Positions 1 through 64,000 of a stretch of 64,000 nt of DNA are shown here, piece by piece. The stretch is taken from positions 1,739 through 65,738 of the forward strand of contig JBAQAW010000058.1 of NCBI GenBank assembly GCA_049285915.1, read 5' to 3'. This DNA comes from Candidatus Cybelea sp. (lineage in GTDB: Bacteria > Vulcanimicrobiota > Vulcanimicrobiia > Vulcanimicrobiales > Vulcanimicrobiaceae). Made by a program: the position numbers and the translations under genes. Every line of letters starts with the position of its first letter. The stretch's first letter is position 1. Below the pieces are notes generated by a model that had not been told where the DNA came from, did no database searches, and saw nothing but the letters and a program-made list of their open reading frames with translations.

Positions 1-1
1 G

Positions 2-790
2 AGCGCCGTCGCCGCGCCCGCGGAGGACCTGCTCTCCATCGATCGGCTGAGCGCGTATTACGGCGACCGGAAAGCCGTCGGAGATCTCTCGTTATCCTTT
101 CCCAACAACGCGATTACGGCATTGATCGGTCCGTCCGGGTGCGGGAAGACGACGCTGCTGCGGTGCCTCAATCGCATTCATGAAGTCAGCGCCGATGGGC
201 GCGTCGAGGGACGCGTGTTGCTCGACGGCACCGACATCTACGACGGCAGCGTCGATCCGATGGCGATTCGGCGGCGAATCGGCATGGTATTTCAGCGTCC
301 TAACCCGTTTCCGACGCTTTCGATCTTAGATAACACGCTCGCCTGTGCGGGCCGTCGCGGAATGCGGCGCGGCGAGAAGCTGGAGATCGCCGAACGCGCG
401 TTGCGTTCGGCGGCGCTCTGGGACGAAGTGAAGGACAAGCTGAAGTCGAGCCCGCTGAGGCTCTCCGGTGGACAGCAACAGCGGATGTGCATCGCACGCG
501 CGGTCGCCGCGCAGCCCGACGTTCTCTTGATGGACGAAGCGACGGCATCGCTCGATCCGATCGCGACGTCGGTGATCGAAGAACTGATGGCCAAGCTCTC
601 CGACTCGTTTACGATCGTTGCGGTTACTCACAACATGCAGCAGGCCGCGCGCGTCTCCGACGTTACCGCGTTCATATTGGCCGACGAGAGCGGGACGGGC
701 CGGCTCATCGAAGTCGACGAAACGAGCAAACTCTTCACCAAGCCGAGCAATCCGAAGACCGAAGATTACATCACCGGCCGCTTCGGCTAA
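2..790 (+). CDS. pstB: Phosphate ABC transporter ATP-binding protein PstB (5' end cut by window edge)
   Basis: Frame stays open back to nt 2 (SAVAAPAEDLLSIDRLSAYYGDRKAV). Walker A GPSGCGKTT, ABC signature LSGGQQQR, Walker B LLMDEATASLDP, H-loop VTHNMQQA, PstB-like C-terminus TEDYITGRFG. Confidence 0.9.
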   Translation, partial: SAVAAPAEDLLSIDRLSAYYGDRKAVGDLSLSFPNNAITALIGPSGCGKTTLLRCLNRIHEVSADGRVEGRVLLDGTDIYDGSVDPMAIRRRIGMVFQRPNPFPTLSILDNTLACAGRRGMRRGEKLEIAERALRSAALWDEVKDKLKSSPLRLSGGQQQRMCIARAVAAQPDVLLMDEATASLDPIATSVIEELMAKLSDSFTIVAVTHNMQQAARVSDVTAFILADESGTGRLIEVDETSKLFTKPSNPKTEDYITGRFG

Positions 791-877
791 GAGCGCCGTC
801 CGAGCCGATCTAAAAGGCTTAACGCAAAGCGTCCGGGAACCTCACGCATCCCCATTTTACCCCAAGGAGGAAACCTG

Positions 878-1846
878 TTGCGTAATAACGCTTTGCTATT
901 TCAGCGTGCGGCGGCGATATCCATATTTGGCGTCCTCGCCGCAGGCTGCTCGAGCGCCGGCATGCCGAGCGCAAGCTCAACGAGCGATTATCGCTCGATT
1001 GCGAACGGTCACGGCATACGCTCGCTTCGACCCCAGACAAAAGGGAGCGGTTGGATGTCTCCCGATGCCGGGAAGGGCAAGGGTCTGATCTACTGGGGCA
1101 ATTACGATACCAATACGATCACGATCTACTCGGCCAAAGGCGTCAACGGCAAGGAAGAAGGCCAAATCACGACGGGGCTTTCGAACCCCGAGCGTCTCTT
1201 CGTCGACGCAAAAGGCAGCGTCTATGCTACGAACATCGGCAACAATACGATCACCGCGTATAAGCCGGGGCAGACGACGCCGTTCTTAACGATCAGCAAC
1301 GGCGTGAACTCGCCGACCGGCCTCACCGTGGACGCGGCCGGCACGGTTTACTGCGCCAACGTCGGCAACGACACGATCACGGTCTATCCAAAAGGAGAGA
1401 CGTCTCCTTCGCTGACGATCCCGGCAACGAGCCCCGAGTACCTTGCGACGGATTCGCAAGATAATCTCTACGCCTCCGAGGGACCCGGCATAATCCAATA
1501 TGCTCCCGGGTCAACGACCGGGACGAATCTGGGCCTCCCTTCGTATCCGGGTGCGGTCGAAGTCGATAAAAAAGGCAATCTGATCGTGCTCTACGGTGCG
1601 GAAATCGAATACTTCCCGAAGGGCACGACTCAGCCGTCGAAAGAGATCCCCGTTACGGCCGGCAATCCGTTCGCGCTCTCGCTCAGCGGCCGCGAACACG
1701 CGCTATACGTAAGCGTAGAGGCCGGCACGCCGTTCGTCGTGCAAAAGGTCGCCTATCCGAACGGTACGTCATTGAGCAACAAACTCTCGACCAACGCGGG
1801 GCTTTGGCCGCTCGCGGTGAGTCCCGACGCCGCCTTAGGCAAATAG
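878..1846 (+). CDS. BP2: NHL-repeat beta-propeller lipoprotein
   Basis: TTG start 7 nt after AAGGAGG. Lipobox VLAAGC. Repeated blades such as SNPERLFVDAKGSVYATNIGNNTITAY and NSPTGLTVDAAGTVYCANVGNDTITVY. Confidence 0.75.
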   Translation: MRNNALLFQRAAAISIFGVLAAGCSSAGMPSASSTSDYRSIANGHGIRSLRPQTKGSGWMSPDAGKGKGLIYWGNYDTNTITIYSAKGVNGKEEGQITTGLSNPERLFVDAKGSVYATNIGNNTITAYKPGQTTPFLTISNGVNSPTGLTVDAAGTVYCANVGNDTITVYPKGETSPSLTIPATSPEYLATDSQDNLYASEGPGIIQYAPGSTTGTNLGLPSYPGAVEVDKKGNLIVLYGAEIEYFPKGTTQPSKEIPVTAGNPFALSLSGREHALYVSVEAGTPFVVQKVAYPNGTSLSNKLSTNAGLWPLAVSPDAALGK

Positions 1847-1931
1847 GAGAGCCCTGGCCGTCGGGTGTGGGCGGCGACCGAAAAAATAACCAGGGTCGCA
1901 TGATTCCCTGCAGAGATGGGGAAATAAATGA

Positions 1932-2309
1932 CCTGGGTCCCTGAGAAGGGGCAAGAGCGGAGCGGCTCGTGTTTCTGGAAGGTGCGCGACCTCGGACTTT
2001 TTCGCGGCAGCGGCGCTACTGACAGGATGCGGGGGTGGGCAAGCGCCGCTCGTGGCCGGGGCGCCGATTTGCCGGAGCCCCGGCCCTCTTTTACGGGCGA
2101 AAGAGTGGTAATTCCACGCATCGACGCCTGAGCCAAACGAAGGCATTCTTCGAGCAGACCTTTCTGCTTGAAGGAGCATTCGTATGGAACGCGGCCTGAA
2201 CCTGACGCCGGGCGGGGAGCCCGTCACGAGCCTCAATGGGACGCTCTACGGGACGACGGGCAATTCCGCCAAAAGCGGCTACGGCACCGTGTACGCCGTG
2301 CCGCAGTAG
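1932..2309 (+). pseudogene. Possible relic of a small lipoprotein gene with an LYGTT...GYGTVY repeat. The last 41 codons (2184..2309) form an intact mini-ORF behind a strong SD.
   Basis: One frame reads ...SDFFAAAALLTGCGGGQAPL... (lipobox, no canonical start), then a stop at 2109 and a stop at 2169. It continues after GAAGGAGC with MERGLNLTPGGEPVTSLNGTLYGTTGNSAKSGYGTVYAVPQ*. Confidence 0.3.
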
Positions 2310-2311
2310 CA

Positions 2312-5095
2312 TTAGCCTTCATCGGTCTGCGATCGCGCGAGCAGTTGCCCGAGCTGCAAACGCGATCGCAGCTTCAACTTTCTCAGCGCCGAAGAGACGT
2401 GTTTTTCGGCGGTACGAGGGCTGATGTGCAAGATCTGTGAGATATCTTCGTTCGAATGGCCGTTTGCTACCAGTCGCGCAGCCTCGAGCTCGCGCGACGA
2501 TAGCGACGATACCAGCGAAGCCGCGGCACCGGACGTCTCGATTTCTAAGCGCTGCAAATCGTGTCGCGATCCCAACGATCGATAGGTCTCCAGCGATCGC
2601 CGCCGCTCGCCGCCCAACTCGTAGGCGCGCGCTGCCAGCCACGGCCACCCGATCGCATCGAACTCTTGGGCGGCTCGAAGCGCGGCAGCGACGGTTTGCG
2701 CGGCGACGAAGCCGCGCTGTGCGGCGAAGGCGTCAAAAAGGTCCAAGGCCGCTTTGTTAACTCGGTCCGCCGGGCGCGCGGCCGCAACGACCAGCTGCTC
2801 GCGCATCGTAAGGGCGTCCGCGCGGCGGCCAAACTGGGCGGCAGCCAGATAGGCAAACAAGAACCGATGCGGCCCCGGCAAGGCCCGGGCGATCCGTTCG
2901 ATCCAGGCGGCGGCGGCGTCGTGCTCGCCGCGAATTCCAAGCGTCCACGAGTAAGGGCCGCCGAGAAGGCCGATCGCTACCTTCATCCCGCGTTCGATAC
3001 CGTAACGCAGAAACGATTCGGTGTCGTCGCGGCGCAGACGCGCTTCGTCGCCCGAACAGATTCCCAGCGCGAAGTTGGCGCTCTTGACGTGCACGAGGAT
3101 CGGGTAACTCTGCACCGTGACGTTGTCGACTTCGCGAAGCAGCGTCCCGGCAGTGGCGAAATCGCCGCGAAGGGTGTGCTCGAAGGCCGATGCTGCGGCG
3201 CGCATCGTCGTTTGCACCGATTGTGGCTCGCGCTTGGGCGGAGTCGCGGCGCGAAAGTGCTCGCGCGCGGCCGGTACGTCGCCGAGGCCGACGGCGTCGA
3301 GACCAATCTGGCAGTGCAGATGGCGAACCCAAGAGCCGCCGTCGTCAAGCTGGGCGGCCGCATCGAGCGCGCGCGCGCTGAAGCGGCGCCACATCTCAAG
3401 GTCACCACGCATCGCCGCAACGCGGAACCAATTCCACGATGCATGCATCGCTACGCGCGGATCGAGCATCGGCTCCGCAATCTCGTTGAGAAACTTCGCC
3501 GCCGAGTTATCGTCGAGTGCCGCAATGCAATGGAAGGCGAGCCTAGCACGAAATAAATCCAGCTTCTCGGGCGCCAGCGTTTCACTGAGCGTCGCGATCG
3601 CTTCCTGGCAGAGCGTCGTGGCCGCAAGCGCGTCGCCGCAGTTGTAGAGCTGCGCGACTAAGGCCGACGCATTCTCGGCGAAACCCTCGTGGTCGCCCTC
3701 TCTCCAGTAGAGGTCGCCGGCTCGCCGGAGCCGCTCGATGCCGGCATCCAGGTCGTTGATCGCGCCAAAGGCAACCCCGAGCTTATGCTCCAGTACCGCG
3801 GAGTCTGCGCGCACGGCAAGCGCGCGACCGTAGTAAAGAATCGCGTCGGCAAACGCGCCGATGGCGAAAGCGTTGTCGCCGGCCATCTCCTCATAGGCCG
3901 CCGCCCGCTGAAAATCGCCGGCTCCTTTCCAATGGTGAGCGAGTTCGATGCTAAACGCCTTCGGATTGGCCCGCGCCTCTAGTTCCGCGGCGATCGCTTC
4001 GTGCAGCGGGCGCACGCGCTCCGCCAGCAGCTCGCGGTAAAACACGGTCTGCGTGAGCCCGTGGCGGAAGGCGACGTCGCCGGGCGACGTCGACTCGTCG
4101 GAGAGCAGGCCGAGCGCCCGCGCTTGCTCTAGCGCACGCAGGACGACTTCTCGTTCGCCGCAGGAGAGCGCAACGAGCTGATTTATGGCAAACCGCTCGC
4201 CGAGCACGGCTGCGAGTGAGATGACGTCGCGGACGTCGCCCTGCAGCCGGGCCGCCCGCGCGAGAACGGCCGCGCGAATGGAGAGAGGCAGGTCCCTAGC
4301 ATTATTCGCACCGCCCATATCTTGCGCGCTTTTGGTGAGTTCTTCGGCGAAAAAAGCGTTGCCCTGGCTTCGCTTAACGATCTCGGAGATCGTCACCGTC
4401 GAGAGCGGTCGCGATCGATCGGCCACCTCGCCGATGAGTTCGCGAATCGCCCCTTCGTCGAGGGGCGGCAGCGACATCCCCGAAACGGCGCGCTTCGAAA
4501 GCAGTGCCGAAAACTCCGAAAGGTGAGGATGTCGCGATCCTACTTCCTCCGATCGATAGGTTGCGAGGAGAAGAATGCGCCGCCGTTCGAGCTGGTCCGC
4601 GAAATAACCCAGGAACGCCAGCGTCGAGCGGTCGGCCCAGTGAACGTCCTCGATCGTCAGGACCACGGCGCCGCGAAGGGCGCAGCGGGCAAAGGCGGCG
4701 TCGATCGAGTCGAAAAGCGAACCCTCGGGTATCCAGCTGGTCTTCGTTTCGAAATCGCGCTCGAACGCTAGCCGCTCGACGAGTGCGCGCGTCGCCGGGT
4801 CGGCAGCGGCGTTGCCCCTCCCCGCGAGCTGCCGGAGCAGATCGCGCAGCGGTGCAAGCGGAGTCTGCACGAACTCCACGCAGCGCGCAGAAGCCAGCAT
4901 CGTGCGACCGCTCGCAATATGCGCCGCGAAACGCCGGAGCAGTTCCGACTTGCCAATGCCCGCGTCGCCGCCGATCAATACGATGCCGCCGCGGCCCTCG
5001 GCCGCACGACGGCGATGCGCGGCAAGCTGCTCAAGCTCGCCTCGGCGGCCGATCAGTACATGACGAAATTCGGCGCCTGATACCTTGACGCTCAT
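2312..5095 (-). CDS. LAL-family regulator (N-terminal AAA+ ATPase, central TPR-like region, C-terminal LuxR HTH), copy 1
   Basis: P-loop GGDAGIGKSELLRRF, Walker B-like VLTIEDVHWAD, C-terminal LSSRELEAARLVANGHSNEDISQILHISPRTAEKHVSSALRKLKL. 927 aa. Confidence 0.85.
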   Translation of the reverse strand: MSVKVSGAEFRHVLIGRRGELEQLAAHRRRAAEGRGGIVLIGGDAGIGKSELLRRFAAHIASGRTMLASARCVEFVQTPLAPLRDLLRQLAGRGNAAADPATRALVERLAFERDFETKTSWIPEGSLFDSIDAAFARCALRGAVVLTIEDVHWADRSTLAFLGYFADQLERRRILLLATYRSEEVGSRHPHLSEFSALLSKRAVSGMSLPPLDEGAIRELIGEVADRSRPLSTVTISEIVKRSQGNAFFAEELTKSAQDMGGANNARDLPLSIRAAVLARAARLQGDVRDVISLAAVLGERFAINQLVALSCGEREVVLRALEQARALGLLSDESTSPGDVAFRHGLTQTVFYRELLAERVRPLHEAIAAELEARANPKAFSIELAHHWKGAGDFQRAAAYEEMAGDNAFAIGAFADAILYYGRALAVRADSAVLEHKLGVAFGAINDLDAGIERLRRAGDLYWREGDHEGFAENASALVAQLYNCGDALAATTLCQEAIATLSETLAPEKLDLFRARLAFHCIAALDDNSAAKFLNEIAEPMLDPRVAMHASWNWFRVAAMRGDLEMWRRFSARALDAAAQLDDGGSWVRHLHCQIGLDAVGLGDVPAAREHFRAATPPKREPQSVQTTMRAAASAFEHTLRGDFATAGTLLREVDNVTVQSYPILVHVKSANFALGICSGDEARLRRDDTESFLRYGIERGMKVAIGLLGGPYSWTLGIRGEHDAAAAWIERIARALPGPHRFLFAYLAAAQFGRRADALTMREQLVVAAARPADRVNKAALDLFDAFAAQRGFVAAQTVAAALRAAQEFDAIGWPWLAARAYELGGERRRSLETYRSLGSRHDLQRLEIETSGAAASLVSSLSSRELEAARLVANGHSNEDISQILHISPRTAEKHVSSALRKLKLRSRLQLGQLLARSQTDEG

Positions 5096-5205
5096 CTCTT
5101 TCCAAACGGCCTATTCGACCGAACCGTGGACCGACGCCTACGGCGCCCGGAGGGCGGGACGACCTTTCGCGTGAAAGCGAACTCTCCGATAAGGAGCAAG
5201 ATTAC

Positions 5206-6162
5206 GTGAGACGTCTCTTTCCAGCGACGGGGCTTGCCGTCGCCGCTCTGATCGTGGGCGGTTGCGCCGTCCCCTCAGGCCCCGCGGGGCTGCCTCCGGT
5301 GAGCGCGGGGCGCGAGGCCGGGCCGGCCCTGCCGAATGCCAAGGCAGGCGCGTTGCTGTACGTTTCCGATACCGAGACGAGCAACGTGTACGTCTATACG
5401 TATCCCGGCGGCGTGCTCAAACAGACGCTGGGCGGATTCATCGATCCGGGCGGCGAGTGCGTCGACGCAAAAGGGAACGTGTTCGTCACCAATACCGGCG
5501 GTTTGGATATCGTCGAGTACGCCCATGGCGCTTCGACCCCGGCGGCGACGCTCAACGACCCGGGATACTTTCCGTTCGGGTGTTCGGTCGACCCGACGAC
5601 GGGGAATCTCGCGGTCACGAACTTTTCGACCGCCAGCGGCAGCGGTTCGGGGAACGTGGTTATCTACGAACGCGCAAAGGGCAAGCCGAAGAAACGCTAC
5701 GGTGACGCAGCGATCGGCGGCATGCTGCTCTGCGGATACGACGACAAGGGCAACCTATTCGTCGACGGCTTGACGCAGGCGAGCACGACCGGTTTCGCCG
5801 AGCTGCCCAAGGGCGGCAAGAAGCTTGTCGACATCACGCTCGACCAAAACATCGTCGCCGCGGGCGGCGTGCAGTGGGACGGCAAGTACGTTGCCGTCGG
5901 CGACGAGGCATCCGACACGATCTACCGCTTCTCGATCAGCGGGAAGAAGGGGACGACTGCGGGCACCGCGGCTTTGAGCGGCGGGAGCGCGGTCGTGCAG
6001 TTTTGGATTGACGGCTCGAAGATCGTCGGGCCGAACTCCGGCCTGGGAACCGTCGGGATTTGGAAGTACCCCGCCGGCGGCGCGCCGACCAAAACGATCG
6101 GCGGACTCTACGTTCCGTTGGGGACGGTCGTAAGCAGAGCAAAAGGAGGCCAACGTGTTTGA
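5206..6162 (+). CDS. BP1: beta-propeller lipoprotein
   Basis: GTG start after AAGGAG. Lipobox LIVGGC. LYVSDTETSNVYVYTYPGG, ECVDAKGNVFVTN, IVEYAHG, GCSVDPTTGNLAVTN, C-terminal GIWKYPAGG. Alignable over its length with the other BP1 copies. Confidence 0.8.
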   Translation: MRRLFPATGLAVAALIVGGCAVPSGPAGLPPVSAGREAGPALPNAKAGALLYVSDTETSNVYVYTYPGGVLKQTLGGFIDPGGECVDAKGNVFVTNTGGLDIVEYAHGASTPAATLNDPGYFPFGCSVDPTTGNLAVTNFSTASGSGSGNVVIYERAKGKPKKRYGDAAIGGMLLCGYDDKGNLFVDGLTQASTTGFAELPKGGKKLVDITLDQNIVAAGGVQWDGKYVAVGDEASDTIYRFSISGKKGTTAGTAALSGGSAVVQFWIDGSKIVGPNSGLGTVGIWKYPAGGAPTKTIGGLYVPLGTVVSRAKGGQRV

Positions 6163-6895
6163 GGGCAGAGTAGCTTTGGTAACCGGCGGAGCGCGAGGCA
6201 TCGGTGCGGCGATCACCGAGATGCTGGCGACCAGCGGCGCCGCGGTCGCCGCGGGCTATAGCCGCGATCGAGAGGGCGCCGAGAAGTTTCGGAATCAGAT
6301 GCGAGAGAAGGGCGCCAAAGTATCGGTGCATCAGGGACGCGTCGATTCGGCCGATGACGTCAACCGCGTCATTAAAGAAGTCATGGACGAGCACGGGCGG
6401 ATCGACTACCTCGTCAACAACGCCGGCATCACCGTAGACAAGACGGTGCGCAAGATGAGCGTCGACGATTGGCGCCAGGTGCTCGACGTCAATCTCTCCG
6501 GGGCGTTTCAGATGACCAAAGGCGTGCTCGAGCACATGATCGAGCGCGGCTCTGGACGGATCGTCAACATCAGCTCGGTCATCGGCGAGACCGGCAACGT
6601 CGGACAAGCCAACTACGCGGCCTCGAAAGCGGGCCTGTTCGGCTTCACGAAGAGCTTGGCGCTCGAGATGGCGCAGCGCGGCATCACGGTCAACTGCGTC
6701 GCGCCGGGCTTCATCGGCACGGAGATGGTGGCGGCGATTCCCGAAGCCGCGCTCGCAAAAGTACTCGAGAAGATTCCACAGCGGCGCTTGGGGCGCCCCG
6801 AAGAGGTGGCGCGCGTCGTGAGATTCCTGTTGGAAGACGAGTCGAGCTACATCACCGGCGCCGTGTACTCGATCAATGGCGGATTGGACATGTAA
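6155..6895 (+). CDS. SDR, acetoacetyl-CoA reductase (PhaB)-like / 3-oxoacyl reductase
   Basis: TGGARGIG, NNAGIT.DKTVRKM, catalytic S...YAASKAG, PGFIGTEM, ends NGGLDM. Its start overlaps the preceding BP1 stop by 8 nt. Confidence 0.85.
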   Translation: MFEGRVALVTGGARGIGAAITEMLATSGAAVAAGYSRDREGAEKFRNQMREKGAKVSVHQGRVDSADDVNRVIKEVMDEHGRIDYLVNNAGITVDKTVRKMSVDDWRQVLDVNLSGAFQMTKGVLEHMIERGSGRIVNISSVIGETGNVGQANYAASKAGLFGFTKSLALEMAQRGITVNCVAPGFIGTEMVAAIPEAALAKVLEKIPQRRLGRPEEVARVVRFLLEDESSYITGAVYSINGGLDM

Positions 6896-6913
6896 GAAAG
6901 GAGACGCGACTGA

Positions 6914-7846
6914 ATGCGGGTTGCAGTCATTGCCACGATCTTCGTTGCGCTTGCCGGATGCGGCGCTCAAGAGGCAGCCCCTAATAATGCGGCGGTGCCG
7001 GCAGCGGGTGCTGCCGGCGCGCGCGGTCCGCACGCGCGAACGTGGATGCGTGCAAAGGCGAAATCTGCAGATCTCATCTACACTTCGGACTTCGAGGGGA
7101 ACGTCTACGTTTATACGCTCCCGGCGTTGACGTTCGTTGGAGAGCTGGCGGCGCTCGGTGCAAATACCGTTAACCTCTGCAGCGATGCGAAGGGGCACGT
7201 CTTCGTTCCGGTGCAAAACGGCGGCAGCGGCGAGGTACTCGAGTTCGAGCACGGGGGAACGACGCCGATCGCTTCGATCTCCGATACGTATGAGCCGCTG
7301 TCGTGCGCAGTCGACCCGTCCAGCGGAGACCTCGCGTTGGCAAACGAGGAGCCAGGTTACGCCGCGGACATCGCGATCTACCACGGCTTGAAGGAAACGC
7401 CGAAGTTTTTTCGCGACTCGGATATTGCCGGGTACTGAGAGTATATGACGATTGCGCGGATGCCGTTCCGGCAGGGAACGGCGCGCATCTATCGTCTGCA
7501 GACGACGGGATCTTCCGCAACGGTCGTGGGGACGACGAAACTTTCGAGCCCCACCAAGCGTTTCGACGGACAGACGGCGATCGCTGGAGAGATGGTCGTT
7601 CAGCCCTATTCTCGACGGACCGATCGACTCGGCATGTGGCCGTATCCTCAGGGCAAGGCGATGAGCGCATCCGTCGACGTCGGCGCGTACATCAACGGGG
7701 TTACGGTCAGCTTCGCCAAACACGATCGGCGCAGTAGGATTCATACGCCGGTCGCCGGAGGCCAAGCGCAGCCCACGCATCCGGCCACTAAAGGCGGCGG
7801 CGAGGCAGAGCGCGAGCGCACTCGGCCGTCCGGTGATCGAGCCTAA
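6914..7846 (+). pseudogene. BP1 paralog interrupted by an in-frame TGA (7436..7438) and shortened internally
   Basis: ORFs 6914..7438 and 7445..7846 share one frame. The N part has lipobox VALAGC and matches the BP1 N half (NVYVYTLP, SDAKGHVFV, EFEHGG, SCAVDPSSGDLALAN). The C part matches the BP1 C end (IYRLQTTGSSATVVGTTKL, GMWPYPQG). The stretch between the YDD-blade and IYR is far shorter than in intact copies. Confidence 0.55.
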
Positions 7847-7913
7847 TCGTTGTATCAGCGAGAGATGAAAAAAGCGTAAAGATAAGAACGTAGCTAGCGG
7901 GAGGGTGTGGGTT

Positions 7914-8927
7914 ATGCGTTCGAGATTACTCGGTCTTTTTGCGGTCGCTCTGCTTGCGGGGTGCGCCGCTCCCTTCGACGCGCCGCCGGTCGCGGGTAGC
8001 GCAATCGAATCGAGCGGTGCAGCGCCGAGGGTTTTCGCGACGCCGCTGCGGATGGCAGCGCCCCACGGGCCGCGAGCCAAGGGGTGGATGGCGCCCGAGG
8101 TCCGGTACGGCGAGTCGCTGATCTACCTCGCCGGCGGCGGCGGAGTGAGCGTCTATCGCGAGCGGGGGCACAATCCGCCGCAGGTGGGCAGCATCGTCGA
8201 TGGCGTTGACGGCGCGTGGGGCTTATGCGTCGACCGCGAAGGAAAGCTCTACGTCGCCAATCGCAGTGCGAACACCGTTACCGTCTATCCGTACGGTTCG
8301 GTCACGCCGGTGGCAACCTATTCGAGTAGCCTTAACGGCCCGATGTATCCGATCGTGGATCACGAGGGCAATCTCTTCGTTACGAATTCGGGCGACAGTC
8401 GCGTGGTCGAGTACCTCGCACATCAGGTGACGCCGCACGCCATACTTCATCCGCCCGGAACGGAATCGGACGGCGTGGCTTTCGATGCGGCCGGCAACTT
8501 GTACGTGACCTACCGCGATGGCCTCTACGCCGGCGGAATCGTGCGCTACGCGCCGGGGGCGACGAAGGGCGAGATTCTGCCGATCTCGCTCATACAGCCG
8601 CAGGGGCTCGTGATCTCGCACGCAGGGCAGATGCTCGCCGTGCAGACCGGCTACGCCGACGGCCTGTACATCTTTCCGCCGGGTCTTCCCAAGCACGGCC
8701 AGGAGTTCGGCCCTCCGCACGAGCTCAAGGTGTTTGCAACGCCGACGGAACTCGTTCTCAACACGGCCGAGCACAGGATCTTTCTCTCGACCTACGAGCC
8801 TATCTACGACACGCGCTACCCGTTGAAGAACGGCGATGGCGCGCTGTACCGGCTGCTCCACCGCAAGCTCACCTTTCGCTACTCAGGCGTCGAGGGGATG
8901 GCGCTGAGCAACGCACAGCGCTTCTAG
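7914..8927 (+). CDS. BP2: NHL-repeat beta-propeller lipoprotein
   Basis: ATG at 7914 about 8 nt after GGGAGGG (an in-frame GTG at 7905 is also possible). Lipobox ALLAGC. Blades GLCVDREGKLYVANRSANTVTVY, YPIVDHEGNLFVTNSGDSRVVEY, GVAFDAAGNLYVT. Confidence 0.75.
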   Translation: MRSRLLGLFAVALLAGCAAPFDAPPVAGSAIESSGAAPRVFATPLRMAAPHGPRAKGWMAPEVRYGESLIYLAGGGGVSVYRERGHNPPQVGSIVDGVDGAWGLCVDREGKLYVANRSANTVTVYPYGSVTPVATYSSSLNGPMYPIVDHEGNLFVTNSGDSRVVEYLAHQVTPHAILHPPGTESDGVAFDAAGNLYVTYRDGLYAGGIVRYAPGATKGEILPISLIQPQGLVISHAGQMLAVQTGYADGLYIFPPGLPKHGQEFGPPHELKVFATPTELVLNTAEHRIFLSTYEPIYDTRYPLKNGDGALYRLLHRKLTFRYSGVEGMALSNAQRF

Positions 8928-8930
8928 CGT

Positions 8931-9212
8931 CTAATACTTCGCGACGAGCCGCTGCGCGTACCATTGCGGCCACGGCTCGGAGCGATTCTGGCTGGCGTAT
9001 TGCTCGTCGAACTCCACGAGGTCGCGGGTAAGGTGGCTGCGCACGGGGCGGTGTCCGAGAAGCGCCGGCAGCTCCGAGTGAGCCAACAGCCAATCGGAAT
9101 AGAACGTTGCCCAGTCGTCGTCGTTTCCGTCCGTGTCGGCGAAGACCATGTGATGCACGTCACCGACTTGCGTCAGCAATGCGGCGATCTTCGTGGTTGC
9201 GTCGTCGTTCAT
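8931..9212 (-). CDS. Hypothetical small cytoplasmic protein
   Basis: ORF trimmed to MNDDATT because the upstream codons lie in the dispersed repeat. Ends ...EPWPQWYAQRLVAKY. No family recognised with confidence. Confidence 0.45.
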   Translation of the reverse strand: MNDDATTKIAALLTQVGDVHHMVFADTDGNDDDWATFYSDWLLAHSELPALLGHRPVRSHLTRDLVEFDEQYASQNRSEPWPQWYAQRLVAKY

Positions 9213-9221
9213 GGGCTCGTG

Positions 9222-9243
9222 CTTCGACAAGCTCAGCGCGACA
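9222..9243 (+). repeat. Dispersed intergenic repeat, short variant (CTTCGACAAGCTCAGCGCGACA)
   Basis: Matches the core of the elements at 10075, 14007, 25681, 36795 and 39769. Confidence 0.6.
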
Positions 9244-9317
9244 CCGGGCATAGCCGCTTTCAAAGCAACGTCGGCAAGCAGGAGGGGAACCGCATGTAAG
9301 TTGGGTAAATCTAGCGC

Positions 9318-10073
9318 GTGGATAGTTTATCTCTCAGCGGACGGGTCGGCATCGTGACCGGCGGAGCGCGCGGCATCGGCGGCGCGATCAGCACACTGCT
9401 CGCGACCGACGGTGCAACCGTCGCCGTGCTTGGGTTGCCGGAGGATCGTGACCGGGCTCACTCTCTTGCCGCCCGGCTCAACGGCGCGGCTTCGCGCATT
9501 CATTTTTATCAGGGCGACGTCAGCGCCTACGATCAATGTCACGAGGCAGTCGAGTCGGTGCTGCGCGAGCACGGCCGTATCGATTTCCTAGTCAACAACG
9601 CGGGCATAACCCGCGACCACACGGTCCGGAAGATGACCGTCGAAGAGTGGGAAGCGGTCCTGCAGGTCAATCTCTCGGGGCCTTTTTTTATGATCAAAGC
9701 CGTCTTGGACACGATGCTCGAGCAGGGCTTCGGGCGGATCGTCAACGTCAGCTCTGTGGTAGGCGAGGCCGGCAACTTCGGGCAGGCGAACTACGCGGCG
9801 GCTAAAGCCGGGCTCATCGGCCTGACCAAGACCGTCGCGCTGGAAGTCGCCAAGCGCGGCATCACGGTCAACGCCGTCGCGCCGGGCTTCATCGAGACGG
9901 ATATGACCAAGGCGATGCCGGCCGAAGCGATCGAAAACGCGATCGCGCAGACGCCCGTTCGCCAGCTAGGCCAGCCGGAAGAGGTCGCGCGGCTGGTACG
10001 CTTCCTTTTAGACGAGAAGGCGGGCTATATCACCGGAGCGGTCTACAACATCAACGGCGGCTGGTACATGTGA
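9318..10073 (+). CDS. phaB: Acetoacetyl-CoA reductase-like SDR, immediately upstream of phaC
   Basis: TGGARGIG, NNAGITRDHTVRKM, YAAAKAG, PGFIETDM, NGGWYM. Paralog of 6155..6895. The symbol rests on context with phaC. Confidence 0.75.
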   Translation: MDSLSLSGRVGIVTGGARGIGGAISTLLATDGATVAVLGLPEDRDRAHSLAARLNGAASRIHFYQGDVSAYDQCHEAVESVLREHGRIDFLVNNAGITRDHTVRKMTVEEWEAVLQVNLSGPFFMIKAVLDTMLEQGFGRIVNVSSVVGEAGNFGQANYAAAKAGLIGLTKTVALEVAKRGITVNAVAPGFIETDMTKAMPAEAIENAIAQTPVRQLGQPEEVARLVRFLLDEKAGYITGAVYNINGGWYM

Positions 10074-10074
10074 T

Positions 10075-10120
10075 CCTTCGACAAGCTCAGGATGACAAAC
10101 GACAAGCTCAGGATGACAAA
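10075..10120 (+). repeat. Dispersed repeat with a perfect 21-bp tandem duplication (CGACAAGCTCAGGATGACAAA x2 at 10079..10099 and 10100..10120)
   Basis: Read directly from the sequence. It overlaps the candidate phaC starts at 10092 and 10113. Confidence 0.8.
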
Positions 10121-11846
10121 GATGCAAGATGAAAAGATAGCGCCCGAAGAGCTGAAATACGGCATCGACATCACCGGGCTCGACCCGGCATCGCTCAGCG
10201 ACGCGGTACGCGCCGTCGTCGCCGACGTGATGATGGATCCCGTCCGGATGAGCACGTGGCTGACCGGCTTCGTGCTCGCCGAGCAAAACGTCGGACTCAA
10301 CATGCTGCGCCGGCTCGGCGGCGAGAGCCCGGACGGTTCGCCGTTCCCGGGCGACAAGCGCTTTGCCGAAGCCGAGTGGCGGGAGAACCCGATGCTTGCC
10401 GGCGTCCTGGAGGATTATAAAGCACGCACCGACGCCGCGATGTCGTTGATCGATTCGGCGCGTCTGCCGGAAGCGACGCGGCGCAAGGCGCGTTTTGCGA
10501 TGCAACTGATGAACGACGCCTACGCGCCGAGCAACATTCCTTGGCTCAATCCCGGCGTCGTCAAAGAGGCGACCGAGACGCAGGGCCAGAGCCTGGTTCG
10601 CGGGATGGAAAACTTCCTCGACGATCTCGCCAACAACAACGGCTACCCGCGGCAGGTCGACCGTTCGGGCTTCGAGCTCGGGCGCAATCTTGCGGCGACG
10701 CCGGGACGCGTGGTCATGCGCAACGAGCTGATCGAGCTGATCGCGTACGATCCGCAGACACCGCGGGTCCACGAGCTGCCGCTGCTTTGCAGTCCGCCGT
10801 GGATCAACAAGTATTACATCATGGATCTGGCGCCGGGGCGTTCGTTCGTGGAGTGGGCCGTCAAGCACGGCCATCAGACCTTCATGATCTCCTACCGCAA
10901 CCCCGACGTGAAGCTTTCGCACCTCACGATGGACGACTATCTGCGCGACGGCGTCCTCGCGGCGCTCGACGCAGTGCAAGAGATTACCGGCGCGCCGAAG
11001 GTCAACGTTGCGGCACTCTGCCTCGGTGGTACGCTCGCGATGATCATGCTCGCGTATCTCGCGGCGCACGACCAGGGCGATCGGGTGGCGTCGACGACGC
11101 TGACGAACACGCTCGTCGACTTCGGCAGCCCGGGCGACCTCGGCATCTTTACCGATGAAGACACGATCTCGCGGCTCGAGAAGAAGATGCACGAGCGCGG
11201 CTACCTCGAGTCGGCCGAGATGGCGCGTACTTTTGACTGGATGCGCTCCAGCGACCTGATCTGGAGCTACGTCATCAATAACTGGTTCAAAGGGAAGAAG
11301 CCGCCGGCGTTCGACATTCTCTCCTGGAATAACGACTCCACGCGCATGCCGGTCGCGATGCACTCGCAGTACCTGCGCGCGTGCTACCTGCACAACTCGA
11401 TCGTGAAGCCGAACGCCTTCGTCATCGGCGACACGCCCATCGACTTGGGGAAGGTTACGACGCCGCTATACGTCCTCGGCGCGGAGAACGATCACATCGC
11501 GCCGTGGCGGGCGACGTATCAGACGACGCAGTGCGTCTCCGGGCCATCGAAGTACGTGCTGACCAACTCCGGGCATATTGCCGGAATCGTCAATCCGCCG
11601 GGCGGCAAAAAGACGTGGCACTACACCAAGCCGCAGGCATTACGCGGCGAGAGCGCCGACGCGTGGCTCGAGACCGCCGATCGGCACAACGGCTCGTGGT
11701 GGGAGGATTGGGCACCATGGGCCGAGGCGCACGGCGGAACGATGCGCGAGCCCTATTCGTTACCTGACGGTGAACGGGCTCCCGGTCTGTACGTTCTCAA
11801 CGAAGAGGGGCCACCGTTTACTCCAAAGGTAAAGGCACATTCATGA
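10092..11846 (+). CDS. phaC: Class I poly(3-hydroxyalkanoate) synthase PhaC
   Basis: PWINKYYIMDL, FVEW, GHQTFMISYRNP, lipase-box LCLGGT, conserved SWNNDSTRMP and HIAPW. The start is ambiguous (in-frame ATGs at 10092, 10113, 10122) because the first two lie inside the repeat. Confidence 0.9.
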   Translation: MTNDKLRMTKMQDEKIAPEELKYGIDITGLDPASLSDAVRAVVADVMMDPVRMSTWLTGFVLAEQNVGLNMLRRLGGESPDGSPFPGDKRFAEAEWRENPMLAGVLEDYKARTDAAMSLIDSARLPEATRRKARFAMQLMNDAYAPSNIPWLNPGVVKEATETQGQSLVRGMENFLDDLANNNGYPRQVDRSGFELGRNLAATPGRVVMRNELIELIAYDPQTPRVHELPLLCSPPWINKYYIMDLAPGRSFVEWAVKHGHQTFMISYRNPDVKLSHLTMDDYLRDGVLAALDAVQEITGAPKVNVAALCLGGTLAMIMLAYLAAHDQGDRVASTTLTNTLVDFGSPGDLGIFTDEDTISRLEKKMHERGYLESAEMARTFDWMRSSDLIWSYVINNWFKGKKPPAFDILSWNNDSTRMPVAMHSQYLRACYLHNSIVKPNAFVIGDTPIDLGKVTTPLYVLGAENDHIAPWRATYQTTQCVSGPSKYVLTNSGHIAGIVNPPGGKKTWHYTKPQALRGESADAWLETADRHNGSWWEDWAPWAEAHGGTMREPYSLPDGERAPGLYVLNEEGPPFTPKVKAHS

Positions 11847-12214
11847 CCGACGACGACAAAACCGCCGCCAGCGGCGCCTGGCGCAGCCTCGGGGACTTCA
11901 TCCGCGGCCAGCGGGAGCTGGCCAACCTCTCGATGCGCCAACTCGCGGAGATCGCCAAGATCTCCAACCCCTACTTGAGCCAGGTCGAGCGAGGCCTCTA
12001 TAAGCCCTCGGCCGAGGTGCTCAAGAGCATCGCCAACGCGCTGCAGATCTCGGCGGAGACGATGTATTCGCAGGCCGGCCTGCTCGACAGCTCGACGACC
12101 CGGGAGAATAGCCACCACGGGGTCGAGCATGCGATAAAGATCGACCCCAGGCTGAGCGTCGATCAGAAGGAAGCCCTGATGCGGATCTATCGCAGTTTTG
12201 TCGGCGGGGGCTAG
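11843..12214 (+). CDS. XRE-family helix-turn-helix transcriptional regulator
   Basis: LSMRQLAEIAKISNPYLSQVERGLYKPSAEVLKSIANAL. ATGA start/stop overlap with phaC. Confidence 0.8.
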   Translation: MTDDDKTAASGAWRSLGDFIRGQRELANLSMRQLAEIAKISNPYLSQVERGLYKPSAEVLKSIANALQISAETMYSQAGLLDSSTTRENSHHGVEHAIKIDPRLSVDQKEALMRIYRSFVGGG

Positions 12215-12285
12215 TTGACAAACACAGCATCTGCTTGGTATACTTAGCACACCTCGACAAAAGCTAAGGAGATACAAGCAACCAC

Positions 12286-12660
12286 ATGGCCGTCAACGTC
12301 AAAGAGTACATGACCAAGTTTCAGGAAGAGGGTCTCGACGCGATCAAGCAGTCGCAAGAGGCCAGCCTCAAGGCGATCCGCTCCTTCGGTGAGTTCACCA
12401 AAGAGTTCAGCGAGAAGCCGGGCACGATTCCGACCTTCGAGAACCTGCCGAGCCCGACCCAGTGGGTGGAGATGTCGTTCGGCTTCGCCAGCCAGCTGCT
12501 CGAGATTCGCAAGAACTACACGATGAAGATCGCCGAGATGATCGCCGAGACGCAGAAGAATGCTCAGGCGAACGTCAACGCCGCGACCTCGGCTCCGATG
12601 CCGAACTCGGCTCCGATGCCGAACTCGGCCACGCCGATCAACAAGCAGCCCATCAAGTAA
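12286..12660 (+). CDS. Phasin-like small alpha-helical protein (assignment by context)
   Basis: AAGGAG SD. Helical, charged, no signal peptide. Lies downstream of phaC and the regulator. C-terminal perfect 18-bp tandem repeat coding SAPMPN-SAPMPN. Confidence 0.45.
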   Translation: MAVNVKEYMTKFQEEGLDAIKQSQEASLKAIRSFGEFTKEFSEKPGTIPTFENLPSPTQWVEMSFGFASQLLEIRKNYTMKIAEMIAETQKNAQANVNAATSAPMPNSAPMPNSATPINKQPIK

Positions 12661-12690
12661 AAAAGTAAAGTCGTTCTGGGGGTCCCTTCG

Positions 12691-12725
12691 CCGCCCGGCT
12701 TCATGCCGGGCGGTCTTTCTTTTTC
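12691..12725 (+). terminator. Rho-independent terminator
   Basis: CCGCCCGGC-TTCAT-GCCGGGCGG followed by TCTTTCTTTTTC. Confidence 0.65.
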
Positions 12726-12743
12726 ATCGTGGAAGGCAGGCGT

Positions 12744-13604
12744 ATGAACGAAGCTTCAACGATCGCGATCGGTAGCGAACTGCGCGTCAAGCGTTTGGGC
12801 TTTGGCGGCATGCGCTTGTGCGGGCCGGGCGTCTGGGGGCGGCCGAAGGACGGCGAAAACGCGACGCGCGTGTTGCGGCGCGCGCTCGAAATCGGCGTCG
12901 AGTTCATCGACACCGCCGATGCGTACGGCCCGGGAGTCAACGAAGAGCAGATCGCCGAAGCGCTGGCGCCGTATTCGGACGACGTGACGATCGCGACCAA
13001 GGGCGGCTGCACCCGCGACGGCCCGGGCGTGTGGGGACGCGACGGAAGCCGAGCGCATCTGCGCGAGGCCTGCGAGGCGAGCCTGCGCCGGCTGCGCGTC
13101 GATCGTATCGATCTCTATCAGCTGCACGCGGTCGATCCGCGCGTTCCGTTGGAGGAACAGATCGGTACGCTGCGCGAGCTGCGTGACGAAGGAAAGATCC
13201 GTTGCGTCGGGCTTTCGAACGTCGACCTCGATCAGCTTCAGCGGGCGGAGCAGATCGTCGAAATCACCTCGGTGCAGAACAGTTACAACGTCAGCGATCG
13301 AGAGAGCGAAACGATACTCGCATATTGCGAGGCCAACGGCCTCGTTTTTATCCCGTACTTTCCGCTGGATGGCGGCGACTTGGTGGCGCGCGGCGCGCTG
13401 GAAGAGATCGCGAAAGCGCACGGCTCCTCGATCTGGCAGGTGGGCCTCGCGTGGTTGTTGCAGCACTCTCCGGCGACGCTGCCGATTCCGGGCACGTCGT
13501 CGGGGGAGCACCTGGAGGAGAACGTCGCGGCGACATCGCTCACTTTAAGCGATGCCGAGTACGAGCGTTTGTGCGCGTTCGGCGCGGAAGATTCAGAGTT
13601 TTAG
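12744..13604 (+). CDS. Aldo/keto reductase
   Basis: LGFGGMRL, FIDTADAYG, ATKGG, SLRRLRVDRIDLYQLH, GLSN, IPGTSSGEHLEEN. ATG at 12744 chosen because GTG at 12729 lies in the terminator tail. Confidence 0.85.
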   Translation: MNEASTIAIGSELRVKRLGFGGMRLCGPGVWGRPKDGENATRVLRRALEIGVEFIDTADAYGPGVNEEQIAEALAPYSDDVTIATKGGCTRDGPGVWGRDGSRAHLREACEASLRRLRVDRIDLYQLHAVDPRVPLEEQIGTLRELRDEGKIRCVGLSNVDLDQLQRAEQIVEITSVQNSYNVSDRESETILAYCEANGLVFIPYFPLDGGDLVARGALEEIAKAHGSSIWQVGLAWLLQHSPATLPIPGTSSGEHLEENVAATSLTLSDAEYERLCAFGAEDSEF

Positions 13605-13967
13605 GGCGATCATCGAGGTGTCTCGCTGCAGGCCGAAGAGCGCGAGAACTTCGCGGATTTGCCGGGCTGAGAGTTCGGCCTGAAGCTCTGCGTAGCGAAA
13701 CGTCGTCACGCCGCGCTCGTTAAAGCGCAGGCTGGCGAGAAATCGTTCTCTCGCATCGGGCGTGAGGTAGCGCAGCGGCGAGGCGTTCTTTGGGGTGAGG
13801 CGCAGGTAGGTATTCAATTGCGTTTGCGAGCGAATAACATCCGCGGATGGAATTTCCGGCCCTGCGGGCTGCACGGCGCGTTGCGCCGGCCGCAAGGCGT
13901 GCTGCGGGTGTGAGCACGCCGCCAGCGCGAGCGCGCCGGCGGCCAACGATTGAATGAGTTTGGTCAT
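13593..13967 (-). CDS. Small hypothetical lipoprotein
   Basis: ATG at 13967 follows AAGGAG. MTKLIQSLAAGALALAACS lipobox. The upstream part of the listed ORF lies in the repeat element. Confidence 0.5.
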   Translation of the reverse strand: MTKLIQSLAAGALALAACSHPQHALRPAQRAVQPAGPEIPSADVIRSQTQLNTYLRLTPKNASPLRYLTPDARERFLASLRFNERGVTTFRYAELQAELSARQIREVLALFGLQRDTSMIALKL

Positions 13968-14006
13968 CAATTTAGCTCCTTGAGCCGTGCTTCGAGTGCG
14001 CTCATG

Positions 14007-14073
14007 CTTCGACAGGCTCAGCATGACGCACTACTGGTCCTTCGATTGCGTTCGCTCCCCTCAGGATGACAGG
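14007..14073 (+). repeat. Dispersed repeat: short core (14007..14027) plus long form CCTTCGA-N14-CTCAGGATGACAGG (14039..14073)
   Basis: The long form parallels the 36795..36830 copy. Confidence 0.6.
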
Positions 14074-14131
14074 GGGGGAACGCCGCCGAAAACGTTGGGC
14101 AACGAGCAGATCGTAGAAGAGGGGCTTTTCT

Positions 14132-15529
14132 TTGAAGAGATCGGCTGGCCGCTTGGCCTTTTGTGCGCTTACTTTTATCGCCGTGACAGCGTGCGGCGGA
14201 GCGACGAACGGCGGCAATGCGCTGCCGCAGAACGCGAACATTCCGATCGGAGGCTCCGGTACTTCGCCGATTCAGCACATCGTCGTGATCGTGCAAGAGA
14301 ACCGTAGTTTCAACGATCTCTTCGCGCAGTTTCCCGGCGCGACCGGAACGATCACCGGTAAAGAGAAGATCGGGAAGGGCAAGAACGCCAAGGTTAAATC
14401 GATCGCCTTGACACAAGTGCCGCTCGAGGACAAGCAGAACCTCAACCACCTCTACAAGTCCTACAAGATCGCCTATGACGACGGCAAGATGGACGCCTTC
14501 AATCAGATCATCTTCGAGGCGAACGGCCTGATGGAAGGCAGCAAGCCGTATCAGTATGTGAGGCAGTCCGACATCGCGCCGTACTGGGATTTGGCGTCGC
14601 AGTACGCGCTGGCGAACAATATGTTCCAGACGCAAGGCAGCGGCAGCTTTACCGCCCACCAGGACCTGATTCGCGGCGGAACCGTGATCGATACGCAGGG
14701 CGACAGCTTGATCGACGATCCGGATAACTCGAAGGCGTGGGGATGCGATTCCCCGATGGGCACGGTGACGTCGCTGATCAACGGCACGAAGTTCAAACGG
14801 AATCTTGGGCCGTTCCCGTGCACGAAGAGCTTCCAGGCCTCGGGAACGGACTACCTGACGCTGCGCGACCTTCTCGACACCAAAAGCGTATCGTGGAAAT
14901 ACTACGTGCCGCAGCTGGCGTACTATCAGCCGGGTGCCATTTGGAATGCATTCGACGTGATCTCACCGGTGCGGTACGGTTCGGAATGGGGAACGAACGT
15001 TGACTGGCCGGAGAAGAACGTGCTCAAAGATATTCCGAATGGGCACCTGCCGGCCGTCGCGTGGGTGATTCCCGACGAGTCGAACTCCGATCACCCGGGT
15101 TACGCCAACGACACCGGGCCATCGTGGGTCTCGAGCGTCGTCAACGCCGTCGGCGAGAGCGCGTACTGGGACTCGACCGTGGTCGTCGTACTTTGGGACG
15201 ATTGGGGTGGCTTCTACGATCCGGTCGCGCCGCCCAAGCACGACAAACAGGGCGGCCCGGGCTTTCGCGTGCCGGCGATCGTGATCTCGCCGTACGCTAT
15301 TTCTGGTGACATCTCGCAGACGGTCTACGGTTTCGGCAGCGTCGTGCGTTTCATCGAGGATACGTTCAACCTCGGGCGTCTGGGAACGACCGATGCGACC
15401 TCGAACAGCATTTCAGACATGTTAAACTACAATCAGAAACCGCGCGCGTTCAGGCCGATCGGCTCCAAGTATTCGCGCGAGTACTTCCTTCATCAGAAGC
15501 CCTCGGGGCTGCCGGTCGACACGCAATAG
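14132..15529 (+). CDS. PE-A: PLC/AcpA-family phosphoesterase lipoprotein
   Basis: Lipobox AVTAC. IQHIVVIVQENRSFNDLF, GSGSFTAHQDLIRGGT, WGCDSP, WKYY, NSDHPGY, GPSWV, VVLWDDWGGFYDPV, GFRVPAIVISPYA. Confidence 0.85.
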   Translation: MKRSAGRLAFCALTFIAVTACGGATNGGNALPQNANIPIGGSGTSPIQHIVVIVQENRSFNDLFAQFPGATGTITGKEKIGKGKNAKVKSIALTQVPLEDKQNLNHLYKSYKIAYDDGKMDAFNQIIFEANGLMEGSKPYQYVRQSDIAPYWDLASQYALANNMFQTQGSGSFTAHQDLIRGGTVIDTQGDSLIDDPDNSKAWGCDSPMGTVTSLINGTKFKRNLGPFPCTKSFQASGTDYLTLRDLLDTKSVSWKYYVPQLAYYQPGAIWNAFDVISPVRYGSEWGTNVDWPEKNVLKDIPNGHLPAVAWVIPDESNSDHPGYANDTGPSWVSSVVNAVGESAYWDSTVVVVLWDDWGGFYDPVAPPKHDKQGGPGFRVPAIVISPYAISGDISQTVYGFGSVVRFIEDTFNLGRLGTTDATSNSISDMLNYNQKPRAFRPIGSKYSREYFLHQKPSGLPVDTQ

Positions 15530-15653
15530 CGGCGCGTTCGCGCGCGGCAAAAGCTCGTTTGTCGTGGGAGCGAGCGTACGCGCCGACGATGGTTGAGCCC
15601 CGGGACGGCGAATAGCTCATCTCCAAAAGGCCACGCAGGAAAGGAGCATTCCA

Positions 15654-17093
15654 GTGAAGCCAAGTGCAGCAACCCTTTGGGGATGTGCCGTGGTCGCCTT
15701 CAGCCTTGCATCATGCAGCGGCGGTTCGACGACCAATTCGATTCCAGCAAGCTCGATTGCATCGAGTCCGAACCGTTCTCACTCGGTCGCAACTCACGAT
15801 TCAGGATCGTTTACGCCGATCCAGCACATCGTCGTCATCGTGCAAGAGAACCGGACGATGAATAATCTCTTCGCGACGTTCCCCGGCGTGACGGGCACGA
15901 CGACCGGGAAGCGTCTCGTTAACGTCAGCGGGAAGCAAACGCTCAGAAACATCAAACTCAAAGAGACCAATCTTTTCGTAAAATCGAACCTCAATCACGA
16001 ATATTCCGGCTTTATTACGGGTTGGGATAATGGCAAGATGGACAACTTCAACAACATCAAGCGCACGTCGGGAGTGCATCTTGAAGAGGCCGCGCCGTAC
16101 CAATACGTCAACCCGTCGGCGATCGCGCCGTATTGGGATCTCGCGCGCGAGTGGGGGCTCGCCAATGCGATGTTCACCACGCAGGGCAGCGCGAGCTTCA
16201 CCGCGCACCAAGCGCTGATTCGCGGCGGCACGATGATTGATGCGAACGATAGCCTCATCGATAACCTGCGGTATACGAACGACGCATGGGGCTGCGACTC
16301 GCCCTCGGGATCGAAGACCTCGCTGATCACGACGCAACTCGCGGTGAAGAAGGGGAAGGGTCCGTTCCCGTGCACGTCCGATTTCCCGGGCTCGGGTTCG
16401 AACTATCCGACGCTGCGCGATCTCATGGACGGCGCCGGCGTATCGTGGAAGTACTACGCGCCGCAGATCGGCACGGCGGGAGGCATCTGGAGCGCGTTCG
16501 ACGTGATCTCTTCGGTCCGGTTCGGCTCGGAGTGGGGCACGAACGTCTCGTGGCCCGAGACGAACATCCTCAACGACATCGATAACGGCCAGCTTCCGGC
16601 GATGTCGTGGGTGATTCCCAACGCTCAAAACTCCGATCATCCCGGCGAGGGCTCCGATACCGGACCGTCGTGGGTGGCCAGCGTCGTCAACGCGGTCGGC
16701 GAGAGCCAATATTGGTCCTCGACGGCGATCATCATCACCTGGGACGATTGGGGCGGATTCTACGACCCGGTTCCCCCGCCGCCGCGCGACAATCAAGGCG
16801 GTCCCGGGTTCCGCGTACCGATGATCCTGGTCTCGCCGTACGCGCGCGAAACGTCGGCGAGCCAGCCGGGCTATATCTCGCAGACCACCTATGAGTTCGG
16901 CAGCATCGTGCGCTTCGTCGAAGACACGTTCAACCTCGGGCGTCTGGGCACGACCGACGGCACGACGAACAGCATCGACGACATGTTCGACTTCTATCAG
17001 TATCCACGCCAGTTTCAGACCGTCGGCTCAAAGTATTCGCGCGAGTACTTCGTGCATCAGAAGCCGTCGCGAATGCCGGTCGACGATATCTAA
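15654..17093 (+). CDS. PE-A: PLC/AcpA-family phosphoesterase lipoprotein
   Basis: GTG after AAAGGAG. Lipobox SLASC. VVIVQENRTMNNLF, GSASFTAHQALIRGGT, NSDHPGE, ITWDDWGGFYDPV, GFRVPMILVSPYA. Confidence 0.9.
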   Translation: MKPSAATLWGCAVVAFSLASCSGGSTTNSIPASSIASSPNRSHSVATHDSGSFTPIQHIVVIVQENRTMNNLFATFPGVTGTTTGKRLVNVSGKQTLRNIKLKETNLFVKSNLNHEYSGFITGWDNGKMDNFNNIKRTSGVHLEEAAPYQYVNPSAIAPYWDLAREWGLANAMFTTQGSASFTAHQALIRGGTMIDANDSLIDNLRYTNDAWGCDSPSGSKTSLITTQLAVKKGKGPFPCTSDFPGSGSNYPTLRDLMDGAGVSWKYYAPQIGTAGGIWSAFDVISSVRFGSEWGTNVSWPETNILNDIDNGQLPAMSWVIPNAQNSDHPGEGSDTGPSWVASVVNAVGESQYWSSTAIIITWDDWGGFYDPVPPPPRDNQGGPGFRVPMILVSPYARETSASQPGYISQTTYEFGSIVRFVEDTFNLGRLGTTDGTTNSIDDMFDFYQYPRQFQTVGSKYSREYFVHQKPSRMPVDDI

Positions 17094-17111
17094 AGCGGCT
17101 ACGCTTCGGAG

Positions 17112-18155
17112 TTACCTGGCGGCAGCGAGGGAGCTTATCGCTGCCGCCATTGGGTATTGCAGGCCGCTCACCGCCCGTTGCGAGGCGCCGCCGGCGGGAT
17201 AGAGGTAAAGGTTGCCGTCGCCGGTGCAGATGTCCGGTGCGAAGACCTTGCCGTTGAGGATGGCAAACTGCCCGACGTCGCAGCTTCCGTCTAGCGGCGT
17301 CGTTCCCACGATCGTCGCGGAAGATCCTGAGACCGAGATTTGGTCGATCACCGAAGATTGCTGGTCGCCGACGGCGATTGCGGTACCGTCCCATTCGATT
17401 CCGCCCGGGAAGCTGACTCCGCCGAGTGCGATCGTTTGCAGGTTTTGGCCTCCGGCGGGGAGTTCGGCGAAGACGAAGTTGTACTTGGCGTCGAGCCCGT
17501 CGACCCACAGATTTCCGCTCGCGTCGTAAGCGCAGAAGTACACGAAGCTCATCGCGGAATCGCTGATCTTGTTGGCGGTTCCCTTGGCGCCGGCCCAGAT
17601 ATACACGTTCCCGCCGCCGCTCGGGCCGCCGAGATTCGTCATCGCGAGATTACCGGTCGTCGGGTCGACCGCACAGGCCAGCGGGTACTGCGCACCCGCG
17701 TCGCTGAGCGATACCTTGGACTTGGGGACGCCGTGCGCGTATCTGAGGATTCTCGGCGAGACGGACGGGATGACCCAAACGTAACCGTGGGCATCGGCGC
17801 AGACGCCTTGTGCGTCGCCCGTATCCTCGAGGGAGCCCACCGGTCTAAGGCTGGGGTAGGCGTACATCAACACGTTGCCGGCGCCGCCGTCGGTAACGTA
17901 GAGAAGGTTCTTCGTCCTCTTGGCAATGCCTGAGGCCCGGGTCACGCCGTGACCGTTGTGCCGGCGGGGGCCCCGGACCCGTGCGAAAAGAGCGAGGAGG
18001 CGCGATCGGTTCGCGGCTTGCTGCGGCGTGCGTTGCGTTGCGCTCGAGTTCGGGGGCGCGAGCGGCGAGTCTGCAGGCTGTGCTCCGTTGCAGGCAGCGA
18101 GCACGAGGAGCGCGCTCCCGAGGGCGGCGGGCAGAAGTACGTAGCGCGCGGTCAT
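17112..18155 (-). CDS. BP1: beta-propeller lipoprotein
   Basis: Lipobox VLAAC. LLYVTDGGAGNVLMYAYP, VCADAHGYVWV, ACAVDPTTGNLAMTN, FCAYDASGNLWVDG, IEWDGT, LYLYPAGG. Confidence 0.8.
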   Translation of the reverse strand: MTARYVLLPAALGSALLVLAACNGAQPADSPLAPPNSSATQRTPQQAANRSRLLALFARVRGPRRHNGHGVTRASGIAKRTKNLLYVTDGGAGNVLMYAYPSLRPVGSLEDTGDAQGVCADAHGYVWVIPSVSPRILRYAHGVPKSKVSLSDAGAQYPLACAVDPTTGNLAMTNLGGPSGGGNVYIWAGAKGTANKISDSAMSFVYFCAYDASGNLWVDGLDAKYNFVFAELPAGGQNLQTIALGGVSFPGGIEWDGTAIAVGDQQSSVIDQISVSGSSATIVGTTPLDGSCDVGQFAILNGKVFAPDICTGDGNLYLYPAGGASQRAVSGLQYPMAAAISSLAAAR

Positions 18156-18273
18156 CTAATCTCTCTCCACAAGCGGGCGGGTCGGCGGCCTAGGTTCGGC
18201 CCGCGTTCGCCGCGCTCATTCCAAGGGCTTGCCGGGAGCGGGTGCGGGCGCGGCGCCGCCCAACTCTTCACGG

Positions 18274-19154
18274 GTGAAACGCGATGCATTCATTCGCACC
18301 GCCGGGGCGGTCGTGGGCGCGGCGGCGCTCACGGGTACGGCTGCGCCGGCGGAGAGCGACTTCAACTTATCGACGTCGACCGGAACGATTTACGGTACGC
18401 TCGCCTTGCCCGGGAAGCGCCCGGCGCCGATCGTCTTGATCATCGCCGGCTCCGGCCCGACCGATCGCAATGGCAACTCCCGGATGGGGATCGCGCCGGA
18501 GAGCTATCGTCTGCTGGCGGAGGATCTCGCGACCTGCGCTTCGATACCTTCGTCTCCGACGCCATCGCGTGGCTGAAGCTGCTTGGGAGCGAGGCGCGTT
18601 TCTCGCGCGTCGCGGTCGCCGGTCACAGTGAGGGATCGCTGATCGGGATGATCGCGGTGACGCAGGCGCCGGCGGCTGCGTTCGTAAGCCTCGAAGGTGC
18701 CGGGCGTCCGGCGCCCGCGGTTCTGCGCGAACAACTCAAGGGCAAGCTCTCGCCACAAGATTACGCGACCGCGGACGGCATCATCACGCAACTGCAGCAA
18801 GGGCGAACGGTTGCGGATACGCCCCCCGACTTCGCCGCGTTGTTTCGCCCATCGGTGCAACCGTATTTGATCTCGTGGTTCAAATACGATCCGGCGGTCG
18901 AGATCGGTAAGGTTCGTATTCCGGCGACAATCGTCCAGGGCACGGCCGACGTACAGGTCCGAATGGTCGACGCGGAGGCGCTCAAGGGAGGCGATCCCTC
19001 GGCGATGCTGGTCGTCATCAAAGGCATGAATCACGTTCTGAAATACGCGCCGGACACGTCGTCGCAGGCGGCGATCGTCGCCGGTTATCAGAATAGCTCG
19101 CTGCCCGTCGATCCGCGGGCGGTCGAGGCGGTCTATTCAGCGGCGGTCAAGTAA
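18274..19154 (+). pseudogene. Alpha/beta hydrolase with Tat-like signal, frameshifted
   Basis: The N part is in one frame (VKRDAFIRTAGAVVGAAAL..., PIVLIIAGSGPTDRNGNS, YRLLAEDLA). The remainder is in another frame (DLRFDTFVSDAIAWL, nucleophile elbow GHSEGS, ...MNHVLK). The frame switch is near 18525..18535. Confidence 0.55.
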
Positions 19155-19240
19155 GCGAGAGGGGTTGCGGCCCTGCGGCGTTCAAGTGGTTACGCCCGGT
19201 TCAGAGAGCAGTTGCGAAATCTATAAGAAAGAGGATAGTA

Positions 19241-19516
19241 ATGCCTAGATATATGGTCGAGCGAAGTTTCCCCGATGGTCTTCACGTTCCGACGAACCCC
19301 GACGGGGCGGATGCCTGCCTGGCGGTCGTCGGCCGGAACGCCGAGAGCGGCGTGACCTGGGTGCATTCGTACGTGTCGACCGATAAGAAGAAGACGTTCT
19401 GCATCTACGACGGCCCCAACGAAGCGGCGATTCGCGAGTCCGCGACGAAAAACGGGATCCCGGTCGATAGCGTGACGCAGGTCTCCGTTCTCGATCCATA
19501 CTTCTATCAAGATTAA
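19241..19516 (+). CDS. DUF4242-type small protein (SCO4226-like)
   Basis: MPRYMVERSFPDGL, GVTWVHSYVS, FCIYDGPNEAAIRE, VLDPYFY. Confidence 0.75.
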   Translation: MPRYMVERSFPDGLHVPTNPDGADACLAVVGRNAESGVTWVHSYVSTDKKKTFCIYDGPNEAAIRESATKNGIPVDSVTQVSVLDPYFYQD

Positions 19517-19526
19517 ATCTTTTTAA

Positions 19527-19562
19527 CCGGCGGCGCCCGCAGCGACTGCGGGCTGCCGCCGG
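19527..19562. promoter_or_regulatory. Very stable hairpin between the DUF4242 gene and the PE-B gene
   Basis: 16-bp GC-rich stem with one bulged T and a CGA triloop. The 3' arm ends in the first two G of the SD GGAGGAG of the 19572 gene. No U-tract. Confidence 0.4.
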
Positions 19563-19571
19563 AGGAGCATT

Positions 19572-20921
19572 ATGAGGATACTATCTTCTTTAAGCATCGC
19601 GATGCTGATATCGGCAGTCGCGGGCTGTTCGTCGGGAACGCAATCATCCTTACCCTTCATGCAGAGCTCTGCGGCGATGCGGGCACTTGGCGGAACCGGC
19701 GCCGGCAAGATCACTCACATCGTCTATATCGTGCAAGAGAACCGCAGCTTCGACAATTTATTCCAGGGCTATCCCGGTGCGGATACGGTTTCGAGCGGCA
19801 AGAACTCCCATGGCGAAACGATCAAGCTGCAGCCGATACCGCTTTCGCGCCAATATGAAATCGATCACTCGGCCGAGGCGATGTTTTCGGCGTGCGACGC
19901 GCCGGCGGGCGATCTGCCCGGTACGCACTGCCGCATGGACGGCTTCGATCAGGAGTACTCCGGCGGCGGCCCTACGAATCCCGAGTACGTCTACGTGCCG
20001 CACCACGACAGCAAGCCGTACTTCGACATGGCGCACGAAGGGGTGCTGGCCGACCGGATGTTCCAATCGCAGCTCGACGAGAGTTTCGTTGCGCATCAGT
20101 ACGTGATCGCCGCGCAGGCGGCGTGGAGCGTCAACTTGCCGTACGGCGCGTGGGGTTGCGAGGGCGGCAGCTACGACGAAGTGGCGATCATCAACCAAGA
20201 CCGGACGGTCGACGAGAACGGGCAGCCGCCGTGTTACGACTATACGACCCTCGGTGACGAGCTCGATACCGCCGGGCTGACGTGGCGGTTCTACGCGGTC
20301 AAGTACGGCAGCGGCACGGACGGCGCCGAATGGTCGAGCTATCAAGCGATCAAACACATCTACAACGGACCCGATTGGAAGAAAGACGTCATCTCGCCAA
20401 ACTGGCAGTTCCTCAAAGACGTCAAGGCCGGGACGCTGGCGAACTTCACGTGGGTTACGCCGGTCTGCATGGATTCCGATCACGTGAACTGTCCGGGCGG
20501 CTACGGACCCTCGTGGGTGGCGGCGCTCGTCAATACGGTTGGCGAGAGTAAGTTCTGGAACTCGACCGCGATCTTTATCCAATGGGACGATTGGGGCGGC
20601 CTCTACGATCACGTTGCGCCTAAGCATCTCGATCGCGACAGCCTCGGCTTCCGCGTACCGCTACTCATCCTCTCGCCGTATGCGATCGAGAACAAGGTTT
20701 CGCACGTTCCATACGAAACCGCAAGCGTGCTGCGCTTCGCAGAGGATCTCTGGGGCTTACCGCAGATGGCGCCCGCCGATCGGCGCGCGAACTCGCCGGC
20801 CAACGATGCGTTCGACTTCACACAGAGCCCGCAGAAGTTCCGGCACATCAAGGCGCCCCTACCGCCGAAATTCTTCGAGAAGTACTTTCCTTCGGACTAC
20901 TGGGCTCCGGATTACGAGTAA
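19572..20921 (+). CDS. PE-B: PLC/AcpA-family phosphoesterase lipoprotein
   Basis: Lipobox AVAGC. GAGKITHIVYIVQENRSFDNLF, DESFVAHQYVIAAQA, DSDHVNCPGGYGPSWV, IQWDDWGGLYDHVAP, GFRVPLLILSPYA. Confidence 0.9.
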   Translation: MRILSSLSIAMLISAVAGCSSGTQSSLPFMQSSAAMRALGGTGAGKITHIVYIVQENRSFDNLFQGYPGADTVSSGKNSHGETIKLQPIPLSRQYEIDHSAEAMFSACDAPAGDLPGTHCRMDGFDQEYSGGGPTNPEYVYVPHHDSKPYFDMAHEGVLADRMFQSQLDESFVAHQYVIAAQAAWSVNLPYGAWGCEGGSYDEVAIINQDRTVDENGQPPCYDYTTLGDELDTAGLTWRFYAVKYGSGTDGAEWSSYQAIKHIYNGPDWKKDVISPNWQFLKDVKAGTLANFTWVTPVCMDSDHVNCPGGYGPSWVAALVNTVGESKFWNSTAIFIQWDDWGGLYDHVAPKHLDRDSLGFRVPLLILSPYAIENKVSHVPYETASVLRFAEDLWGLPQMAPADRRANSPANDAFDFTQSPQKFRHIKAPLPPKFFEKYFPSDYWAPDYE

Positions 20922-20925
20922 TCGG

Positions 20926-21762
20926 TTATTGGCTGTTGGGTTCAACCAGCGCGCCGTCGGTCGTTTCGGGACGAAGCAGCGGACGGTCGTAGATCGAGCC
21001 GCTCGGTTCGCGGATATCTTCAAAGGCGATCGTCGCGTCGCGAACGACCCGGCGGTGCCCGAGGTAAAGGTCGGCTGCGGCGCTCTCTTTGGAGATTACC
21101 GGAGCCCCGTCGACGAGCGCGAAATCGACGTTCCAGGGGACGTCGGTGAGCGGGCTGATCGTGAAGTTGCCGGCAGTGACGGCGCGCCGCGGCAGGTAAT
21201 CGTTCGCGCCGATCCAGAGTTCGCGCAACCGGTTCTCTTTGGGTTTACGTAACGGCGTGAGGCGTAGGTGGTACGTCTGTGTGCCGTCGAGCTGGGGCTG
21301 GTCGATCAGCTCGACGCGGTAGATCGGGGCGCCGCTCGAGACGACGGCAATCGTGCGAAGCGTCGTCTCTCCGTCTTGTTGCTGGGGCTCCTTTTGCGGA
21401 AGCGCGTAGCGGAGACCGAACATGTACGTCGGCTCCAAGAGTGGTTCGCCGATGAGGTCCTGGTACGGTGCGGGATGGCCGATCGGTTGGTGGATTATCC
21501 AGCATAAGCCGATGCAAATGGCGGCGTTGATGCTTACGTTGATGCCGTGCGGAACCGGCGGCGGCTTCGCGAGTTCCTCATCGCTGATCGGGAAGACGCG
21601 AACCAATCCATCGCTGGTATCGGAGCTCGCGCGATAGTGATCGGAGGTTGGGGTTTGGCCATCGAGACCGGTAACGGCGATCGTGTAGTCGAGGCGCGAA
21701 GGGTACTGCGCGCTGGTAACGGCAGCACGAGCGTGAAGCCAGATCGCGTACGCGTCAAGCAC
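20926..21762 (-). CDS. Hypothetical protein
   Basis: Long ORF with protein-like composition (TYHLRLTPLRKPKENRLRELWIGANDYLP). No family recognised. Confidence 0.45.
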   Translation of the reverse strand: MLDAYAIWLHARAAVTSAQYPSRLDYTIAVTGLDGQTPTSDHYRASSDTSDGLVRVFPISDEELAKPPPVPHGINVSINAAICIGLCWIIHQPIGHPAPYQDLIGEPLLEPTYMFGLRYALPQKEPQQQDGETTLRTIAVVSSGAPIYRVELIDQPQLDGTQTYHLRLTPLRKPKENRLRELWIGANDYLPRRAVTAGNFTISPLTDVPWNVDFALVDGAPVISKESAAADLYLGHRRVVRDATIAFEDIREPSGSIYDRPLLRPETTDGALVEPNSQ

Positions 21763-21783
21763 GACGACCGAAGCTCGCCAGCG

Positions 21784-22725
21784 TCATTTGGCTGGCTTCG
21801 ACGCGGCGATGAAGACCTTCTGCACGCGGGCCGGGGCGTGTTCGCGGGCCAGGCCGCTTTCGGCCTCGTGCAGCAGTGGTTCGGCGGCTTCGCCCATCTG
21901 GGCGCGGAGTGCCTCAGCGTGCTTTATAAGGAGCCGGTACTGCGCGAGCTCGCGCGCACGAGCGCCTTCCATCGTGTCGTGGGTGAGAATGGTGAGGCCT
22001 GCAGCTTCGAAGAAGGGGCGGTAGTCGCGGACGACGGTGGGCAGCTCGAGTTCGGTCAATGCCTCCCAGGAAACGATTGCGGCGCGACCGCCGGGCCGCA
22101 GGATGCGCGCGATCTCCTTGGCGACGGCTTCCGGCTCGATAAACTGCAGCGAGTCGATGCTCATCACGGCGCCAACCGAGTCGTCGGGCAATTCGGTACG
22201 CGTTGCGTCTCGCGCGTACAAGCGTGTTCGTTGCGTGAGGTTGAGTTCGGTTGAGAGCGCGTTCGCATGGGAGACGGCGACCGGCGAAGAGTCGATGCCG
22301 ATGAGGGACGCGCCGGTCCGTTGCGCGATCCACAGCGCGGGGCCGCCGAGTCCGCATCCGAGATCGGCGAAGGTATCGCCGGCGCGCAGGTGCATCGCTT
22401 CGCCGATCCGTTCGAGCAGCGGCCGATCGACCGAGCTGAGCGGGATCACCCAATCGGGGAGGTCGGTCTTTGTTTCGGCAACGACGGCGCGGTATGCGTC
22501 GCTGTGGGGCAGAGCGGAATAGATAAGGTCGTAGAGCTCGATCACGATGCTGCTCGAATTCGCCGCAATGCCGAGCCGACCCGCAGCGCTGGATTGATCG
22601 ATAGCCAAAGTAGTAATGGCGGCAGGATGCCGCGAATGCTGAAGCGCTGTGGAAGACGAAGGGCTGATTCCAAATCGTCGCGAGATACCGTGGCGAATAG
22701 TACCGCCGGCGATCTGGGTTAGCAT
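21784..22725 (-). CDS. Class I SAM-dependent methyltransferase
   Basis: Motif I DTFADLGCGLGGPALWIA, post-I IGIDSS. The N-terminal about 80 codons and the start are uncertain (overlaps 22649 ORF). Confidence 0.7.
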   Translation of the reverse strand: MLTQIAGGTIRHGISRRFGISPSSSTALQHSRHPAAITTLAIDQSSAAGRLGIAANSSSIVIELYDLIYSALPHSDAYRAVVAETKTDLPDWVIPLSSVDRPLLERIGEAMHLRAGDTFADLGCGLGGPALWIAQRTGASLIGIDSSPVAVSHANALSTELNLTQRTRLYARDATRTELPDDSVGAVMSIDSLQFIEPEAVAKEIARILRPGGRAAIVSWEALTELELPTVVRDYRPFFEAAGLTILTHDTMEGARARELAQYRLLIKHAEALRAQMGEAAEPLLHEAESGLAREHAPARVQKVFIAASKPAK

Positions 22726-23323
22726 CGCATTTTTGGTCGCCTTTGCGGCACTCGGCGTCTCTTCGCAGTCGGTGCACGAGCCCGCGCGAAGATTCGCGCT
22801 GTTGGCGAGGTGGGAGACACCTATCCCCAGTTACGCGAGAGCCACGTCCGTGGACGCAGCATTCACCACGCTTACCTATTGGGTTCCGGCGCTGAGCGGT
22901 CTCGTGATGCTTTGGATAGCATTTTTGAGTCCACGCCGGAGCGATCGCACGCTGTGGAGCGCCGCGATGATATTCACGGCGTACGAGTTAGCTGCCGACG
23001 GGGCCCATTTCTTTGCGCGGAGGTCCCCGGATGGAATGATCCACACGTACCCGAACGTGGCCGCGGTCGTCGGTTTAATCGCTTACGGCGGTTGGCTTCT
23101 CATCCTACGGGAGAGTACGCTGCCAGTTTGGCTGAAGCGCCTGCTGAGCGGCCTCTGCCTCTTGGCGGTTCTCGTGATTCTTGCTTATCCGGCGATCAAC
23201 GCGTACACGCGGACGGTCGACCTCGCCGGTTCCGTCTTATTTGCCGGCTCCCTGTTCGCTCTTGGAATCTTCGTTGCACGGCGCGTCGGCGTCGATCTGT
23301 TGGCCCGCAATGCCTCAGGATAG
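22649..23323 (+). CDS. Integral membrane protein (several predicted TM helices)
   Basis: Hydrophobic segments WVSIAFLVAFAALGV, LSGLVMLWIAFL, VVGLIAYGGWLLIL, LCLLAVLVILAY, VLFAGSLFALGIFV. Start uncertain. Confidence 0.45.
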   Translation: MEDEGLIPNRREIPWRIVPPAIWVSIAFLVAFAALGVSSQSVHEPARRFALLARWETPIPSYARATSVDAAFTTLTYWVPALSGLVMLWIAFLSPRRSDRTLWSAAMIFTAYELAADGAHFFARRSPDGMIHTYPNVAAVVGLIAYGGWLLILRESTLPVWLKRLLSGLCLLAVLVILAYPAINAYTRTVDLAGSVLFAGSLFALGIFVARRVGVDLLARNASG

Positions 23324-24056
23324 CGCGTTAAATCGGGCGCACTGGGATCGAACGAGCGACGAATACCAGGCGGCACATGGCGAACAGCTGGCGCGACATC
23401 CGATGGCGTGGGGGGTCTGGTCGATTCCGGAGGCCGACCTGCAGATTCTCGGAGACGTCGCCGGGAAGGACGTGCTGGAGTTCGGGTGCGGTGGGGCGCA
23501 GTGGTCGATCGCGCTGACGAAGCTTGGCGCACGTTGCGTCGGACTCGACAACTCCGAGCGCCAGCTGGAGTACGCTCGAGCGAATCAGCGGAGTGCGGGC
23601 GTCGGGTTTCCGCTCGTTCACGGCTCTGCTGAAAACGTTCCGTTACCCGATCGCTCGTTCGATATCGTCTTTTGCGATCACGGTGCGATGTCGTTCGTCG
23701 ATCCGGCGCACACGCTTCCCGAGGCGGCTCGACTCTTGCGTTCCGGCGGCATCCTGGCGTTTTCGGCGGAGACGCCGCTCCACTTCATCTGCTGGGACGA
23801 CGATGCCGACGCGGTCGGTTCGACGCTGAAACAGAACTATTTCGAGGAGCGGTCGGCCTACGACGAATCCAGCGTCTGTTTTTCGCGGCCGTACGGCGAG
23901 TGGATCGCGCTGTTCCGAAAGAGCGGCTTCGAGATAGAATCGTTGGTGGAACTCCGGCCGCCGGAGGGCGCTACGACGACGTACTCCGATTACGTGAGCC
24001 TCGACTGGGCGCGTTGCTGGCCGGCGGAGCAGATCTGGCGCGTTCGCCGCGCGTAG
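23310..24056 (+). CDS. Class I SAM-dependent methyltransferase
   Basis: ATG at 23310 (MPQDSALNRAHWD). Motif I DVLEFGCGGAQWSIAL, GLDNSERQL, VFCDHGAMSF. Confidence 0.75.
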   Translation: MPQDSALNRAHWDRTSDEYQAAHGEQLARHPMAWGVWSIPEADLQILGDVAGKDVLEFGCGGAQWSIALTKLGARCVGLDNSERQLEYARANQRSAGVGFPLVHGSAENVPLPDRSFDIVFCDHGAMSFVDPAHTLPEAARLLRSGGILAFSAETPLHFICWDDDADAVGSTLKQNYFEERSAYDESSVCFSRPYGEWIALFRKSGFEIESLVELRPPEGATTTYSDYVSLDWARCWPAEQIWRVRRA

Positions 24057-24070
24057 CGAGACGCGGGCGA

Positions 24071-25588
24071 TCACTCGTTATCGGCGGGTAGATCCGACGG
24101 AGGCTGGTGCTCGAAATAGCCGGCGGAAAGGGCGCTCGGTATTGGCGTGAACGAGCGCGGCTGCTGATTGTAGTTCAAGGCGTCTTCGATGCTGTTGGCT
24201 CGCTGGTCGGTCGTGTTGAGCGTGCCAAGGTTCCAGTTCTGCTCGATGTATTTCACGATGCTGCCGAACTCGTACTGCGTGTGGCTCACGACGCCTTGCG
24301 GGGCGTAGGGTGAGATCACGATCATCGGGACGCGGAAGCCGAGGCCACCCTGGTCGTCCCGGCCGCTCCCGCTTTTCACGACCGCCGGGGGTGCGACGTG
24401 ATCGTACAAGCCGCCCCAGTCGTCCCACACCACGACGATCGCCGACGAATTCCAGTATGCACTCTTGCCGATCGCATTTACGATGCTGGCGACCCATTGC
24501 GGGCCGTGGTCGACGGTATCGCCGGGGTGATCGGAGTTCTGCTGATCGGGGATCACCCAGGAGACGGCGGGGAGCTGATTTTTCTTGACGTCGCCGAGGA
24601 TGTTCTGTGAGGGCATCGATACGTTCGTGCCCCACTCGGGGCCGTTACGTACCGGGGCGATGACGTCAAATGCATTGAGCTGAGCTCCGTCGCATTGCGT
24701 ACATTTATTTCGGGCGCACCTGGGCGTTTTGCTTTGGGGATAGCACGGCGAATAGTATTTCCAACTGATGCCCTGCGCATCGAGTAGGTCTCGGAGGGTA
24801 GTGTAGTTGCTGCCCGAGCCCGGGAAGGCACTCGTGCAGGGAAACGGCCCCGCGTCTTCCTCCCATTTCAGTGAGGTTGTAATCAGGTTTGTCTCTTCTT
24901 TGGGGTCTTGCGCGTCGCAGCCCCAGGTGGTTCCCGTCGGCGTGTCGATCAGACTCGCGCTCGAACCGTACGCGCCGCCGATGGCCGTACCCCCGCGAAT
25001 GAGGTCCTGGTGCGCGGTGAAACTCGAACTGCCTTGCGTCTGGAACATTGCGTCGGCCAAAACGTACTCCTGGGCCATATCCCAATACGGAGCGATCTCC
25101 CGGTGGTTGACGTATTGGTAGGGAAAAGTACCTGCCGGCGGACCTCCCGTTCCGCCGCCCCAGCTTCGAGGACAGTAGTCCAGCGGCTCCTGGTTAAAGC
25201 CGTCCATAGAGCCGTGATTCCACGCTTGCGAAAAGGCGTAATAGCAGTGACCGATGTCGTGGTTGGTTCCCTTCGGTGGAACCAGTTTTCGCTCGGCCAG
25301 CTTAACCGGCTTGTCGACGTATGTGCCGCCCTGCTTCACGCGTTCCTCGCCGTGCTTCACGCACGCCGTGCCTTTGAAGCAGTCGAAAAGATCATCGAAG
25401 CTGCGGTTCTCCTGGATGATGAGTATTACGTGCTGGATGGGCGAGCTTCCGGTTCCTGAGCGGTTGTGCACCGACGGCGCGAACGGGGCCATCGGAAGTG
25501 ACGGCGTGGATCCGCCGGCGCAGCCGCCGGCGGCTAGAAGGCCGCTGAGGAACGACGCGATGAGGCCGGCACGTAGTGATGGAGACAC
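24071..25588 (-). CDS. PE-A: PLC/AcpA-family phosphoesterase lipoprotein
   Basis: GTG after GGAGGG. Lipobox AAGGC. ILIIQENRSFDDLF, GSSSFTAHQDLIRGGT, NSDHPGD, VVWDDWGGLYDHV, GFRVPMIVISPYA. Confidence 0.9.
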   Translation of the reverse strand: MSPSLRAGLIASFLSGLLAAGGCAGGSTPSLPMAPFAPSVHNRSGTGSSPIQHVILIIQENRSFDDLFDCFKGTACVKHGEERVKQGGTYVDKPVKLAERKLVPPKGTNHDIGHCYYAFSQAWNHGSMDGFNQEPLDYCPRSWGGGTGGPPAGTFPYQYVNHREIAPYWDMAQEYVLADAMFQTQGSSSFTAHQDLIRGGTAIGGAYGSSASLIDTPTGTTWGCDAQDPKEETNLITTSLKWEEDAGPFPCTSAFPGSGSNYTTLRDLLDAQGISWKYYSPCYPQSKTPRCARNKCTQCDGAQLNAFDVIAPVRNGPEWGTNVSMPSQNILGDVKKNQLPAVSWVIPDQQNSDHPGDTVDHGPQWVASIVNAIGKSAYWNSSAIVVVWDDWGGLYDHVAPPAVVKSGSGRDDQGGLGFRVPMIVISPYAPQGVVSHTQYEFGSIVKYIEQNWNLGTLNTTDQRANSIEDALNYNQQPRSFTPIPSALSAGYFEHQPPSDLPADNE

Positions 25589-25680
25589 GAGGTCCCTCCG
25601 TCAAAGAAAAGCGCGATCCCGGCGTAATTGCTTGGCTGACGCTGCGATGCGTTCCCGCTAAGATAGTGTGACGCAAGTCA

Positions 25681-25760
25681 TCCTTCGGCAATCCTTCGAC
25701 AATCCTTCGACAAGCTCAGGATGACACCGACAGGCTCAGGATGACACGACTGGGGTGACG
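25681..25760 (+). repeat. Dispersed repeat, most elaborate copy
   Basis: 3 x 11-bp TCCTTCG(G/A)CAA, then 2 x CGACA(A/G)GCTCAGGATGACAC. Lies in the divergent promoter region between two PE genes. Confidence 0.8.
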
Positions 25761-25800
25761 GCCGTAGGAAGAAAGAAATGCGTTTCGAACTCGGATCTGG

Positions 25801-27219
25801 ATGCTCTTCCGCATTGCGCGTGTGCCGTTTGCCTCGATTGCGGCCTTCGTGCTGGCGTCGTGCGGCGGCGGCTCGTCGAGCCTGACGCCGGCTGCACCGG
25901 CGGAAATCGGAGAAGCGAAGGGCACGACGCCGATCAAACACGTGATCGTCGTCGTGCAAGAGAATCGCAGCTTCGATAATCTCTTTGCCACTTTCCCGGG
26001 CGCCGACGGAACGACGACGGGAAGAGTCGCGGCGGTTCCCGTTTCGATGCAGGGCCCGAAGTGCCCGATATATCAGGCGGGAACGGTTCCATTGGCGAAG
26101 GGAAATCTCGCGGTCGGCGACGACTTCGGACATCGGTATTCGGACTTTCAGATCGATTTCGACAACGGGAAGATGGACGGCTTCGATGTCGATCCGATTC
26201 CCGCCGGCGGCGGGCAGCTCGCGTGCCTGCATCCGTACCAGTACGTCGATCCGCAGCAGATCGGGCCATACTGGCAGATGGCGCAGCAGTATGTGCTCGC
26301 CGATCACATGTATCAGACGCAAGCCAGCGGGAGCTTTACCGCGCATCAGGATTTGATTGCCGGGGGAACGGCGATCGACTCGAGCGATAGCGTCATCGAC
26401 GACCCGACGGGTTTTCCGTGGGGCTGCGACTCGCCGCCGGGAACGACGGTGCCGCAGCTCACGACCTCCGGAAAGTATATTTTCAGCGGCCCGTTCCCGT
26501 GCTTCACGCAGTATCAAACGATGCGCGATCTCCTCGACGGCGCGCACCTCCCGTGGAAGTACTACACGCAGAAGGTCAGCGGTGACAGCGCCGGCCTCTG
26601 GAACGGGTTCGATGCGATCTCGGCGGTGCGCTACGGCAAAGAGTGGGGTCACAAGGTTACGACGAGCGACCTGCAGTTCTTTAAGGACATAAAAGCCGGC
26701 TTACTGCCGTCCGTCTCCTGGATTACGCCCAACGCCGTCAACTCCGACCACCCGCAAGAGCTTCAAGGGGGCAAAGACGTCGATTTCGGGCCGTCGTGGG
26801 TCGCCTCGATCGTCAATGCGGTCGGCCGGAGCCGTTTCTGGAAGAGCAGCGCGATCATCGTTCTCTGGGATGACTGGGGCGGCTTTTACGATCACGAGCC
26901 GCCGGTCTTTTTCGACGATCAGGGCGGCCTCGGTTTTCGCGTCCCGATGATGATCATCTCGCCGTACGCGCGCGAGACGTCCTCCAGGGAGCCCGGGTAC
27001 ATCTCCCACACGCAATACGAGACGGCCAGCATCCTGAAGTTCGTCGAGCAGAACTGGAATTTAACCCCGATGCAGCTGCCGGATCAGCGCGCGACGAGCA
27101 TCGGAGACTCTTTCGACTTTACGCAGAAGCCGCGGAAGTTCAGCGCGATACCGTCGGAAACGTCGCTGGACTTCTTCCTGCATCAGGCACAGTCGGGTAA
27201 AGCGCCGGACACGGAGTAG
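25801..27219 (+). CDS. PE-A: PLC/AcpA-family phosphoesterase lipoprotein
   Basis: Lipobox VLASC. VVVVQENRSFDNLF, ASGSFTAHQDLIAGGT, NSDHPQE, VLWDDWGGFYDHE, GFRVPMMIISPYA. Confidence 0.9.
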   Translation: MLFRIARVPFASIAAFVLASCGGGSSSLTPAAPAEIGEAKGTTPIKHVIVVVQENRSFDNLFATFPGADGTTTGRVAAVPVSMQGPKCPIYQAGTVPLAKGNLAVGDDFGHRYSDFQIDFDNGKMDGFDVDPIPAGGGQLACLHPYQYVDPQQIGPYWQMAQQYVLADHMYQTQASGSFTAHQDLIAGGTAIDSSDSVIDDPTGFPWGCDSPPGTTVPQLTTSGKYIFSGPFPCFTQYQTMRDLLDGAHLPWKYYTQKVSGDSAGLWNGFDAISAVRYGKEWGHKVTTSDLQFFKDIKAGLLPSVSWITPNAVNSDHPQELQGGKDVDFGPSWVASIVNAVGRSRFWKSSAIIVLWDDWGGFYDHEPPVFFDDQGGLGFRVPMMIISPYARETSSREPGYISHTQYETASILKFVEQNWNLTPMQLPDQRATSIGDSFDFTQKPRKFSAIPSETSLDFFLHQAQSGKAPDTE

Positions 27220-27261
27220 GCAAACGTGGCCCCGCAAAAACGCCGAACGCGAAGCTCAGGA

Positions 27262-28719
27262 CTACTCCGGGTCGCCGGGGCCTGAAGGCGGCTCGTGCAG
27301 GAAGTAGTCCTTGGTTTTGCTCGAGGGGATGCTGGTAAACGTTCGTGGCTGCTGGTCGTAGTTGAAGACGTTGCCGATGCTGTTTGCGCGCCGATCGGTC
27401 GTACCCAGCGAGCCGAGCTTCCAGTTCTGCTCGACGTACTTCAGGATGCTGCCGAACTCGTACTGCGTGTGCGAAACGACGCCTTGCCCGACGTACGGCG
27501 AGACGATCATCATCGGCACCCGGAAACCTAAGCCTCCCTGGTCGTCGCGTTTGCCCGGCGGCTTCACGTGATCGTACAGGCCGCCCCAATCGTCCCAGAG
27601 GACGACGATCGCGCTGCTGTTCCAGTAGCTGCTCTGCCCGATCGCGTTGACGACGCTTGCAACCCATTCGGGGCCGTTGTCGACGCTATCGCCGAGATGA
27701 TCGGAGTCGTTCTCCGAGGGAATAAGCCAGGAAACGGCGGGCAGCGCGTTATTCTGGATGTCGGTGAGGATGTTCGTCTGGGGCATCGATACGTTCGTGC
27801 CCCATTCGGGTCCGTAGCGGACCGGCGCGATGACGTCGAAGGCGTTGAGGAGCCCGCCGATGCACGTCGTGCAGGTCTCGCCTTGGCAGCCCGAGGTGCC
27901 GCTATCTTTGAAGCAGGGCGAGTAGTACTTCCAACTCACGCCGGCGGCATCGAGCAGATCGCGCATCGTCTGGTAGTTGGAGTAGCCGGAGTACCCGAAG
28001 TCCTTGGTGCAGGGCTGCGGGCCGTTATTCTCGCCCCAGGTCAGCGAAGTACTGATGAGATCGGTGACGACGTTGCTGAGCGCGTCGCAACCCCACGGAT
28101 CGCCGTCGGGCGTATCGATCATGCTCGATGAGGAACCGTACTGTCCCCCAAGGGCAGTGCCCCCGCGAATCAAATCTTGGTGTGCCGTGAAACTGCCGCT
28201 GCCCTGTGTCTGGAACGTGCGATCGGCAAGCACGTACTGGGAGGCGATGTCCCAGTAGGGCGCGATCTCCGAAGGATTGACGTAGGCGTACGCGAGCGCA
28301 TTGATCTGCTTGACGTTCTTGGGCCAGTTCCGCGGGCAGACGCCGTAGGGCTCGCGGTTGAAGCCGTCCATCTTGCCCTTATCGTAAGCGCGCATGAACG
28401 AGTAGAAGCAGTGCCCGATGTCGGTGTTGCTCTGCTTGCGCACCAGATCTTGCTCGGCCAGATTGACGCGTTTGTCGATCCAGCGGCCATTCTCGAGCAC
28501 ACGCTCTTTGCCGTATGTGACGCACGCGGTGCCCTTAAAGCAGTCGAACAGGTTATCGAAGCTACGGTTCTCTTGGATCACGATCACGACGTGCTGGATC
28601 GGTGAGTGCGAGGAGCCGGTCTGCGGAAGCAGCGCGGTCGGGGCGAGAGATATCCCGTTTGCCCCTCCGCAACCGGCCAGCGCGAGGCCAACGATCAATG
28701 CGAAGACTAGCTTTCTCAT
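27262..28719 (-). CDS. PE-A: PLC/AcpA-family phosphoesterase lipoprotein
   Basis: Trimmed to MRKLVFALIVGLALAGC. VIVIQENRSFDNLF, GSGSFTAHQDLIRGGT, DSDHLGD, VLWDDWGGLYDHV. Confidence 0.9.
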   Translation of the reverse strand: MRKLVFALIVGLALAGCGGANGISLAPTALLPQTGSSHSPIQHVVIVIQENRSFDNLFDCFKGTACVTYGKERVLENGRWIDKRVNLAEQDLVRKQSNTDIGHCFYSFMRAYDKGKMDGFNREPYGVCPRNWPKNVKQINALAYAYVNPSEIAPYWDIASQYVLADRTFQTQGSGSFTAHQDLIRGGTALGGQYGSSSSMIDTPDGDPWGCDALSNVVTDLISTSLTWGENNGPQPCTKDFGYSGYSNYQTMRDLLDAAGVSWKYYSPCFKDSGTSGCQGETCTTCIGGLLNAFDVIAPVRYGPEWGTNVSMPQTNILTDIQNNALPAVSWLIPSENDSDHLGDSVDNGPEWVASVVNAIGQSSYWNSSAIVVLWDDWGGLYDHVKPPGKRDDQGGLGFRVPMMIVSPYVGQGVVSHTQYEFGSILKYVEQNWKLGSLGTTDRRANSIGNVFNYDQQPRTFTSIPSSKTKDYFLHEPPSGPGDPE

Positions 28720-28896
28720 CCTGCGAGGGTCGTTCGTTCCGGTAAGCCGGCTTCCATGGCTCCGCTGGAAGGAGAGCGACCGGTTGCCACGCGATGACCC
28801 GAGAGGGGCCGCGGTGAAGTAGCCCGACGCTGACTGGAATCGTCGAACGCATTGGCCGGGCGGCGCGTTCTCGTTAGAGAGGAGCACTACATTGCT

Positions 28897-30264
28897 ATGC
28901 GATTGACCAGTTTCCGGATTTCATTGGTCCCGGCGGTGCTGGCGTTGGCACTTTCGGGCTGCGCGTTCGGCGCGCCGTCTTCTTCCTTACCTTACATGCA
29001 GAGCAACGCCAGCCTTATGCGTCTTAACTCGACGGGCGCGGGCAAGATCACCCACATCGTCTATATCGTTCAAGAGAACCGCAGCTTCGACAACATGTTC
29101 TACGGCTATCCGGGCGCGGACACCGCGAAGTACGGCTACACCTCGGGCAATAAGAAGGTGAAGCTGAAGCCAGTCGGCCTCGAGGCGTTCTACGTGATCG
29201 ATCACTCGGCCGACGCGATGTTCGCCGCATGCAACGCGCCATCGGGCGAGCTGCCGGGCACGCACTGCCGCATGAACGGCTTCAACAAGGAGGAACACGA
29301 AGACGGGCCGCGCGGCGTGGAGTATCCGGAGTACGTGTACGTCCCGCACAACGAGTCTGCTCCGTATTTCGACATGGCGCGCCAAGGGGTGCTGGCCGAC
29401 CGTATGTTCCAGTCGCAGCTCGACGAGAGCTTCGTCGCGCACCAATATATCATCGCGGCGCAGGCCAAGTGGTCCGTCGATCTGCCGTACGGACTATGGG
29501 GTTGCGAGCAGCCGGGGGTGAAGATTCAGACGATCACCAAGCAGCGGACCTACGGGCCCTCCGAGCCCGTCTGCTTCGACTATCAAACCCTGGGTGACGA
29601 GCTCGATAAAGCGCACCTGTCGTGGCGCTTCTACGCTAGCCAGTACGGCAGCGCGTCGAGCGGCGACGGCGGCACGTGGTCGAGCTATGAGGCCGTGCGC
29701 CATATTTACGACGGGCCGGACTGGAAGAGAGACGTCATCTCGCCGAATTGGAAGTTCATCACCGACGTCAAGGCGGGAAAGCTGGCGAACTTTACCTGGA
29801 TTACGCCGGTCTGCGACGACTCCGACCACGTCAACTGCTACGGTGGGTACGGTCCGTCGTGGGTCGCGGCGTTGGTCAATACGGTCGGTAAGAGCAAGTT
29901 CTGGAACTCGACGGCGATATTCATTCAGTGGGACGACTGGGGCGGGCTCTACGATCACGTCGCGCCCGCCTATCTCGATCGCGATAGCCTCGGCTTCCGG
30001 GTTCCGCTGATCGTGATGTCGCCGTACGCGATCGCGGGCACCGTTTCGCACACGCACTACGAAACGGCGAGCGTGCTGCGATTTGCCGAGGATCTGTGGG
30101 GGCTCAAGCAGCTCGCCCCGGCGGACCGGCGCGCGAACTCGCCGGCGGATGCCTTCAACTTCAACCAAGCACCGCGCAAGTTCATCCATATCAAGGCTCC
30201 GCTGCCGCCGAAGTTCTTCATGCACCAGTTCCCCAACGACTACTTCGCCCCCGACTACGAATAG
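28897..30264 (+). CDS. PE-B: PLC/AcpA-family phosphoesterase lipoprotein
   Basis: Trimmed to MRLTSFRISLVPAVLALALSGC after GAGAGGAG. GAGKITHIVYIVQENRSFDNMF, DESFVAHQYIIAAQA, DSDHVNCYGGYGPSWV, IQWDDWGGLYDHVAP. Confidence 0.9.
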   Translation: MRLTSFRISLVPAVLALALSGCAFGAPSSSLPYMQSNASLMRLNSTGAGKITHIVYIVQENRSFDNMFYGYPGADTAKYGYTSGNKKVKLKPVGLEAFYVIDHSADAMFAACNAPSGELPGTHCRMNGFNKEEHEDGPRGVEYPEYVYVPHNESAPYFDMARQGVLADRMFQSQLDESFVAHQYIIAAQAKWSVDLPYGLWGCEQPGVKIQTITKQRTYGPSEPVCFDYQTLGDELDKAHLSWRFYASQYGSASSGDGGTWSSYEAVRHIYDGPDWKRDVISPNWKFITDVKAGKLANFTWITPVCDDSDHVNCYGGYGPSWVAALVNTVGKSKFWNSTAIFIQWDDWGGLYDHVAPAYLDRDSLGFRVPLIVMSPYAIAGTVSHTHYETASVLRFAEDLWGLKQLAPADRRANSPADAFNFNQAPRKFIHIKAPLPPKFFMHQFPNDYFAPDYE

Positions 30265-30277
30265 GGTGTAGGCAGAG

Positions 30278-31144
30278 ATGCTGCCGCTCAGCGACGCGAT
30301 GCCCGTCTTCTGGCGGCTGTGGGCCTCCACCGAGGGGCAGCCGGCAAAGCGGGTGCGCGCCTTCAAGGAAGAGATCGTGATGCCGAATCTCGCCGTTTAC
30401 GCCGACGGCGAGTTCGGCCACGACCTGCTCGACGACGCCACGATCGGCGCGTATCTCGAGCGACTCGAGCCGATCGTTCCCCAGATGCGAACCGTCAGCC
30501 GGCGGCTGGCGCAGCAGCTGCCACCGATCATCGACGCTTTTCAGAAATCGCTGCCGGACTTCAAGACGGACAACATCGTCATCTATATGCTTCCGTCGTT
30601 CTTTCATTTCAACGCGCAGACGCACGACATCGGCAAGAAGATCGGGCTGCTCCTGGGGATCGACGGCATCGTACGTTTCGACGGAGTCGATGCGAACGTC
30701 GGCGTCGACGTCTCGCACGAGCTCTTTCATCTCTATCAGTTTCAGATGCAGCCGAACCTTAACCGAAACACCACGAAGCTGTGGCAGGCCGTCTGGGTGG
30801 AAGGTTCGGCGACTTATGCGAGTCAGGTCCTCACCCCAGGCGCGACGGAGGCTGAGGCGCTGATGAGTCCGGCGCTCTCGAATACGGATCCCACCACGGT
30901 CAGCGCATTGGCCTGCGCGATTTCGGCGAAGTGGGATTCGCAAGAAGGCGGCGACATGGAGTTGTTTTTGGATGGAGGTAAGCATCCGGCGAATCTCCCC
31001 CCTCGCGGAGGCTACCTCATCGGATATTTGGTCGCGAGCGATCTCGGCAAGACGTATTCGCTCGCGCAGACCGGGAAGCTCACCGGTGTGGAACTGGAGG
31101 GCTTGATCCGCCCGCGAGTGCAGGCGCTGTGCAAGACGAGTTAG
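30278..31144 (+). CDS. Putative Zn-metalloprotease-like protein (HExxH; DUF2268-like)
   Basis: VSHELFHLYQ followed by WVEGSATY. No signal peptide seen. Family call from memory of the motif pattern only. Confidence 0.5.
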   Translation: MLPLSDAMPVFWRLWASTEGQPAKRVRAFKEEIVMPNLAVYADGEFGHDLLDDATIGAYLERLEPIVPQMRTVSRRLAQQLPPIIDAFQKSLPDFKTDNIVIYMLPSFFHFNAQTHDIGKKIGLLLGIDGIVRFDGVDANVGVDVSHELFHLYQFQMQPNLNRNTTKLWQAVWVEGSATYASQVLTPGATEAEALMSPALSNTDPTTVSALACAISAKWDSQEGGDMELFLDGGKHPANLPPRGGYLIGYLVASDLGKTYSLAQTGKLTGVELEGLIRPRVQALCKTS

Positions 31145-31199
31145 GGCGCAAAGGGCCAGCGATGCGGAGATTCTTGCGCGATTTGTCTTCGACGGTCGG

Positions 31200-31526
31200 T
31201 TGAAGACGATTCCGGCGGCCAAGAAGAAGCGCATGATCGTTTTGAAGTGGCTGGCCACATTGTTCGAGCGGGGACGGACCTACCACGAGAAAGAAGTCAG
31301 CGACATGTTGCGCGGCGCGAAAGAATTCGTGATCCGGCTCCCTCGGCGAGCCAGGCGAGCACGCCGGCGCGCGAGCAAGTTGACGTGGCTCCGACGTGCC
31401 GCGTTCGCTGCTCTAGATAGCAACCTAGCTCATCTTTCGTCCTACGACTTCGCTCGCTGCGCTCGTTTCGCTTACAGTGACACGTATGGAGCGGTGCAAG
31501 CGGCTGGGTCTGCCCGCCGTAAATAA
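31200..31526 (+). CDS. DUF2087-like fragment (possibly a truncated or decayed gene)
   Basis: In-frame FVFDGRLKTIPAAKKKRMIVLKWLATLFERGRTYHEKEVSDML resembles DUF2087. It is followed by an Arg-rich non-family tail. Only a TTG start is available. Confidence 0.3.
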   Translation: MKTIPAAKKKRMIVLKWLATLFERGRTYHEKEVSDMLRGAKEFVIRLPRRARRARRRASKLTWLRRAAFAALDSNLAHLSSYDFARCARFAYSDTYGAVQAAGSARRK

Positions 31527-31614
31527 GGTGACTTAATTTAACCTGGGAAGGTTACGTGTGCGCCGCCTCCTAAAGGGGGTGGCTACAGCTACACCTACTT
31601 TATTGAGGTCGATA

Positions 31615-32796
31615 ATGTCGTTTAGAAATAGTCGCGCGTTAGTGGCCTTAGCCATCGCGTCCATGGTGATGACCGCCTGCGGCGGCGCCGGAATGACCAG
31701 CATTCCCGCAAGCCAACCGTTAATGGGTAATGCCCAGCACTTCCTTGATTCCGGCGGCGTCATGCCCGCCGACTCGACATCCATCCTAAAGAAACTGAAG
31801 AAGGACGTAACCATCGGCTCGACCGTGGATCCGAAAAACGGAGACAAGGGCCCGCGAGCGATCAGCGTCGTCATGGGTAACAACGGGAAGCTGAAGAGGA
31901 ATCAGATTCTCGTTTGCAACTTCGAGGACTCGAAAGGCAACGCCGGTCAGGGTACGACCATCGAGCAGTTCTCGCCGACCCCGAATTCTAAGCCGACGAC
32001 GTTCGTGCAGAGCTCCAAGCTCGCAGGATGCAACGGCACGGCGATTACTTCCGGCGAGCAAGTCTATGCCACCGGCATGACCAGCAAGGTCATGGTCTGG
32101 ATCAACCAATCCGGCCAGATCAAGAAGACGTACGGCAAGCCGATTACGATGCCGCTCGCGGATGTGGAAACGCCGCAGCTCTACCTCTACTCGCCCATCT
32201 ATATCTTCGTCGGCAACGGCGATACCGGGACCGTCGATACCCTTAGCCTTGGCGGCTATGGCACGGGCAACGTGAAGGAAGTGATCGACGGCTTCCCGGT
32301 CAACAAAGGCTCGGGCTGGGACGCACAGGGGCCGTCGGGCTTCGCGTACTGGTGCGGCTCGCTTCCCGGAGCGCTGCAGTGCAAGAACAAGGCGGATGTG
32401 ATGTACTTGGCCGACGGCGATTGCAATGCGATCGTGTCGATCGACCACGCCAGCAGTCTGCTCGTGAAAGACGAGATCACGGTCGGTGCCGGCTGCAAGA
32501 CGTTCAAGTGCAAGTATCCCAGCACGACCTGCGGCAAACTGGTGAAGGCCGGCTCGCCGCTGAACAAGCCGTTCGCGGCAACGATCCTACCCAACGGCAA
32601 CATGGTGGTTGCCAACACCGCAAACAACACGCTGGTCGAGCTGATGCCCAGCGGTAAGGTGTTGGCCACGAAGGTCGTCGACAAGAGTAAGACGCCAGGT
32701 ATATGGGGCCTCTTCGCGATCGGCAAGAGCGATAGCAGCACGGCCATCTACTACACCGATACGAATAGCGACGAACTCCACGAACTGGAGCAGTAG
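31615..32796 (+). CDS. BP3: beta-propeller-like lipoprotein, tandem copy 1
   Basis: Trimmed to MSFRNSRALVALAIASMVMTAC. Shares long identical strings with 32818..34005. Confidence 0.75.
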   Translation: MSFRNSRALVALAIASMVMTACGGAGMTSIPASQPLMGNAQHFLDSGGVMPADSTSILKKLKKDVTIGSTVDPKNGDKGPRAISVVMGNNGKLKRNQILVCNFEDSKGNAGQGTTIEQFSPTPNSKPTTFVQSSKLAGCNGTAITSGEQVYATGMTSKVMVWINQSGQIKKTYGKPITMPLADVETPQLYLYSPIYIFVGNGDTGTVDTLSLGGYGTGNVKEVIDGFPVNKGSGWDAQGPSGFAYWCGSLPGALQCKNKADVMYLADGDCNAIVSIDHASSLLVKDEITVGAGCKTFKCKYPSTTCGKLVKAGSPLNKPFAATILPNGNMVVANTANNTLVELMPSGKVLATKVVDKSKTPGIWGLFAIGKSDSSTAIYYTDTNSDELHELEQ

Positions 32797-32817
32797 CACT
32801 CGAAGAAAGGGCGTGTC

Positions 32818-34005
32818 ATGGAGCTTCGTAACGCCGGCCGGTTCGCTTTAGCCGCCTCTCTCGTTACGTTCTCCGCGTGCGGCGGAGGCGGCGTCGCGCC
32901 GAACGGGCCGGCGCTCTCCGCCCTCCCGACTTCTCAAGGGGCCTCAGCATCTGCCGATGCGAGGCCTTTTGATTCGACGTCGATCCTCAAGAAGCTGACG
33001 AAGGACGTAACGATCGGTTCGACGGTGGATTCGAAAAACGGAGACAAGGGCCCGCGCGCGATCAGCGTCGTCATGGGGAACAACGGGAGGCTGAAGAAGA
33101 ATCAGATTCTCGTCTGCAACTTCGACGACTCCAAAGGCAACGCCGGCGGCGGGACGACGATCGAACAGTTCTCGCCGACCCCAAACTCCAAGCCGACGAG
33201 GTTCTTTCAAAGCTCGAAAATCGAGGGCTGCGACGGTGACGCGATCACTGCAGGCGAATCGGTCTATGCGGCAGGGATGACCAGTGGGCTGGTGGTGTGG
33301 ATCAACCAGAACGGGAAGCTGAAGAAGACCTTCGGTAAGCCGATCACGATGCCGATCGCGGATTCGGAAGCCCCGCAACTCTACGACTATTCGTCGGAAT
33401 ACATCTTCGTCGGCAACGGCGACACGGGAGCGGTCGATAGCTTCAGCCTCGGCGGGTACGGGACGGGCCATCCGACGGAGATCATCAACGGGTTTCCGGT
33501 GAACAAGGGCTCCGGCTGGAAGGCGCAAGGTCCGTCGGGGTTTGCCTATTGGTGCGGATCGCTTCCCGGCGAGTTGCGATGCGCTACACATAAAGGTACG
33601 GCCGATACGTTGTACGTCGCCGACGGCGATTGTAACGCAATCGTGGCGATCGACCACGCCAGCAGCCTGCTCGTCAAAGACGAGATCACGGTTGGTGCCG
33701 GCTGCAAGCGCTTCACCTGCCTCTATTCAAGCACGACCTGCGGCAGGCTCGTGAAGGCGGGCTCTCCATTGAACAAACCCTTCGCTGCGGCTATCCTGCC
33801 CAACGGCAACATGGTAGTTGCCAACAGCGGGAACAACACGCTGGTCGAATTGATGCCGAGCGGCAAGGTATTGGCCACGAAGGTCGTGGACAAGAGCAAG
33901 ACGCCGGGGATATGGGGCCTCTTCGCGATCGGCAAGAGCGATAGCAATACGGCCATCTACTATACGGACACGAACAGCAACGAGCTCCACGAACTGGAGC
34001 AGTAA
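32818..34005 (+). CDS. BP3: beta-propeller-like lipoprotein, tandem copy 2
   Basis: Lipobox TFSAC. Identical strings with copy 1 include KNGDKGPRAISVVMGNNG, GTTIEQFSPTPNSKPT, AQGPSGFAYWCGSLPG, IDHASSLLVKDEITVGAGCK and NNTLVELMPSGKVLATKVVDKSKTPGIWGLFAIGKSDS. Confidence 0.75.
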   Translation: MELRNAGRFALAASLVTFSACGGGGVAPNGPALSALPTSQGASASADARPFDSTSILKKLTKDVTIGSTVDSKNGDKGPRAISVVMGNNGRLKKNQILVCNFDDSKGNAGGGTTIEQFSPTPNSKPTRFFQSSKIEGCDGDAITAGESVYAAGMTSGLVVWINQNGKLKKTFGKPITMPIADSEAPQLYDYSSEYIFVGNGDTGAVDSFSLGGYGTGHPTEIINGFPVNKGSGWKAQGPSGFAYWCGSLPGELRCATHKGTADTLYVADGDCNAIVAIDHASSLLVKDEITVGAGCKRFTCLYSSTTCGRLVKAGSPLNKPFAAAILPNGNMVVANSGNNTLVELMPSGKVLATKVVDKSKTPGIWGLFAIGKSDSNTAIYYTDTNSNELHELEQ

Positions 34006-34030
34006 CATAATCTAAGAAGGGGGTGGAGCG

Positions 34031-35320
34031 ATGGAGCGCTCCCTTTTCGGTTTAACGGCGATGGTGCTGGCCGCGGTACTTTGCGGTTGCGGCGGGATGC
34101 AAGGATCGGGCGGCGCGCCGGGCAGCGCCCTCCCTGGGGGCAGTGGCTTCGGCGTTTCGCGAGCGACGAGCTCGGGAAGTCCGATTCAGCACGTCGTGAT
34201 CATGGTGCAAGAGGCGCGCAGCTTTAACGCGATCTTTGGAACGACTAAGATTGCGAAGGCGCGAGCCGGCAAAGGCAAGCATTCACACACGATCACCATT
34301 AGGCTGCGGAAAGTCGGCTTCAACGCGAAGGGACCGTCGAAAACATTGCACGATGCGTACCTTCGCGATCTGGGCAACGGCAAGATGGACGGATTCTATG
34401 AGGAGAACGGCCGCGTCGCCTACGAGTACCTCGACCCCGCCGTGATTCGACCCTATTCGGCGATTTCGTCCGACTACGCCGTGGCCGACCGCATGTTCGA
34501 GACGCAGGGGAGCGGCGACTTCACCGCCCATCAAGATCTTATTCGCGGCGGAACCGAGATTAGCTCGAAGGCAAGCGTCATCGACATTCCGAGCGGTGTG
34601 CCCTGGGGCTGCGACGCCCCGCCCGGTATAACGACGAATCTCATTACAACCAGTGGGCGATACGAGGCGCGCGGCGGTCCGTTCCCATGCTTTACTTACG
34701 ATACCTTGCAGACGCGGTTCGATCGAAAATCAATTGCATGGAAATATTACGTACCATCGTGGCGTTCCGATGTATCCTTATCTTGGAACGCCTTCGCTGC
34801 GATCAAGGCCGTGGCCGATAATAAGCGCGAGTGGAACGCGCACATCTCGTCACCGGAGACCAACGTACTGAGCGATATCGCCAATGGCGAGCTGCCGGCC
34901 GTATCGTGGGTGATCCCCTCCGCGCCAAACTCCGATCTTCCGAACTATCCGCACGCCTCCGGTGGCCCGAGTTGGATCGCCGCGGTCGTCAACGCCGTCG
35001 GGCAGAGCAAGTATTGGGACTCGACGGCGATCGTTATCGTTTGGGACGACTGGGGCGGCTTCTACGACCCCGTTCCGCCGCCGAATCGCGACGACCAAGG
35101 CGGCCCCGGGTTCCGGGTGCCGATGCTCGTGGTCTCGCCCTATACGCCGCAAGGCTACGTCTCGCACACGGTCTATGGCTTCGGCAGCATCATTCGCTTC
35201 GTCGAGGAGACGTTCGGCCTCAAACCGCTGGGGACGACCGACGAGACGTCGAACAGCATGAAGGACATGTTCGACTTCAATCAGTCGCCGCGGCCGTTCG
35301 AGCAGATTCCATCGAAGTAG
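34031..35320 (+). CDS. PE-A-derived paralog with substituted catalytic motifs (candidate pseudo-enzyme)
   Basis: Lipobox VLCGC. Full-length PE fold motifs are retained (WGCDAPPG, WKYY, GPSWI, VIVWDDWGGFYDPV, GFRVPMLVVSPY). However QENRSF is QEARSF, GSGSFTAHQ is GSGDFTAHQ, and SDHPG is SDLPN. Confidence 0.8.
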   Translation: MERSLFGLTAMVLAAVLCGCGGMQGSGGAPGSALPGGSGFGVSRATSSGSPIQHVVIMVQEARSFNAIFGTTKIAKARAGKGKHSHTITIRLRKVGFNAKGPSKTLHDAYLRDLGNGKMDGFYEENGRVAYEYLDPAVIRPYSAISSDYAVADRMFETQGSGDFTAHQDLIRGGTEISSKASVIDIPSGVPWGCDAPPGITTNLITTSGRYEARGGPFPCFTYDTLQTRFDRKSIAWKYYVPSWRSDVSLSWNAFAAIKAVADNKREWNAHISSPETNVLSDIANGELPAVSWVIPSAPNSDLPNYPHASGGPSWIAAVVNAVGQSKYWDSTAIVIVWDDWGGFYDPVPPPNRDDQGGPGFRVPMLVVSPYTPQGYVSHTVYGFGSIIRFVEETFGLKPLGTTDETSNSMKDMFDFNQSPRPFEQIPSK

Positions 35321-35330
35321 GGGAGCCAAC

Positions 35331-36320
35331 GTGACCGGATTTCGAATCTTCGCGGCCGGAATTTCACTGGCCGTGGCGACCGGCTGCGGCGGGTCCGCGG
35401 GAGGCGTCGTACCCGACGGTCCTTTCGGCGCAGTAACGCGAGCCGTGCATCGCGATCGCGGCGCGTCGTGGATGGATCACGACGCCGTCAGCCGAGCTAG
35501 GCTTCTCTACGTCACGGATGTGCTCGACGGCGACGTCTACGTGCTCTCGCTTCCAACTGGAAAGCTGGTTGGGAAGCTCACAGGCTTCAACCGCCCCACT
35601 GGCGACTGCGTCGACGGGCAGGGGAACGTGTTCGTCGCAGACTCGCAAGACGGGAGTATTCGTGAGTTTCACCACGGAGCGAAAGAGCCGTCCAACGTGC
35701 TGAACGACAGCGGCTATACTCCATTGGGGTGCTCGGTCGATCCCGTCTCCGGAAACCTCGCCGTTACGAATTCGACCGGCAACCGGAATCGGTCAGGGGC
35801 GGGGAACGTGGCGATCTACAAAAAAGCAAAAGGCGCACCGAGGTACTATTCCGACAAGAGTATCAAGGAATACGGTTTCTGCGCGTACGACACGCTGGGA
35901 AACCTCTACTTCAATGCGGCCACTCCGGTATTGCTCGCAGAGTTGCCGAGGGCAGCGAAGACGTTCGTTAGGCTCAATCTCGATCATGGTAACGGCGAAG
36001 CCGAAGGCGCGATGCAATGGGATGGTAAGCACCTCGCGATTGGCATTGGCACCAGGACGATCTACGAATACGCAATCCAGGGAGACAAAGGGATCGAGAC
36101 CGGTTCGACCCAGCTTGGAAATTCGACAAGCGTCCTCGGTTTTTGGATTTCCGGAGCGAGGGTCTACGCGCCGGTTTATGAGAACAGCCTCGGGAGCGTC
36201 GGCGTCTATCGGTATCCCGCCGGAGGAAAGGCCAAGCAGCAATACTACGCGGTCATCAATCCGTGGAGCGCGACGCTGAGCGTTAAACAGGAGAGCCAGC
36301 GCAGCGGCGCTCACTTATAA
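35331..36320 (+). CDS. BP1: beta-propeller lipoprotein, 10 nt downstream of the degenerate PE gene
   Basis: GTG 5 nt after GGGAG. Lipobox AVATGC. LLYVTDVLDGDVYVLSLPTG, DCVDGQGNVFVAD, GCSVDPVSGNLAVTN, FCAYDTLGNLYFN, MQWDGK, VYRYPAGG. Confidence 0.8.
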   Translation: MTGFRIFAAGISLAVATGCGGSAGGVVPDGPFGAVTRAVHRDRGASWMDHDAVSRARLLYVTDVLDGDVYVLSLPTGKLVGKLTGFNRPTGDCVDGQGNVFVADSQDGSIREFHHGAKEPSNVLNDSGYTPLGCSVDPVSGNLAVTNSTGNRNRSGAGNVAIYKKAKGAPRYYSDKSIKEYGFCAYDTLGNLYFNAATPVLLAELPRAAKTFVRLNLDHGNGEAEGAMQWDGKHLAIGIGTRTIYEYAIQGDKGIETGSTQLGNSTSVLGFWISGARVYAPVYENSLGSVGVYRYPAGGKAKQQYYAVINPWSATLSVKQESQRSGAHL

Positions 36321-36335
36321 CGATACGACGCGTCG

Positions 36336-36767
36336 TTATTTTCCGGTGATGTGAATTTTCAAGATCGCGATCGGCGGGCTTCCCGTGTTGTTGAGGATCG
36401 CGGTGAAGCTGCAATCGTCTGGGCCGGCGCTCTGCGCTTGGAACCAGTACTCGACGTGGACATACTTCTTTGGGTTGCCCCACTGCCGGTGCGGTGTCGT
36501 AGCTATCTCGCCGGCGTTTTTGCAGTAGACCGGCAGCGTGTAGTAGCCGTCTGGCCCGAAGTACGATAGTTCGGCGCGCGCGTGTTTTGTCGAAGGATAG
36601 CGGAGACGCACGGCGTTCTTATTCCACGTAATGTTCCCACTGTAGTTTAGCTTCGCGCGTTGGACGGTCCCAACGTCCGACTGCGCGGCGGGCGGGTTGG
36701 CGGGCTGCGATGCGCTGCAGGCCGTCGACGCGGCGGCTAGTAGGGCGGGAAGAAGTCTTCTCATCAT
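36336..36767 (-). CDS. Hypothetical lipoprotein
   Basis: Trimmed to MMRRLLPALLAAASTAC. No family recognised. Confidence 0.5.
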   Translation of the reverse strand: MMRRLLPALLAAASTACSASQPANPPAAQSDVGTVQRAKLNYSGNITWNKNAVRLRYPSTKHARAELSYFGPDGYYTLPVYCKNAGEIATTPHRQWGNPKKYVHVEYWFQAQSAGPDDCSFTAILNNTGSPPIAILKIHITGK

Positions 36768-36794
36768 CTTGCGTGCGTGCTTTTTGCCGGCGGT

Positions 36795-36830
36795 CCTTCG
36801 ACTCCGCTTCGTTCCGCTCAAGATGACAGG
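36795..36830 (+). repeat. Dispersed repeat, long form (CCTTCGAC-N14-CTCAAGATGACAGG)
   Basis: Parallels the 14039..14073 copy. Confidence 0.6.
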
Positions 36831-36852
36831 CGGGGCGCCGCGCGGCGCCGCG

Positions 36853-37449
36853 CTAGTACACGTGGTAGATTTGGCCGGTTTGGTGGCCTTCGATGCTTTT
36901 CGAGAACGCGAGTCCGACGCGTTTGACCGGGACCGGTTCGTAGCCGCGGAAGTACGGACCGTAGCCTTCCATCGATTCCTCCAGGACCGTCGGGCTCACG
37001 GCGTTGATGCGGTGATCCGGCAGTTCGATGGCCGCGGCGCGGACGAAGCTTTCGAGCGCACCGTTTGCCATTGAAGCCGACGATCCGAAGCGGATCGGAT
37101 CCTCTGCGAGGATCCCGCTGATCAGCGTGAATGAGCCGCCGCGTTTGAGGGCTTCGCGGCCCGCGAGGACGAGGTTCACCTGGCCCATGAGTTTATCGCG
37201 CAAGCCGACGTCGAAATCTTCGGCCGTCATGCTTTCGAGCGGACCAAATTTCACGTTGCCGGCCGCGCAGGCGACTGCGTCGAGGTCGCCCGCCTGGGCG
37301 TAAAGCTCGGCAACGCTCTTGGGATCGGCGATGTTGACGCGAAAGTTCCCAGCGGAGCGGCCGGCGGTTACGATTTCGTGGCGCCCCTGCAGTTCGGCGA
37401 CGACGGCCTTGCCGATCGTTCCGTTTCCTCCTACGACGAGTATCCTCAT
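36853..37449 (-). CDS. Short-chain dehydrogenase/reductase (about 200 aa class)
   Basis: MRILVVGGNGTIGKAV Rossmann motif. SDR-like length and layout. Confidence 0.8.
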   Translation of the reverse strand: MRILVVGGNGTIGKAVVAELQGRHEIVTAGRSAGNFRVNIADPKSVAELYAQAGDLDAVACAAGNVKFGPLESMTAEDFDVGLRDKLMGQVNLVLAGREALKRGGSFTLISGILAEDPIRFGSSASMANGALESFVRAAAIELPDHRINAVSPTVLEESMEGYGPYFRGYEPVPVKRVGLAFSKSIEGHQTGQIYHVY

Positions 37450-37554
37450 ATCAGCCGATTTGACCCGCGTCTGACGGCTGTGGTTGCGCTAGGGAGAGCG
37501 CGAGCAAAGCCGAAGCCTCCCCCTTCGAGGCGGACGCACGGGGGGGCGTCAAGT

Positions 37555-38652
37555 ATGAGATCCGTTCTGCTCATAGCCACAATCATTCTTAGCGGTTGCG
37601 CGATGCCGAGCGCTTTCGGCAGCCGCGCGGTCCCGCTTGCGCGGGCGGCCGTTCGACCGGCGACACCGAGCGCCTACCTTTACGTCGCCGACGACGGCGG
37701 CACACTGAACTACGGCGGCGTCACCGTCTACGATCCCGGCCTGCGGCGCGCCGTGAGGAGTATCGCTCGAGGGGCGTTCAATCCGATGTCGATTGCCGTC
37801 GGCGGGGACGGAACGCTCTACGTGCTCAACGAGTCTTCCGGTTATGCCGGCGGCATCCGCGTAACCGAGTACGACGCCGGCAGTCATAAGCCGTCGCGCA
37901 GGATCGATAACCTTTACTGGGGCGTCATGCTGACGACGGACGTTTCGAATAACCTTTATTTGGCCAACTGCAACTCGTGCGTCATCTACGGCGCGCCCTT
38001 GCGGAACAACGTGTCCGATACGGTGACGGTTTACGGGCCGAAGCAGACGAAACCGCTGCGCACGATCGAGCAGGGAATCCATACGCCGCAGTCGCTCGCG
38101 GTCGACTCGCGAGGATACATCTACGTTGCCAACGGCGGAACTCCGAAGGCCCGGCCGTCCATCACCGTCTACGCGCCCGGATCGACGGCGCTCTTGCGCG
38201 AGGTGAAGCTAAGCATTCATCGTGATTTGAAGTACATGACGCTCGACTCACAGGGGAATCTTTACGTAACCAATCGCGATGAGGTCATCGAGTTCGGGCC
38301 GGGCCTGCACCCCGTGCTGCGCCGCATCCGCGACGAAGTTGAAGGTCCGCGTGCGCTGGCGGTTGATCCGTCGGATAACCTCTACGTCGCCAACGACGCC
38401 GGCTTCCCCGCGACCTATGGGATCTCGGTTTACCCGCCCGGCGCCACGCATGCGAAGTACCGTATCAAACCCGACGTCAACGATCCGGTAGCACTTGCGA
38501 TCGATGGCGACGGCAGGCTGTACGTCGCCAACGACGGCGGTACGGGCAACGGCGACCTCGAGGTATTCAAACCCGGCGCGCGCCGGCCGGCGCGGCTACT
38601 TGCCGGCAATCAGTACGGCGATCCGATCGCGTTCGCGTTCGGAGTGCAGTAG
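37555..38652 (+). CDS. BP2: NHL-repeat beta-propeller lipoprotein
   Basis: Trimmed to MRSVLLIATIILSGC. Blades PMSIAVGGDGTLYVLNE, PQSLAVDSRGYIYVANGG, PRALAVDPSDNLYVANDAG, PVALAIDGDGRLYVANDGG. Confidence 0.8.
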   Translation: MRSVLLIATIILSGCAMPSAFGSRAVPLARAAVRPATPSAYLYVADDGGTLNYGGVTVYDPGLRRAVRSIARGAFNPMSIAVGGDGTLYVLNESSGYAGGIRVTEYDAGSHKPSRRIDNLYWGVMLTTDVSNNLYLANCNSCVIYGAPLRNNVSDTVTVYGPKQTKPLRTIEQGIHTPQSLAVDSRGYIYVANGGTPKARPSITVYAPGSTALLREVKLSIHRDLKYMTLDSQGNLYVTNRDEVIEFGPGLHPVLRRIRDEVEGPRALAVDPSDNLYVANDAGFPATYGISVYPPGATHAKYRIKPDVNDPVALAIDGDGRLYVANDGGTGNGDLEVFKPGARRPARLLAGNQYGDPIAFAFGVQ

Positions 38653-38661
38653 GGGTGCGAG

Positions 38662-39768
38662 ATGAAACGCTCGATCTTTTGCTTTGCGAGCGCGGTGCTG
38701 CTCGCGAGCTGCTCCGCACCGCCTGGGCTTACTCTGGGCCCGGCAAAACCTAGCGAACGTGCCGGGCAGCCCTTGACGTCGAGCGGTCCGCAACGGCTTT
38801 ACGTGGCGGAGTGCTGCGGCGTGCTCAACACGGGCGACGTCGTGCGCTACGGGCCCAGCGAAGAGGGCATTGCGCATCGCTACGTCAACGGCGCGCACTT
38901 CCCGTTGCAGATCGCGACCGACGATTCGGGAACGCTCTACGTCCTCAATGAGTCGAATCTCGGCCCGCAAGGGATCGCGATTACCGAGTACGATCGCGGC
39001 AGCCCGCAACGCTCGCGGCGCATCGGCTATTTTTACTGGGCAACGACCTTCGCCCTCGACCGCAAGGCGAAGGTTTACGTCGCAAACTGCAATACGTGTA
39101 CGTACTCGAGCGCGCGCCCGCAGGCGAAGCCGTCGGACTCGGTCACGATCTATCAGACGAAGGGAACGCAGCTCGTCGAGACGATCACGGACGGCATCTA
39201 CGAGCCGCAGGCGCTGGCTTTCGATCGAAGCCAGAATCTCTACGTCTCCAACGCCGGCGCGCGCCATCATTCGCCTTCGGTCACGATTTACGCGCCGGGT
39301 TCGACGTCGCCGATGCTGACGATCACGAAGGAGATTACGAGCCCGGGAGCGCTCGGCTTCGATCGCGCCGGTAATTTCTACGTAGCCGACGGGCAGCAGC
39401 GGGTCCTGGAGTACGCGCCCGCGTCAGATCGGATTTTGCGGACGATCCGAGACGGCATTCGGGCCCCGAAGGCGTTACAGTTCGGGCGTTACGGGCGCCT
39501 CTACGTCGCGAACTGGCCGCCCAGCGGAACCGGCTGGATATCGGTGTATTCTCCCGGCAGCACGACGCCGAGGTACGAGATCGAGAACAACGTCCAATAC
39601 CCCGTTTCGATGGTGCTCGACAGCAAAGAGAACCTGTACGTCGCCAATCTCGGCAACTACGGCGACAGCTGGGTCAGCGTCTACGAGCCGAGCGACGGGG
39701 CATTGATTAAGACGATTCGGGGCGGCAAGCATGGGCCGCCGCGTTCGCTCGCGTTCGGGGTGCGCTAA
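38662..39768 (+). CDS. BP2: NHL-repeat beta-propeller lipoprotein
   Basis: Lipobox LLASC. Blades PLQIATDDSGTLYVLNE, PQALAFDRSQNLYVSNAG, PGALGFDRAGNFYVADG, PKALQFGRYGRLYVANW, PVSMVLDSKENLYVANLG. Confidence 0.8.
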   Translation: MKRSIFCFASAVLLASCSAPPGLTLGPAKPSERAGQPLTSSGPQRLYVAECCGVLNTGDVVRYGPSEEGIAHRYVNGAHFPLQIATDDSGTLYVLNESNLGPQGIAITEYDRGSPQRSRRIGYFYWATTFALDRKAKVYVANCNTCTYSSARPQAKPSDSVTIYQTKGTQLVETITDGIYEPQALAFDRSQNLYVSNAGARHHSPSVTIYAPGSTSPMLTITKEITSPGALGFDRAGNFYVADGQQRVLEYAPASDRILRTIRDGIRAPKALQFGRYGRLYVANWPPSGTGWISVYSPGSTTPRYEIENNVQYPVSMVLDSKENLYVANLGNYGDSWVSVYEPSDGALIKTIRGGKHGPPRSLAFGVR

Positions 39769-39859
39769 CCCTTCGACAGCCCTTCGACAGCCCTTCGACA
39801 AGCTCAGGGTGACACGGGGGACACGGGGGACGCGGGGGACGCGAGGGATGCGAGGGTCA
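39769..39859 (+). repeat. Dispersed repeat with modular tandem parts
   Basis: 3 x 11-bp CCCTTCGACA(G/A), core GCTCAGGGTGACA, then 5 x 9-bp CG(G/A)GGGA(C/T)(A/G)-like units (39815..39859). Read directly. The 9-mers and the core overlap the 3' end and stop codon of the minus-strand LAL gene. Confidence 0.8.
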
Positions 39860-42662
39860 CGAGTTCGGTGCGTGAGCGGACGCCGAGTTTACGATAGGCC
39901 GACGCGAGGTGGGTCTCCACCGTTCGTTCGCCGATCGCCGTCTCCGAGGCGATCGCTCTGTTCGTATAGCCGCGGGCGGCAAGCTCGACGATCTGGCGCT
40001 CGCGCGGCGTGAGATCGAGCGCGTTCGAGCGTTCGGGCTTGTGGACGCTGCCGGTACGAATGCGGCGCAGCGCTCGCGTCGCGCCGACGCTCTCGTAGAT
40101 CGTTGCGGCGCGTTCGAGGTCTCCGCCGGCTTCAGCGGCGAGCGCTTCTTCAACGCGCCAGCCCAACGCGTGAAAGGCATCGGCGGCGTCGAGGCAGGCT
40201 CGCGTATCGCCGGCGCGGCGCGCGTCGAAGAGCCGCAGAAACGCCGCAGCGAGCGGATTCTTCGAATCTTGTGCGATCTGCGCGACCAGCGCGCGGGCTC
40301 CGGCGGCGCGATCATCGTCAAGCAACTCGGCGGCCACGTCGCAGAGCCAGTAGGTTTGGTCGGGGACCTTGACGACTTCGAGCGCCTTCTCGACGATTGC
40401 GCGGGCACGCTCGCGTTCCCCGCACTCGAGCAGGGTGCGCGCCGCCGCTCCGGTGACGGCGGCGACGAGCTGCGATTCGCGCAGCTGAAGCACCGACGCA
40501 ACGGCGCTCTCGATATCGATGGCATCGAGCTCGCCGGCGTCGAGCAGGCCGCGCAGCCGCAGTCCCAGCACCCAGGAGAATCCGGCCGACATCGGCGACA
40601 TCGAGTGGGTCGACGTGCAGTCGCGGAAGCTTTGCAGCGCAGATTGGAGTCTGCCGGCGTACATCGCGGCGAGGCCGGAGTCGCAGCGCAGCATCGCAGC
40701 GTTGCGCTGCAGCCCGTAGCGTTCGGCCAGGCCCAGGGCGTAGGCGTACATCGACTGCGCCTCGGCCAGCGAGCCGCCCAGCACCAAGACGTTCGAGACA
40801 TTACCGAGCGCGTGCACCTGGTAGAGCGTGTTGTCGATGCGTTCGGCGACCGCCAGCGCCGCGCGGTGCTCGTCGCGCGCGGTGGAGTACATGCCGAGCG
40901 ACGCGAAGGCGTTCCCGCGGGCGGTGTGGGCGCGTCCGCGATCGGCGTCGTCTTTTGGCCCGGTGTCGCGCTCGGCTTCGTCCAGCACGGCCAGGGACTC
41001 GCGAGCGCGGCCGAGCGTCGAGAGCATCCCAGCCAGCGTGGTCGCAGCGTGATAGTGAATCGCCGCAGTGCGCTGACCTTTGAGTTCGGCGCGCACCAAC
41101 TCGGTCGTCTCGAGCGCGCGATCGACGTCGCCGGATTCGTAAAGCTGGCGCGCCAGGCGCAGCATCAGCGTGAAGGCGGCATGCTCGTCGCCGGAGCGGC
41201 GAAGCTCCTGTGCGCCGAGCTGGCACCACGTCCGCGCGCGCTGAAACTCGCCGACAACGTTGAGCGCGAAGGAGACCTTGCCGACGAGCCGCGCCCGATC
41301 GTAATCGTGCGCGAAATCCAGCGCACGCTCGTACGAGCGCGACGCATCGCCGTACGCGTACATCGCGGCGAAGCGGTCGCCGGCGGCTTCGTTGGCGAGG
41401 ATCGCGCGCGACACATCGCCGGCCGCCCAGAGGTGGTACGCGATCTCGTCTTCGTTGGCGGCGGGATCGTTTTCCAGCAGCGCCGCGATGCGGCCGTGAA
41501 GGCGCCGCGCCTGCGAGTGCAGCAGCTCGCGATAGATCGTCTCACGCGTGATCGCGTGGCGGAAACGGAAGGGCGGATGCGCGGTGCGCTCGACGACGAG
41601 CTGCACGTTGCGCGCGCGATGCAGCGCGGCAAGAATATCGTCTTCCTTTGCATCCATGAGCGCGGCGAGGAGCTCGGCATCGAAGTCGCGGCCGATCACC
41701 GCGGCAGCGAGCATCGCCTCCTGTTCGTTGGGCGCCATCGCTCGCAAACGTTGGATGATGCTGGCCGCGATAGAGCCGGGAATGCCGCCGGCTTCGGCGC
41801 GGTCCCCGTCGAGCGCGCTGCGCAGCAACTCTTCGGCGACCAGCGGGTTGCCTTCGGAGAGAGCGACGATCCGATCGCGCTGATGCGAATCGAGCGGCCG
41901 CGACGTGTCCGCGCCCGAAAGCAGCGAGCCGATATTGGTGTCGGAGAGCGGCTCCAAGCGAAGGTTGGCCACGCCTTCGCGCACCGCGCGCGAGAGCTGC
42001 GCGGCGCGCGAGGCGTCGCGTGAGATCTCTTCGCTGCGATAGGTTCCGAGAATCAGTACCGGAGCGTCGCTGAGGCGGCGCGCGAGGTGACGCCAGAGGT
42101 CGAGCGTCGCCGCGTCGCTCCACTGCAGGTCCTCGACGACGACGAGCACGGCGCCGTCTTCGGCACAGCGGCGGCGGAGGTGCTCTTCGACGAGGCGGAA
42201 ACGGCGCAGCCGTTCGGTCTCGGGGGCAACGACGCGCTCTGCGAGGCCGCGCAGCTCGCGTTCGAGCGGGGAGGCGCGATCGCCGGAGATCAGCGCTTCG
42301 ATCAGCGGCTCGTACGGCGTCGAAACGTACTCGACGCAGGTACCGTGCAAGACGAGGCAGCGCTCGCGGCGGACCCGATTCTCAAACTCCCGCAGCAGGC
42401 GCGACTTGCCGACGCCGGCGTCGCCGCCGATCATCAGCGCGCCGCCCGTCCCCTCGGCCTTGGTCTTGCGAAAGGCCGCGAGCAGCCGCGCGAGCTCGGG
42501 CTCGCGTCCAACGAAATGCTCGAAGCCGGTGTCGGTCACGGTGGAACGATGCTTCCGGGCCGCCTCCGTACCGCTCCTGCGTGGGTACGTACCCGCCGCG
42601 GCCCGAGAATGCGTACCGGGGCATCGGGCTCTCCGTAGCTTCACGGATAGGCGGCCGGGCAC
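39804..42662 (-). CDS. LAL-family regulator (AAA+/TPR/LuxR HTH), copy 2
   Basis: P-loop GGDAGVGKSRLLREF, VVVEDLQWSD, C-terminal LTPRERQIVELAARGYTNRAIASETAIGERTVETHLASAYRKLGV. By comparison with copy 1 the true start is probably the GTG at 42539 (VTDTGFEHFVGREPEL). Confidence 0.85.
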   Translation of the reverse strand: MPGRLSVKLRRARCPGTHSRAAAGTYPRRSGTEAARKHRSTVTDTGFEHFVGREPELARLLAAFRKTKAEGTGGALMIGGDAGVGKSRLLREFENRVRRERCLVLHGTCVEYVSTPYEPLIEALISGDRASPLERELRGLAERVVAPETERLRRFRLVEEHLRRRCAEDGAVLVVVEDLQWSDAATLDLWRHLARRLSDAPVLILGTYRSEEISRDASRAAQLSRAVREGVANLRLEPLSDTNIGSLLSGADTSRPLDSHQRDRIVALSEGNPLVAEELLRSALDGDRAEAGGIPGSIAASIIQRLRAMAPNEQEAMLAAAVIGRDFDAELLAALMDAKEDDILAALHRARNVQLVVERTAHPPFRFRHAITRETIYRELLHSQARRLHGRIAALLENDPAANEDEIAYHLWAAGDVSRAILANEAAGDRFAAMYAYGDASRSYERALDFAHDYDRARLVGKVSFALNVVGEFQRARTWCQLGAQELRRSGDEHAAFTLMLRLARQLYESGDVDRALETTELVRAELKGQRTAAIHYHAATTLAGMLSTLGRARESLAVLDEAERDTGPKDDADRGRAHTARGNAFASLGMYSTARDEHRAALAVAERIDNTLYQVHALGNVSNVLVLGGSLAEAQSMYAYALGLAERYGLQRNAAMLRCDSGLAAMYAGRLQSALQSFRDCTSTHSMSPMSAGFSWVLGLRLRGLLDAGELDAIDIESAVASVLQLRESQLVAAVTGAAARTLLECGERERARAIVEKALEVVKVPDQTYWLCDVAAELLDDDRAAGARALVAQIAQDSKNPLAAAFLRLFDARRAGDTRACLDAADAFHALGWRVEEALAAEAGGDLERAATIYESVGATRALRRIRTGSVHKPERSNALDLTPRERQIVELAARGYTNRAIASETAIGERTVETHLASAYRKLGVRSRTELVTLASLASPASPVSPVSP

Positions 42663-42903
42663 GACGGCGATAGGCTGAAGGGGTGGTGTGGAGTGGCGTC
42701 GCCGCCCGCGCGGCCTTCGCCGCCTCGCGGCGGTGGAGCATCAGGACCGCCCGCTTTCGGCGTCCCGGCTACGACGCGGACGGACGCTGTACACGGAGCA
42801 CAGCGGCCACGGGCGGTCCTCGGTGTCTTGGAGTGGCGATTTGGAGGTGTAGCCTTCAACGCAAACGTCGGCGGCGCGATGGCCGTCAGCATCGGAGATT
42901 AGA

Positions 42904-43971
42904 ATGAAACAGCTCGCCTTTATCATTGCTTCGATTCTCGTGGCTGCGAGCAGCGTCGGTTGTTCGAGCACGCAGTCGCAGGGAGGCTTTCAGCCGGCGG
43001 TTCCGACCGGTACGGCGGTCTTGTCGATGGCCCATCCGGTGCAGATGCCGATTCGTCCGGATCGGCTCGCTTCGTCGATGGCCGTGGGCGCGTCGAAGCG
43101 AGGCGGACTCCTCTACGCCGACGACTGGGCGACCAACGCGGTATACGTCTTCGACTACCCAAGCGGAAAGCAGGTCGGAGTTCTCACCGGGTTGGATGCG
43201 CCGTACGGCATGTGCGTCGACGCGCAGGGCGATATCTACATCGGAAACTTCTACGGCAACACGCTCGTCGAGTACGCGCACGGCGGCGATATGCCGCTGA
43301 AGACCTATTCGGTGGTTGGTCAGCCGATGGGGTGCAGCGTCGACGCCAAGGGCGATGTCTCGGTTACGAGCTTCAATCCCGGCGAGGTGATGGTCTTTGC
43401 CGGCGGCGATCCAACGAAGGGAACGACGTATGCGGGGCCATGCGAGTTTCAGTGGACGATGGGATACGACGATAAGCGAAATCTGGTCGGCGTTGGCGAG
43501 GAGTCGACCGGCGCGATCGTGGCCTGCGCCTTGCTCGCGGGTTCGAAATCGATCATCGTGCTCTCGGGGTGTTGCACCGGACCGATGCAGATCGATTTTG
43601 CGGGCGGCACGATGTGGGACGGTAAGTATCTGGCGGTCGGCAATCAGGAGGTAGGCGGTTCGTTCGAAAGCGGTGTTTATCAGGCCAAGGTCTCCGGGAC
43701 GACGCTGAAGGTGTACGGTCAAACGGACCTTACGGACAACTGCTTTAGCAACTACACCGACGTCGTGAATCCGTTTGTCGTCGGGAAGAAGAATACGCCG
43801 GCCAATCGGCGGCAAGGCAAGGTCATTCTCGGGTCCAACCTCTGGTGTAACGACGCCGGCAGTGGAGGAGGAATCAATCTGTGGCACTACCCGGCCGGGG
43901 GGCCGGTGTTTCGACAGATCGGAGCCTCGCTCGGCGAGCCGTACGGCGCCGCGGTAAGCTTCGCGAAATGA
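42904..43971 (+). CDS. BP1: beta-propeller lipoprotein, array member 1
   Basis: Lipobox SSVGC. DWATN, YPSG, APYGMCVD, VEYAHGG, GCSVD, VTSFNPG, GPCEF, ACALLAGS, LSGCC, TMWDGKY, KNTP, LWHYPAGG. Confidence 0.85.
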   Translation: MKQLAFIIASILVAASSVGCSSTQSQGGFQPAVPTGTAVLSMAHPVQMPIRPDRLASSMAVGASKRGGLLYADDWATNAVYVFDYPSGKQVGVLTGLDAPYGMCVDAQGDIYIGNFYGNTLVEYAHGGDMPLKTYSVVGQPMGCSVDAKGDVSVTSFNPGEVMVFAGGDPTKGTTYAGPCEFQWTMGYDDKRNLVGVGEESTGAIVACALLAGSKSIIVLSGCCTGPMQIDFAGGTMWDGKYLAVGNQEVGGSFESGVYQAKVSGTTLKVYGQTDLTDNCFSNYTDVVNPFVVGKKNTPANRRQGKVILGSNLWCNDAGSGGGINLWHYPAGGPVFRQIGASLGEPYGAAVSFAK

Positions 43972-45002
43972 CGAGAGGCGCGGGCTGGTCGCTTCTGGGT
44001 GCGCTGGCAGGCGTTGCCGTCGCGGGTTGCGCCGGCGTCCAAGCAACGGGCTCCGGAGCGGCACCCCCGCTGGAAGCCGCCCGAGGCGCTGCGCCGGATC
44101 GGCGCCCGTCATACATGGCGCCGGACGCGAAGAAGAAGTCCAGACTGATGTACGTGGGCGATTGGGCGACGAACGACGTTTTCGTCTACGAATATCCCAG
44201 CGGCGACAGCGTCGGCACGCTGAGCGGTTTCGATGCGCCGTACGGCATGTGCGTCGACAAGAAGGGCGACGTGTACATCGCGAACTTCTACAGCGGAAAC
44301 GTCGTCGAATACGCGCACGGGGGGACAAACCCGCTCAACACCTATACGTCGGTTGGTGAGCCGATCGGGTGCAGCGTCGACCGAAAAGGCGATCTCGCCG
44401 TTACGAGCTTCAATCCCGGCGAGGCGATCGTCTTTGCCGGCGGCGATCCGTCGCGAGGCACAACGTATAGCGGACCCTGCGAGTTCCTGTGGACGATGGG
44501 ATACGATGATAAGGGCAACCTCGTCGGCATCGGCGAGGAAGCCGGCAGCACAATTGCAGCCTGTGCGCTGCTTGCGGGTTCGAGCTCGATGATCACGCTC
44601 TCGGGCTGCTGTAACGGGCCGATAGAGATCGATTTTCCCGGCGGCACGATGTGGGACGGCAAATACCTCGTGATCGGCGCACAAAGCATAAACAGCAAAT
44701 TCGAGAGCGGCCTGATTCAAGCGACCCTTTCCGGAACGACGTTAACGCAACGCGGCTTCACCAAACTCAGCGATACCTGCTTTGGCAGCTACGCCGACGT
44801 CGTCTTTCCATTCATCGTTGGGAAGAAAAACACGCCGGTCAACCGGCAGCAAGGCAAGGTCGCCATCGGCGTTAATCTCTGGTGCAACGACAAGGGCAGC
44901 TCCGGCGTCAGCTTGTGGCATTACCCGGCGGGTGGAGATCCATTCAAAACGCTGGAGCACATGCCGGCAGAACCCTACGGCGCGGCCGTCAGCCTGAAGT
45001 GA
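43968..45002 (+). CDS. BP1: beta-propeller lipoprotein, array member 2
   Basis: ATGA overlap with member 1. MTRGAGWSLLGALAGVAVAGC. Same invariant strings as member 1. Confidence 0.85.
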   Translation: MTRGAGWSLLGALAGVAVAGCAGVQATGSGAAPPLEAARGAAPDRRPSYMAPDAKKKSRLMYVGDWATNDVFVYEYPSGDSVGTLSGFDAPYGMCVDKKGDVYIANFYSGNVVEYAHGGTNPLNTYTSVGEPIGCSVDRKGDLAVTSFNPGEAIVFAGGDPSRGTTYSGPCEFLWTMGYDDKGNLVGIGEEAGSTIAACALLAGSSSMITLSGCCNGPIEIDFPGGTMWDGKYLVIGAQSINSKFESGLIQATLSGTTLTQRGFTKLSDTCFGSYADVVFPFIVGKKNTPVNRQQGKVAIGVNLWCNDKGSSGVSLWHYPAGGDPFKTLEHMPAEPYGAAVSLK

Positions 45003-45031
45003 AAGCGACGGAGCTTCGAAGGAGACGAAAA

Positions 45032-46081
45032 TTGAAAAAACTCAATTCTGTTTTTGGGGTTGCGTTTTTGGCGGCGGCGATCGGCGGCTGCGGCGGAGGC
45101 CAGTCGACGGGTGTTGGCGGCGCGTCGCCGCAGGATACCGCCGGGCGACTCTCTCTGACGATGCCGCACTACGTGCCGGCGGCGGTGACGTCCGATCGGC
45201 ATCCGTCGAACATGTCGCCTGACGCAAAGAAGAAGGGCGCGCTGCTCTACGCCGGCGATTGGGCGACCAACGACGTGCTGGTCTACGACTACCCCAGCGG
45301 CAAGAGCGTCGGGACGCTTACCGGGTTCGACGCACCCTACGGCATGTGCGTCGACGCAAAGGGCGACGTCTACATCGCAAACTTCTACGGCGGCACCGCG
45401 GTCGAGTACGCCCACGGTGGGACGAGTCCGTTGAAAACCTATACGCAGGTCGGAGAGCCGATTGGATGTTCGGTCGACGCGAAGGGCGATGTCGCGGTTA
45501 CGAGCTTCAACCCGGGTGGAGTGACCGTCTTTGCCGGCGGCGATCCTTCAAAAGGCACGACGTATACGGGCCCCTGCGAGTTCCAGTGGATGATGGGCTA
45601 CGACGGGAAGGGGAACCTTATCGGTATCGGCGAGCAGCAGACGGACACGATCTCCGCATGCGCGCTGCTGGCCGGATCGCAATCGATAACGGTGCTTTCG
45701 GGATGCTGCACCGGGCCGATCACGGTCGACTTCCCGGGCGGAACGATGTGGGATGGAAAGTATATCGCGCTGGGCGATCAGGAGTTCGCCGGAACGTTCG
45801 GAACGGGCATGTATCAGGCGACGCTTTCCGGCACGACGCTCACGATGAAAGGATCTACGCCCCTGGACGCCTGCCCGAGCAGCTACGCCGACGACGTCAG
45901 TCCGTTTATTCTGGGAAAGAAAAATACGCCCGCCAATCACCGCCAGGCGAAAATCGCCATCGGAGCGGATGGCAAGTGCAACTCGGGAGCGATCGGGCTA
46001 TGGCACTATCCCGCGGGCGGCGGACCGTTTAAGGAAATTGGCACGATCGCATCCTCCGTCGTCGCCGTAAGCTTGAAATGA
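45032..46081 (+). CDS. BP1: beta-propeller lipoprotein, array member 3
   Basis: TTG start about 5 nt after AAGGAGAC, giving (M)KKLNSVFGVAFLAAAIGGC. Same invariant strings. Confidence 0.8.
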   Translation: MKKLNSVFGVAFLAAAIGGCGGGQSTGVGGASPQDTAGRLSLTMPHYVPAAVTSDRHPSNMSPDAKKKGALLYAGDWATNDVLVYDYPSGKSVGTLTGFDAPYGMCVDAKGDVYIANFYGGTAVEYAHGGTSPLKTYTQVGEPIGCSVDAKGDVAVTSFNPGGVTVFAGGDPSKGTTYTGPCEFQWMMGYDGKGNLIGIGEQQTDTISACALLAGSQSITVLSGCCTGPITVDFPGGTMWDGKYIALGDQEFAGTFGTGMYQATLSGTTLTMKGSTPLDACPSSYADDVSPFILGKKNTPANHRQAKIAIGADGKCNSGAIGLWHYPAGGGPFKEIGTIASSVVAVSLK

Positions 46082-47109
46082 GAGTTAACATGAAATCGTT
46101 TAGGATTGTCTTGGGTTCGTGTCTGCTTTCGGTGCTTCTCGCCGCTTGCGGCGGGAGCCAGTCGTTGGGCGGAGGGGCCGGCGGCGTAGCGATGATGCCG
46201 GGCCTGCCCGGCGATCGGCATATGGCGTATATGGCGCCGGATGCGAAGGAGAAGTCCGCGCTGATGTACGCCGCCGATTGGGCGACCAACGACGTCTTCG
46301 TCTACGACTATCCGAGCGGAAAACAGGTGGGCATGCTCACCGGCTTCGTCGCTCCCTACGGGATGTGCGTCGACAAAAAGGGCGATATCTACATTTCGAA
46401 CTTTTACAACGGGACCGAAGTCGAGTACGCGCACGGCGGGACGAGCCCGTTGAAAACGTATGCTTCCGTCGGCGAGCCTATGGGCTGCTCGGTCGACGCA
46501 AAGGGCGATCTTGCCGTGACGAGCTTCAATCCGGGCGAGGTGATCGTCTTTGCCCGCGGCGATCCGACGAAAGGTACGACCTATACCGGGCCGTGCGAGT
46601 TCCTCTGGACGATGGGCTACGATCCCAAGGGCAATCTCATCGGCCTCGGCGAGGAGGGTCACGGTGCGATCGTCGCCTGCGCGCTGCTCGCCGGATCGGA
46701 GTCGATGATTACGCTCTCTGGCTGCTGCACCGGCCCGATTCAGATCGACTTTCCCGGCAGCACGATGTGGGACGGAAAGTACATCGCGCTCGGCGACCAG
46801 GAAGTAACCGGAAAAATCGAAGCGAGCGCCATCGCGGCTAGCCTCTCCGGGACGACATTGAGCGAGCACGGCACGACGATCCTGGCTGACGATTGCGGCT
46901 CGTATACACCGGCGGCGAACCCATTCATAGTCGGCGCTAAGAACACGCCCGCGAACCGCCGGCGAGGCCGAGTCGTCGCCGGGGTGCTTCCCTGCAGCGG
47001 GTCGTCGGGGGGAATCGGCCTGTGGCACTATCCAAGGGGCGGCGCTCCGTTCAAAAGCTACACCGGTCTGAGCGATCCGCACGGCGTCGTCGTGAGCCTA
47101 AAAACCTAG
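46078..47109 (+). CDS. BP1: beta-propeller lipoprotein, array member 4
   Basis: ATGA overlap with member 3 (ATG 46090 is an alternative start). Lipobox LLAAC. Same invariant strings, LWHYPRGG. Confidence 0.85.
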   Translation: MRVNMKSFRIVLGSCLLSVLLAACGGSQSLGGGAGGVAMMPGLPGDRHMAYMAPDAKEKSALMYAADWATNDVFVYDYPSGKQVGMLTGFVAPYGMCVDKKGDIYISNFYNGTEVEYAHGGTSPLKTYASVGEPMGCSVDAKGDLAVTSFNPGEVIVFARGDPTKGTTYTGPCEFLWTMGYDPKGNLIGLGEEGHGAIVACALLAGSESMITLSGCCTGPIQIDFPGSTMWDGKYIALGDQEVTGKIEASAIAASLSGTTLSEHGTTILADDCGSYTPAANPFIVGAKNTPANRRRGRVVAGVLPCSGSSGGIGLWHYPRGGAPFKSYTGLSDPHGVVVSLKT

Positions 47110-47382
47110 TCGAGAGGCAAAAAAGGTGGCGCCTTTCGAGTTGTCCGGGTTACTTGTCCGGGTGTCGGTTAATAAGTAGTCCGGTCGACCCATCATAATT
47201 GAAGTGTGGATCCGGTTGGAGTAGCACTCTTGGGGGGAACGCGTGGGGTCCTGTTACGTTACGTCCTCGTTGGTGCCATTTCTTGACTGCGACATGAGCT
47301 CTGAGTCGTATGGGGTAGCCGTTCCTACCGGGACCTAGCAAGGCACGCAAATCATCCACTCGGGGATGAAGCGCGCCTCACC

Positions 47383-47419
47383 CAAGCGCCCTGCCTCAGC
47401 TGAAAGGGCAGGGCGCTTG
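47383..47419 (+). terminator. Strong hairpin (13-bp perfect stem, 11-nt loop), terminator-like, weak U-tract
   Basis: CAAGCGCCCTGCC-TCAGCTGAAAG-GGCAGGGCGCTTG followed by ATTTGA. Confidence 0.45.
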
Positions 47420-47483
47420 ATTTGAGGGAAGAAGTGCCGGCGTAAGCCCGTAGCTACTTCACCGATTTTGGACGGATTTATCG

Positions 47484-48854
47484 ATGGTACGTAGACTCAG
47501 CGTCTTTTTTCTTGCGGGTGCCGTTCTTACAACCTCTGGCTGTTCGCTACCGACGGATCGGGGATCCGGCAACGTCGCCGTTTCAGGCGCCGCGGGGAGT
47601 TCGGCCAGGCCCGCTACCGGCAGTCCGATCTCGCATATCGTCGTCATCATTCAAGAGAACCGGAGCGTAGACAACCTGTTTAACGGATTTCCCGGCGCCG
47701 ACACCGTGACTTCTGGTCAGAACATCTACGGGCAGACCGTTTCTCTGAAGCCGGAATCGCTGGCGGCGCCTTACGATATGGGCCACCGGCACGGCAGTTG
47801 GCTGCTCGACTACAACCAGGGAAACATGAACGGCTTTAGCACCGAAAGCATCGACTGTTATGCCAAGCACGGGCAGTGTCCGCCGAGGGACGTCGCGGCA
47901 TACGGCTACGTTCCGAAGGCGGAGGTACAGCCGTACTGGGATATGGCCGAGCAATACACCTTCGCCGACGAATCGTTCCAGACGAACCAAGGTCCAAGCT
48001 TTCCCGCGCACCAGTACCTGATTAGCGGAACTTCTAGCATTGGGAACGGCTCGAAGTACCTGGCGTCGGACAACCCCGGCGATACGGTAGGAAAGGGGAA
48101 TCAAGGCGGCTGTGACTCCGTGCGCAGCACGACGGTCCGGACAATCGACTCCCAAGGGAAGCAGGGGCCGTTCGTCTTTCCCTGCTTCGACCGCAACTCG
48201 ATCCTGCAGGAGATGAACGAGCAATCCGTGAGCTGGCACTACTATCAAGAGTTCAAAGGTTCCGGCCAGTGGCACGCCCCCGACGCCATCGAAAATATCC
48301 GCAACGGCCCAAGCTACACGAACGTAGAGTGGCCATCGTCGGCGGTGCTCGAGGATATCGACCGCGGCTACTTGGCGGACGTTTCGTTCGTTACGCCAAA
48401 CGCAGCCGAATCGGATCACTCCGGCAGAAACAACGGCAGCGGGCCTTCGTGGGTGGCATCGATCGTCAATAGGATCGGTGAGAGCCAATACTGGAACAGC
48501 ACCGCGATCATCGTGATCTGGGACGACTGGGGCGGCTGGTACGATCACGTGCCGCCGAAGATATTCAACTCGTACGAGTTGGGCTTCCGCGTGCCGATGA
48601 TCGTGATCTCCCCGTACGCGAAGCCGAATTACGTCTCGCACGTGCCGTACGAGTTCGGCAGCATCCTCAAGTTCATTGAAGAGACGTTCGACGTCGCGTC
48701 GCTAAACACGACGGACGTGCGCGCTACCGATCTCTCCGACTGCTTCAATTTCAAGGGCTCGCCGCGCCCATTCAAGCCGATCGCCTCGAAATACTCGGCG
48801 GCGTACTTCGAGCACCAGCCGATCGATTACGAGAGTCCCGACGACGATCGGTAG
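47484..48854 (+). CDS. PE-C: PLC/AcpA-family phosphoesterase lipoprotein
   Basis: Lipobox TTSGC. VVIIQENRSVDNLF, GPSFPAHQYLISGT, ESDHSGR, GPSWV, VIWDDWGGWYDHVPP, GFRVPMIVISPYA. Confidence 0.9.
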   Translation: MVRRLSVFFLAGAVLTTSGCSLPTDRGSGNVAVSGAAGSSARPATGSPISHIVVIIQENRSVDNLFNGFPGADTVTSGQNIYGQTVSLKPESLAAPYDMGHRHGSWLLDYNQGNMNGFSTESIDCYAKHGQCPPRDVAAYGYVPKAEVQPYWDMAEQYTFADESFQTNQGPSFPAHQYLISGTSSIGNGSKYLASDNPGDTVGKGNQGGCDSVRSTTVRTIDSQGKQGPFVFPCFDRNSILQEMNEQSVSWHYYQEFKGSGQWHAPDAIENIRNGPSYTNVEWPSSAVLEDIDRGYLADVSFVTPNAAESDHSGRNNGSGPSWVASIVNRIGESQYWNSTAIIVIWDDWGGWYDHVPPKIFNSYELGFRVPMIVISPYAKPNYVSHVPYEFGSILKFIEETFDVASLNTTDVRATDLSDCFNFKGSPRPFKPIASKYSAAYFEHQPIDYESPDDDR

Positions 48855-48860
48855 CGGCAG

Positions 48861-49355
48861 TTAGGGCGAGCCTTTCGGCTCGACCTTCACACTGTTCATC
48901 GCATCGCCGCGCCGGATCGCGTCGAGCGCCTCGAAGCCGTCGCTCATCTGGCCGAAGACGGTGTATTGGTTGTCGAGAAAGCGCGCGTCGTCGAGGCAGA
49001 TGTAGAACTGCGAGCCCGCGGAGTCAGGCTGCGTCGCGCGCGCCATCGCGACCGTTCCGCGCAGGTGCGGTCGCGAGTTAAATTCGGCCTTCAGGCGATA
49101 GCCGGGGCCGCCGGTGCCGTCACCCTTTGGATCGCCGCCCTGCACGACGAAACCGGGCTCGACGCGATGGAACGAAAGGCCGTCGTAGAATCCCGCGTCG
49201 GCGAGTTTGAGGAATGCTGCCGCGTGCAGCGGCGCGTCGTCCGGGAACAGGGTGAAGACGATATCGCCGTGCTTGGTTGCGATTCGAACTTGCGAGTCGC
49301 GCGCCCGTTCGGTCAGCGCGGGGAGCTCTTCGGCTTGCGGTACAGCGTAGTTCAT
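48861..49355 (-). CDS. Cyclophilin-type peptidyl-prolyl cis-trans isomerase
   Basis: FHRVEPGFVVQGGDP, GTGGPGY, GTVAMAR, GSQFYI, YTVFGQ. Confidence 0.9.
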   Translation of the reverse strand: MNYAVPQAEELPALTERARDSQVRIATKHGDIVFTLFPDDAPLHAAAFLKLADAGFYDGLSFHRVEPGFVVQGGDPKGDGTGGPGYRLKAEFNSRPHLRGTVAMARATQPDSAGSQFYICLDDARFLDNQYTVFGQMSDGFEALDAIRRGDAMNSVKVEPKGSP

Positions 49356-49434
49356 CGAGGTTTCGTTGCCAAAGCAGCGGCTTTTCCCTGCGCGCGATGG
49401 CCGGAAAGGACGCCGCGCCGGAGAAAAGCAGGCG

Positions 49435-49965
49435 ATGGCTCTCGAACTGCGGCGACCATGTGCCGAACTCGCGGATTCGTTTGCCGCAATGCGCGACGCC
49501 TACGTTCGGGCAGGCGAGGATCCGTGGTCGCCCCAAAACAATCTGCGCGCCACGGCAATCGCGCACAGCGACGTACCCGCATACATTGAGTTGCTGAGCA
49601 GCTGGGCGCGCGGCGAGCGACTTCCCGAGGGCTGGGTACCGTCGCATGAGTTTTGGATCGTCAAAGACGGCGCCGTCGCCGGCGTGGTCAACATTCGTCC
49701 GACGCTCAACGACTGGCTGCGGAAGGTCGGCGGCAACATCGGGTACGACGTCCACCCAGGGTACCGCAAGCAAGGCATCGCGACGTTCGCGCTGCGCGAG
49801 GCGCTGCGGTTCTTGGCGGAACGCGGCGTGCGTGAAGCGCTGGTCACGTGCCGCGAGGACAACGGGCCGTCGGCGCGGGTGATCGAGAAATGCGGGGGCC
49901 GGCGTATCGGCGACTCCCTCGTCCTCGAGCCGAAGCGCCGCCGGTACATCATTACGACGAGCTAG
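49435..49965 (+). CDS. GNAT-family N-acetyltransferase
   Basis: Trimmed to MALELRRP. Acetyl-CoA motif YRKQGIATFALREALRFLAERG, EDNGPSARVIEKCGG. Confidence 0.7.
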   Translation: MALELRRPCAELADSFAAMRDAYVRAGEDPWSPQNNLRATAIAHSDVPAYIELLSSWARGERLPEGWVPSHEFWIVKDGAVAGVVNIRPTLNDWLRKVGGNIGYDVHPGYRKQGIATFALREALRFLAERGVREALVTCREDNGPSARVIEKCGGRRIGDSLVLEPKRRRYIITTS

Positions 49966-50407
49966 CACCGCCGGGGAGCAGCTCCATGAATATCTTATGA
50001 GGACTCTCATCGGTCGCGCGAAAGCCGAGCCGTTCGTAGAGACGTACGGCGGGGTTAATCTTCGCGGTGCTCAGGCGCAGCGGTATGCCGGCTGCGGCGG
50101 CTTCGGCGATGAGGCCGGTTAGCAGCTGCGTTCCGATACCGCGACTGCGCCACTTCGCCGCTATGTAGATCTGCTCGACGGTGATCGCGCCGGGAGCGCG
50201 ATCGACCGAAAGCCAGCCGGCGGCTTCGCCTTCGATCGTGACGATCGCGGTCTGCTCTTCCTTGTAGGACTGGGAGAAACGCGTGCGCTCGAGATCATCT
50301 CCGCGCCAGCCGAAGAGGCGCTCGATGAGCCAGCGATGCGACTCGAAATAGACGGACTCGGCGAACTGGCGGTCGGCGGCGGTCGCGGGGCGTAACGCGA
50401 GATTCAT
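49952..50407 (-). CDS. GNAT-family N-acetyltransferase
   Basis: Trimmed to MNLALRPATAADR. WRSRGIGTQLLTGLIAEA, NPAVRLYERLGF. Confidence 0.75.
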   Translation of the reverse strand: MNLALRPATAADRQFAESVYFESHRWLIERLFGWRGDDLERTRFSQSYKEEQTAIVTIEGEAAGWLSVDRAPGAITVEQIYIAAKWRSRGIGTQLLTGLIAEAAAAGIPLRLSTAKINPAVRLYERLGFRATDESPHKIFMELLPGGASSS

Positions 50408-50474
50408 TTCGTTGGGATGGTTTCGCGCCGCCCTGTCGAATTCTTCAAGACGCTGAATCTTCACGGAGGGTGCG

Positions 50475-51476
50475 ATGAAGAACATGAATTTCAGCAGCTC
50501 CTTGCTGAGCCTATCGGCCGCGGCCGCGCTTTTTGCGGGATGCGGCGAATCGCGCGGGCAAGCGCCCGGCGTGCCGCCTCTTCATACGGTGGCCAATTCC
50601 GGCGCGAGAGCGCAGACCTCGGCCGGCGACCTGCTCTACATCGCCCACGAGGGCGTTTCCAACTATACTAAGCACGGCGTCATCTCAATCCTGAGCTATC
50701 CGGGCGGCATGCCGGTCGCAAGAATCCGGCATATCGACGCGCTGGGAATGTGCGCCGATCCATCGGGCAACGTGTGGGTGATCGCATACGTTTCGGGCGC
50801 GTCCGAGCTGCTCGAGTACTCGCACGGCGGTACGACCGCGATCGCCGAGATTACGATGCCGAAGAACACGTACGCGCGCGGATGCGCCGTCGATCCGGGC
50901 AGCGGCGATCTCGCGGTCGCAAATGAGAGGAGCGGCAATCCGTATGCCGGCCGGATCTACGTTTGGGCGGGTGCGCGTCCGGGCAAACCGGCCGTTCACA
51001 AAGCGCCGTTCGTTCCCGAGTACGTCACCTACGACGATAAGGGGAACATTTTTGCGGCAGGCTACCCCGGAGGAAGCGACCCGTGGCTGGTTCTGGGCGA
51101 GTTGCCCAAGGGCGCTCGCGAACTCGAGCACATCAAGCTCGATAAGCGCACCGGCGTCCCGGGCAGCATTGCCTGGGACGGAACGCGGGTGGCCGTCGGG
51201 ACGGGCGGCTTCGTGCTCAAGGGAGCGCCGCGGATCTACCGGGTGAAGATCTCGGGTACGAGCGGGAGAGTTACCGGCGAAACGGTGCCGCGCGATCCGG
51301 CGATGTACGCTCGGCCGATCTTTTCGCTGTTCGCGGAAAGCGTCGTTTCGATTGCGGGCTCCGCAGGAGATCGCGTCGACGTGTGGCCATATCCCAGCGG
51401 TGGAACGCGCACGCAGTACATCGGCTTCTTCGAGCGGATCGAAGGGATGACGATCTCCGCCGGGCACGCGCCCTAG
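50475..51476 (+). CDS. BP1: beta-propeller lipoprotein (divergent member)
   Basis: Lipobox LFAGC. LLYIAHEG, MCADPSGNVWVIA, LLEYSHGG, GCAVDPGSGDLAVAN, YVTYDDKGNIFAAG, IAWDGT, IYRVKISGTSGRVTG, VWPYPSGG. Confidence 0.8.
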   Translation: MKNMNFSSSLLSLSAAAALFAGCGESRGQAPGVPPLHTVANSGARAQTSAGDLLYIAHEGVSNYTKHGVISILSYPGGMPVARIRHIDALGMCADPSGNVWVIAYVSGASELLEYSHGGTTAIAEITMPKNTYARGCAVDPGSGDLAVANERSGNPYAGRIYVWAGARPGKPAVHKAPFVPEYVTYDDKGNIFAAGYPGGSDPWLVLGELPKGARELEHIKLDKRTGVPGSIAWDGTRVAVGTGGFVLKGAPRIYRVKISGTSGRVTGETVPRDPAMYARPIFSLFAESVVSIAGSAGDRVDVWPYPSGGTRTQYIGFFERIEGMTISAGHAP

Positions 51477-52000
51477 CACGCCGCCATACTCTTCTCGAGC
51501 CGGGATCCCGAGCACCGGTCGCACGTCATCCACATCGTCCGCGACGTGGTCGAGATCGTCGCGATCGTTTTGGCAGGCGCCTGGGCGTTCTACGTCTTCA
51601 TCTACGAGAACCGGATCAAACCGTCGTTTACCGACCTGCAGACGGACGTCTCCGCTACGATGCAAAAGACGAGCCAGCGCGACGGCGCGACGGGAGTTCT
51701 TCTTAAGCCTGGATCGAGCCGTTCACCGCGACGGTCTACACGCCGAGCCGTCTTGCGCTGCAGTTGCTGACGTCGCCGCCGGTCACGTTCGATTTGCACG
51801 ACGGCAAGATCGCGGCCGATCCGGACGGCTCGCGGCCCGGCGCCGGCCTACCCTTCAACGCCGGCAGCGGCAACGGCGACATTCGTGCGCCACTCGTGGA
51901 AGCCGGGCGTGGGCTCGACGCCGATTACGCGCGTTTGGGCAGCGCGCGGGTTGCGGTTCGAGGCAAGATCGTCTTGATGCCGGATTCGCCGGATGATTTG

Positions 52001-52477
52001 CTAGGCTCTTCGCTTTCGCTCGGCTCGGCGAAAGACCGGATACACGATCGGCATCATGAGCGAGTTATAGAAAAACTTGAGCGCACTCGTCCGGAAACCG
52101 GGCGGCAGACGTCCCTCGTCTGCATCGATAATTGGGAAAGATTTCAGCTGCCTTTCCATCTTGGTGCTAAACTCGAGCCGCTCGGCGGCGCTGCGGCTGG
52201 TGTTGGCAAGGGCCCGGCGTATGCCGGCTTCATCGTCGGCCTCGCTGCAGATGTCCGCGGAAAACTCCGCGTCGCTCATCCCGAGAAAACGTAGTACGCT
52301 GCCGTCCATGAAGTCGTTATCACCATAGAGATATCCGTTCATCAAATCGTTTCCCGATTCGCGGCTCTGCTGCGCGCGGCGGGCCTTTTGCGCCATGCGC
52401 TTCACCCAAACCATTCCGTCGACCCTCTCCGACCCCGAGCACGGTATCCACGACATGGGTTTTTCTCCTTCGTTCAT
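52001..52477 (-). CDS. DUF5069-like protein
   Basis: GMVWVKRMAQKARRAQ...YLYGDNDFMDGSVLRFLGMSDAEF resembles the DUF5069 N-terminal signature. Recognition from memory. Confidence 0.55.
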   Translation of the reverse strand: MNEGEKPMSWIPCSGSERVDGMVWVKRMAQKARRAQQSRESGNDLMNGYLYGDNDFMDGSVLRFLGMSDAEFSADICSEADDEAGIRRALANTSRSAAERLEFSTKMERQLKSFPIIDADEGRLPPGFRTSALKFFYNSLMMPIVYPVFRRAERKRRA

Positions 52478-52521
52478 TTTAGCCCGGATTCACTTGACGA
52501 TTTGACGAAAATACATCTAAG

Positions 52522-54174
52522 CCGGGATTCCCCATATGGCCGTCCTTTTCGAGCCGACGGCGGGCAACTCCGTCGATTTTCTGGGCGTTTGGCAAGCCAA
52601 GTTGTCAGTTCGGCCCGAGTTGAAGCCTGCGTCGGGCCACGTAGCGCCAAAAGCTTCGCAGCGCGGTCATAGGGACACACCTCTCCCATTGGTTTCCGGC
52701 GCATGTAGTCGGCCGGGGTGATCATGTTACCGCCGCCAACGGCGGCGATCGAAGCGAAGCGATTCTCTCGACGATGGCGCCGAACAACTTGCGCGGGATC
52801 GCGACCTCCGCCATCTGAAACGCGACATACCGGCCGTGGCTGACGACCTTCGCGCCGATCTTGATCAGCTTCTCGCGCAGCGTTGTCAACGACCACTCGG
52901 CAATCGCCTCGGGAATCGCCAACGTCCGAAGGAAGTTGCCAAGATTGTACGCCAGCGCGTGAAGCTGGAGTCGGACTGCGTTTGCGTCGAACGACTGGCA
53001 CGAGAGCCGCGTCCCCTTTAGTGCGCCTTTCCATTCTTTTATGCATTGCTCAGCCGTTCCGCGCTGATTGTAAAACTCGACGACGTGCTCCGACTTGCGA
53101 CGCAGGTTCGTAACGATGAATCCGACGCGAGGAAACAGCTCCCCGAAATGCCATTCTACCTTAGCGATGACCCGCCGCGGCCGCGACCAACTCGCAGCCT
53201 GATAGCGGAAGCTCCTGTAGAAGCGCTGCACGTAGTGCGCCGGCCGACCGACCGGCCGCTTGAGCAAGTCAGCGATCTCCGCCTGGAGTATCTGATTGGC
53301 GGGAAGGCGGATGGCGTATTCGATGCCCTCCGATTCGAGGTACTCGTACATGCTCGGCTGCGCAAAGGCAGCGTCGCCACGAAACGCGATGCTTTCGGCA
53401 GATTGTTGGTAGCGCGCAACGACCGGCTTGAGCACCGCTTCCCAGCCGTCAGCACTATGGACGTTGCCAGGGCGAAGCGCGCATCGTTCCAGATCGCCAT
53501 CCTGATTGAAGACGAAGAGCGGATGGTAGCACGTACAGCCGAAGTGTCCGTTCCAAACGCTGCTCTCTTGATCGCCATGCGTTGGGCTGACGCTCGAGTC
53601 CATGTCGAGTACGGCGCGACCGCGTGGACGACGTTTCGCAACCTGGTCAATCCAGTGACCGGAGAGATCGGCGAGCGTTGCGAGGTTCTCCGGCCTTGCC
53701 AGACAGTTCGTTTCGAATCGGCCCATCTGGCTCGGTGACGCGCCCGACCCTTTCGTTGCTTTACCGCCGATGATGTAGCGTATGGCGGGGTCGTGCCGCA
53801 AACGGAGCGCGTCGTTCACGTCTTCATATCCGGCAAGCCTGCCGAAGAGTGATTGCCGCAACATGCCGACGAGGGCGTGGCGACCGTTCTTGCCCGTGCG
53901 CGCATCGGCGAGAAGATCCCCGGCCGACGTTGTCAATCCAAGTGCATCGTCAAGTTCGCGATATGCGAGCAAACCTGCATCCGAGGTGACGACCGAGCCG
54001 CGAAACTGCACCATGATGCGGCGGTCGAAATCGAGTCGTAAAACGTCGTTTTCGGTTTCACCCGTCGGGTTCGTCAATCCAGCCTCACATCATGAGCGCG
54101 ATTCCTCATATGTAGTATAGCAGAACCGCTGTGCATCAGCAGCGGATTTGCGAATGCATCCGGGGAATGCGGGT
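52522..54174 (-). mobile_element. IS1380-family insertion sequence (about 1.65 kb) flanked by TAAG direct repeats
   Basis: Imperfect terminal inverted repeats CCGGGATTCCCC (52522..52533) and GGGGAATGCGGG (54162..54173). TAAG at 52518..52521 and 54175..54178. Single DDE transposase ORF inside. Confidence 0.75.
52722..54077 (-). CDS. IS1380-family DDE transposase
   Basis: N-terminus FRGSVVTSDAGLLAYRELDDALGLT, GRLAGYEDVNDALRLRHDP, ASPSQMGRFE. 451 aa, typical for IS1380-family transposases. Confidence 0.85.
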   Translation of the reverse strand: MTNPTGETENDVLRLDFDRRIMVQFRGSVVTSDAGLLAYRELDDALGLTTSAGDLLADARTGKNGRHALVGMLRQSLFGRLAGYEDVNDALRLRHDPAIRYIIGGKATKGSGASPSQMGRFETNCLARPENLATLADLSGHWIDQVAKRRPRGRAVLDMDSSVSPTHGDQESSVWNGHFGCTCYHPLFVFNQDGDLERCALRPGNVHSADGWEAVLKPVVARYQQSAESIAFRGDAAFAQPSMYEYLESEGIEYAIRLPANQILQAEIADLLKRPVGRPAHYVQRFYRSFRYQAASWSRPRRVIAKVEWHFGELFPRVGFIVTNLRRKSEHVVEFYNQRGTAEQCIKEWKGALKGTRLSCQSFDANAVRLQLHALAYNLGNFLRTLAIPEAIAEWSLTTLREKLIKIGAKVVSHGRYVAFQMAEVAIPRKLFGAIVERIASLRSPPLAAVT

Positions 54175-54238
54175 TAAGACGGCGTTCCGAAACTCAGGAA
54201 CGGTCCGCTTCTATTTCGTCGGTTACGCCGTAACGGTG

Positions 54239-54613
54239 ATGGGTTCGAAGATGACGCTCTCGCCGCGGCCGACCAACGATCCGCACATCCGCGACAGCCA
54301 GCACACGTACTTCAGATTGTCGAAACCGACGCCGGTATACGGTTTAGGCTTCATAACCCAGCTCGGGGACCCGAAATCGGGCCACGGCGCCGAACTCGAA
54401 CCGGGAGGTAGCTACGGCCAGGAACACACGTTCTATATCCCCGCAAACCGATTCGATCTGCTCACCGTGCACGTCAGCGCATGCATCGCAAAATCAAACG
54501 CGAAGCCGATTCCGTCGAGGTTCAAGGCGGGCATCGAAGGCGTTACCGACGTGACCTGCGACGATGCCGATCACATCACCTACGACGTAGGCTCCCTCGA
54601 TCTACGGAAGTAA
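54239..54613 (+). CDS. Hypothetical protein
   Basis: ORF trimmed to start outside the IS end. No family recognised. Weak support. Confidence 0.3.
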   Translation: MGSKMTLSPRPTNDPHIRDSQHTYFRLSKPTPVYGLGFITQLGDPKSGHGAELEPGGSYGQEHTFYIPANRFDLLTVHVSACIAKSNAKPIPSRFKAGIEGVTDVTCDDADHITYDVGSLDLRK

Positions 54614-54630
54614 TGATGGCGTGCGTACTC

Positions 54631-54891
54631 CTACACCGTACGCGTGCGAGTAAACGCGCGAATGATGGCGAGCAGAAGCACTGCGCCGATGATCGCGCAG
54701 ATTATGCTGCCGATATTGAAGCCGGTGACACCCGCGTGGCCGAAGAGCCCATAGACGAAACCACCGATCAGGGCTCCGACGATGCCGACGACGATGTCCC
54801 CAAGGACTCCGCCGGGGCCTTCCCCGGGCACCAAAAACTTCGCGATGGCGCCGACGATTAAACCAAAAACGATCCACGCTAGAATGCCCAT
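54631..54891 (-). CDS. GlsB/YeaQ/YmgE-family (transglycosylase-associated) small membrane protein
   Basis: MGILAWIVFGLIVGAIAKFL.PG...GG.LGDIVVGIVGALIGGF...LFG. Glycine-zipper TM helices, 86 aa. Confidence 0.85.
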   Translation of the reverse strand: MGILAWIVFGLIVGAIAKFLVPGEGPGGVLGDIVVGIVGALIGGFVYGLFGHAGVTGFNIGSIICAIIGAVLLLAIIRAFTRTRTV

Positions 54892-55123
54892 GTTGCGATC
54901 AACCTCCTCGGTGCGACGTTGCCGTTGTGATTCCCAAACGAGCAGACTGCCAAACGCAAGAAGGCCCGGACGGATACCCAGGTTTGGATCCGCCGGGCCT
55001 TTTTGTTGTCGCTAGGTGCTGAAATGAGCGACCATTCAACCCAGACCTTTGCTAGTTTTCCTAGCGACATCCTAGAAACGTAGCAGAGAGGTCATTCGTT
55101 TCGCATTTCGGAGGGAGCGTTTC

Positions 55124-56482
55124 ATGAGGAAAAGATGGCCGGCGGCTCTTCCGGTGGCGGCGTTGCTGCTGGGGGGATGCGGCATGGGCAGCCCCGCGCT
55201 GCCGTACATGCGCGGCGATACGATGATGGGGGCCTTGAACGATACCGGCGCCGGGAAGATCACCCACATCGTCTACATCGTTCAGGAGAATCGCAGCTTC
55301 GACAACCTCTTTCACAATTATCCCGGCGCGGATACCGTCTCGAGCGGAAAAAACTCGCACGGCCAAACGATCGTACTGCAGCCGGTCCACCTCAGCGCGC
55401 ACTACGACATCGATCACTCCGCCGGTGCGATGTTCTCCGCGTGCAACGCTCCGCCGGGCGACCTTCCGGGAACGCACTGTCGGATGAACGGTTTCGATCT
55501 CGAGCAGTACTACAACGTGCCGCAGGGCCTCAAACATCCGCAGTACACGTACACGCCGGCCGGCGAATCGAAGCCGTACTTCGCGATGGCGCGCGAGGGG
55601 GCGCTGGCGGACCGCATGTTCCAATCGCAGATCGACGAGAGCTTCGTGGCGCATCAATACATCATCGCGGCGCAGGCGCAGTGGGCGGTGGACCTTCCGG
55701 ACAGCTTTTTCTGGGGCTGTGAGGAAGGCAGCATTACGGTTCGAACGATTTCGAAGCAACGCCTGTTAGGATCCCCGATCTCCGCGTGCTTCGATTACAC
55801 GACGTTGGGAGACGAGCTCGACAAGGCGCATCGCACGTGGCGATTCTATGCGAGCCAGTACGGCAGCGCCTCGAGCGGCGCAGGCGGGACGTGGTCGAGC
55901 TATCAGGCGATCGATCACATCTACAACGGACCGGATTGGAAGAAAGACGTGATCTCACCGAACTGGAAGTTCATCACCGACGTGCGCGCCGGCAAGCTTG
56001 CGAACTTCACATGGATTACGCCGGTCTGCGACGATTCCGACCACGTGAACTGCTCCGGCGGATACGGGCCGTCCTGGGTGGCGGCGCTCGTGAACACCGT
56101 CGGTCAGAGCAAGTTTTGGAACTCGACGGCGATCTTCATCCAGTGGGACGACTGGGGCGGCCTTTACGATCACGTCGCACCGCCCTACCTCGATCGCGAC
56201 AGCCTCGGTTTCCGCGTGCCGCTCGTCATGCTTTCGCCGTACGTCAAGCGCGGCCACATTTCAAAGGTGCAGTACGAAACCGCGAGCGTGCTGCGCTTTG
56301 CCGAGGATCTCTGGGGCTTACCTCAGATGGCGCCGGCCGACCGGCGCGCGACCTCACCGGCCAAAGATAACTTCGACTTCACGCAAAAACCGCTGCCGTT
56401 CAAGAAAATTGCGGCGCCGCTCCCACCGAAATTCTTCATGCATCAACTGCCGGACGACTACTTCGCGCCGGACGAGCAGTAG
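55124..56482 (+). CDS. PE-B: PLC/AcpA-family phosphoesterase lipoprotein
   Basis: Lipobox LLGGC. GAGKITHIVYIVQENRSFDNLF, DESFVAHQYIIAAQA, DSDHVNCSGGYGPSWV, IQWDDWGGLYDHVAP. Confidence 0.9.
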   Translation: MRKRWPAALPVAALLLGGCGMGSPALPYMRGDTMMGALNDTGAGKITHIVYIVQENRSFDNLFHNYPGADTVSSGKNSHGQTIVLQPVHLSAHYDIDHSAGAMFSACNAPPGDLPGTHCRMNGFDLEQYYNVPQGLKHPQYTYTPAGESKPYFAMAREGALADRMFQSQIDESFVAHQYIIAAQAQWAVDLPDSFFWGCEEGSITVRTISKQRLLGSPISACFDYTTLGDELDKAHRTWRFYASQYGSASSGAGGTWSSYQAIDHIYNGPDWKKDVISPNWKFITDVRAGKLANFTWITPVCDDSDHVNCSGGYGPSWVAALVNTVGQSKFWNSTAIFIQWDDWGGLYDHVAPPYLDRDSLGFRVPLVMLSPYVKRGHISKVQYETASVLRFAEDLWGLPQMAPADRRATSPAKDNFDFTQKPLPFKKIAAPLPPKFFMHQLPDDYFAPDEQ

Positions 56483-56649
56483 CGCGGCGGCCGGCTCGCC
56501 GGTCGTCGTGCTGGGTTTACCAAGCATTGGGACCTTTTTCCCATGGGGTATGGACAATTCGCCTTAGCTCGTTTAGGCTAGATCAGCTGGCTCCAGCGTT
56601 GGCGGGGCCGGCACGCAAACGCGTAGCTTACAAAATCCTCAAGCACGAG

Positions 56650-56679
56650 GGAAAAGCGCCCCCCGCCGGGCGCTTTTCC
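56650..56679. terminator. Bidirectional-looking terminator hairpin
   Basis: GGAAAAGCGCCC-CCCGCC-GGGCGCTTTTCC. 12-bp stem with A/T-rich flanks on both sides. Confidence 0.5.
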
Positions 56680-56696
56680 AAATTTGAGGCTATCGC

Positions 56697-56916
56697 GTGC
56701 CGGCGGAGCAAAGCTTCACCTACAATCGCGTAGAGTTCAAAAACTATCGAGGAAAGCTGAAGGGCCGCGTTACGCTAAAGGCGACTTGCGGTCGATTCTC
56801 GCGGTTCGAACATTTCCTGGTGGAACTATCCTGCCGGCGGAAAGCCCTTGCAGACGATCGACGGCGCCGGCACCAACGTCGTGGGGATCGTGGTAAGCAC
56901 CGCGCGACAGCACTAG
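56697..56916 (+). pseudogene. Relic of the 3' end of a BP1 gene (two frames, no N-terminal part)
   Basis: Frame 3 reads NRVEFKNYRGKLKGRVTLKAT (compare IYRVKISGTSGRVTGETV). Frame 1 reads LAVDSRGSNISWWNYPAGGKPLQTIDGAGTNVVGIVVS* (compare VGIWKYPAGGAPTKTIGGLYVPLGTVVS). Confidence 0.5.
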
Positions 56917-56952
56917 CGTGAGGCACGAGAAAGCAAATGAAGAAAACCCCGG

Positions 56953-57225
56953 TCAGATCGGCGGGGAGTTTGCGTGCGCACCGAGCGCGAAGCGCAGGCG
57001 CAGAATCTGATCGAGGACTGCGGCGATCTCTTCGGGCGTAAAGAGTGACAGCAATCGCTGATTCACGTCCGCGAGCGGAAGAACGTCGGACTCTCGGCCG
57101 CCTTTGCCCAGGCCTTGGGGATCGCGAAAGCCCAGCGCATCAACGACCAATGTCGCGGCGCGTTTGGGCTCGATATCACCGGCGTTTTGGTCGGAAATCT
57201 CGATTATCGCGGTCAAGTCCGGCAT
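56953..57225 (-). CDS. Hypothetical protein
   Basis: 90-aa ORF of plausible composition. No family recognised. Confidence 0.3.
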   Translation of the reverse strand: MPDLTAIIEISDQNAGDIEPKRAATLVVDALGFRDPQGLGKGGRESDVLPLADVNQRLLSLFTPEEIAAVLDQILRLRFALGAHANSPPI

Positions 57226-57300
57226 CGTTTACTTTAGATACCACGGAGAGTGGCGTATAAAACGTTCGGCCGGCCTTCTGCCTTCGTGGAAGCGGCCCGC

Positions 57301-57825
57301 ATGCGCAAAGGTGCCGTTACTCTTGCATTAGCCTTTATAATGTTCGTAGGAGGATCGCTGCAGAGCGCGCGGGCCGCCGGCCATTCGCAGGGACCGCCGC
57401 CGCTGCGCGACTTGGGGTGGTTGATCGGGGGCTCCTGGCAGACGATCGACCATGGCGTTCCATTGACCGTCAAGACGACGCACTCGTGGTCGCCCAACGG
57501 CGCGATCATTGAGTTCACGACGACGTTCATTACGAACGGCCAGTCGAAGAACAAGTATGACGGCCATTTTTACCTCGACCCCGGCACGCAAAACGTTATC
57601 GTGTGGTACGCGCACGACGACTTCACGATAACCCAGGCGCCGGTTGAGGGGCAGCGGCAACAAGGCTTTTCGATGCAGTTCAAAGAGGCCGGCGACTCAA
57701 AGACTCTGCAAACCTATCGCGTGGTTGTGACGAAGACTGGAGCCGATGCCTATACCTGGGAACTCGATCAGCAGAGCGGCTCGGCGTGGCAGAAGGCTTT
57801 AACGCTGCATTTCGTGCGAAGCTGA
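57301..57825 (+). CDS. Secreted hypothetical protein
   Basis: Trimmed to MRKGAVTLALAFIMFVGGSLQSARA (Sec signal). Beta-rich mature part. Confidence 0.5.
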   Translation: MRKGAVTLALAFIMFVGGSLQSARAAGHSQGPPPLRDLGWLIGGSWQTIDHGVPLTVKTTHSWSPNGAIIEFTTTFITNGQSKNKYDGHFYLDPGTQNVIVWYAHDDFTITQAPVEGQRQQGFSMQFKEAGDSKTLQTYRVVVTKTGADAYTWELDQQSGSAWQKALTLHFVRS

Positions 57826-57835
57826 AGTCGTCTTC

Positions 57836-57961
<126 letters not shown>

Positions 57962-58007
57962 TTTCTCTCCGTTCCTATAGATGCTCGTGGTTCGTACGTG
58001 GTTTACC

Positions 58008-59351
58008 CTAATGTGTCGGGCCTTCAACGGGGATGCGAATGATGCAGGCTGCGCCGGCGTCGTCTCGGTTATGCAGTTCGATCGCGCCGCCGGCCCGCTC
58101 CACCGCTTTTGCGGCGATCGACAGACCGAGCCCAGTTCCGACGATTCCCTCGGAGGCCGCTCCACGGTAGAAACGATCGAAGGCCGAGGAGAGGTCGGCG
58201 TGCGAAAACCCCGGGCCGTCGTCGCTCACCGTAATTTCGCAGAGGCCGTCGTAGCGTCGGACGCCGATGGTGATGGGACGCTGCCCGCCGTACTTTAGCG
58301 CGTTGTCGACGACGGCCGCCACCGCTTCGCGAAGCTCGGAGGCGGCCGCGCGAATGGGTGTTGCCGTATCTGCGAGCTCCACATGGAGGCGTTGCTGATC
58401 TTGGAGTGAGAACCCGCGCGGGACGTCACGCACGACGTCGTTCAGGTCGAAGACCGTTTCGGCGGTCGGCGCGACGTGCTCGAGCCGGGCCAGCAGGATG
58501 AGCTCGTCGATGAGCGTCTTCATGCGGCGGCCCTGGCCGAGCATCGCCGGCACGGCCTCTCCTTCCGAACCGTTGCTGCTGCGCGCCGCCATCGCGCTCA
58601 AGTAGCCGATGATGACCGTCAGCGGCGTGCGCAGCTGGTGGCCCGCATCGGCCACGAATTGCCGCATCTCGGCGCTGGCCTTCGCGCGTTCGTCGAGCGC
58701 GCGCGTGATCTGCGCGACGGCACGATTGTATGCCTGCACCAGCTCGCCGACCTCACTGGTGTCGGTGGTTGAAACCGTTGCCGGGGTGAAGTCGCCGTCG
58801 CCGAAGCGGTTCAACGCAGCGGTCGTGCGCAGCAGCGGATCGAGAGAGTTTGACGCGACGACGAGCGCGATCCTCCAGGCGGCGACGATAACGACGATCG
58901 CGACGACGGCCATGGCCGTCAAGTAATATTCGACGAAGCGTTGGTAGAACGACGAGTTGACGAAAACCGTGGTGCGTGCGGTGCCGTAAGCGACCGTGAG
59001 CGGACGCACGTGTTCCATTAGCATCCGCACGATGAGGCTTTCCCGAAACGGTCCGTGCGGCGGAGCGAGATGCGGGACGCCGGGGAAGAGGTCGGTGTGC
59101 GTGCGAATCGGCAACGGCGCCAGTCGCGCTTCGAAATACGCGTCGATGTCGGTGGAGGTGCTGTTTTGCCAATCGTACGAAGCGGCCAAGGCCGGAATCT
59201 GCCGAGCTGCGGAGTTTATTGCTTGGCGCGCTTGATAGGAGAGCGCTTCGCTCATGACGATTCCAACCAGCGCCGCGCAGCAGAGCACGATCAATACGCC
59301 GCTCGTGACGTGCCACGCGATCAGGCGGCTGCGGAGTGAGGGAAGGTGCAA
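58008..59351 (-). CDS. Sensor histidine kinase (2 TM, HAMP, HisKA, HATPase_c)
   Basis: H-box FVADAGHQLRTPLT, N-box VVDNALKYG, G-boxes DDGPGF and GTGLGLSIA. Confidence 0.85.
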   Translation of the reverse strand: MHLPSLRSRLIAWHVTSGVLIVLCCAALVGIVMSEALSYQARQAINSAARQIPALAASYDWQNSTSTDIDAYFEARLAPLPIRTHTDLFPGVPHLAPPHGPFRESLIVRMLMEHVRPLTVAYGTARTTVFVNSSFYQRFVEYYLTAMAVVAIVVIVAAWRIALVVASNSLDPLLRTTAALNRFGDGDFTPATVSTTDTSEVGELVQAYNRAVAQITRALDERAKASAEMRQFVADAGHQLRTPLTVIIGYLSAMAARSSNGSEGEAVPAMLGQGRRMKTLIDELILLARLEHVAPTAETVFDLNDVVRDVPRGFSLQDQQRLHVELADTATPIRAAASELREAVAAVVDNALKYGGQRPITIGVRRYDGLCEITVSDDGPGFSHADLSSAFDRFYRGAASEGIVGTGLGLSIAAKAVERAGGAIELHNRDDAGAACIIRIPVEGPTH

Positions 59352-59358
59352 GCGATCC

Positions 59359-60042
59359 TTAGGAGTGCAGGGTGTAGCCGGCGCCTCGTATCGTCACGAC
59401 CAGCGGGGGCTCGTTCTCATCTGCGTTGACTTTTGCTCGCAGGTACGAGATGTAGGTCTCGACGCAGTTTTGCGAGACCTCGGATTCGAAACCCCAGACG
59501 CGGTCGAGCAGGTCGTCTTTGCTAAAGACGCGGTGCGGTTCGCGCATGAAAGTCTCCAGCAGCCGAAACTCGCGTCCGGTCAGTGCCAGCTCCGACTCAC
59601 CGCGGTGGACTTTGTGCCGGCGGAGGTCCATCTCGAGGTCGTTGTACGTGAGGATCTCGGGTGCATCGAGCTGCGGGCGGCGCAATGCGGAACGAATTCG
59701 TGCGATCAGTTCCGGCGTCTCAAAGGGTTTGGCGAGGTATTGATCCGCGCCGCGCTCGAGGCCGAGCACCTTATCCCCGGTTTCGCCTTTGGCGCTGAGA
59801 ATGAAGATCGGTGCCTGAGTCAGCGCGCGGTACCGCGGCAGCACGCTGATGCCGTCGATCTTGGGCATCATTACGTCGAGCAGGATCAGGGACGGATCGA
59901 ACTCGCGCACGACGTCGAGCCCCGCGAGCCCGTCGCGGGCCCCGCGAACCTCGAATCCGGCCGCTTCGAGTTCCCACGTCAGCAAACGGCGGATCGGCTC
60001 CTCGTCGTCGATCACGACGATTCGCGGCGCTCGTGAGTCCAT
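59359..60042 (-). CDS. OmpR-family response regulator
   Basis: RIVVIDDEEPIRRLL, LILLDVMMPKIDG, SAKGE. Winged-helix LTGREFRLLETFMREPHRVFSKDDLLDRVWG. Confidence 0.9.
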   Translation of the reverse strand: MDSRAPRIVVIDDEEPIRRLLTWELEAAGFEVRGARDGLAGLDVVREFDPSLILLDVMMPKIDGISVLPRYRALTQAPIFILSAKGETGDKVLGLERGADQYLAKPFETPELIARIRSALRRPQLDAPEILTYNDLEMDLRRHKVHRGESELALTGREFRLLETFMREPHRVFSKDDLLDRVWGFESEVSQNCVETYISYLRAKVNADENEPPLVVTIRGAGYTLHS

Positions 60043-60191
60043 CGTTCAACGGTAGCGCTCCTCGCTGAGATGGACCTTGGGACGGCCCGGGCGCCCTAGG
60101 CTGGTCAGGGCAGTGTCGCGGCCTTCGACGGCTGGAGGATCGAGGTCGACGCTTCATGAGCGCTTTCGCGGCTCCGCGTAATGAAGAGTTC

Positions 60192-61134
60192 ATGAAGTAT
60201 CATGCCAGCTCCAAGCCCTGGCTCGCACTCTCGCTAGGCGCACTCGCGACTCTCTCTGCCGGATGCGCCGGCGCAAACACGGGCACCGCGTTTGAATCGC
60301 CTGTCCTTCAGAACCAGGAAACGCGCCCGGCCACCCAATCGCAACAGAAGCTCTACGTTACCGACGTCAATGGGAGTGTGTCGGTTTTCAGCGTCGGCAA
60401 GAAGCCGCAATTGCTGCGGACCATCACCGACGGCGTTCCGCGCCCCTACGGGGTCTGGGTCGACGAGAATGGAATTCTGTACGTCGTCAACCTCGCAAAC
60501 GACTCGGGTGAGGCGAGTCTCTCGGAATACAAGCCTGGAGCGTTCTCGCCGTTCTTCCAAATCACCAGCGGTGTTTTGAATTTCGGCGTCGTCGCCGTCG
60601 ACGACAGTGGCAACGTCTATCTCTCAGGCCTGGCGTCGTCCTACGAGGTGTCGTACGTCAACGTCTATCCGCCCGGCGCGTACACGCCCGCAGACGCTCC
60701 AGGTCCCGACGGAACGTGCGCTCTCTCGATCGGAGAGCTTGACCTTCGATCCCAGCGGCAATCTCCTCGTGGGTGTCGCAGCGCTGCCGAAAAAATATAT
60801 CTCCGTCTTGCGGTTGGCGTACGGTTCTCAGCAATTTACTAACGTCGGCCTCAAGAGAACAGCGGGTGTCCTCGCAGCGGCGGATGCAGCGGGGAACATC
60901 TATGTGGGTGGCGGCACCCGGAAGATCGACATCTACGCACCTAACCCCACAAAATCGAAGCACGTCATCCGCATACCCGGAGGCCACCTCGTAACGGCCC
61001 TTACCGTTGCCGGCGATGGAACGCTGTACGTCGGCTCGGAGTCTTTCATCTACGTGTGCTCGCCGAAAAAGCTTAAGCTGGAGACGACGATCTCCGGGGG
61101 CGGTTCAATCGGCGGCCTTGGTTTGTCGCCGTAG
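60192..61134 (+). pseudogene. BP2 NHL-repeat lipoprotein with a frameshift near 60690..60735
   Basis: The N part is in the frame of ORF 60156 (lipobox LSAGC, LYVTDVNGSVSVF, PYGVWVDENGILYVVN, VVAVDDSGNVYLSG). The C part is in the frame of ORF 60607 (SLTFDPSGNLLVG, LAAADAAGNIYVGG, ALTVAGDGTLYVGS). Confidence 0.6.
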
Positions 61135-61153
61135 GCATTGCTCTGCCGGCACG

Positions 61154-61642
61154 CTAGCAGAGTTGGTGCTCGATATCGTAGCGTATGCTGTTGCCAGGCA
61201 GAACGGAGTCATCTGGTGGTGCGGCGATCACGCTCCCATCATCGCGGTGAAAGTAGAGGTTGCGGTTCCAGAGCGCGTGAGGCCAGATCTGCTTCGGATT
61301 GTCGAAGAACAAAACGAATTGAGGGTTGGGATCCGAGGTGAAGGCGAATCGCAGAGTTGCGCGTTGGCAAGGCTTCACGCGCGCCAGGGTTTTTCGGATG
61401 AGGGCGGTGTCGGCTGGGCTGAGCCTACGCCCTTCAAACCTACGATAGCCTTCGGCCGAGAAGCTTGGCCACATCAGTGGCGTAGGTGTCGGCGGGGGCG
61501 CTGTATAGCCTTGGGCGAAAGGTGTCTGCGCCGAGCTTCCCTGCCTATGTGAGTCGCGTGAGTCGATGCAGCCGAGCATTGAACACACGGTTAAACCGGC
61601 GCAAACGCCGCGGCTGACTTGTGCGAGGAGTCCTTTGGTCAT
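61154..61642 (-). CDS. Hypothetical lipoprotein
   Basis: LTVCSMLGC lipobox. No family recognised. Confidence 0.5.
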   Translation of the reverse strand: MTKGLLAQVSRGVCAGLTVCSMLGCIDSRDSHRQGSSAQTPFAQGYTAPPPTPTPLMWPSFSAEGYRRFEGRRLSPADTALIRKTLARVKPCQRATLRFAFTSDPNPQFVLFFDNPKQIWPHALWNRNLYFHRDDGSVIAAPPDDSVLPGNSIRYDIEHQLC

Positions 61643-61675
61643 CCGCCCTCATAAATCCCGAACATGTTCCAGGAT

Positions 61676-61849
61676 CTACCACGCGTGCGGGGTTTCCTTC
61701 TCGAAGAACAGGGTCCACGAGTTGCCGCTAGCGGCAAGCTGGAAGTGTACGCAACGGAAGCCGGTTCCGGCGGCCTCGTTCAGGGCCGCCTGGAGGCCCT
61801 GCTCCGTGCTGCTCTCTACGGATTTGACAAGGTAGTGAAATTTCGCCAT
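61676..61849 (-). CDS. 57-aa ORF, DUF4177-like
   Basis: MAKFHYLVKSVESSTEQGLQAALNEAAGTGFRCVHFQLAASGNSWTLFFEKETPHAW*. Below the length cutoff of the ORF track. No clear SD. Confidence 0.3.
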   Translation of the reverse strand: MAKFHYLVKSVESSTEQGLQAALNEAAGTGFRCVHFQLAASGNSWTLFFEKETPHAW

Positions 61850-62017
61850 CGCGATGATTATAGGCGTCCCCTGCGAGAAACGTCAACGGCGGACAGGTTC
61901 ACTACTGTGTGGTAGCGGAGTCGCGCGTAACGGAACTCCTCCGCCCCGAATTTGCTCCGAGGCGAAACGCCGCCATTCAATACTATATTTGATGCGGCGC
62001 TGGGGAATCGGCGCCTC

Positions 62018-62404
62018 TCACGCTTGGTCCGCCTCTATGGCTTTGTCCAGGCGCTGCAACAGGCGTCCGACCGAAGGTAACGCTCGGCGTGCGCCTCCAC
62101 TAGCGTCGCTAAAACGCACCCATACCTTGTCCGGGTCCGTCCACCCCTCGTTATATATCATAATATCGTCGGACCACTCTGTTTGCGTTTTATCGGCGCC
62201 CTCGCACCATTTGCAGCGTGGGCTCTCCGCCTCGCATCGCGGATCCTGCGAACACCTAGAACGCAGGAGCTTTATGGTTTTGACGGCAGCGGCTGCAAAC
62301 GTGATAGGAAATGCAAGTTCACACCATTCGCAGCGCGGGTGCCGTAGATTGCATGGCGGAACTTGCGTGCAGCGAGCACTTAGCTCCTGAGCGATACTCT
62401 GCAT
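62018..62404 (-). CDS. Cys-rich hypothetical protein with a duplicated CX5CX6CX2C module
   Basis: CTQVPPCNLRHPRCEWCE and CSQDPRCEAESPRCKWCE. No SD seen. Lies in a locally lower-GC stretch. Confidence 0.4.
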   Translation of the reverse strand: MQSIAQELSARCTQVPPCNLRHPRCEWCELAFPITFAAAAVKTIKLLRSRCSQDPRCEAESPRCKWCEGADKTQTEWSDDIMIYNEGWTDPDKVWVRFSDASGGARRALPSVGRLLQRLDKAIEADQA

Positions 62405-62476
62405 GGTGGAAGCATACGCCCCAGAATCGGTGTGTCAAGCGGAGGGCGGCGACGTGTGAGGTTGATTCTGGTGTGT

Positions 62477-63922
62477 TTACGACGCCGGAGCGGCTGCCTC
62501 TTCGATGATGCGCTTGGCCATGTTGCCGAAGATTGCGGCGTGAAACGGCGCGACCGAATACCAGTAGAGGTAGCCCCCAAGGCCGCGCGGCTCGAAGAAG
62601 GCCGTCTGCACGAACGTGCTGCCGTTGCCGGCGCGCGGTTCCGCTTCGAACTGCAACCACGCTCGGCCCGGTAGCCGCATTTCCGCGCGCAAGCGCAACA
62701 GATGCCCCGGCTCGTAGGCTTCCACGCGCCAGAAATCGACCGCGTCGCCGACGCGAAGATCGTTAGCCGAACGCCGCCCGAGCCGCAAGCCGACGCCGCC
62801 GACCCAGCGATCCATCCAGCCGCGAATGCGCCAGAGCTGCTGTGAGCCGAACCAGCCGCGTTTTCCCCCCAGCGATGAAAAGATTGCTGCTACGCGCGCG
62901 GGTGACGCAGTGGCTTCGCCAACGCGGCGGTCGATCAGCATCCCCTCCTGAAGCCCGGCAAAATCGCCGTGCGGGGCGCGGGCCGAAAACGCGTCGAACC
63001 ACGTAGTCTCTCGATCAGCGCTGCGCGAGCGATCGAACGCCAAGCGGACGGCGTCGTCGAAGCCCATCGGCGCGATTTGCGGAAAGTCGCGCGCTGTGGC
63101 AGAGTCGCGCACGACGACCTCGTTGTACAGCCCCTTGATCAGCGGCTGTGCGAGCTTCGCCGGCACCGGTGTGATCAGATGAACCCAATACGACGAGAGC
63201 GTCGGAGAAAAGAACGGCACGACGACGATCCATCGCTTCAAGCCGCGAATCGCAGCGTAGCGCAGCATCATCTCGCGATAGGTCAGCACGTCGCGGCCGC
63301 CGATCTCGTAGATCCGGTTCTCCCGCGGCACCGAGAGCGCGGCGATTAGGTAGGCGAGCACATCGCGAATGCCGACCGGCTGGCAACGTGTCGTCACCCA
63401 GCGCGGCGCGATCATGACCGGAAGGCGTTCCGTTAAGTAGCGCATCATCTCGAAGCTGATCGAGCCGCTGCCGATAATTTGCGCGGCACGAAACTCGATC
63501 ACCGGCACGCCGCTTCCACGCAGCATCCCGCCAACCTCGTGGCGGCTGCGCAAGTGCGCGGAAAGCGAATCGCCGTCTTCGCCTAGGCCGCCGAGATAGA
63601 CGATCGCCTTGACGCCCGCCTCGCGGGCACCGGCGCCGAACTGCCGCGCCGTCTTCCGGTCGACCTCGGCATAGTCCGCAGTCGCGGCCATCGAGTGAAC
63701 GAGATAATAGGCAACATCGCAACCTTTTAGCGCCGTGACTAACGACGCAGCATCGTCAAGATTGCCCTCGACGATCTCGACGCGCTCACCGAACCGCCCA
63801 CGCAGACGCCCCACCGCGCGGGCCAGGCAACGCACCTCTAGGCCGGCATCGCGCAATCGTGGAACGAGGCGTCCGCCGATGTAGCCGGTCGACCCGGTCA
63901 CCAAAACTCGCATCGAGCCCAT
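62477..63922 (-). CDS. NAD(P)H-binding SDR-like protein fused to a DUF2867-like C-terminal domain
   Basis: MRVLVTGSTGYIGGRLVPRL Rossmann motif. C-terminal WRVEAYEPGHLLRLRAEMRLPGRAWLQFE. Start at M21 or M24 of the listed ORF. Confidence 0.8.
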   Translation of the reverse strand: MGSMRVLVTGSTGYIGGRLVPRLRDAGLEVRCLARAVGRLRGRFGERVEIVEGNLDDAASLVTALKGCDVAYYLVHSMAATADYAEVDRKTARQFGAGAREAGVKAIVYLGGLGEDGDSLSAHLRSRHEVGGMLRGSGVPVIEFRAAQIIGSGSISFEMMRYLTERLPVMIAPRWVTTRCQPVGIRDVLAYLIAALSVPRENRIYEIGGRDVLTYREMMLRYAAIRGLKRWIVVVPFFSPTLSSYWVHLITPVPAKLAQPLIKGLYNEVVVRDSATARDFPQIAPMGFDDAVRLAFDRSRSADRETTWFDAFSARAPHGDFAGLQEGMLIDRRVGEATASPARVAAIFSSLGGKRGWFGSQQLWRIRGWMDRWVGGVGLRLGRRSANDLRVGDAVDFWRVEAYEPGHLLRLRAEMRLPGRAWLQFEAEPRAGNGSTFVQTAFFEPRGLGGYLYWYSVAPFHAAIFGNMAKRIIEEAAAPAS

Positions 63923-64000
63923 TATTTCCCGCCTTGAGCGGCTCGAACCGCTCTTCGAACGAGGGCTCTTCAGTCGGATCAACTTCCGGTTCGTGCCGCC

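Follow-up and report, generated by a model that had tools for sequence, protein, structure and literature searches.

The window analysed here, a stretch of 64,000 nucleotides from a soil Candidatus Cybelea MAG (Eremiobacterota/Vulcanimicrobiota), raises the question of why PF04185 phosphoesterases (PE) and beta-propeller proteins (BP and BP2) are crowded together next to pstB and whether they work as a unit. The original prediction had suggested an ancestral PE-BP1 two-gene module that was amplified, with a plausible role in phosphate scavenging.

Composition of the island

All-vs-all BLAST put 10 ORFs in the PE family and 13 in BP, and set BP2 apart as a separate pair. For the family counts we used a six-frame HMM scan, which gave exactly 10 PE, 12 intact BP (878, 5206, 7905, 17112 on the minus strand, 35331, ~37555, 38662, 42904, ~43968, ~45032, 46078 and 50475) and 2 BP2, besides 2 BP pseudogenes and one 35-aa relic. 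These 26 family members within 60 kb are plainly a case of non-random co-residence, and the earlier observation of two co-resident lipoprotein families was confirmed by BLAST, HMM, Pfam and AlphaFold. The ten PLC/AcpA-type phosphoesterases that had been proposed were all recovered. For the propellers the proposed total of 16 plus a relic held, but there are two clear pseudogenes and not three because ORF 37378-38652 aligns at full length and in a single frame to BP 38662. The features are:

1-790, plus: pstB, phosphate ABC transporter ATPase, 5' end cut (TIGR00972, 299.9 bits)
878-1846, plus: BP (BP HMM 303.6 bits; lipobox AAGC)
2312-5095, minus: LAL/MalT-like regulator, divergent from BP 5206 (Pfam AAA_16, GerE (LuxR HTH))
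5206-6162, plus: BP (BP HMM 364.9 bits; lipobox VGGC)
6923-7720, plus: BP pseudogene (HMM 8-183 and 247-332, without ~60 positions, 184-246; in-frame stop at ~7436-7438)
7905-8927, plus: BP (BP HMM 307.9 bits; PF01436 27.1 bits; lipobox LAGC)
14132-15529, plus: PE (PF04185 E 5.6e-53; catalytic motifs present; lipobox VTAC)
15654-17093, plus: PE, convergent with BP 17112, pair kept in locus L044 (PF04185 E 4e-56)
17112-18155, minus: BP (BP HMM 387.9 bits; lipobox LAAC)
19572-20921, plus: PE (PF04185 E 2.8e-45)
24071-25588, minus: PE (PF04185 E 2.6e-62)
25801-27219, plus: PE (PF04185 E 2.3e-56)
27262-28719, minus: PE (PF04185 E 8.4e-58; lipobox LAGC at residue 70 of a long ORF reaching 28887; likely start at the Met that precedes the signal peptide; called at 485 aa in sister MAGs)
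28897-30264, plus: PE, ORF from 28852 (PF04185 E 5.4e-48; lipobox LSGC)
31558-32796, plus: BP2 (77% identity to 32818; lipobox MTAC)
32818-34005, plus: BP2 (AF2 pLDDT 85.8; Foldseek TRIM71/TRIM2 NHL, Pizza6, 1rwl)
34031-35320, plus: PE, catalytically degenerate (QEARSF, GSGDF, NSDLP; 29-bp insertion in L001 and L002)
35331-36320, plus: BP, 10 bp after PE 34031 (AF2 pLDDT 88)
37555-38652, plus: BP, divergent, intact, ORF from 37378 (37.5% over 373 aa to BP 38662; lipobox LSGC; annotated as 349 aa in sister MAGs)
38662-39768, plus: BP (BP HMM 321.7 bits; NHL 32.3 bits; sub-threshold ScyD/ScyE-like match, NF033206 58 bits vs cut-off 80)
39804-42662, minus: LAL/MalT-like regulator, divergent from the 42904 array (AAA_16, TPR_MalT, GerE)
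42904-47109, plus: four-BP tandem array, 42904-43971, ~43968-45002, ~45032-46081 and 46078-47109 (BP HMM 320-400 bits each; lipoboxes; mutual identity 61-66%)
47484-48854, plus: PE (PF04185 E 4e-54)
50475-51476, plus: BP (BP HMM 337.1 bits; lipobox FAGC)
55124-56482, plus: PE (PF04185 E 4.8e-47)
56794-56907, plus: BP relic, C-terminal ~35 aa, marginal (HMM 298-332, 23 bits; tblastn 40% identity to BP 43992, E 1e-5)
60228-61044, plus: BP pseudogene, fragments in two frames (HMM 8-176 and 78-157; tblastn frames 3 and 1)

The claim that every intact member carries a lipobox was borne out by a regular-expression search of all PE, BP and BP2 N-termini, two of them being looser (LCGC in PE 34031 and SVGC in BP 42904), and homologues show little or no variation at the lipobox Cys. 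The gene order of the central ~21 kb (~25,300-46,300) is identical in six independent assemblies and the island is therefore not an assembly artefact. Marks of plasticity in the region are an IS1380 transposase and the pseudogenes.

The phosphoesterases

As expected, PF04185 matched all ten PE proteins (430-505 aa) over their full length (E 1e-45 to 1e-62), and it was the sole domain found by Pfam. The paralogues are 34-72% identical to each other, with PE 19572, 28852 and 55124 forming a clade at ~71%. Among solved structures AcpA comes closest (2d1g, E 2.7e-24 for PE 24071), and its Ser175 aligns to the Ser of GSxSF. Nine of the ten retain the catalytic residue set as defined for NPC4 (PMC9837106), with the Ser nucleophile and the acidic and His positions, and they also keep the QENR, SDH and WDDWGG motifs. 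Homologues number thousands, those closest with an organism label come mostly from this lineage, and in metagenome loci as many as 5 PE genes form one array.

The AcpA-type model TIGR03397 gave 114-137 bits (cut-off 363), slightly above the partial matches of 98-131 bits to the PC-PLC model TIGR03396 (cut-off 580). Judged by these scores, the AcpA structure match and the single Pfam domain, the PEs are probably AcpA-like rather than PC-PLC, although they reach the curated cut-off of neither characterised subfamily, so that they may have phospholipase or other phosphodiesterase activity. They share the full-length domain and a similar size with the Francisella tularensis AcpA/Burkholderia-type acid phosphatases, but their scores place them in a separate clade, and they differ in being lipoprotein-anchored and in occurring as ten diverged paralogues in 42 kb.

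Alternatively, the PEs could be phospholipases C or sphingomyelinases, serving lipid turnover under phosphate stress or attack on moss hosts, fungi or competitors. PF04185 does take in PlcH/PlcN, the mycobacterial Plc enzymes and plant NPC4 (PMC9837106), JGI pipelines name PE homologues "phospholipase C", and there are the partial TIGR03396 matches. However, these scores are far under the PC-PLC cut-off, the PEs are ~200 aa shorter than PC-PLC, and no C-terminal domain was detected in them, whereas NPC4 requires its own for activity (PMC9837106). No twin-arginine motif was seen in the PE signal peptides, which are of the Sec/lipobox and not the Tat type, and the nearest solved structure is a monoesterase. 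We therefore consider this alternative improbable.

One copy stands apart. PE 34031 has its nucleophile Ser replaced by Asp, His by Leu and Asn by Ala, and in two sister MAGs (L001 and L002) the gene carries a frameshifting insertion of 29 bp. It is a catalytically degenerate copy, probably a pseudoenzyme or a decaying gene.

The propellers

The Pfam search, for which NHL had been expected, returned only weak matches at or below the cut-offs (NHL, SGL and SBBP); the NHL-type fold was supplied by structure. The AlphaFold models of BP 35331 (pLDDT 88, pTM 0.84, 24 strands) and BP2 32818 (pLDDT 85.8, pTM 0.83) are both six-bladed propellers, in agreement with the proposed NHL-like identity. In the PDB both match NHL domains best (Pizza6, Brat, TRIM71, TRIM2 and PknD 1rwl; E 1e-9 to 1e-11, target-normalised TM ~0.7-0.8), and the Foldseek matches of BP 35331 comprise NHL/YWTD propellers. 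Both families have the six four-stranded blades and weak PF01436 matches of NHL propellers and are predicted to be extracytoplasmic like the PknD sensor, but they are stand-alone lipoproteins, with no kinase or TRIM scaffold fusion, and the sequence identity is 12-20%.

SMP-30/gluconolactonase/LRE (SGL), PON/DFPase and beta-propeller phytase have the six-bladed fold in common with them. In contrast to these enzymes the conserved Asp lies in a per-blade NHL-type motif, with no recognisable single metal site. PF08450 matches reached 16-26 bits, all under the cut-off of 26.3, and phytase PF02333 had no match in the propellers. The 50 best structural matches of BP included no SGL/PON/phytase-type enzyme; for BP2 the SGL structure 2p4o appeared at rank 39.

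BP paralogues are 12-77% identical to each other. Homologue searches indicated that BP and BP2 are highly paralogous families restricted to Eremiobacterota: BP 35331 had 217 homologues, nearly all "hypothetical protein", none functionally named and few with an organism label (Cybelea/Tumulicola), and BP2 32818 had 806, the named ones mostly Cybelea.

pstB and the LAL/MalT-type regulators

The block was said to begin right after pstB, and it does. The ORF 122-790 matches TIGR00972 at positions 32-248 of 248; since the match begins at model position 32, pstB is cut by the window start. BP 878 follows 88 bp downstream, and its orthologues lie directly 3' of pstB in L044, L075 and L059 (gaps of 65-89 bp). 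Upstream of pstB, the syntenic loci L030, L044, L059 and L075 hold pstS-pstC-pstA. No terminator-like site was found in the pstB-BP 878 gap, and pstB and this group of BP orthologues probably share a transcript. In L042 the BP 878 orthologue adjoins a PE array instead. The M. tuberculosis pknD gene beside pstS2/pstB is presumably an analogous juxtaposition of NHL propeller and pst genes, which we take as a lead rather than a test.

The proposed phosphate-scavenging role is plausible for the PEs, but the link to pstB concerns one BP gene only, with the nearest PE 13 kb off and unrelated genes between. There was no Pho-box-like signal at PE or BP promoters, a candidate motif from pstS upstream regions had 0 matches in the window, and the local two-component system could not be recognised as PhoR/PhoB.

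Genes of the LAL family (AAA_16 + TPR + LuxR HTH) are enriched beside BP genes (OR 11.7, p 0.003) and are recurrently placed divergent from them. Architecture and divergent placement to presumed targets are the same as in the known LAL/MalT STAND regulators of adjacent substrate-inducible genes; what differs is that the presumed targets here are propeller lipoproteins. The paralogous LAL-BP units showed no operator motif in common.

PE-BP neighbourhoods

We measured enrichment as a near-versus-far contrast inside ~20-kb loci, 80 of them BP-anchored (from other Eremiobacterota) and 80 PE-anchored (metagenomic). PE was the commonest foreign neighbour of BP (35 genes in 21 of 80 loci), occupying 4.9% of the gene slots up to 3 genes from a BP and 1.1% of those further off. 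The strength of this enrichment depended on the model: the OR was 4.5 (p 1e-4) under the slot model and 2.0 (p 0.07) under the gene-call model. In the BP-anchored loci 16 of 36 PE lay <=250 bp from a BP, and adjacency exceeded a within-locus shuffle (16 vs 10.4, p 0.024, slot model). Cross-genome co-occurrence, which had been proposed as a check, thus appeared from the BP side, but in the PE-anchored loci short-range BP enrichment was not significant (OR 1.8, p 0.17; adjacency 10 vs 10.1 expected), and BP made up 3.1% of gene slots even far from the PE anchor. There was no PE in 56/80 BP-anchored loci and no BP in 63/80 PE-anchored loci. As many related loci are phylogenetically close, synteny is partly inherited and not independently selected. 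Other lipoprotein families around BP are GloVer repeat proteins, a 408-aa lipoprotein and sulfatases.

Within the window PE-BP adjacencies were not in excess (4 observed vs 5.6 expected, P = 0.87); the only excess was in PE-PE adjacency (4 vs 1.6, p 0.04). In related loci both PE-PE and BP-BP adjacency were in excess (p 0.0035 and 0.002). The individual adjacencies that had been reported are all correct: 17093/17112 (convergent), 34005/34031, 35320/35331 (gap 10 bp), 47109/47484 (gap 374 bp) and 56482/relic 56794. PE 34031 and PE 55124 were rejected as copies of one module, being only 36% identical and in different PE clades. The relic was likewise rejected as a decayed partner of the BP1 (35331) kind, its best match being BP 43992/5206.

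For 16 adjacent pairs we compared PE with BP relationships. The Mantel r was 0.50 overall and fell to 0.016 (p 0.42) after dropping pairs with PE identity >=65%, and hence the two sets of relationships agree via orthologous pairs only. Nine pairs are on the same strand (5 PE before BP, 4 BP before PE), 5 are convergent and 2 divergent, so that order and strand are random. Some adjacent orthologous pairs are kept across species, for example PE 15654/BP 17112 with L044 (87%/77% identical) and L049 with L041, and such pairs are retained down to ~57-80% protein identity.

Interpretation

If PE and BP formed a functional two-component unit, with the propeller as substrate-binding or partner subunit and an amplified module as its origin, one could explain the place of PE at the top of BP's foreign neighbours, the close spacing and excess adjacency in BP-anchored loci, the pairs kept across species, and a BP 878 orthologue that lies beside a PE array in L042 but next to pstB in some other genomes. 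The random order and strand, the loss of congruence once orthologues are removed and the lack of excess adjacency in the window or the PE-anchored loci speak against it. Furthermore, the closest other-species orthologues of BP 35331 (L011 and L052) lack any PE within 10 kb, most members of either family in the anchored loci are without the other nearby, and the window's sole tight same-strand pair, PE 34031/BP 35331, has a dead, polymorphically frameshifted PE. An amplified ancestral module thus runs against the clade, relic, congruence, orientation, dead-PE and PE-anchored evidence, and we regard the two-component unit as distinctly improbable.

That the families are functionally unconnected, merely abundant and duplication-prone lipoproteins piling up in the same plastic regions, would fit the chance-level adjacency in the window, the frequency of each family far from the other's anchor, the further families in BP neighbourhoods, and the transposase and pseudogenes. 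This is unlikely, though still a serious possibility: PE is over-represented near BP relative to more distant positions, adjacent orthologous pairs outlast considerable protein divergence, and one BP orthologue group has pstB or a PE array as its neighbour, depending on the genome. PE and BP share gene neighbourhoods, yet they probably do not form a fixed two-gene machine. That families of envelope lipoproteins have long been expanding in tandem within common islands, with loose PE-BP co-location and AcpA-like scavenger PEs, is in our judgement fairly probable.

Under this tandem-expansion account several envelope lipoprotein families would have grown over the long term by tandem duplication and divergence, and PE-BP co-location would be regional and loosely conserved, reflecting neither an operon nor an obligate enzyme-partner pair. 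Vulcanimicrobium, the phylum's only cultured member and in the same family in the NCBI taxonomy, is diderm, having an outer membrane with LPS (PMC9758169), and we infer a diderm envelope here because of it. After export through Sec and lipidation, PEs and propellers would remain anchored either within the periplasm or at the outer membrane. The propellers may be ligand-binding, possibly catalytic, envelope proteins, many of them under a divergently encoded LAL/MalT-type STAND regulator. The PEs, probably AcpA-like organophosphate scavengers, would constitute a diversified extracytoplasmic set of phosphomono- or diesterases that liberate phosphate from organic phosphorus where peat and soil are acidic and poor in phosphorus, and the freed phosphate would then be taken up by PstSCAB.

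Source organism and inventory of the lipoprotein families

Candidatus Cybelea belongs to the family Vulcanimicrobiaceae of the phylum Vulcanimicrobiota (Eremiobacterota, WPS-2). Eremiobacterota are abundant in the acidic, nutrient-poor soils of peat, tundra and forest and are almost uncultured. The sole cultured member of the phylum is Vulcanimicrobium, which NCBI taxonomy places in the same family. It is a Gram-negative diderm whose outer membrane contains LPS; its genome measures 3.5 Mb, and its cells form granules of polyphosphate and PHA (PMC9758169).

The window has a G+C content of ∼62%, contains no tRNA genes and gave no match in an Rfam search. The gene order of its central ∼21 kb (∼25,300-46,300) was identical in six independent assemblies, so the arrangement is genuine rather than an artefact of assembly. 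We defined gene families by an all-vs-all BLAST of the ORFs with GC3 support, which returned a 10-member family of phosphoesterases (PE), a 13-member family of NHL-type propellers (BP) and a separate propeller pair (BP2). The full inventory was then obtained from a six-frame scan with family HMMs and tblastn. Single numbers below are start positions in the window.

Members of the three lipoprotein families in the window.
PE: 10 full-length copies
BP, intact (12): 878, 5206, 7905, 17112 (minus strand), 35331, ∼37555, 38662, 42904, ∼43968, ∼45032, 46078, 50475
BP2, intact (2): 31558, 32818
BP, pseudogenes (2): 6923-7720, 60228-61044
BP, relic (1): 56794-56907, 35 aa, marginal

The original prediction counted 16 propellers and a relic. 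This total was reproduced, although ORF 37378-38652, previously listed as a pseudogene, is an intact divergent member. The PE-BP adjacencies that had been listed are all correct, and the block does start beside pstB (ORF 122-790 is PstB, cut by the window edge). A lipobox had been claimed for every intact member and the pattern [LVI][ASTVI][GAS]C, near the N-terminus within a signal peptide, matched in all of them, two being looser variants. In the homologue alignments of all three families the lipobox Cys is fully or almost fully conserved, and the intact PE, BP and BP2 members are predicted bacterial lipoproteins. The lineage-specific co-expansion of envelope lipoprotein families is real; as detailed below, it does not amount to a new two-component system. 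A full-text literature search found no paper tying Eremiobacterota to the PE or BP families or to an expansion of phospholipases or acid phosphatases.

Two other features lie among these genes. An IS1380-family transposase (52722-54077, minus strand; NF033539, 389.7 bits) is located between BP 50475 and PE 55124. We looked for terminal inverted repeats of this element and found no clear ones; neither of the flanking ORFs, 51764-52294 and 52474-53046, matched a family. The 401-aa ORF at 17949-19154 (plus strand) has a high GC3 and no family match, and ∼200 bp of it lie over the 5' end of BP 17112-18155, which is encoded on the opposite strand. Probably this high-GC ORF is spurious or has been given a wrong start.

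Phosphoesterases

As predicted, all ten PEs matched the phosphoesterase family PF04185 over the whole profile (positions 1-355/356), with 155-211 bits against a cut-off of 23 and E-values of 1e-45 to 1e-62. Among solved structures the closest is Francisella AcpA (2d1g), whose nucleophile Ser175 aligns to the Ser of the conserved PE motif GSxSF. Active sites were judged by a hydroxyl nucleophile (AcpA Ser175 / NPC4 Thr158), an E-N pair, two His and a D-D/E pair, with the catalytic residue set of the PF04185 superfamily taken from the NPC4 structure paper (PMC9837106). Nine of the ten PEs retain the E-N pair (QENR), the Ser of GSxSF/DESF/GPSF, the SDH histidine and the WDDWGG acidic pair.

Both curated subfamily models scored well below their cut-offs. 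For the three PEs tested, the acid phosphatase model TIGR03397 (Burkholderia/AcpA type) gave 114-137 bits (cut-off 362.75). The model for phosphocholine-specific phospholipase C, TIGR03396, gave 98-131 bits (cut-off 580.25) and was matched in its N-terminal two thirds only. Enzymes of the latter type have an architecture of ∼700 aa including a C-terminal region, whereas the PEs have 429-505 aa and PF04185 as their sole Pfam domain. Taken together with the signal peptides, which are of the Sec/lipobox type, this indicates that the PEs are an AcpA-like clade of lipoproteins of their own within PF04185. They are predicted to act like AcpA-type acid phosphatases and belong to neither curated subfamily. 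We detected at least 5,903 clusters of PE homologues, named "alkaline phosphatase family protein" or "phospholipase C" by annotation pipelines; the closest ones with an organism label come mostly from Cybelea or other Eremiobacterota. Pairwise identities among the PE paralogues of the window range from 34 to 72%.

PE 34031-35320 is degenerate: an Asn is replaced by Ala, the nucleophile Ser by Asp and a catalytic His by Leu. In two of six sister assemblies the counterpart of this gene carries a frameshifting insertion of 29 bp (8672-9990 in L001 and L002, the loci from two sister MAGs). Its nearest relatives are at most 51% identical and have intact motifs. Judged by its sequence PE 34031 is a decaying copy or a pseudoenzyme, and the lost catalytic residues together with the insertion in two of the six sisters suggest that pseudogenisation has been caught in progress within a population.

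Propellers

The original prediction expected NHL repeats or a related six-bladed propeller. The fold was borne out by modelling, but the Pfam scan gave only weak NHL, SGL and SBBP matches to BP and BP2. PF01436 exceeded 20 bits in four BPs (7905, the ORF at 37378, 38662 and 46078), reached 19.7 bits in BP 878 and had no match in the remaining propeller members tested. AlphaFold (AF2) models computed from alignments of 78 (BP) and 61 (BP2) sequences are six-bladed propellers with pLDDT values of 88 and 85.8, respectively. In Foldseek searches the best PDB neighbours of both models were NHL domains (Pizza6 designs, Brat, TRIM71/TRIM2 and PknD, 1rwl), and YWTD propellers were also among the neighbours of the BP model. 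BP2 is related to BP at the level of the repeat only (hhalign 79% over 68 columns) and shares its fold. Identities are 12-66% among the BP paralogues and 77% within the BP2 pair.

We also considered propellers with enzymatic activity. The SMP-30/gluconolactonase/LRE profile (PF08450) gave at best 25.7 bits, for BP 878, and 16-22 bits for the others, and did not reach the gathering cut-off of 26.3. Neither SGL/PON-type enzymes nor phytases were among the leading Foldseek matches of the two models; for the beta-propeller phytase (PF02333) there was no Pfam match at E ≤ 0.01 and no phytase in the Foldseek top 50. BP also has invariant Asp residues (D95, D137 and D187). We rejected a PON/SGL-type metal site for them because they are repeated once per blade inside an NHL-type "CxVD...GN" motif and because the structures nearest to BP are those of NHL domains and not of SGL enzymes.

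There are 217 detectable homologue clusters for BP and 806 for BP2. None of the homologues carries a functional name, nearly all being called 'hypothetical protein', and where a source is named it is mostly Cybelea or Tumulicola. In a scan covering one genome per GTDB species we found 508 BP relatives, and the best 80 of these 508 are nearly all from Eremiobacterota MAGs (three are labelled "Acidoferrum" and one "uncultured bacterium"). The propellers have the NHL fold and lack a functional annotation; both families are restricted to the phylum Eremiobacterota.

Association of phosphoesterases and propellers

The interleaving of the two families had been attributed to an ancestral two-gene PE-BP module that was amplified. 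In the window itself we counted four PE-BP adjacencies compared to 5.6 expected under random ordering of 57 genes (P = 0.87); PE-PE adjacencies were in excess (4 versus 1.6 expected, p = 0.04). We then studied 80 BP-anchored loci from other species (1.40 Mb), which hold 177 BP, 4 BP2 and 36 PE genes. PEs were present in 24 of the 80 loci, and for 16 of the 36 the distance to a BP is no more than 250 bp. In an unbiased clustering of the neighbours PE ranked first among the non-BP families (35 genes in 21 loci), followed by GloVer-repeat lipoproteins (16 loci) and LAL regulators (12 loci); sulfatases, a penicillin amidase and further lipoprotein families also recurred. The GloVer tandem-repeat proteins (L046:6438-7706 and 15 other BP-anchored loci; TIGR03803, 327.8 bits) show a remote hhalign similarity to BP (92%). 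An unannotated family of ∼408 aa (L025:14837-16063 and 8 other loci) shares BP neighbourhoods as well and has the lipobox pattern in 11 of 11 ORFs.

The proposed cross-genome enrichment was recovered in part. Around BPs, PEs occupied 4.9% of the gene slots within three genes compared to 1.1% at a distance of 4-10 genes (OR 4.5, p = 1.2e-4), and a cruder gene-call model gave an OR of 2.0 (p = 0.07). Adjacency exceeded a within-locus shuffle modestly in the slot model (16 versus 10.4, p = 0.024) and amounted to 10 versus 6.9 with gene calls (p = 0.11). The reciprocal sample of 80 PE-anchored metagenome loci (814 kb) contains 122 PEs, often in arrays, and 27 BP/BP2 genes. BPs were found in 17 of these loci, and among the 22 most similar loci 11 have one; the near/far contrast was weak (OR 1.8, p = 0.17) and adjacency equalled the expectation (10 versus 10.1). 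PE and BP genes hence reside in the same regions more often than distant positions within the loci predict, though the size of this enrichment is uncertain.

The arrangement of the pairs does not support an amplified module. The 16 adjacent pairs comprise nine on the same strand (five with the PE first and four with the BP first), five convergent and two divergent ones. PE and BP identities were correlated across adjacent pairs (Mantel r = 0.50, p < 0.0005), and the correlation disappeared once orthologous pairs were left out (r = 0.016, p = 0.42). In some lineages the adjacency is inherited: the window pair 15654/17112 corresponds to a pair in L044 (87%/77% identity), and a pair in L049 to one in L041 (86%/80%). 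An ancient co-duplication did not occur. In other species, no PE lies within 10 kb of the closest orthologues of BP 35331. PE and BP form neither an operon nor a conserved pair, and we regard a physical partnership of the two proteins as improbable.

LAL/MalT-type regulators

The family tied most tightly to BP is that of the LAL/MalT-type STAND regulators (AAA_16-TPR-LuxR HTH), with 11 genes near and one far (OR 11.7, p = 0.003), a stronger proximity enrichment than the PE-BP association. They are usually divergent from BP genes or arrays, as are both copies in the window (2312-5095, minus strand, next to BP 5206 on the plus strand, and 39804-42662, minus strand, next to BP 42904 on the plus strand), and they recur beside BP in five related loci (L063, L068, L070, L075 and L081). 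Across paralogous units, the divergent intergenic regions shared no common operator beyond orthologues.

Links to phosphate

Synteny with several related species extends over the left part of the window, in the order pstSCAB, BP, (LAL), BP, SDR, phaC, HTH, small ORF, AKR, PE, PE, BP (minus strand). The small conserved ORF between HTH and AKR has no family match. In the window this stretch includes a PHA-related cluster (9318-13604) of an SDR, phaC (PhaC_N and alpha/beta hydrolase), a small HTH regulator, a 124-aa ORF without family match, possibly a phasin, and an aldo-keto reductase, which several related species keep in synteny, after the pst operon and before the first PE pair.

Orthologues of BP 878, the gene directly downstream of pstB, start 65-89 bp after pstB in L044, L075 and L059. 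Between the window pstB and BP 878 there is no terminator-like site; BP 878 has a strong RBS in front of it, and downstream of the gene, at 2071, lies a terminator-like hairpin. This evidence is weak because the number of terminator-like sites equals the shuffle expectation. In the more distant genome of L042 the BP 878 orthologue is convergent to a three-gene PE array, which is the best, if indirect, hint that the BP 878 group at least is phosphate-related.

Footprinting upstream of pstS in four related species revealed a conserved direct repeat, CTTAAT-N5-GTTAAT with a spacing of 11 bp, followed by TTACAA(A/C)TA (L030 ∼5000-5200, L044 ∼4900-5050, L059 and L075). This block is a candidate Pho box and promoter of the lineage. 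The repeat had no match in the window at ≤1 mismatch, and it may not be the true Pho box of the phylum; with this pstS-derived motif we found no Pho signal for the PEs. A local histidine kinase and response regulator could not be recognised as PhoR/PhoB, as their scores are far below the cut-offs.

A second element, GCTCAGGATGACA, occurs nine times in the window (≤2 mismatches, ∼1 expected), always on the plus strand and often as pairs ∼20 bp apart. Eight copies are intergenic (sites at 10085-10118, 14016-14071, 25714-25746, 36816-36828 and 39802-39814) and the ninth, at 45838, lies within a BP gene. Copies are found upstream of PE 14132, PE 25801, phaC and pstS, which at first suggested a regulatory role, and the element overlaps the predicted phaC start. 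The related Eremiobacterota loci contain 86 matches on both strands beside many gene families, with tandems of up to 14 copies at a period of ∼26 bp (for example L031:3818-4176). The element resembles a REP-like tandem repeat of intergenic regions that is spread across the phylum, and was rejected as a Pho signal for this generic distribution.

A broader reading would make the propeller lipoproteins diversified envelope receptors or adaptors, with the BP 878 group in the pst operon, that capture organophosphates (or other polymers) and hand substrates to the co-located AcpA-type PEs, the whole acting as a combinatorial, Eremiobacterota-specific system of envelope phosphorus harvesting. We give this reading little credence.

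Significance

As the apparent PE-BP module is not a conserved unit, effort on a presumed heterodimer can be spared. The PEs of this lineage are very numerous, diverged and predicted lipid-anchored enzymes of the AcpA type, which would contribute, in a testable way, to the turnover of organic phosphorus in peatlands. BP and BP2 are phylum-restricted, lack functional annotation, have copies in the hundreds and frequently occur together with STAND regulators, which makes them candidates for a new repertoire of envelope sensing or binding proteins.

Follow-up and report, generated by a model that had tools for sequence, protein, structure and literature searches.

The window analysed here is a 64,000-nucleotide stretch of the Candidatus Cybelea sp. 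contig JBAQAW010000058.1, in which a tblastn search found exactly ten PF04185 phosphoesterase (PE) paralogs and which also holds nine copies of the BP1 family (BP1 and eight paralogs). One of the phosphoesterases, PE34031, carries a degenerate active site and lies in a same-strand cluster with two upstream genes, UP1 and UP2, and a downstream gene, BP1. The features of this cluster are the following:

31558..32796, + strand: UP1, putative lipoprotein that opens the same-strand cluster
32818..34005, + strand: UP2, putative lipoprotein of 395 aa, 25 nt upstream of PE34031
34031..35320, + strand: PE34031, putative lipoprotein of the PF04185 phosphoesterase family, 429 aa, degenerate active site, member of clade D1
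34088..34090, + strand: PE34031 Cys20, lipobox cysteine (AVLCGC/GG), in a column invariant in both alignments
34211..34216, + strand: PE34031 Glu61-Ala62, equivalent to AcpA Glu43-Asn44; metal-ligand Glu kept, Asn lost
34343..34345, + strand: PE34031 Thr105, equivalent to AcpA His106 and NPC4 His79 (proposed general acid); His lost
34517..34519, + strand: PE34031 Asp163 (GAC), at the Ser/Thr nucleophile position, AcpA Ser175
34937..34939, + strand: PE34031 Leu303, equivalent to AcpA His350 and NPC4 His264; His lost
35045..35050, + strand: PE34031 Asp339-Asp340 (in WDDWGG), equivalent to the metal ligands AcpA Asp386-Asp387; retained
35331..36320, + strand: BP1, putative lipoprotein of 329 aa with a GTG start, 10 nt downstream of PE34031

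The successive gaps between UP1, UP2, PE34031 and BP1 are 21, 25 and 10 nt, and BP1 has its own Shine-Dalgarno sequence (GGAG, 5 nt upstream of the GTG), in agreement with a reading made earlier from the sequence alone (the sequence-only reading), according to which PE34031 is the only PE of the window with a same-strand BP1-family gene immediately downstream. A promoter and terminator scan of positions 30200-37600 returned no promoter-like sites, and terminator-like matches at or below the number expected from shuffled sequence; none lies cleanly between cluster genes, the one plus-strand match (34025-34042) spanning the start codon of PE34031.

The N-terminal stretch of PE34031, MERSLFGLTAMVLAAVLCGC/GG, contains a lipobox whose cysteine is shared by all ten paralogs and does not vary within the clade, and on inspection of this motif the protein is a predicted exported lipoprotein. 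UP1, which is 76% identical to UP2, probably starts at the Met at residue 20 of its open reading frame, ahead of the lipobox MTACGG. UP2 gave weak matches to Pfam SGL and to NHL domains in the PDB (Pizza6, TRIM2/3), and is probably an NHL/SGL-like beta-propeller, while Pfam and NCBIfam returned no match for BP1, UP1 or a neighbouring 161-aa protein. The AlphaFold2 (AF2) model of BP1 (pLDDT 78.8, pTM 0.79, 24 strands) matched six-bladed YWTD, NHL and Pizza6 propellers in Foldseek (E~1e-9), and BP1 is on this model a predicted six-bladed beta-propeller.

PE34031 matches Pfam PF04185 over the entire model (E=3.8e-47, 161.6 bits against a cutoff of 23; residues 52-398 aligned to model positions 1-356 of 356), and its best sequence match in the PDB, by phmmer and profile alignment, is AcpA of Francisella tularensis (2D1G), the prototype of the PF04185 acid phosphatase/phospholipase C superfamily. 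Its scores lie far below the cutoffs of NCBIfam TIGR03397 (acid_phos_Burk, 117.3 vs 362.75) and TIGR03396 (PC_PLC, 104.5 vs 580.25); since the canonical paralog 14132 also falls below them, the whole Eremiobacterota group lies outside these two subfamilies. With AcpA, PE34031 shares the domain over its full length, the equivalents of Glu43 and Asp386/Asp387, and the WDDWGG-type and GFRVP motifs; unlike AcpA, it is a putative lipoprotein. Pseudomonas PlcH/PlcN and plant NPC4 belong to the same superfamily and have the same catalytic positions, although PE34031 lacks the PLC C-terminal domain.

A ten-way alignment of the window PEs showed that PE34031 carries the substitutions N62A, S163D and H303L, where the other nine copies have N, S and H. 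The sequence-only reading had assigned these changes to the active site, and HMM alignments to AcpA (2d1g) place all three there, residue 62 corresponding to Asn44 (metal ligand), 163 to Ser175 (nucleophile; ...GPS175TPG... in the 2d1g profile alignment against ...GSGS/DFTA...) and 303 to His350 (phosphate contact). That reading had also described three motifs as invariant in the other nine copies; this is true of the residues N, S and H, but not of the strings around them, as QENRTM and QENRSV, as well as GSASF, ASGSF, GSSSF, QGPSF and LDESF, occur. WDDWGG, said to be retained, is indeed invariant in all ten. A fourth catalytic loss, overlooked in that reading, is found at Thr105 of PE34031: the equivalent of AcpA His106 is present there in 94 of 99 canonical relatives. 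The HMM signature of the catalytic positions of PE34031 reads EATDHQLDD. Thus, the Ser/Thr nucleophile, the Asn of the Glu-Asn metal-ligand pair and both alignable acid-base/phosphate histidines are replaced (the equivalents of AcpA His287/His288 being unalignable), whereas the metal ligands Glu61 and Asp339-Asp340 are retained.

The nine canonical PEs of the window (e.g. 14132-15529) and their Eremiobacterota relatives are 35-50% identical to PE34031 and share with it the lipobox, the SFTAHQ-type nucleophile context and the setting in PE/propeller gene islands. Their signature E-N-H-S-H-D-D, found in 206 of the 275 PE open reading frames of the fetched loci, is absent from PE34031 and from clade D1, as are their 'FPGAxG' after motif I, where PE34031 has a 6-residue deletion, and their C-terminal tail of ~20 residues ending in P-x-D-x-E/Q; the sequence-only reading had noted neither the deletion nor the missing tail. 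The possibility that a conserved 'TTK' after motif I is a gained, HAD-like catalytic Lys/Thr was considered and dropped, since this region aligns ambiguously and contains 'GTTTGK' in canonical copies. An AF2 model built for PE34031 from the 26-sequence clade alignment was of too low a quality (pLDDT 43.9, pTM 0.44) for inspection of the active site or for a fold search.

Published work bears on each of the replaced residues. Catalytic-site roles have been assigned to E43, N44, S175, H106, H350, D386 and D387 of AcpA (PMC6635428), and the catalytic positions of NPC4 are E23, N24, H79, T158, H264, D299 and E300 (PMC9837106). The variants T158D/E, N24A, H79A and H264A of NPC4 are inactive or strongly impaired (PMC9837106), and SapM S95A, N60A and H204A, as well as AcpA H350A, are inactive (PMC6635428). 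PE34031 naturally combines the equivalents of the inactivating NPC4 changes T158D, N24A, H79x and H264x.

PE34031 is not the one-off paralog that the sequence-only reading had taken it for, but one member of a monophyletic clade, D1, with 26 database representatives in Eremiobacterota (51-92% identity). The clade contains no Ser/Thr member and collapses onto a single representative at 50% identity, and the same substitutions recur in the orthologs of PE34031, indicating that they are not due to chance. Asp occupies the nucleophile position in 25 of the 26 members and is encoded by GAC in some lineages and GAT in others, that is, it was maintained through synonymous codon changes. The other three positions, 95-100% conserved in canonical relatives, are variable in D1: position 62 is A/S/G/D/R/E/Q (N in all 99 canonical relatives), position 105 is D/T/G/S/N and never H, and position 303 is L/I/H/R/A/S/Y/D (H in all canonical relatives). 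Within the D1 alignment 93 columns are invariant, among them E61, and D339 is nearly so; the pocket-flanking motifs QGSGDFTAHQDLIRGGTE, WDDWGG and GFRVP are extremely conserved. The open reading frame is intact in all orthologs, and dN/dS is 0.12-0.21 for PE34031 (canonical paralogs compared between the same genomes give 0.05-0.11) and 0.15-0.22 for UP2. D1 is an old clade of Eremiobacterota paralogs under purifying selection, and PE34031 combines the loss of catalytic residues, purifying selection and phylogenetic persistence expected of a pseudoenzyme.

We consider it somewhat probable that PE34031 is a functional pseudo-phosphoesterase that retains its metal site and acts by binding rather than hydrolysis. 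It is probably non-catalytic, since the nucleophile and three other residues are lost in a clade that is nonetheless selectively maintained, and a non-catalytic but functional protein is the best reading given that NPC4 and SapM lose activity when the corresponding residues are mutated, while this gene is under purifying selection. In the chemistry of the PF04185 family, a metal-activated Ser/Thr attacks the phosphate, and the covalent phospho-enzyme so formed is hydrolysed in turn. PE34031 would keep the AcpA/PlcH-type fold but lack the capacity for this chemistry; the carboxylate of Asp163 may fill the coordination position left empty by the lost Ser and Asn, which would preserve both fold and metal site and make the pocket look like one that permanently mimics the phospho-enzyme, and the protein would then work by binding. 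The conservation of the pocket motifs in D1 could, judged from sequence, equally reflect a pocket that still does chemistry. A functional analogy may be drawn with the degenerate LytM factors EnvC and NlpD, conserved, exported hydrolase paralogs that lack catalytic and metal-site residues and bind or activate partners, though their fold is unrelated and PE34031 partly retains its metal ligands.

PF04185 enzymes such as AcpA, PlcH, SapM and the plant NPCs have been studied for their roles in virulence and lipid signalling. Our search of the searchable literature returned no account of family members that are inactive or re-tooled in nature, and nothing relevant on Eremiobacterota and phospholipase C or on pseudoenzymes in the alkaline phosphatase superfamily. 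For these uncultured soil and peat bacteria, a pseudoenzyme reading would mean that counts of phospholipase C and acid phosphatase genes overstate the phosphoesterase capacity.

Candidate functional partners of PE34031 are UP1 and UP2, which are its conserved neighbours. A UP gene lies on the same strand directly upstream of the Asp-type PE, at gaps of 21-25 nt, in the window and in the loci L005, L010, L007 and L006, that is, in orthologs down to 67% identity (UP-UP-PE order in L005, L010 and L007, UP-PE in L006), and L016 has a UP gene 1.5 kb upstream; among ~186 canonical PEs, none has a same-strand UP gene directly upstream. PE34031 appears to be co-transcribed with the two genes. That they are also its functional partners, in a complex or a common pathway in the cell envelope, we regard as a tentative proposal with less than even chances: the tight UP-PE cases all fall within one subclade and so are not independent, UP genes are absent from L001, L003, L004, L008 and L014, and they occur without an Asp-type PE in L025, L058 and L061. 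No partner gene is constant across the whole D1 clade.

A different role for the pocket is suggested by a second clade, D2, which comprises 21 Eremiobacterota sequences (labelled P0136, P0270-P0289 and P0384) and in which, according to the neighbour-joining tree, Asp replaced Ser in a separate event. Like D1, it combines the loss of Asn and the Ser-to-Asp change with a shortened C-terminus and is embedded among PE and NHL-propeller genes; unlike D1, it keeps the His350 equivalent, and it carries Glu where AcpA has His106 and Ser-Glu instead of the Asp-Asp pair. These replacements are themselves conserved, yielding the alternative constellation E-x-E-D-H-Q-H-S-E, and the pattern of D2 looks, from its alignment, more like re-tooling than loss. 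Asp never occurs together with Asn (0 of 46 Asp-type sequences), while N with S/T is found in 283 of 344, and several further degenerate lineages exist within the Eremiobacterota PE expansions. These data show that the expansions of lipoprotein PEs in Eremiobacterota include at least two clades of independent origin that selection has maintained and in which Asp occupies the nucleophile position. The recurrence amounts to a natural experiment on rewiring the metal/nucleophile site of the PF04185 fold, and makes D1 and D2 concrete targets for tests of pseudoenzyme function.

The Asp-type clades, PE34031 included, might still be hydrolases, in which either a metal-bound Asp serves as the nucleophile (via an acyl-phosphate like that of HAD phosphatases) or a metal-bound water attacks directly, possibly on a new substrate. 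The two independent Ser-to-Asp changes, each coupled to the loss of Asn, the very strong conservation around the pocket, the constellation of D2, and the fixation of Asp where Gly or Ala would do for mere inactivation, all argue for such a re-tooling. We nevertheless find it unlikely, as the variability of the other three catalytic positions in D1 is unexpected under selection for a new apparatus, and the T158D variant of NPC4 is inactive (PMC9837106). A literature search found no natural carboxylate nucleophile in the alkaline-phosphatase superfamily. To our knowledge none has been described. On a bolder version, which is a long shot, the twice-evolved change would be adaptive and both clades would employ a metal-bound carboxylate, either in an acyl-phosphate mechanism or as a lasting phospho-enzyme mimic that makes the pocket a high-affinity receptor. 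They would be the first natural members of the alkaline-phosphatase-like superfamily to do so, and in either form the cell envelope of this uncultured phylum would hold a novel activity or binding function.

The sequence-only reading had proposed a non-catalytic binding or regulatory subunit working specifically with the BP1 propeller. A non-catalytic but functional protein agrees with the pseudoenzyme reading preferred here, but the specific role with BP1 does not, as the synteny is not kept. Beside the tight junction and separate Shine-Dalgarno sequence, the proposal draws on an identical arrangement in the ~92-93% identical ortholog in L005, and on the BP1-family genes that immediately precede the Asp-type PE in L001 and L012 (on the opposite strand in L003). 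However, the window and L005 are the only cases with BP1 downstream of an Asp-type PE: the orthologs at 82% (L010) and 70% (L006) identity are followed by an opposite-strand AraC/PD40/DJ-1 block and the one at 67% (L007) by a second Asp-type PE, BP1 is also absent downstream in L004, L008, L014 and L023, and remoter D1 members are solitary or have other neighbours. A same-strand BP1-family gene lies within 300 nt of canonical PEs (8 of 186) and of Asp-type PEs (2 of 13) at similar rates, and chance adjacency is common because both families, with nine and ten copies in 64 kb, are massively expanded. BP1 also evolves faster than PE34031 (79% identity to its L005 counterpart, where PE34031 has ~92-93%; dN/dS 0.30 against L005). 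The linkage is thus a recent local rearrangement and BP1 a late addition to the cluster; a specific partnership is very improbable, and the idea of a PE-BP1 operon should not be propagated.

Least credible of all, and rejected here, is neutral evolution of PE34031 as a decaying pseudogene or a recently arisen loss-of-function allele, which could account for the four lost catalytic residues and a dN/dS about twice that of the canonical paralogs, but which is refuted by the purifying selection that this same ratio reflects, the intact reading frames, the invariant columns across a clade of such divergence, and the Asp kept across synonymous changes.

The gene at 34031 (PE34031), encoding a degenerate PF04185 phosphoesterase (PE) that is a putative lipoprotein, lies third in a run of four tightly packed genes spanning 31558-36320:

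31558-32796, + strand: UP1, NHL-like lipoprotein, first gene
32818-34005, + strand: UP2, NHL-like lipoprotein with weak NHL/SGL matches, second gene
34031-35320, + strand: PE34031, 429 aa, third gene
35331-36320, + strand: BP1, propeller lipoprotein, 329 aa, fourth gene

The genes are spaced by 21, 25 and 10 nt, and a convergent gene starts 15 nt beyond BP1; the 10-nt gap and the GGAG preceding the GTG of BP1 are as the sequence-only reading of this DNA had stated. Exactly ten PF04185 paralogs and, besides BP1, eight more BP1-family copies were found by tblastn in the window (62% G+C), whose nearest database relatives are labelled Candidatus Cybelea or Eremiobacteraeota (the phylum Vulcanimicrobiota in NCBI taxonomy).

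PE34031 retains a full-length PF04185 domain (E=3.8e-47), and its best relative of solved structure is Francisella AcpA (2d1g). When the ten paralogs were aligned, Ala62, Asp163 and Leu303 were found in PE34031 only, the other nine carrying Asn, Ser and His. The three motifs had been described as invariant in these nine, which held for the residues but not for the strings around them (QENRTM, GSASF and LDESF, among others, were seen), and WDDWGG, described as kept, is invariant across all ten. Using phmmer and profile alignments, we mapped Glu61-Ala62 of PE34031 to Glu43-Asn44 of AcpA, Asp163 to Ser175, Leu303 to His350 and Asp339-Asp340 to Asp386-Asp387. In AcpA, Ser175 is the nucleophile, the metal is coordinated by Glu43, Asn44, Asp386 and Asp387, and the substrate phosphate is bound by His106, His287, His288 and His350; AcpA H288A and H350A are inactive, as are the SapM equivalents S95A, N60A and H204A (PMC6635428). 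Plant NPC4 is inactive or strongly impaired upon N24A, H79A, T158A or H264A mutation, and likewise when phosphomimetic (T158D, T158E; PMC9837106). Given this mapping and the published residue roles and mutants, the claim that the substituted positions are active-site residues holds. Overlooked until now were a fourth catalytic loss, Thr105 at the AcpA His106/NPC4 His79 site (His in 94 of 99 canonical relatives), the absence of a six-residue 'FPGAxG' stretch following motif I, and that of a ~20-residue C-terminal tail common to canonical copies, which have the signature E-N-H-S-H-D-D.

A search covering 5.8 billion proteins recovered the GSGDFTAHQ motif in homologs at 51-92% identity to PE34031, and in neighbour-joining (NJ) trees these formed with it a monophyletic group of 26, leaving out one 277-aa fragment, without a Ser/Thr sequence inside. 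The trees thus place PE34031 as a clade member and not a one-off. The nucleophile site is Asp in 25 of the 26 and Gly in one (P0036/L023); GAC and GAT alternate as the Asp codon between lineages, with synonymous changes around it. The Asn position (A/S/G/D/R/E/Q), the His106 position (D/T/G/S/N) and the His350 position (L/I/H/R/A/S/Y/D) vary in the clade and are 95-100% conserved among the 99 canonical relatives. Glu61 is invariant and Asp339 nearly so; the clade has 93 invariant columns, and all members are short (median 423 aa vs 459 aa in canonical relatives). When 1.84 billion 50%-identity representatives were searched exhaustively with a profile, a single one stood for the whole clade (740 bits; next match 529 bits). 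In data with one genome per species, seven Eremiobacterota genomes carried the Asp type and one more the Gly variant.

Several further degenerate lineages were found among the 50%-identity representatives, and one sequence, P0136, led to a second Asp clade of 21 (P0136, P0270-P0289, P0384; loci L089 8001-9344 and L090 8001-9362), with the conserved signature E-[G/A/S]-E-D-H-Q-H-S-E: Asn is lost, Glu replaces His106, Ser has become Asp in 21/21, His350 is retained and Ser-Glu stands in place of Asp-Asp. Its genes sit with those for NHL propellers and for S8 or trypsin-like peptidases. In an NJ tree of 344 sequences each Asp clade was monophyletic, and the smallest group enclosing both comprised 281 sequences, 235 of them without Asp, a topology indicating that the second clade evolved independently of the first. 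Its sisters (P0290-P0293) have already lost the Asn and still carry the Ser. Asp at the nucleophile site and the Asn ligand occurred together in 0 of 46 sequences, whereas 283 of 344 combined Asn with Ser/Thr. That Asn loss and nucleophile-site Asp repeatedly go together is the most striking outcome of our analysis. Catalytic-apparatus loss, as read from the alignments, recurs in the expanded PF04185 family. The PE34031 type is a variant within this well-known family and not a separate kind of system.

We consider it reasonably probable that PE34031 is a conserved pseudo-phosphoesterase lipoprotein, keeping the fold, probably keeping the metal site through Asp, and acting non-hydrolytically. 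Once Asn was lost, the larger Asp carboxylate would take over metal coordination, as we infer by likeness to the NPC4 crystal, in which phosphothreonine coordinates the metal (PMC9837106); the AF2 model of PE34031 itself (pLDDT 44) was too low for use. The main rival, a re-tooled enzyme, would fit both the strongly conserved pocket and an Asp that became fixed convergently, but we hold it to be unlikely, since the other three catalytic positions drift freely in the PE34031 clade and NPC4 T158D is inactive (PMC9837106).

By the Nei-Gojobori method, dN/dS of PE34031 was 0.12-0.21 against its orthologs in L005 (93% amino-acid identity), L010 (83%), L006 and L007 (both about 70%). Between the same genomes, the ratio was 0.05-0.11 for canonical PE paralogs, 0.15-0.22 for UP genes, 0.07 for an SDR and 0.30 for BP1. 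These values clearly point to purifying selection on PE34031, its constraint being roughly half that of the canonical enzymes. Neutral decay of a pseudogene, raised in the sequence-only reading, is rejected by this range.

BP1 is a six-bladed beta-propeller (AF2 pLDDT 79; Foldseek matches to YWTD, NHL and Pizza6 propellers), and the surroundings of Asp-type genes differ between genomes.

Gene order at PE loci of the PE34031 clade (identity to PE34031 in brackets)
L005 (92%): UP-UP-PE-BP1, matching the window
L010 (82%): UP-UP-PE, followed by an AraC / PD40-Tricorn / DJ-1 block on the opposite strand and by the shared 161-aa and SDR genes
L006 (70%): UP-PE (contig begins within UP), then an L010-type opposite-strand block, then the shared SDR gene
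L007 (67%): UP-UP-PE-PE, a tandem Asp-type duplicate occupying the BP1 place
L001, L012 (57-60%): BP1-family gene immediately 5' of PE
L003 (58%): opposite-strand BP1-family gene
L004, L008, L014, L023 (55-59%): neither BP1- nor UP-family gene adjoining PE

In the fetched loci taken together, 8/186 canonical PEs and 2/13 Asp-type PEs had a BP1-family gene on their own strand within 300 nt, and co-clustering of PE and propeller families is general in the phylum, second Asp clade included. BP1 is therefore a lineage-specific neighbour of PE34031, not a conserved partner. Of the earlier proposal, a degenerate but functional protein working with the propeller, the first half is supported by clade, dN/dS and residue mapping, and the second is not supported by synteny, BP1 lying downstream in L005 but other genes in L010, L006 and L007. 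The UP pair is a better partner candidate: UP genes lie immediately 5' on the same strand in every PE34031 ortholog down to 67% identity, and never so beside canonical PEs in the fetched loci, the UP-adjacent cases all coming from one subclade.

Downstream of the cluster lies a conserved block (36336-36821, -; 36853-37449, -; 37378-39768, +) encoding a 161-aa lipoprotein (no family assigned), a 198-aa SDR and two NHL-repeat lipoproteins. The window shares this block with L010 and L007, and just the SDR with L006; L058 and L061 instead have the 161-aa gene linked to UP and BP1 homologs. Two large AAA_16/TPR_MalT/LuxR (GerE) STAND-type genes (2312-5095, -; 39804-42662, -) flank the PE/propeller islands and are possible regulators of the cluster; a homolog occupies the equivalent place after the NHL gene in L007 (7556-10255). 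A DDE transposase of IS type amid PE/propeller genes (52722-54077, -; DDE_Tnp_1_4, E=9e-133) is consistent with rearrangements between orthologous loci. The window also encodes a PhaC-type polyhydroxyalkanoate synthase (10092-11846, +; PhaC_N, E=1e-57). Long antisense or out-of-frame ORFs overlap every real gene (e.g. 32944-33657, 34850-35329 and 35793-36314, all -); these are mechanical ORF-listing artefacts typical of high G+C, not genes.

PF04185 lipoprotein genes are in extreme local expansion, with ten in the 64 kb of the window (14132-30264, 47484-48854, 55124-56482) and, in related genomes (L019, L033, L055 and others), tandem arrays reaching seven genes, interleaved with six-bladed propeller lipoproteins in the window and related loci. 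In L016, UP and PE are separated by the gene for a 466-aa Gly-rich 'TLYGTT..GG' repeat protein, and a far more degenerate paralog (7318-8583, +; QEN to EMIG, AHQ to ASL, SDH to SDD, WDDWGG to WTDWGG) immediately follows the Asp-type PE (5938-7191), so pseudo-PEs can occur in tandem. Multiple catalytic positions are replaced in the 50%-identity representatives P0166, P0176, P0181, P0210, P0217 and P0225, signatures of this kind including QSINSLADD, ADAEMQDDD and QGNLLQRSD. In L032 (~3719, +), the PE that opens a conserved tandem array of 5-7 PEs carries Arg (QTQGSGRFTAHQ) at the nucleophile site, and its equivalent in five genomes (L022, L024, L026, L030, L033) has Thr.

Follow-up and report, generated by a model that had tools for sequence, protein, structure and literature searches.

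A tandem array of four NHL-like propeller lipoproteins beside a LAL-type regulator in Candidatus Cybelea

The stretch analyzed here (the window, 64,000 nucleotides) comes from Candidatus Cybelea sp., an uncultured peat-soil bacterium of the Eremiobacterota/Vulcanimicrobiota. The ORF list and the junction sequences place four paralogous genes, copies a to d, head to tail on its plus strand (Table 1). Their products share 60-69% pairwise protein identity with 155 invariant columns, a similarity far above chance (tblastn E = 1e-128 to 1e-141), and the four head-to-tail paralogues described in a sequence-only reading of this DNA are thereby borne out. The strings which that reading had found in all four copies (DWATN, APYGMCVD, VEYAHGG, VTSFNPG, GPCEF, ACALLAGS, LSGCC, TMWDGKY and LWHYP) all fall among the invariant columns. 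The array represents a genuine, well-ordered expansion of a gene family; mechanistically it is nothing unusual.

Copy a starts with ATG and has GGAG 7 nt upstream of the start. The ATG of copy b lies inside an ATGA overlap with copy a, and this overlap is kept in both orthologous arrays (three genomes in all). A 29-nt gap separates copy b from copy c, which has a TTG start and a Shine-Dalgarno sequence, GAAGGAG, at 45019-45025. The c/d junction is ambiguous. ATG 46078 gives an ATGA overlap with copy c; ATG 46090 gives an 8-nt gap and opens a signal peptide of the lipoprotein type (MKSFRIVLG..LAAC), and the L081 orthologue is called from the corresponding codon. Of the two ATGA overlaps and one 29-nt gap reported earlier, the a/b overlap and the b/c gap stand, and the c/d overlap competes with the start at 46090.

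Table 1. Features of the array and its surroundings, in positions of the window
Feature	Position	Strand	Remarks and evidence
Two NHL/SBBP-type propeller lipoproteins	37555-38652, 38662-39768	+	Domain matches; block syntenic in three genomes
LAL/MalT-type regulator (LAL2)	39804-42539 (ORF to 42662)	-	Pfam, NCBIfam, start-codon comparison with L081 and L002
Divergent intergenic region	42540-42903	.	Three-genome alignment, L006 sequence, repeats
Conserved non-coding block, ~60 nt upstream of copy a	42733-42850	+	Genome alignment, fold prediction
Propeller lipoprotein copy a	42904-43971	+	355 aa; lipobox SVGC; ORF list, junction sequence, orthologues
Propeller lipoprotein copy b	43968-45002	+	344 aa; lipobox VAGC; basis of structure model
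Propeller lipoprotein copy c	45032-46081	+	349 aa; TTG start; lipobox IGGC
Propeller lipoprotein copy d	46078-47109 (or from 46090)	+	343 aa or 339 aa; lipobox LAAC
Conserved non-coding stretch 3' of array	47110-47430	+	Genome comparison, repeat and hairpin
PF04185 phosphoesterase lipoprotein (phospholipase C/acid phosphatase family)	47484-48854	+	Pfam, NCBIfam, synteny

With its overlaps and short gaps the array has the layout of a coupled operon. A consensus search found no convincing plus-strand terminator inside it: the sole match (44782-44797) is internal to the copy b reading frame, and matches are about as numerous as chance predicts. A strong hairpin is present only 3' of the last gene, at 47383-47420. 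Judged by this layout, the four copies probably form a single transcript, in agreement with the earlier prediction. The non-coding stretch downstream of copy d is ~95% identical in genomes whose coding DNA is only ~84-90% identical. It opens with the direct repeat TTGTCCGG-N5-TTGTCCGG (47141-47161) and closes with a 14-bp GC-rich hairpin followed by UUGAUUU (47383-47428). This stretch probably represents the operon 3' end, an sRNA or a leader belonging to the following gene.

Divergent from the array lies LAL2, the second LAL regulator of the window. As the sequence-only reading had held, it is recognizable as such by an N-terminal NTPase domain (AAA_16, E=8.1e-28, residues 50-204, Walker A GGDAGVGKS), and a C-terminal LuxR-type HTH (GerE, E=8.5e-17, residues 884-938). 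Between the two lies a putative TPR region, where TPR_MalT reaches 26.1 of the 45 bits required and TPR_12 and TPR_2 are also sub-threshold. The ORF reaches GTG 42662, but both orthologues, in L081 and L002, start at the equivalent of GTG 42539 (VTDTGFEHF...), giving 911 aa. With this start, the intergenic region between LAL2 and the array is ~364 nt rather than 241. At ~42560-42660 it contains CTCCGTAC and GTACGGA-type palindromic motifs, which are recognizable also in the more distant L006 locus and are candidate LuxR-type operators. Nearer to copy a, the conserved block at 42733-42850 has the same sequence in L081 and matches L002 at 97% identity; this conservation ranks it among the top ~3% of 100-nt windows. 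It is predicted to fold as a three-way junction (P1 GGACCGCCCG/CGGGCGGTCC); it has no Rfam match, and a search for divergent homologues found none. The adjacency of LAL and array is conserved only among close relatives and L006. Because other arrays have a different HTH+TPR gene upstream, a regulator plus an array is a recurring layout. The first LAL of the window (2312-5095, minus strand) is likewise divergent from a member of the propeller family (5206-6162).

Each copy consists of a signal peptide, a disordered Gly/Ser/Gln-rich tether of 25-40 residues and a propeller. The signal peptide is closed by a lipobox with an invariant Cys at residues 20-24 in all four copies, and a lipobox-like motif is found in at least 175 of 192 full-length family members. 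The AF2 model of copy b has a pLDDT of 89.5 and a pTM of 0.85, with the N-terminus below pLDDT 50. DSSP assigns it 23-24 strands in six groups, and the C-terminal strand completes blade 1 as in a closed propeller. Foldseek returned only generic propellers (TM 0.5-0.6), and the propeller fold suggested earlier is thus upheld by the model. Searched against PDB sequences, the family profile matched the PknD sensor NHL domain (1rwi, E=5.8e-23), Pizza6 (E=2e-41) and the TRIM2/3 NHL domains (E ~1e-7), in an alignment that spans residues 93-174 only (blades 2-3). The NHL model (PF01436, curated threshold 20 bits) scored 22.2 bits in copy d and 13.4, 17.5 and 13.9 bits in copies a, b and c, and this match in copy d is the only Pfam or NCBIfam family above threshold in the four copies. 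On the strength of the model, copies a to d are predicted to be membrane-anchored, six-bladed NHL-like beta-propellers.

Apart from the lipobox Cys, eight cysteines are common to all four copies (95, 135, 171, 199, 214, 215, 271 and 306 in copy b numbering). Across 241 relatives they co-occur as the pairs 95/135, 171/199, 214/215 and 271/306, and this pairwise presence and absence fits four probable disulfides. Together with the lipoboxes, these pairs support the earlier view of the proteins as extracytoplasmic and, probably, disulfide-stabilized. Most of the invariant strings correspond to the repeated blade motif (strand A with a terminal Asp; strand C and, after it, a Gly-Gly turn) rather than to a functional site. 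The residues conserved family-wide are structural, and none on the top face is common to distant members; in the 70%-non-redundant family set no polar residue of the top face reaches 85% conservation. Within the close subfamily, polar residues at the ends of B strands (D65, N106, E190, E240 and N303) are conserved; they could form a shared site, though these positions also belong to the NHL repeat motif.

The family is large, unnamed, without a curated model and almost confined to Eremiobacterota/Vulcanimicrobiota. At least 630 matches were found, each annotated as "hypothetical" and each deriving from Cybelea or another of the Eremiobacterota, and public data contain 2755 representatives of 50%-identity sequence clusters at E<=1e-30. 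A GTDB scan yielded 218 stretches that encode relatives; the best 80 of these (77 loci) all belong to Eremiobacterota, except three short contigs. One MAG carries at least 21 family genes. Several species have 4-8 close paralogues in tandem arrays, and many members are singletons.

Ten paralogues of the PF04185 phosphoesterases alternate with propeller lipoproteins in the window, with tight same-strand pairs such as 34031-35320 and 35331-36320, and the PF04185 gene downstream of the array is its conserved neighbor. Neighboring loci also carry real lactonase-type propeller lipoproteins (PF10282). The interleaving and the conserved neighbor would suit a role of copies a to d as dedicated partners of the co-expanded phosphoesterases, i.e. 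substrate-presenting, chaperoning or inhibitory subunits. However, in loci centred on the family, PF04185 lies directly adjacent to family genes in 17 of 50 cases (15 of 50 on the same strand), and this does not exceed the expectation from the local density of family genes in a sample biased towards family loci. A strong terminator-like hairpin also stands between the array and the PF04185 gene, and we regard a dedicated partnership as quite improbable.

The same neighborhood bears on whether the copies are themselves enzymes: Ca2+-dependent lactonases, esterases or phosphotriesterases of the SMP-30/gluconolactonase/PON type, whose paralogues would differ in substrate range and maybe scavenge organic phosphorus beside the PF04185 phosphoesterases. 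All four copies match SGL (PF08450) weakly (E=1e-4 to 7e-3), regucalcin and Drp35 are among the last matches of the PDB profile search, and the PF10282 propellers nearby, the frequent same-strand PF04185 neighbors and the polar B-strand ends of the close subfamily point the same way. Yet the SGL scores (22.4, 18.8, 20.5 and 16.4 bits) stay below the curated threshold of 26.3, and the matches cover only 60-90 residues in the NHL-like blades. Sequence comparison shows no polar residue of the nominal top face or tunnel to be conserved in the wider family; the PF04185 adjacency is not above the local family-gene density, and the closest relative by sequence is a sensor domain and not an enzyme. 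A catalytic role is therefore unlikely, although it deserves more weight than a dedicated partnership.

Two related genomes, L081 and L002, carry orthologous arrays in which copies a, b, c and d have 1:1 orthologues. The orthologue dN/dS is 0.22-0.39; for copy a, identity is 82-84% and dN/dS 0.25-0.31. The paralogues are old (dS ~1-1.6), and no gene conversion was found among them: nucleotide identity is ~67%, and among 70 invariant fourfold codons only 19 agree in all four. Copy number differs between the arrays, with four copies here, five and a remnant in L002 (an extra b-like copy), and four in L081, including an extra one, with a truncated d orthologue. More distant arrays have 4 to 8 members of differing type content. 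These comparisons show that the array arose by tandem duplication before the split of the three sampled genomes, that copies have been gained and lost since, and that each copy is under purifying selection. The sequence-only reading had offered a hetero-oligomeric assembly as one explanation of the array. An obligate envelope complex of all four proteins would account for their staying together and for their translational coupling, and the tight packing, the a/b overlap conserved in three genomes and the retention of 1:1 orthologues of all four copies are in keeping with it. The differing copy number among close relatives, the different type content of the distant arrays and the many family members that are single genes speak against it, and such a complex is very improbable indeed.

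Variation among the copies is not uniform. Invariant positions make up 16 of 69 in the nominal top-face loops and 36 of 67 in the bottom loops (Fisher p=4e-4; "nominal" because top and bottom were assigned by strand order in the DSSP string, not by coordinates), and the indels are located in top loops, those of blades 5 and 6. The conserved scaffold with variable loops seen by the earlier reading is thus supported, but active diversification is not: omega is 0.29-0.32 in top loops against 0.27 in strands, and it stays below 0.5 in every 20-codon window across the mature protein. Fixed differences between the four orthologue groups number only 19, and most variable positions vary within groups too, which fits relaxed constraint as well as tuned specificity. 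The same data weigh on the idea that the copies are surface antigens or decoys diversified under phage or predator pressure, like variable lipoprotein families. The lineage-specific expansion, the lipoprotein anchor, the loop-concentrated indels and substitutions, and a dN/dS that seems on the high side of purifying selection would agree with it. Against this stand the low omega in every window and in the top loops, the age of the paralogues without gene conversion or cassette structure, and their layout, by which they appear co-expressed and not expressed one at a time; a search for an invertase, an invertible promoter or a defence-system signature was negative. We hold this explanation to be very improbable.

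In the reading that we favor, and to which we give about an even chance, the copies are extracytoplasmic lipoproteins that bind ligands and have partly diverged in specificity; they belong to a family that evolves by birth and death, are encoded in a LAL-activated operon and do not form an obligate complex. By its layout, one LAL-activated mRNA would carry copies a to d with partial translational coupling. The products would be exported and lipid-anchored in the cell envelope, which is diderm in a cultured member of the phylum (PMC9758169), stapled by four disulfides, and would act singly. They would be non-catalytic binding modules with a constant NHL scaffold and differing top-face loops, mainly in blades 5, 6 and 1; because these loops differ between paralogues, each copy would recognize a different one of a set of related ligands. 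In the manner of MalT, LAL2 would sense a cytoplasmic product of whatever the propeller proteins capture. A bolder extension, which we put forward as improbable speculation, is that the propellers form a modular envelope receptor repertoire that captures organic-phosphorus or other polymeric substrates for the expanded PF04185 lipoproteins, each array having its own STAND-type (LAL or HTH-TPR) sensor and flanking RNA-like elements. If true, it would be a nutrient-scavenging system peculiar to Eremiobacterota of oligotrophic acidic soils.

Peat, tundra and other nutrient-poor soils harbor abundant Eremiobacterota/Vulcanimicrobiota, nearly all of them uncultured. A family of thousands of 50%-identity clusters, with at least 21 genes in one MAG and every member labelled "hypothetical", represents a large gap in what is understood of the interplay between these bacteria and their environment. 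The family can now be defined as a lipoprotein with a tether, a six-bladed NHL-like propeller and four probable disulfides, evolving via tandem birth and death under purifying selection. The adjoining regulators and conserved non-coding elements are concrete starting points for transcriptomic work and for ligand screens that use recombinant proteins. The array by itself challenges no current idea.

Among known systems, the Mycobacterium tuberculosis PknD sensor (1RWI) and the Pizza designs resemble copies a to d as six-bladed NHL-type propellers, placed outside the cytoplasm; besides the sequence match in blades 2-3, the Foldseek alignment covers 184 residues with an rmsd of 2.8. The PknD sensor is a non-enzymatic module and presumed ligand binder. 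Its propeller is highly symmetric and fused to a transmembrane kinase, whereas copies a to d are free lipoproteins, have only two of six blades recognizable as NHL, carry eight added cysteines and occur in paralogue arrays. The SGL hydrolases regucalcin and Drp35 share the general fold and size and the weak two-blade sequence matches, but copies a to d score below the curated threshold, and sequence comparison gave no sign of the metal-binding tunnel residues or of a polar site conserved family-wide. Bacteroides BtuG2 (8PTF) and Leptospira Lp49 (3BWS) are lipid-anchored envelope propellers for ligand capture (Foldseek TM ~0.5); they have another blade number and no detectable sequence relationship with copies a to d, and they are not known to occur in tandem sets of four to eight paralogues. 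LAL2, for its part, shares with MalT and the actinomycete LALs the AAA_16 domain with Walker A, a putative TPR sensor region, the C-terminal LuxR HTH, a length of ~900 residues and the divergent position beside a putative target operon. It differs from them in its sub-threshold TPR_MalT match (26 vs. 45 bits), and its putative target is a lipoprotein array instead of a catabolic or biosynthetic pathway.

The ORF list and the junction sequences agree with the sequence-only reading that the four array genes (copies a to d) lie head to tail on the same strand. The a/b junction is an ATGA overlap, which is also conserved in the orthologous arrays of two related genomes (loci L002 and L081), and at the b/c junction a 29-nt gap is followed by a TTG start with GAAGGAG 7 bases ahead of it. 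The second ATGA overlap that had been described, at c/d, exists solely with a copy d start at ATG 46078. With the alternative start, ATG 46090, which is the one called in one orthologue, the lipoprotein signal peptide is cleaner. Identity among the four proteins is 60-69%. Their alignment has 155 invariant columns, nine cysteines among them; every string listed in the earlier reading falls inside these columns. The divergent gene had been called a LAL regulator, and its AAA_16 and GerE domains, with sub-threshold TPR matches between them, bear this out. In its orthologues the start codon corresponds to GTG 42539 instead of 42662, which leaves about 364 nt between the LAL gene and copy a. A second module occupies 878-8927 of the window. 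It consists of an NHL lipoprotein gene (878-1846), another LAL gene, LAL1 (2312-5095, - strand), a more distant member of the propeller family divergent from it (5206-6162), and, after these, an SDR gene, a family member that is truncated (6914-7438) and one more propeller lipoprotein gene (7905-8927). The LAL1 orthologue in locus L078 adjoins a different gene.

Coordinates of the array, its regulator, the non-coding elements and the PF04185 genes (window positions unless a locus is named)
Feature	Position	Strand	Basis or remark
Copy a	42904-43971	+	ORF list, junction sequences
Copy b	43968-45002	+	ORF list, junction sequences
Copy c	45032-46081	+	ORF list, junction sequences
Copy d	46078-47109	+	ORF list, junction sequences
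LAL/MalT-type regulator	upstream of array	-	AAA_16 (E=8e-28), GerE (E=8.5e-17), sub-threshold TPR between
110-nt block	42733-42850		between LAL and copy a; predicted three-way junction fold
Conserved non-coding stretch	47110-47430		about 320 nt, 3' of last stop; genome alignment
TTGTCCGG repeat, L015	7842-7861		Eremiobacterota locus
TTGTCCGG repeat, L018	7894-7913		Eremiobacterota locus
TTGTCCGG repeat, L062	7761-7780		Eremiobacterota locus
PF04185 gene	14132-15529		
PF04185 gene	15654-17093		
PF04185 gene	19572-20921		
PF04185 gene	24071-25588	-	
PF04185 gene	25801-27219		
PF04185 gene	27262-28887	-	
PF04185 gene	28852-30264		
PF04185 gene	34031-35320		
PF04185 gene	47484-48854		lipobox (the one gene checked)
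PF04185 gene	55124-56482		

Every array copy begins with a signal peptide that ends in a lipobox (SVGC, VAGC, IGGC and LAAC). A Gln at Cys+4 was considered as a conserved post-lipobox sorting motif and dropped, as it is seen in only 31% of relatives. The AlphaFold2 model of copy b (86 sequences in the alignment; mean pLDDT 89.5, pTM 0.85) has residues 1-45 disordered and 23-24 strands in the remainder, which form six four-stranded blades with the C-terminal strand completing blade 1. Foldseek against the PDB found no specific structural homologue and returned generic propellers alone at TM 0.5-0.6 (archaeal YVTN S-layer domain, Pizza/PknD NHL, LRP YWTD and TRIM-NHL). The family profile matches the extracellular sensor of PknD (1rwi, E=5.8e-23) and the designed Pizza derivatives, over residues 93-174 only, which are blades 2 and 3. 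Assignment to a curated family was not achieved: the Pfam NHL model is above threshold in copy d alone, and searches of NCBIfam and PADLOC gave nothing above threshold and no link to defence systems. The model and the profile matches suggest that the copies are divergent NHL-type six-bladed propellers, which a lipid anchor and a flexible linker would tether to the membrane. Because the phylum's sole cultured member is enveloped in the Gram-negative manner, outer membrane included (PMC9758169), these lipoproteins should, by analogy, be periplasmic or surface-exposed.

We surveyed the cysteines in 241 family members drawn from the fetched loci and the protein hits. Cys95 and Cys135 are nearly universal. 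Cys171 and Cys199 mostly co-occur or are both missing, and the same holds for Cys271 and Cys306. The adjacent Cys214-Cys215 of the LSGCC string occur jointly in only about 30 of the 241 members. Four disulfides, including a vicinal one, would fit this pattern. Combined with the lipobox, the co-occurrence supports the earlier suggestion of disulfide-stabilised extracytoplasmic proteins.

Variation was mapped on the propeller using the strand order of the DSSP string, with D-A and B-C loops taken by convention as top and A-B and C-D loops as bottom. Positions were classified in twelve sequences, the four types from three genomes. On these nominal faces, invariant positions make up 16 of 69 in the top loops vs. 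36 of 67 in the bottom loops (Fisher p=4e-4). Multi-residue indels are confined to blades 5 and 6, in their top loops, and to the 6-to-1 connection, and conservation is highest in blades 2-4. The proposal of a constant scaffold with variable loops was therefore right, and the variation does cluster on the nominal top face. What is seen there is reduced constraint, not diversifying selection. Pooled orthologue omega is 0.29 for top loops, 0.27 for strands and 0.16 for bottom loops; positive selection was found in none of these regions, and omega is at most 0.5 in every 20-codon window of the mature protein. Only 19 positions show fixed differences between types, and most variable positions vary within types too. 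Positions conserved in at least 85% of a 70%-non-redundant family set are glycines, strand hydrophobics, the Asp ending strand A and the [YF]xxGG turn following strand C of each blade, and together they are the repeat scaffold. Essentially no top-face residues common to distant members were found.

The array lies in a block shared with the two related genomes, which comprises an SDR, two NHL lipoproteins, LAL, the array, a PF04185 phosphoesterase, a cyclophilin and an acetyltransferase. A neighbour-joining tree and pairwise distances gave clean 1:1 orthology of a, b, c and d at 82-89% protein identity, and in the tree the four types form one clade apart from the arrays of more distant species. 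The dN/dS between orthologues is 0.22-0.39. The dS between paralogues, about 1-1.6, shows that the duplications are old. Gene conversion between the paralogues was considered, and nucleotide comparison of copies a-d found no sign of it: they are about 67% identical, exact runs do not exceed 27 nt, and of 70 invariant fourfold-degenerate codons only 19 agree in all four copies. It is thus selection on the protein that keeps the strings invariant.

Copy number varies among these arrays. In L002 an additional b-like copy is broken by a frameshift within eight consecutive C, and a decayed remnant lies upstream as well; the frameshift, in a nanopore assembly, is either a homopolymer error or a genuine slippage-prone tract. 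The same frameshift (L002 9300-9400) recurs in the assemblies of L001, L003 and L004. L081 has one additional copy, and its d orthologue is truncated. Arrays in more distant species comprise 4-8 genes and differ in type content, and many family loci hold a single gene. This is a history of birth-and-death evolution, and it is evidence against an obligate complex of fixed composition, so that the hetero-oligomeric assembly offered earlier is not favoured. Two further differences were noted between the genomes. A 2.5-kb segment at 51699-54177, missing from the otherwise collinear L002 locus, carries a DDE transposase gene (52722-54077, PF13701, E=9e-133); it probably represents an IS insertion peculiar to the window's genome. 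The LAL gene evolves much more slowly than its neighbours (36800-47109 compared with L081): many of its 100-nt windows are 97-100% identical, the block from SDR to copy a averages 91%, and copies a and b are 86-90% identical.

No convincing + strand terminator was found inside the array. The non-coding stretch after its last stop is about 95% identical in the three genomes, compared with 84-90% for coding DNA there. It opens with a direct repeat, TTGTCCGG-N5-TTGTCCGG (47141-47161), and at its 3' end a 14-bp GC-rich, terminator-like hairpin (47383-47420; -35.6 kcal/mol, z=-5.8) is followed by UUGAUUU. RNAalifold gave two compensatory pairs for the stretch, and Rfam gave no match reaching the gathering score and three sub-threshold ones, to the hairpin. 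The stretch may belong to a 3' UTR, encode an sRNA or serve as leader of the phosphoesterase gene. The L015 array too has a similar hairpin after its end. The repeat recurs as TTGTCCGG-N4-TTGTCCGG in three other loci (L015, L018 and L062), where it precedes propeller-lipoprotein genes by 55-85 nt; this suggests that it may be a shared promoter or operator element of the family.

On the other side of the array, the 110-nt block has identical counterparts in L081 and in a 1.6-kb metagenome contig (L084), and the L002 version is 97% identical. A 17-nt direct repeat (42682-42698 and 42822-42838) flanks it. The block had no Rfam match, model R1 found no divergent homologue in 1.2 Mb of related loci, and a metagenome pattern scan found one further copy only, which is identical. 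We do not regard the block as ultra-conserved, since between the window and L081 identity is 91-97% across the whole LAL region, and against L002 the block is as conserved as the best coding parts of LAL and no more. The CTCCGTAC/GTACGGA palindromes, which lie closer to the LAL start and were found again in the more distant locus L006, are plausible candidates for LuxR-type operators. In arrays of other species, an HTH+TPR gene is upstream in place of LAL.

Ten PF04185 paralogues (phospholipase C / acid phosphatase) are interleaved with propeller lipoproteins in the 64-kb window, which has pstB at its start (122-790). PF04185 is conspicuously co-expanded and is abundant in related loci too, with eight genes in one 17-kb locus (L055). 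In family-centred loci these genes are often directly beside family genes on the same strand. Such adjacency (17 of 50, in a sample biased to these loci) is about as frequent as expected from the local density of family genes; we treat the association as a lead, not evidence.

The homologues found by a word-indexed search number at least 630. None has a name beyond "hypothetical"; those with a named source are from Candidatus Cybelea, which belongs to Vulcanimicrobiota (= Eremiobacterota = WPS-2). When 1.84 billion cluster representatives were searched exhaustively with a profile, 2755 matched at E<=1e-30, some of them giant multi-NHL proteins aligning only via the two NHL blades. In a GTDB scan (one genome per species), relatives were encoded on 218 stretches. 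The best 80 of these are from Eremiobacterota, with three exceptions, short contigs that had been assigned to Acidobacteriota bins (Candidatus Acidoferrum / Acidiferrales) and represent either mis-binning or rare transfer outside Eremiobacterota. One MAG has at least 21 family genes, counted within the fetched loci alone. The window has four full-length distant paralogues besides the four array genes and also holds several propeller lipoproteins of other types. Papers on Eremiobacterota make no mention of the propeller family, NHL expansions or phospholipase C expansions.

We propose with moderate confidence that the copies are extracytoplasmic ligand-binding modules with partly diverged specificities. 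This is based on the closest relative being a sensor domain, on the anchor-tether-propeller design, the variable top face and the dedicated regulators, and on the finding that no polar site is conserved family-wide. The main rival is that these lipoproteins act as SGL/PON-like hydrolases; Pfam SGL matches occur in all four copies, each sub-threshold. The arrangement is an ordinary one: a STAND/LuxR regulator sits beside an operon whose paralogous products are envelope lipoproteins of a familiar fold. The novelty is the family itself, which is without a curated model, has only two of its six blades recognisable as NHL and a characteristic cysteine set, and is heavily expanded in, and, apart from the three misbinned or transferred contigs, restricted to one poorly known phylum.
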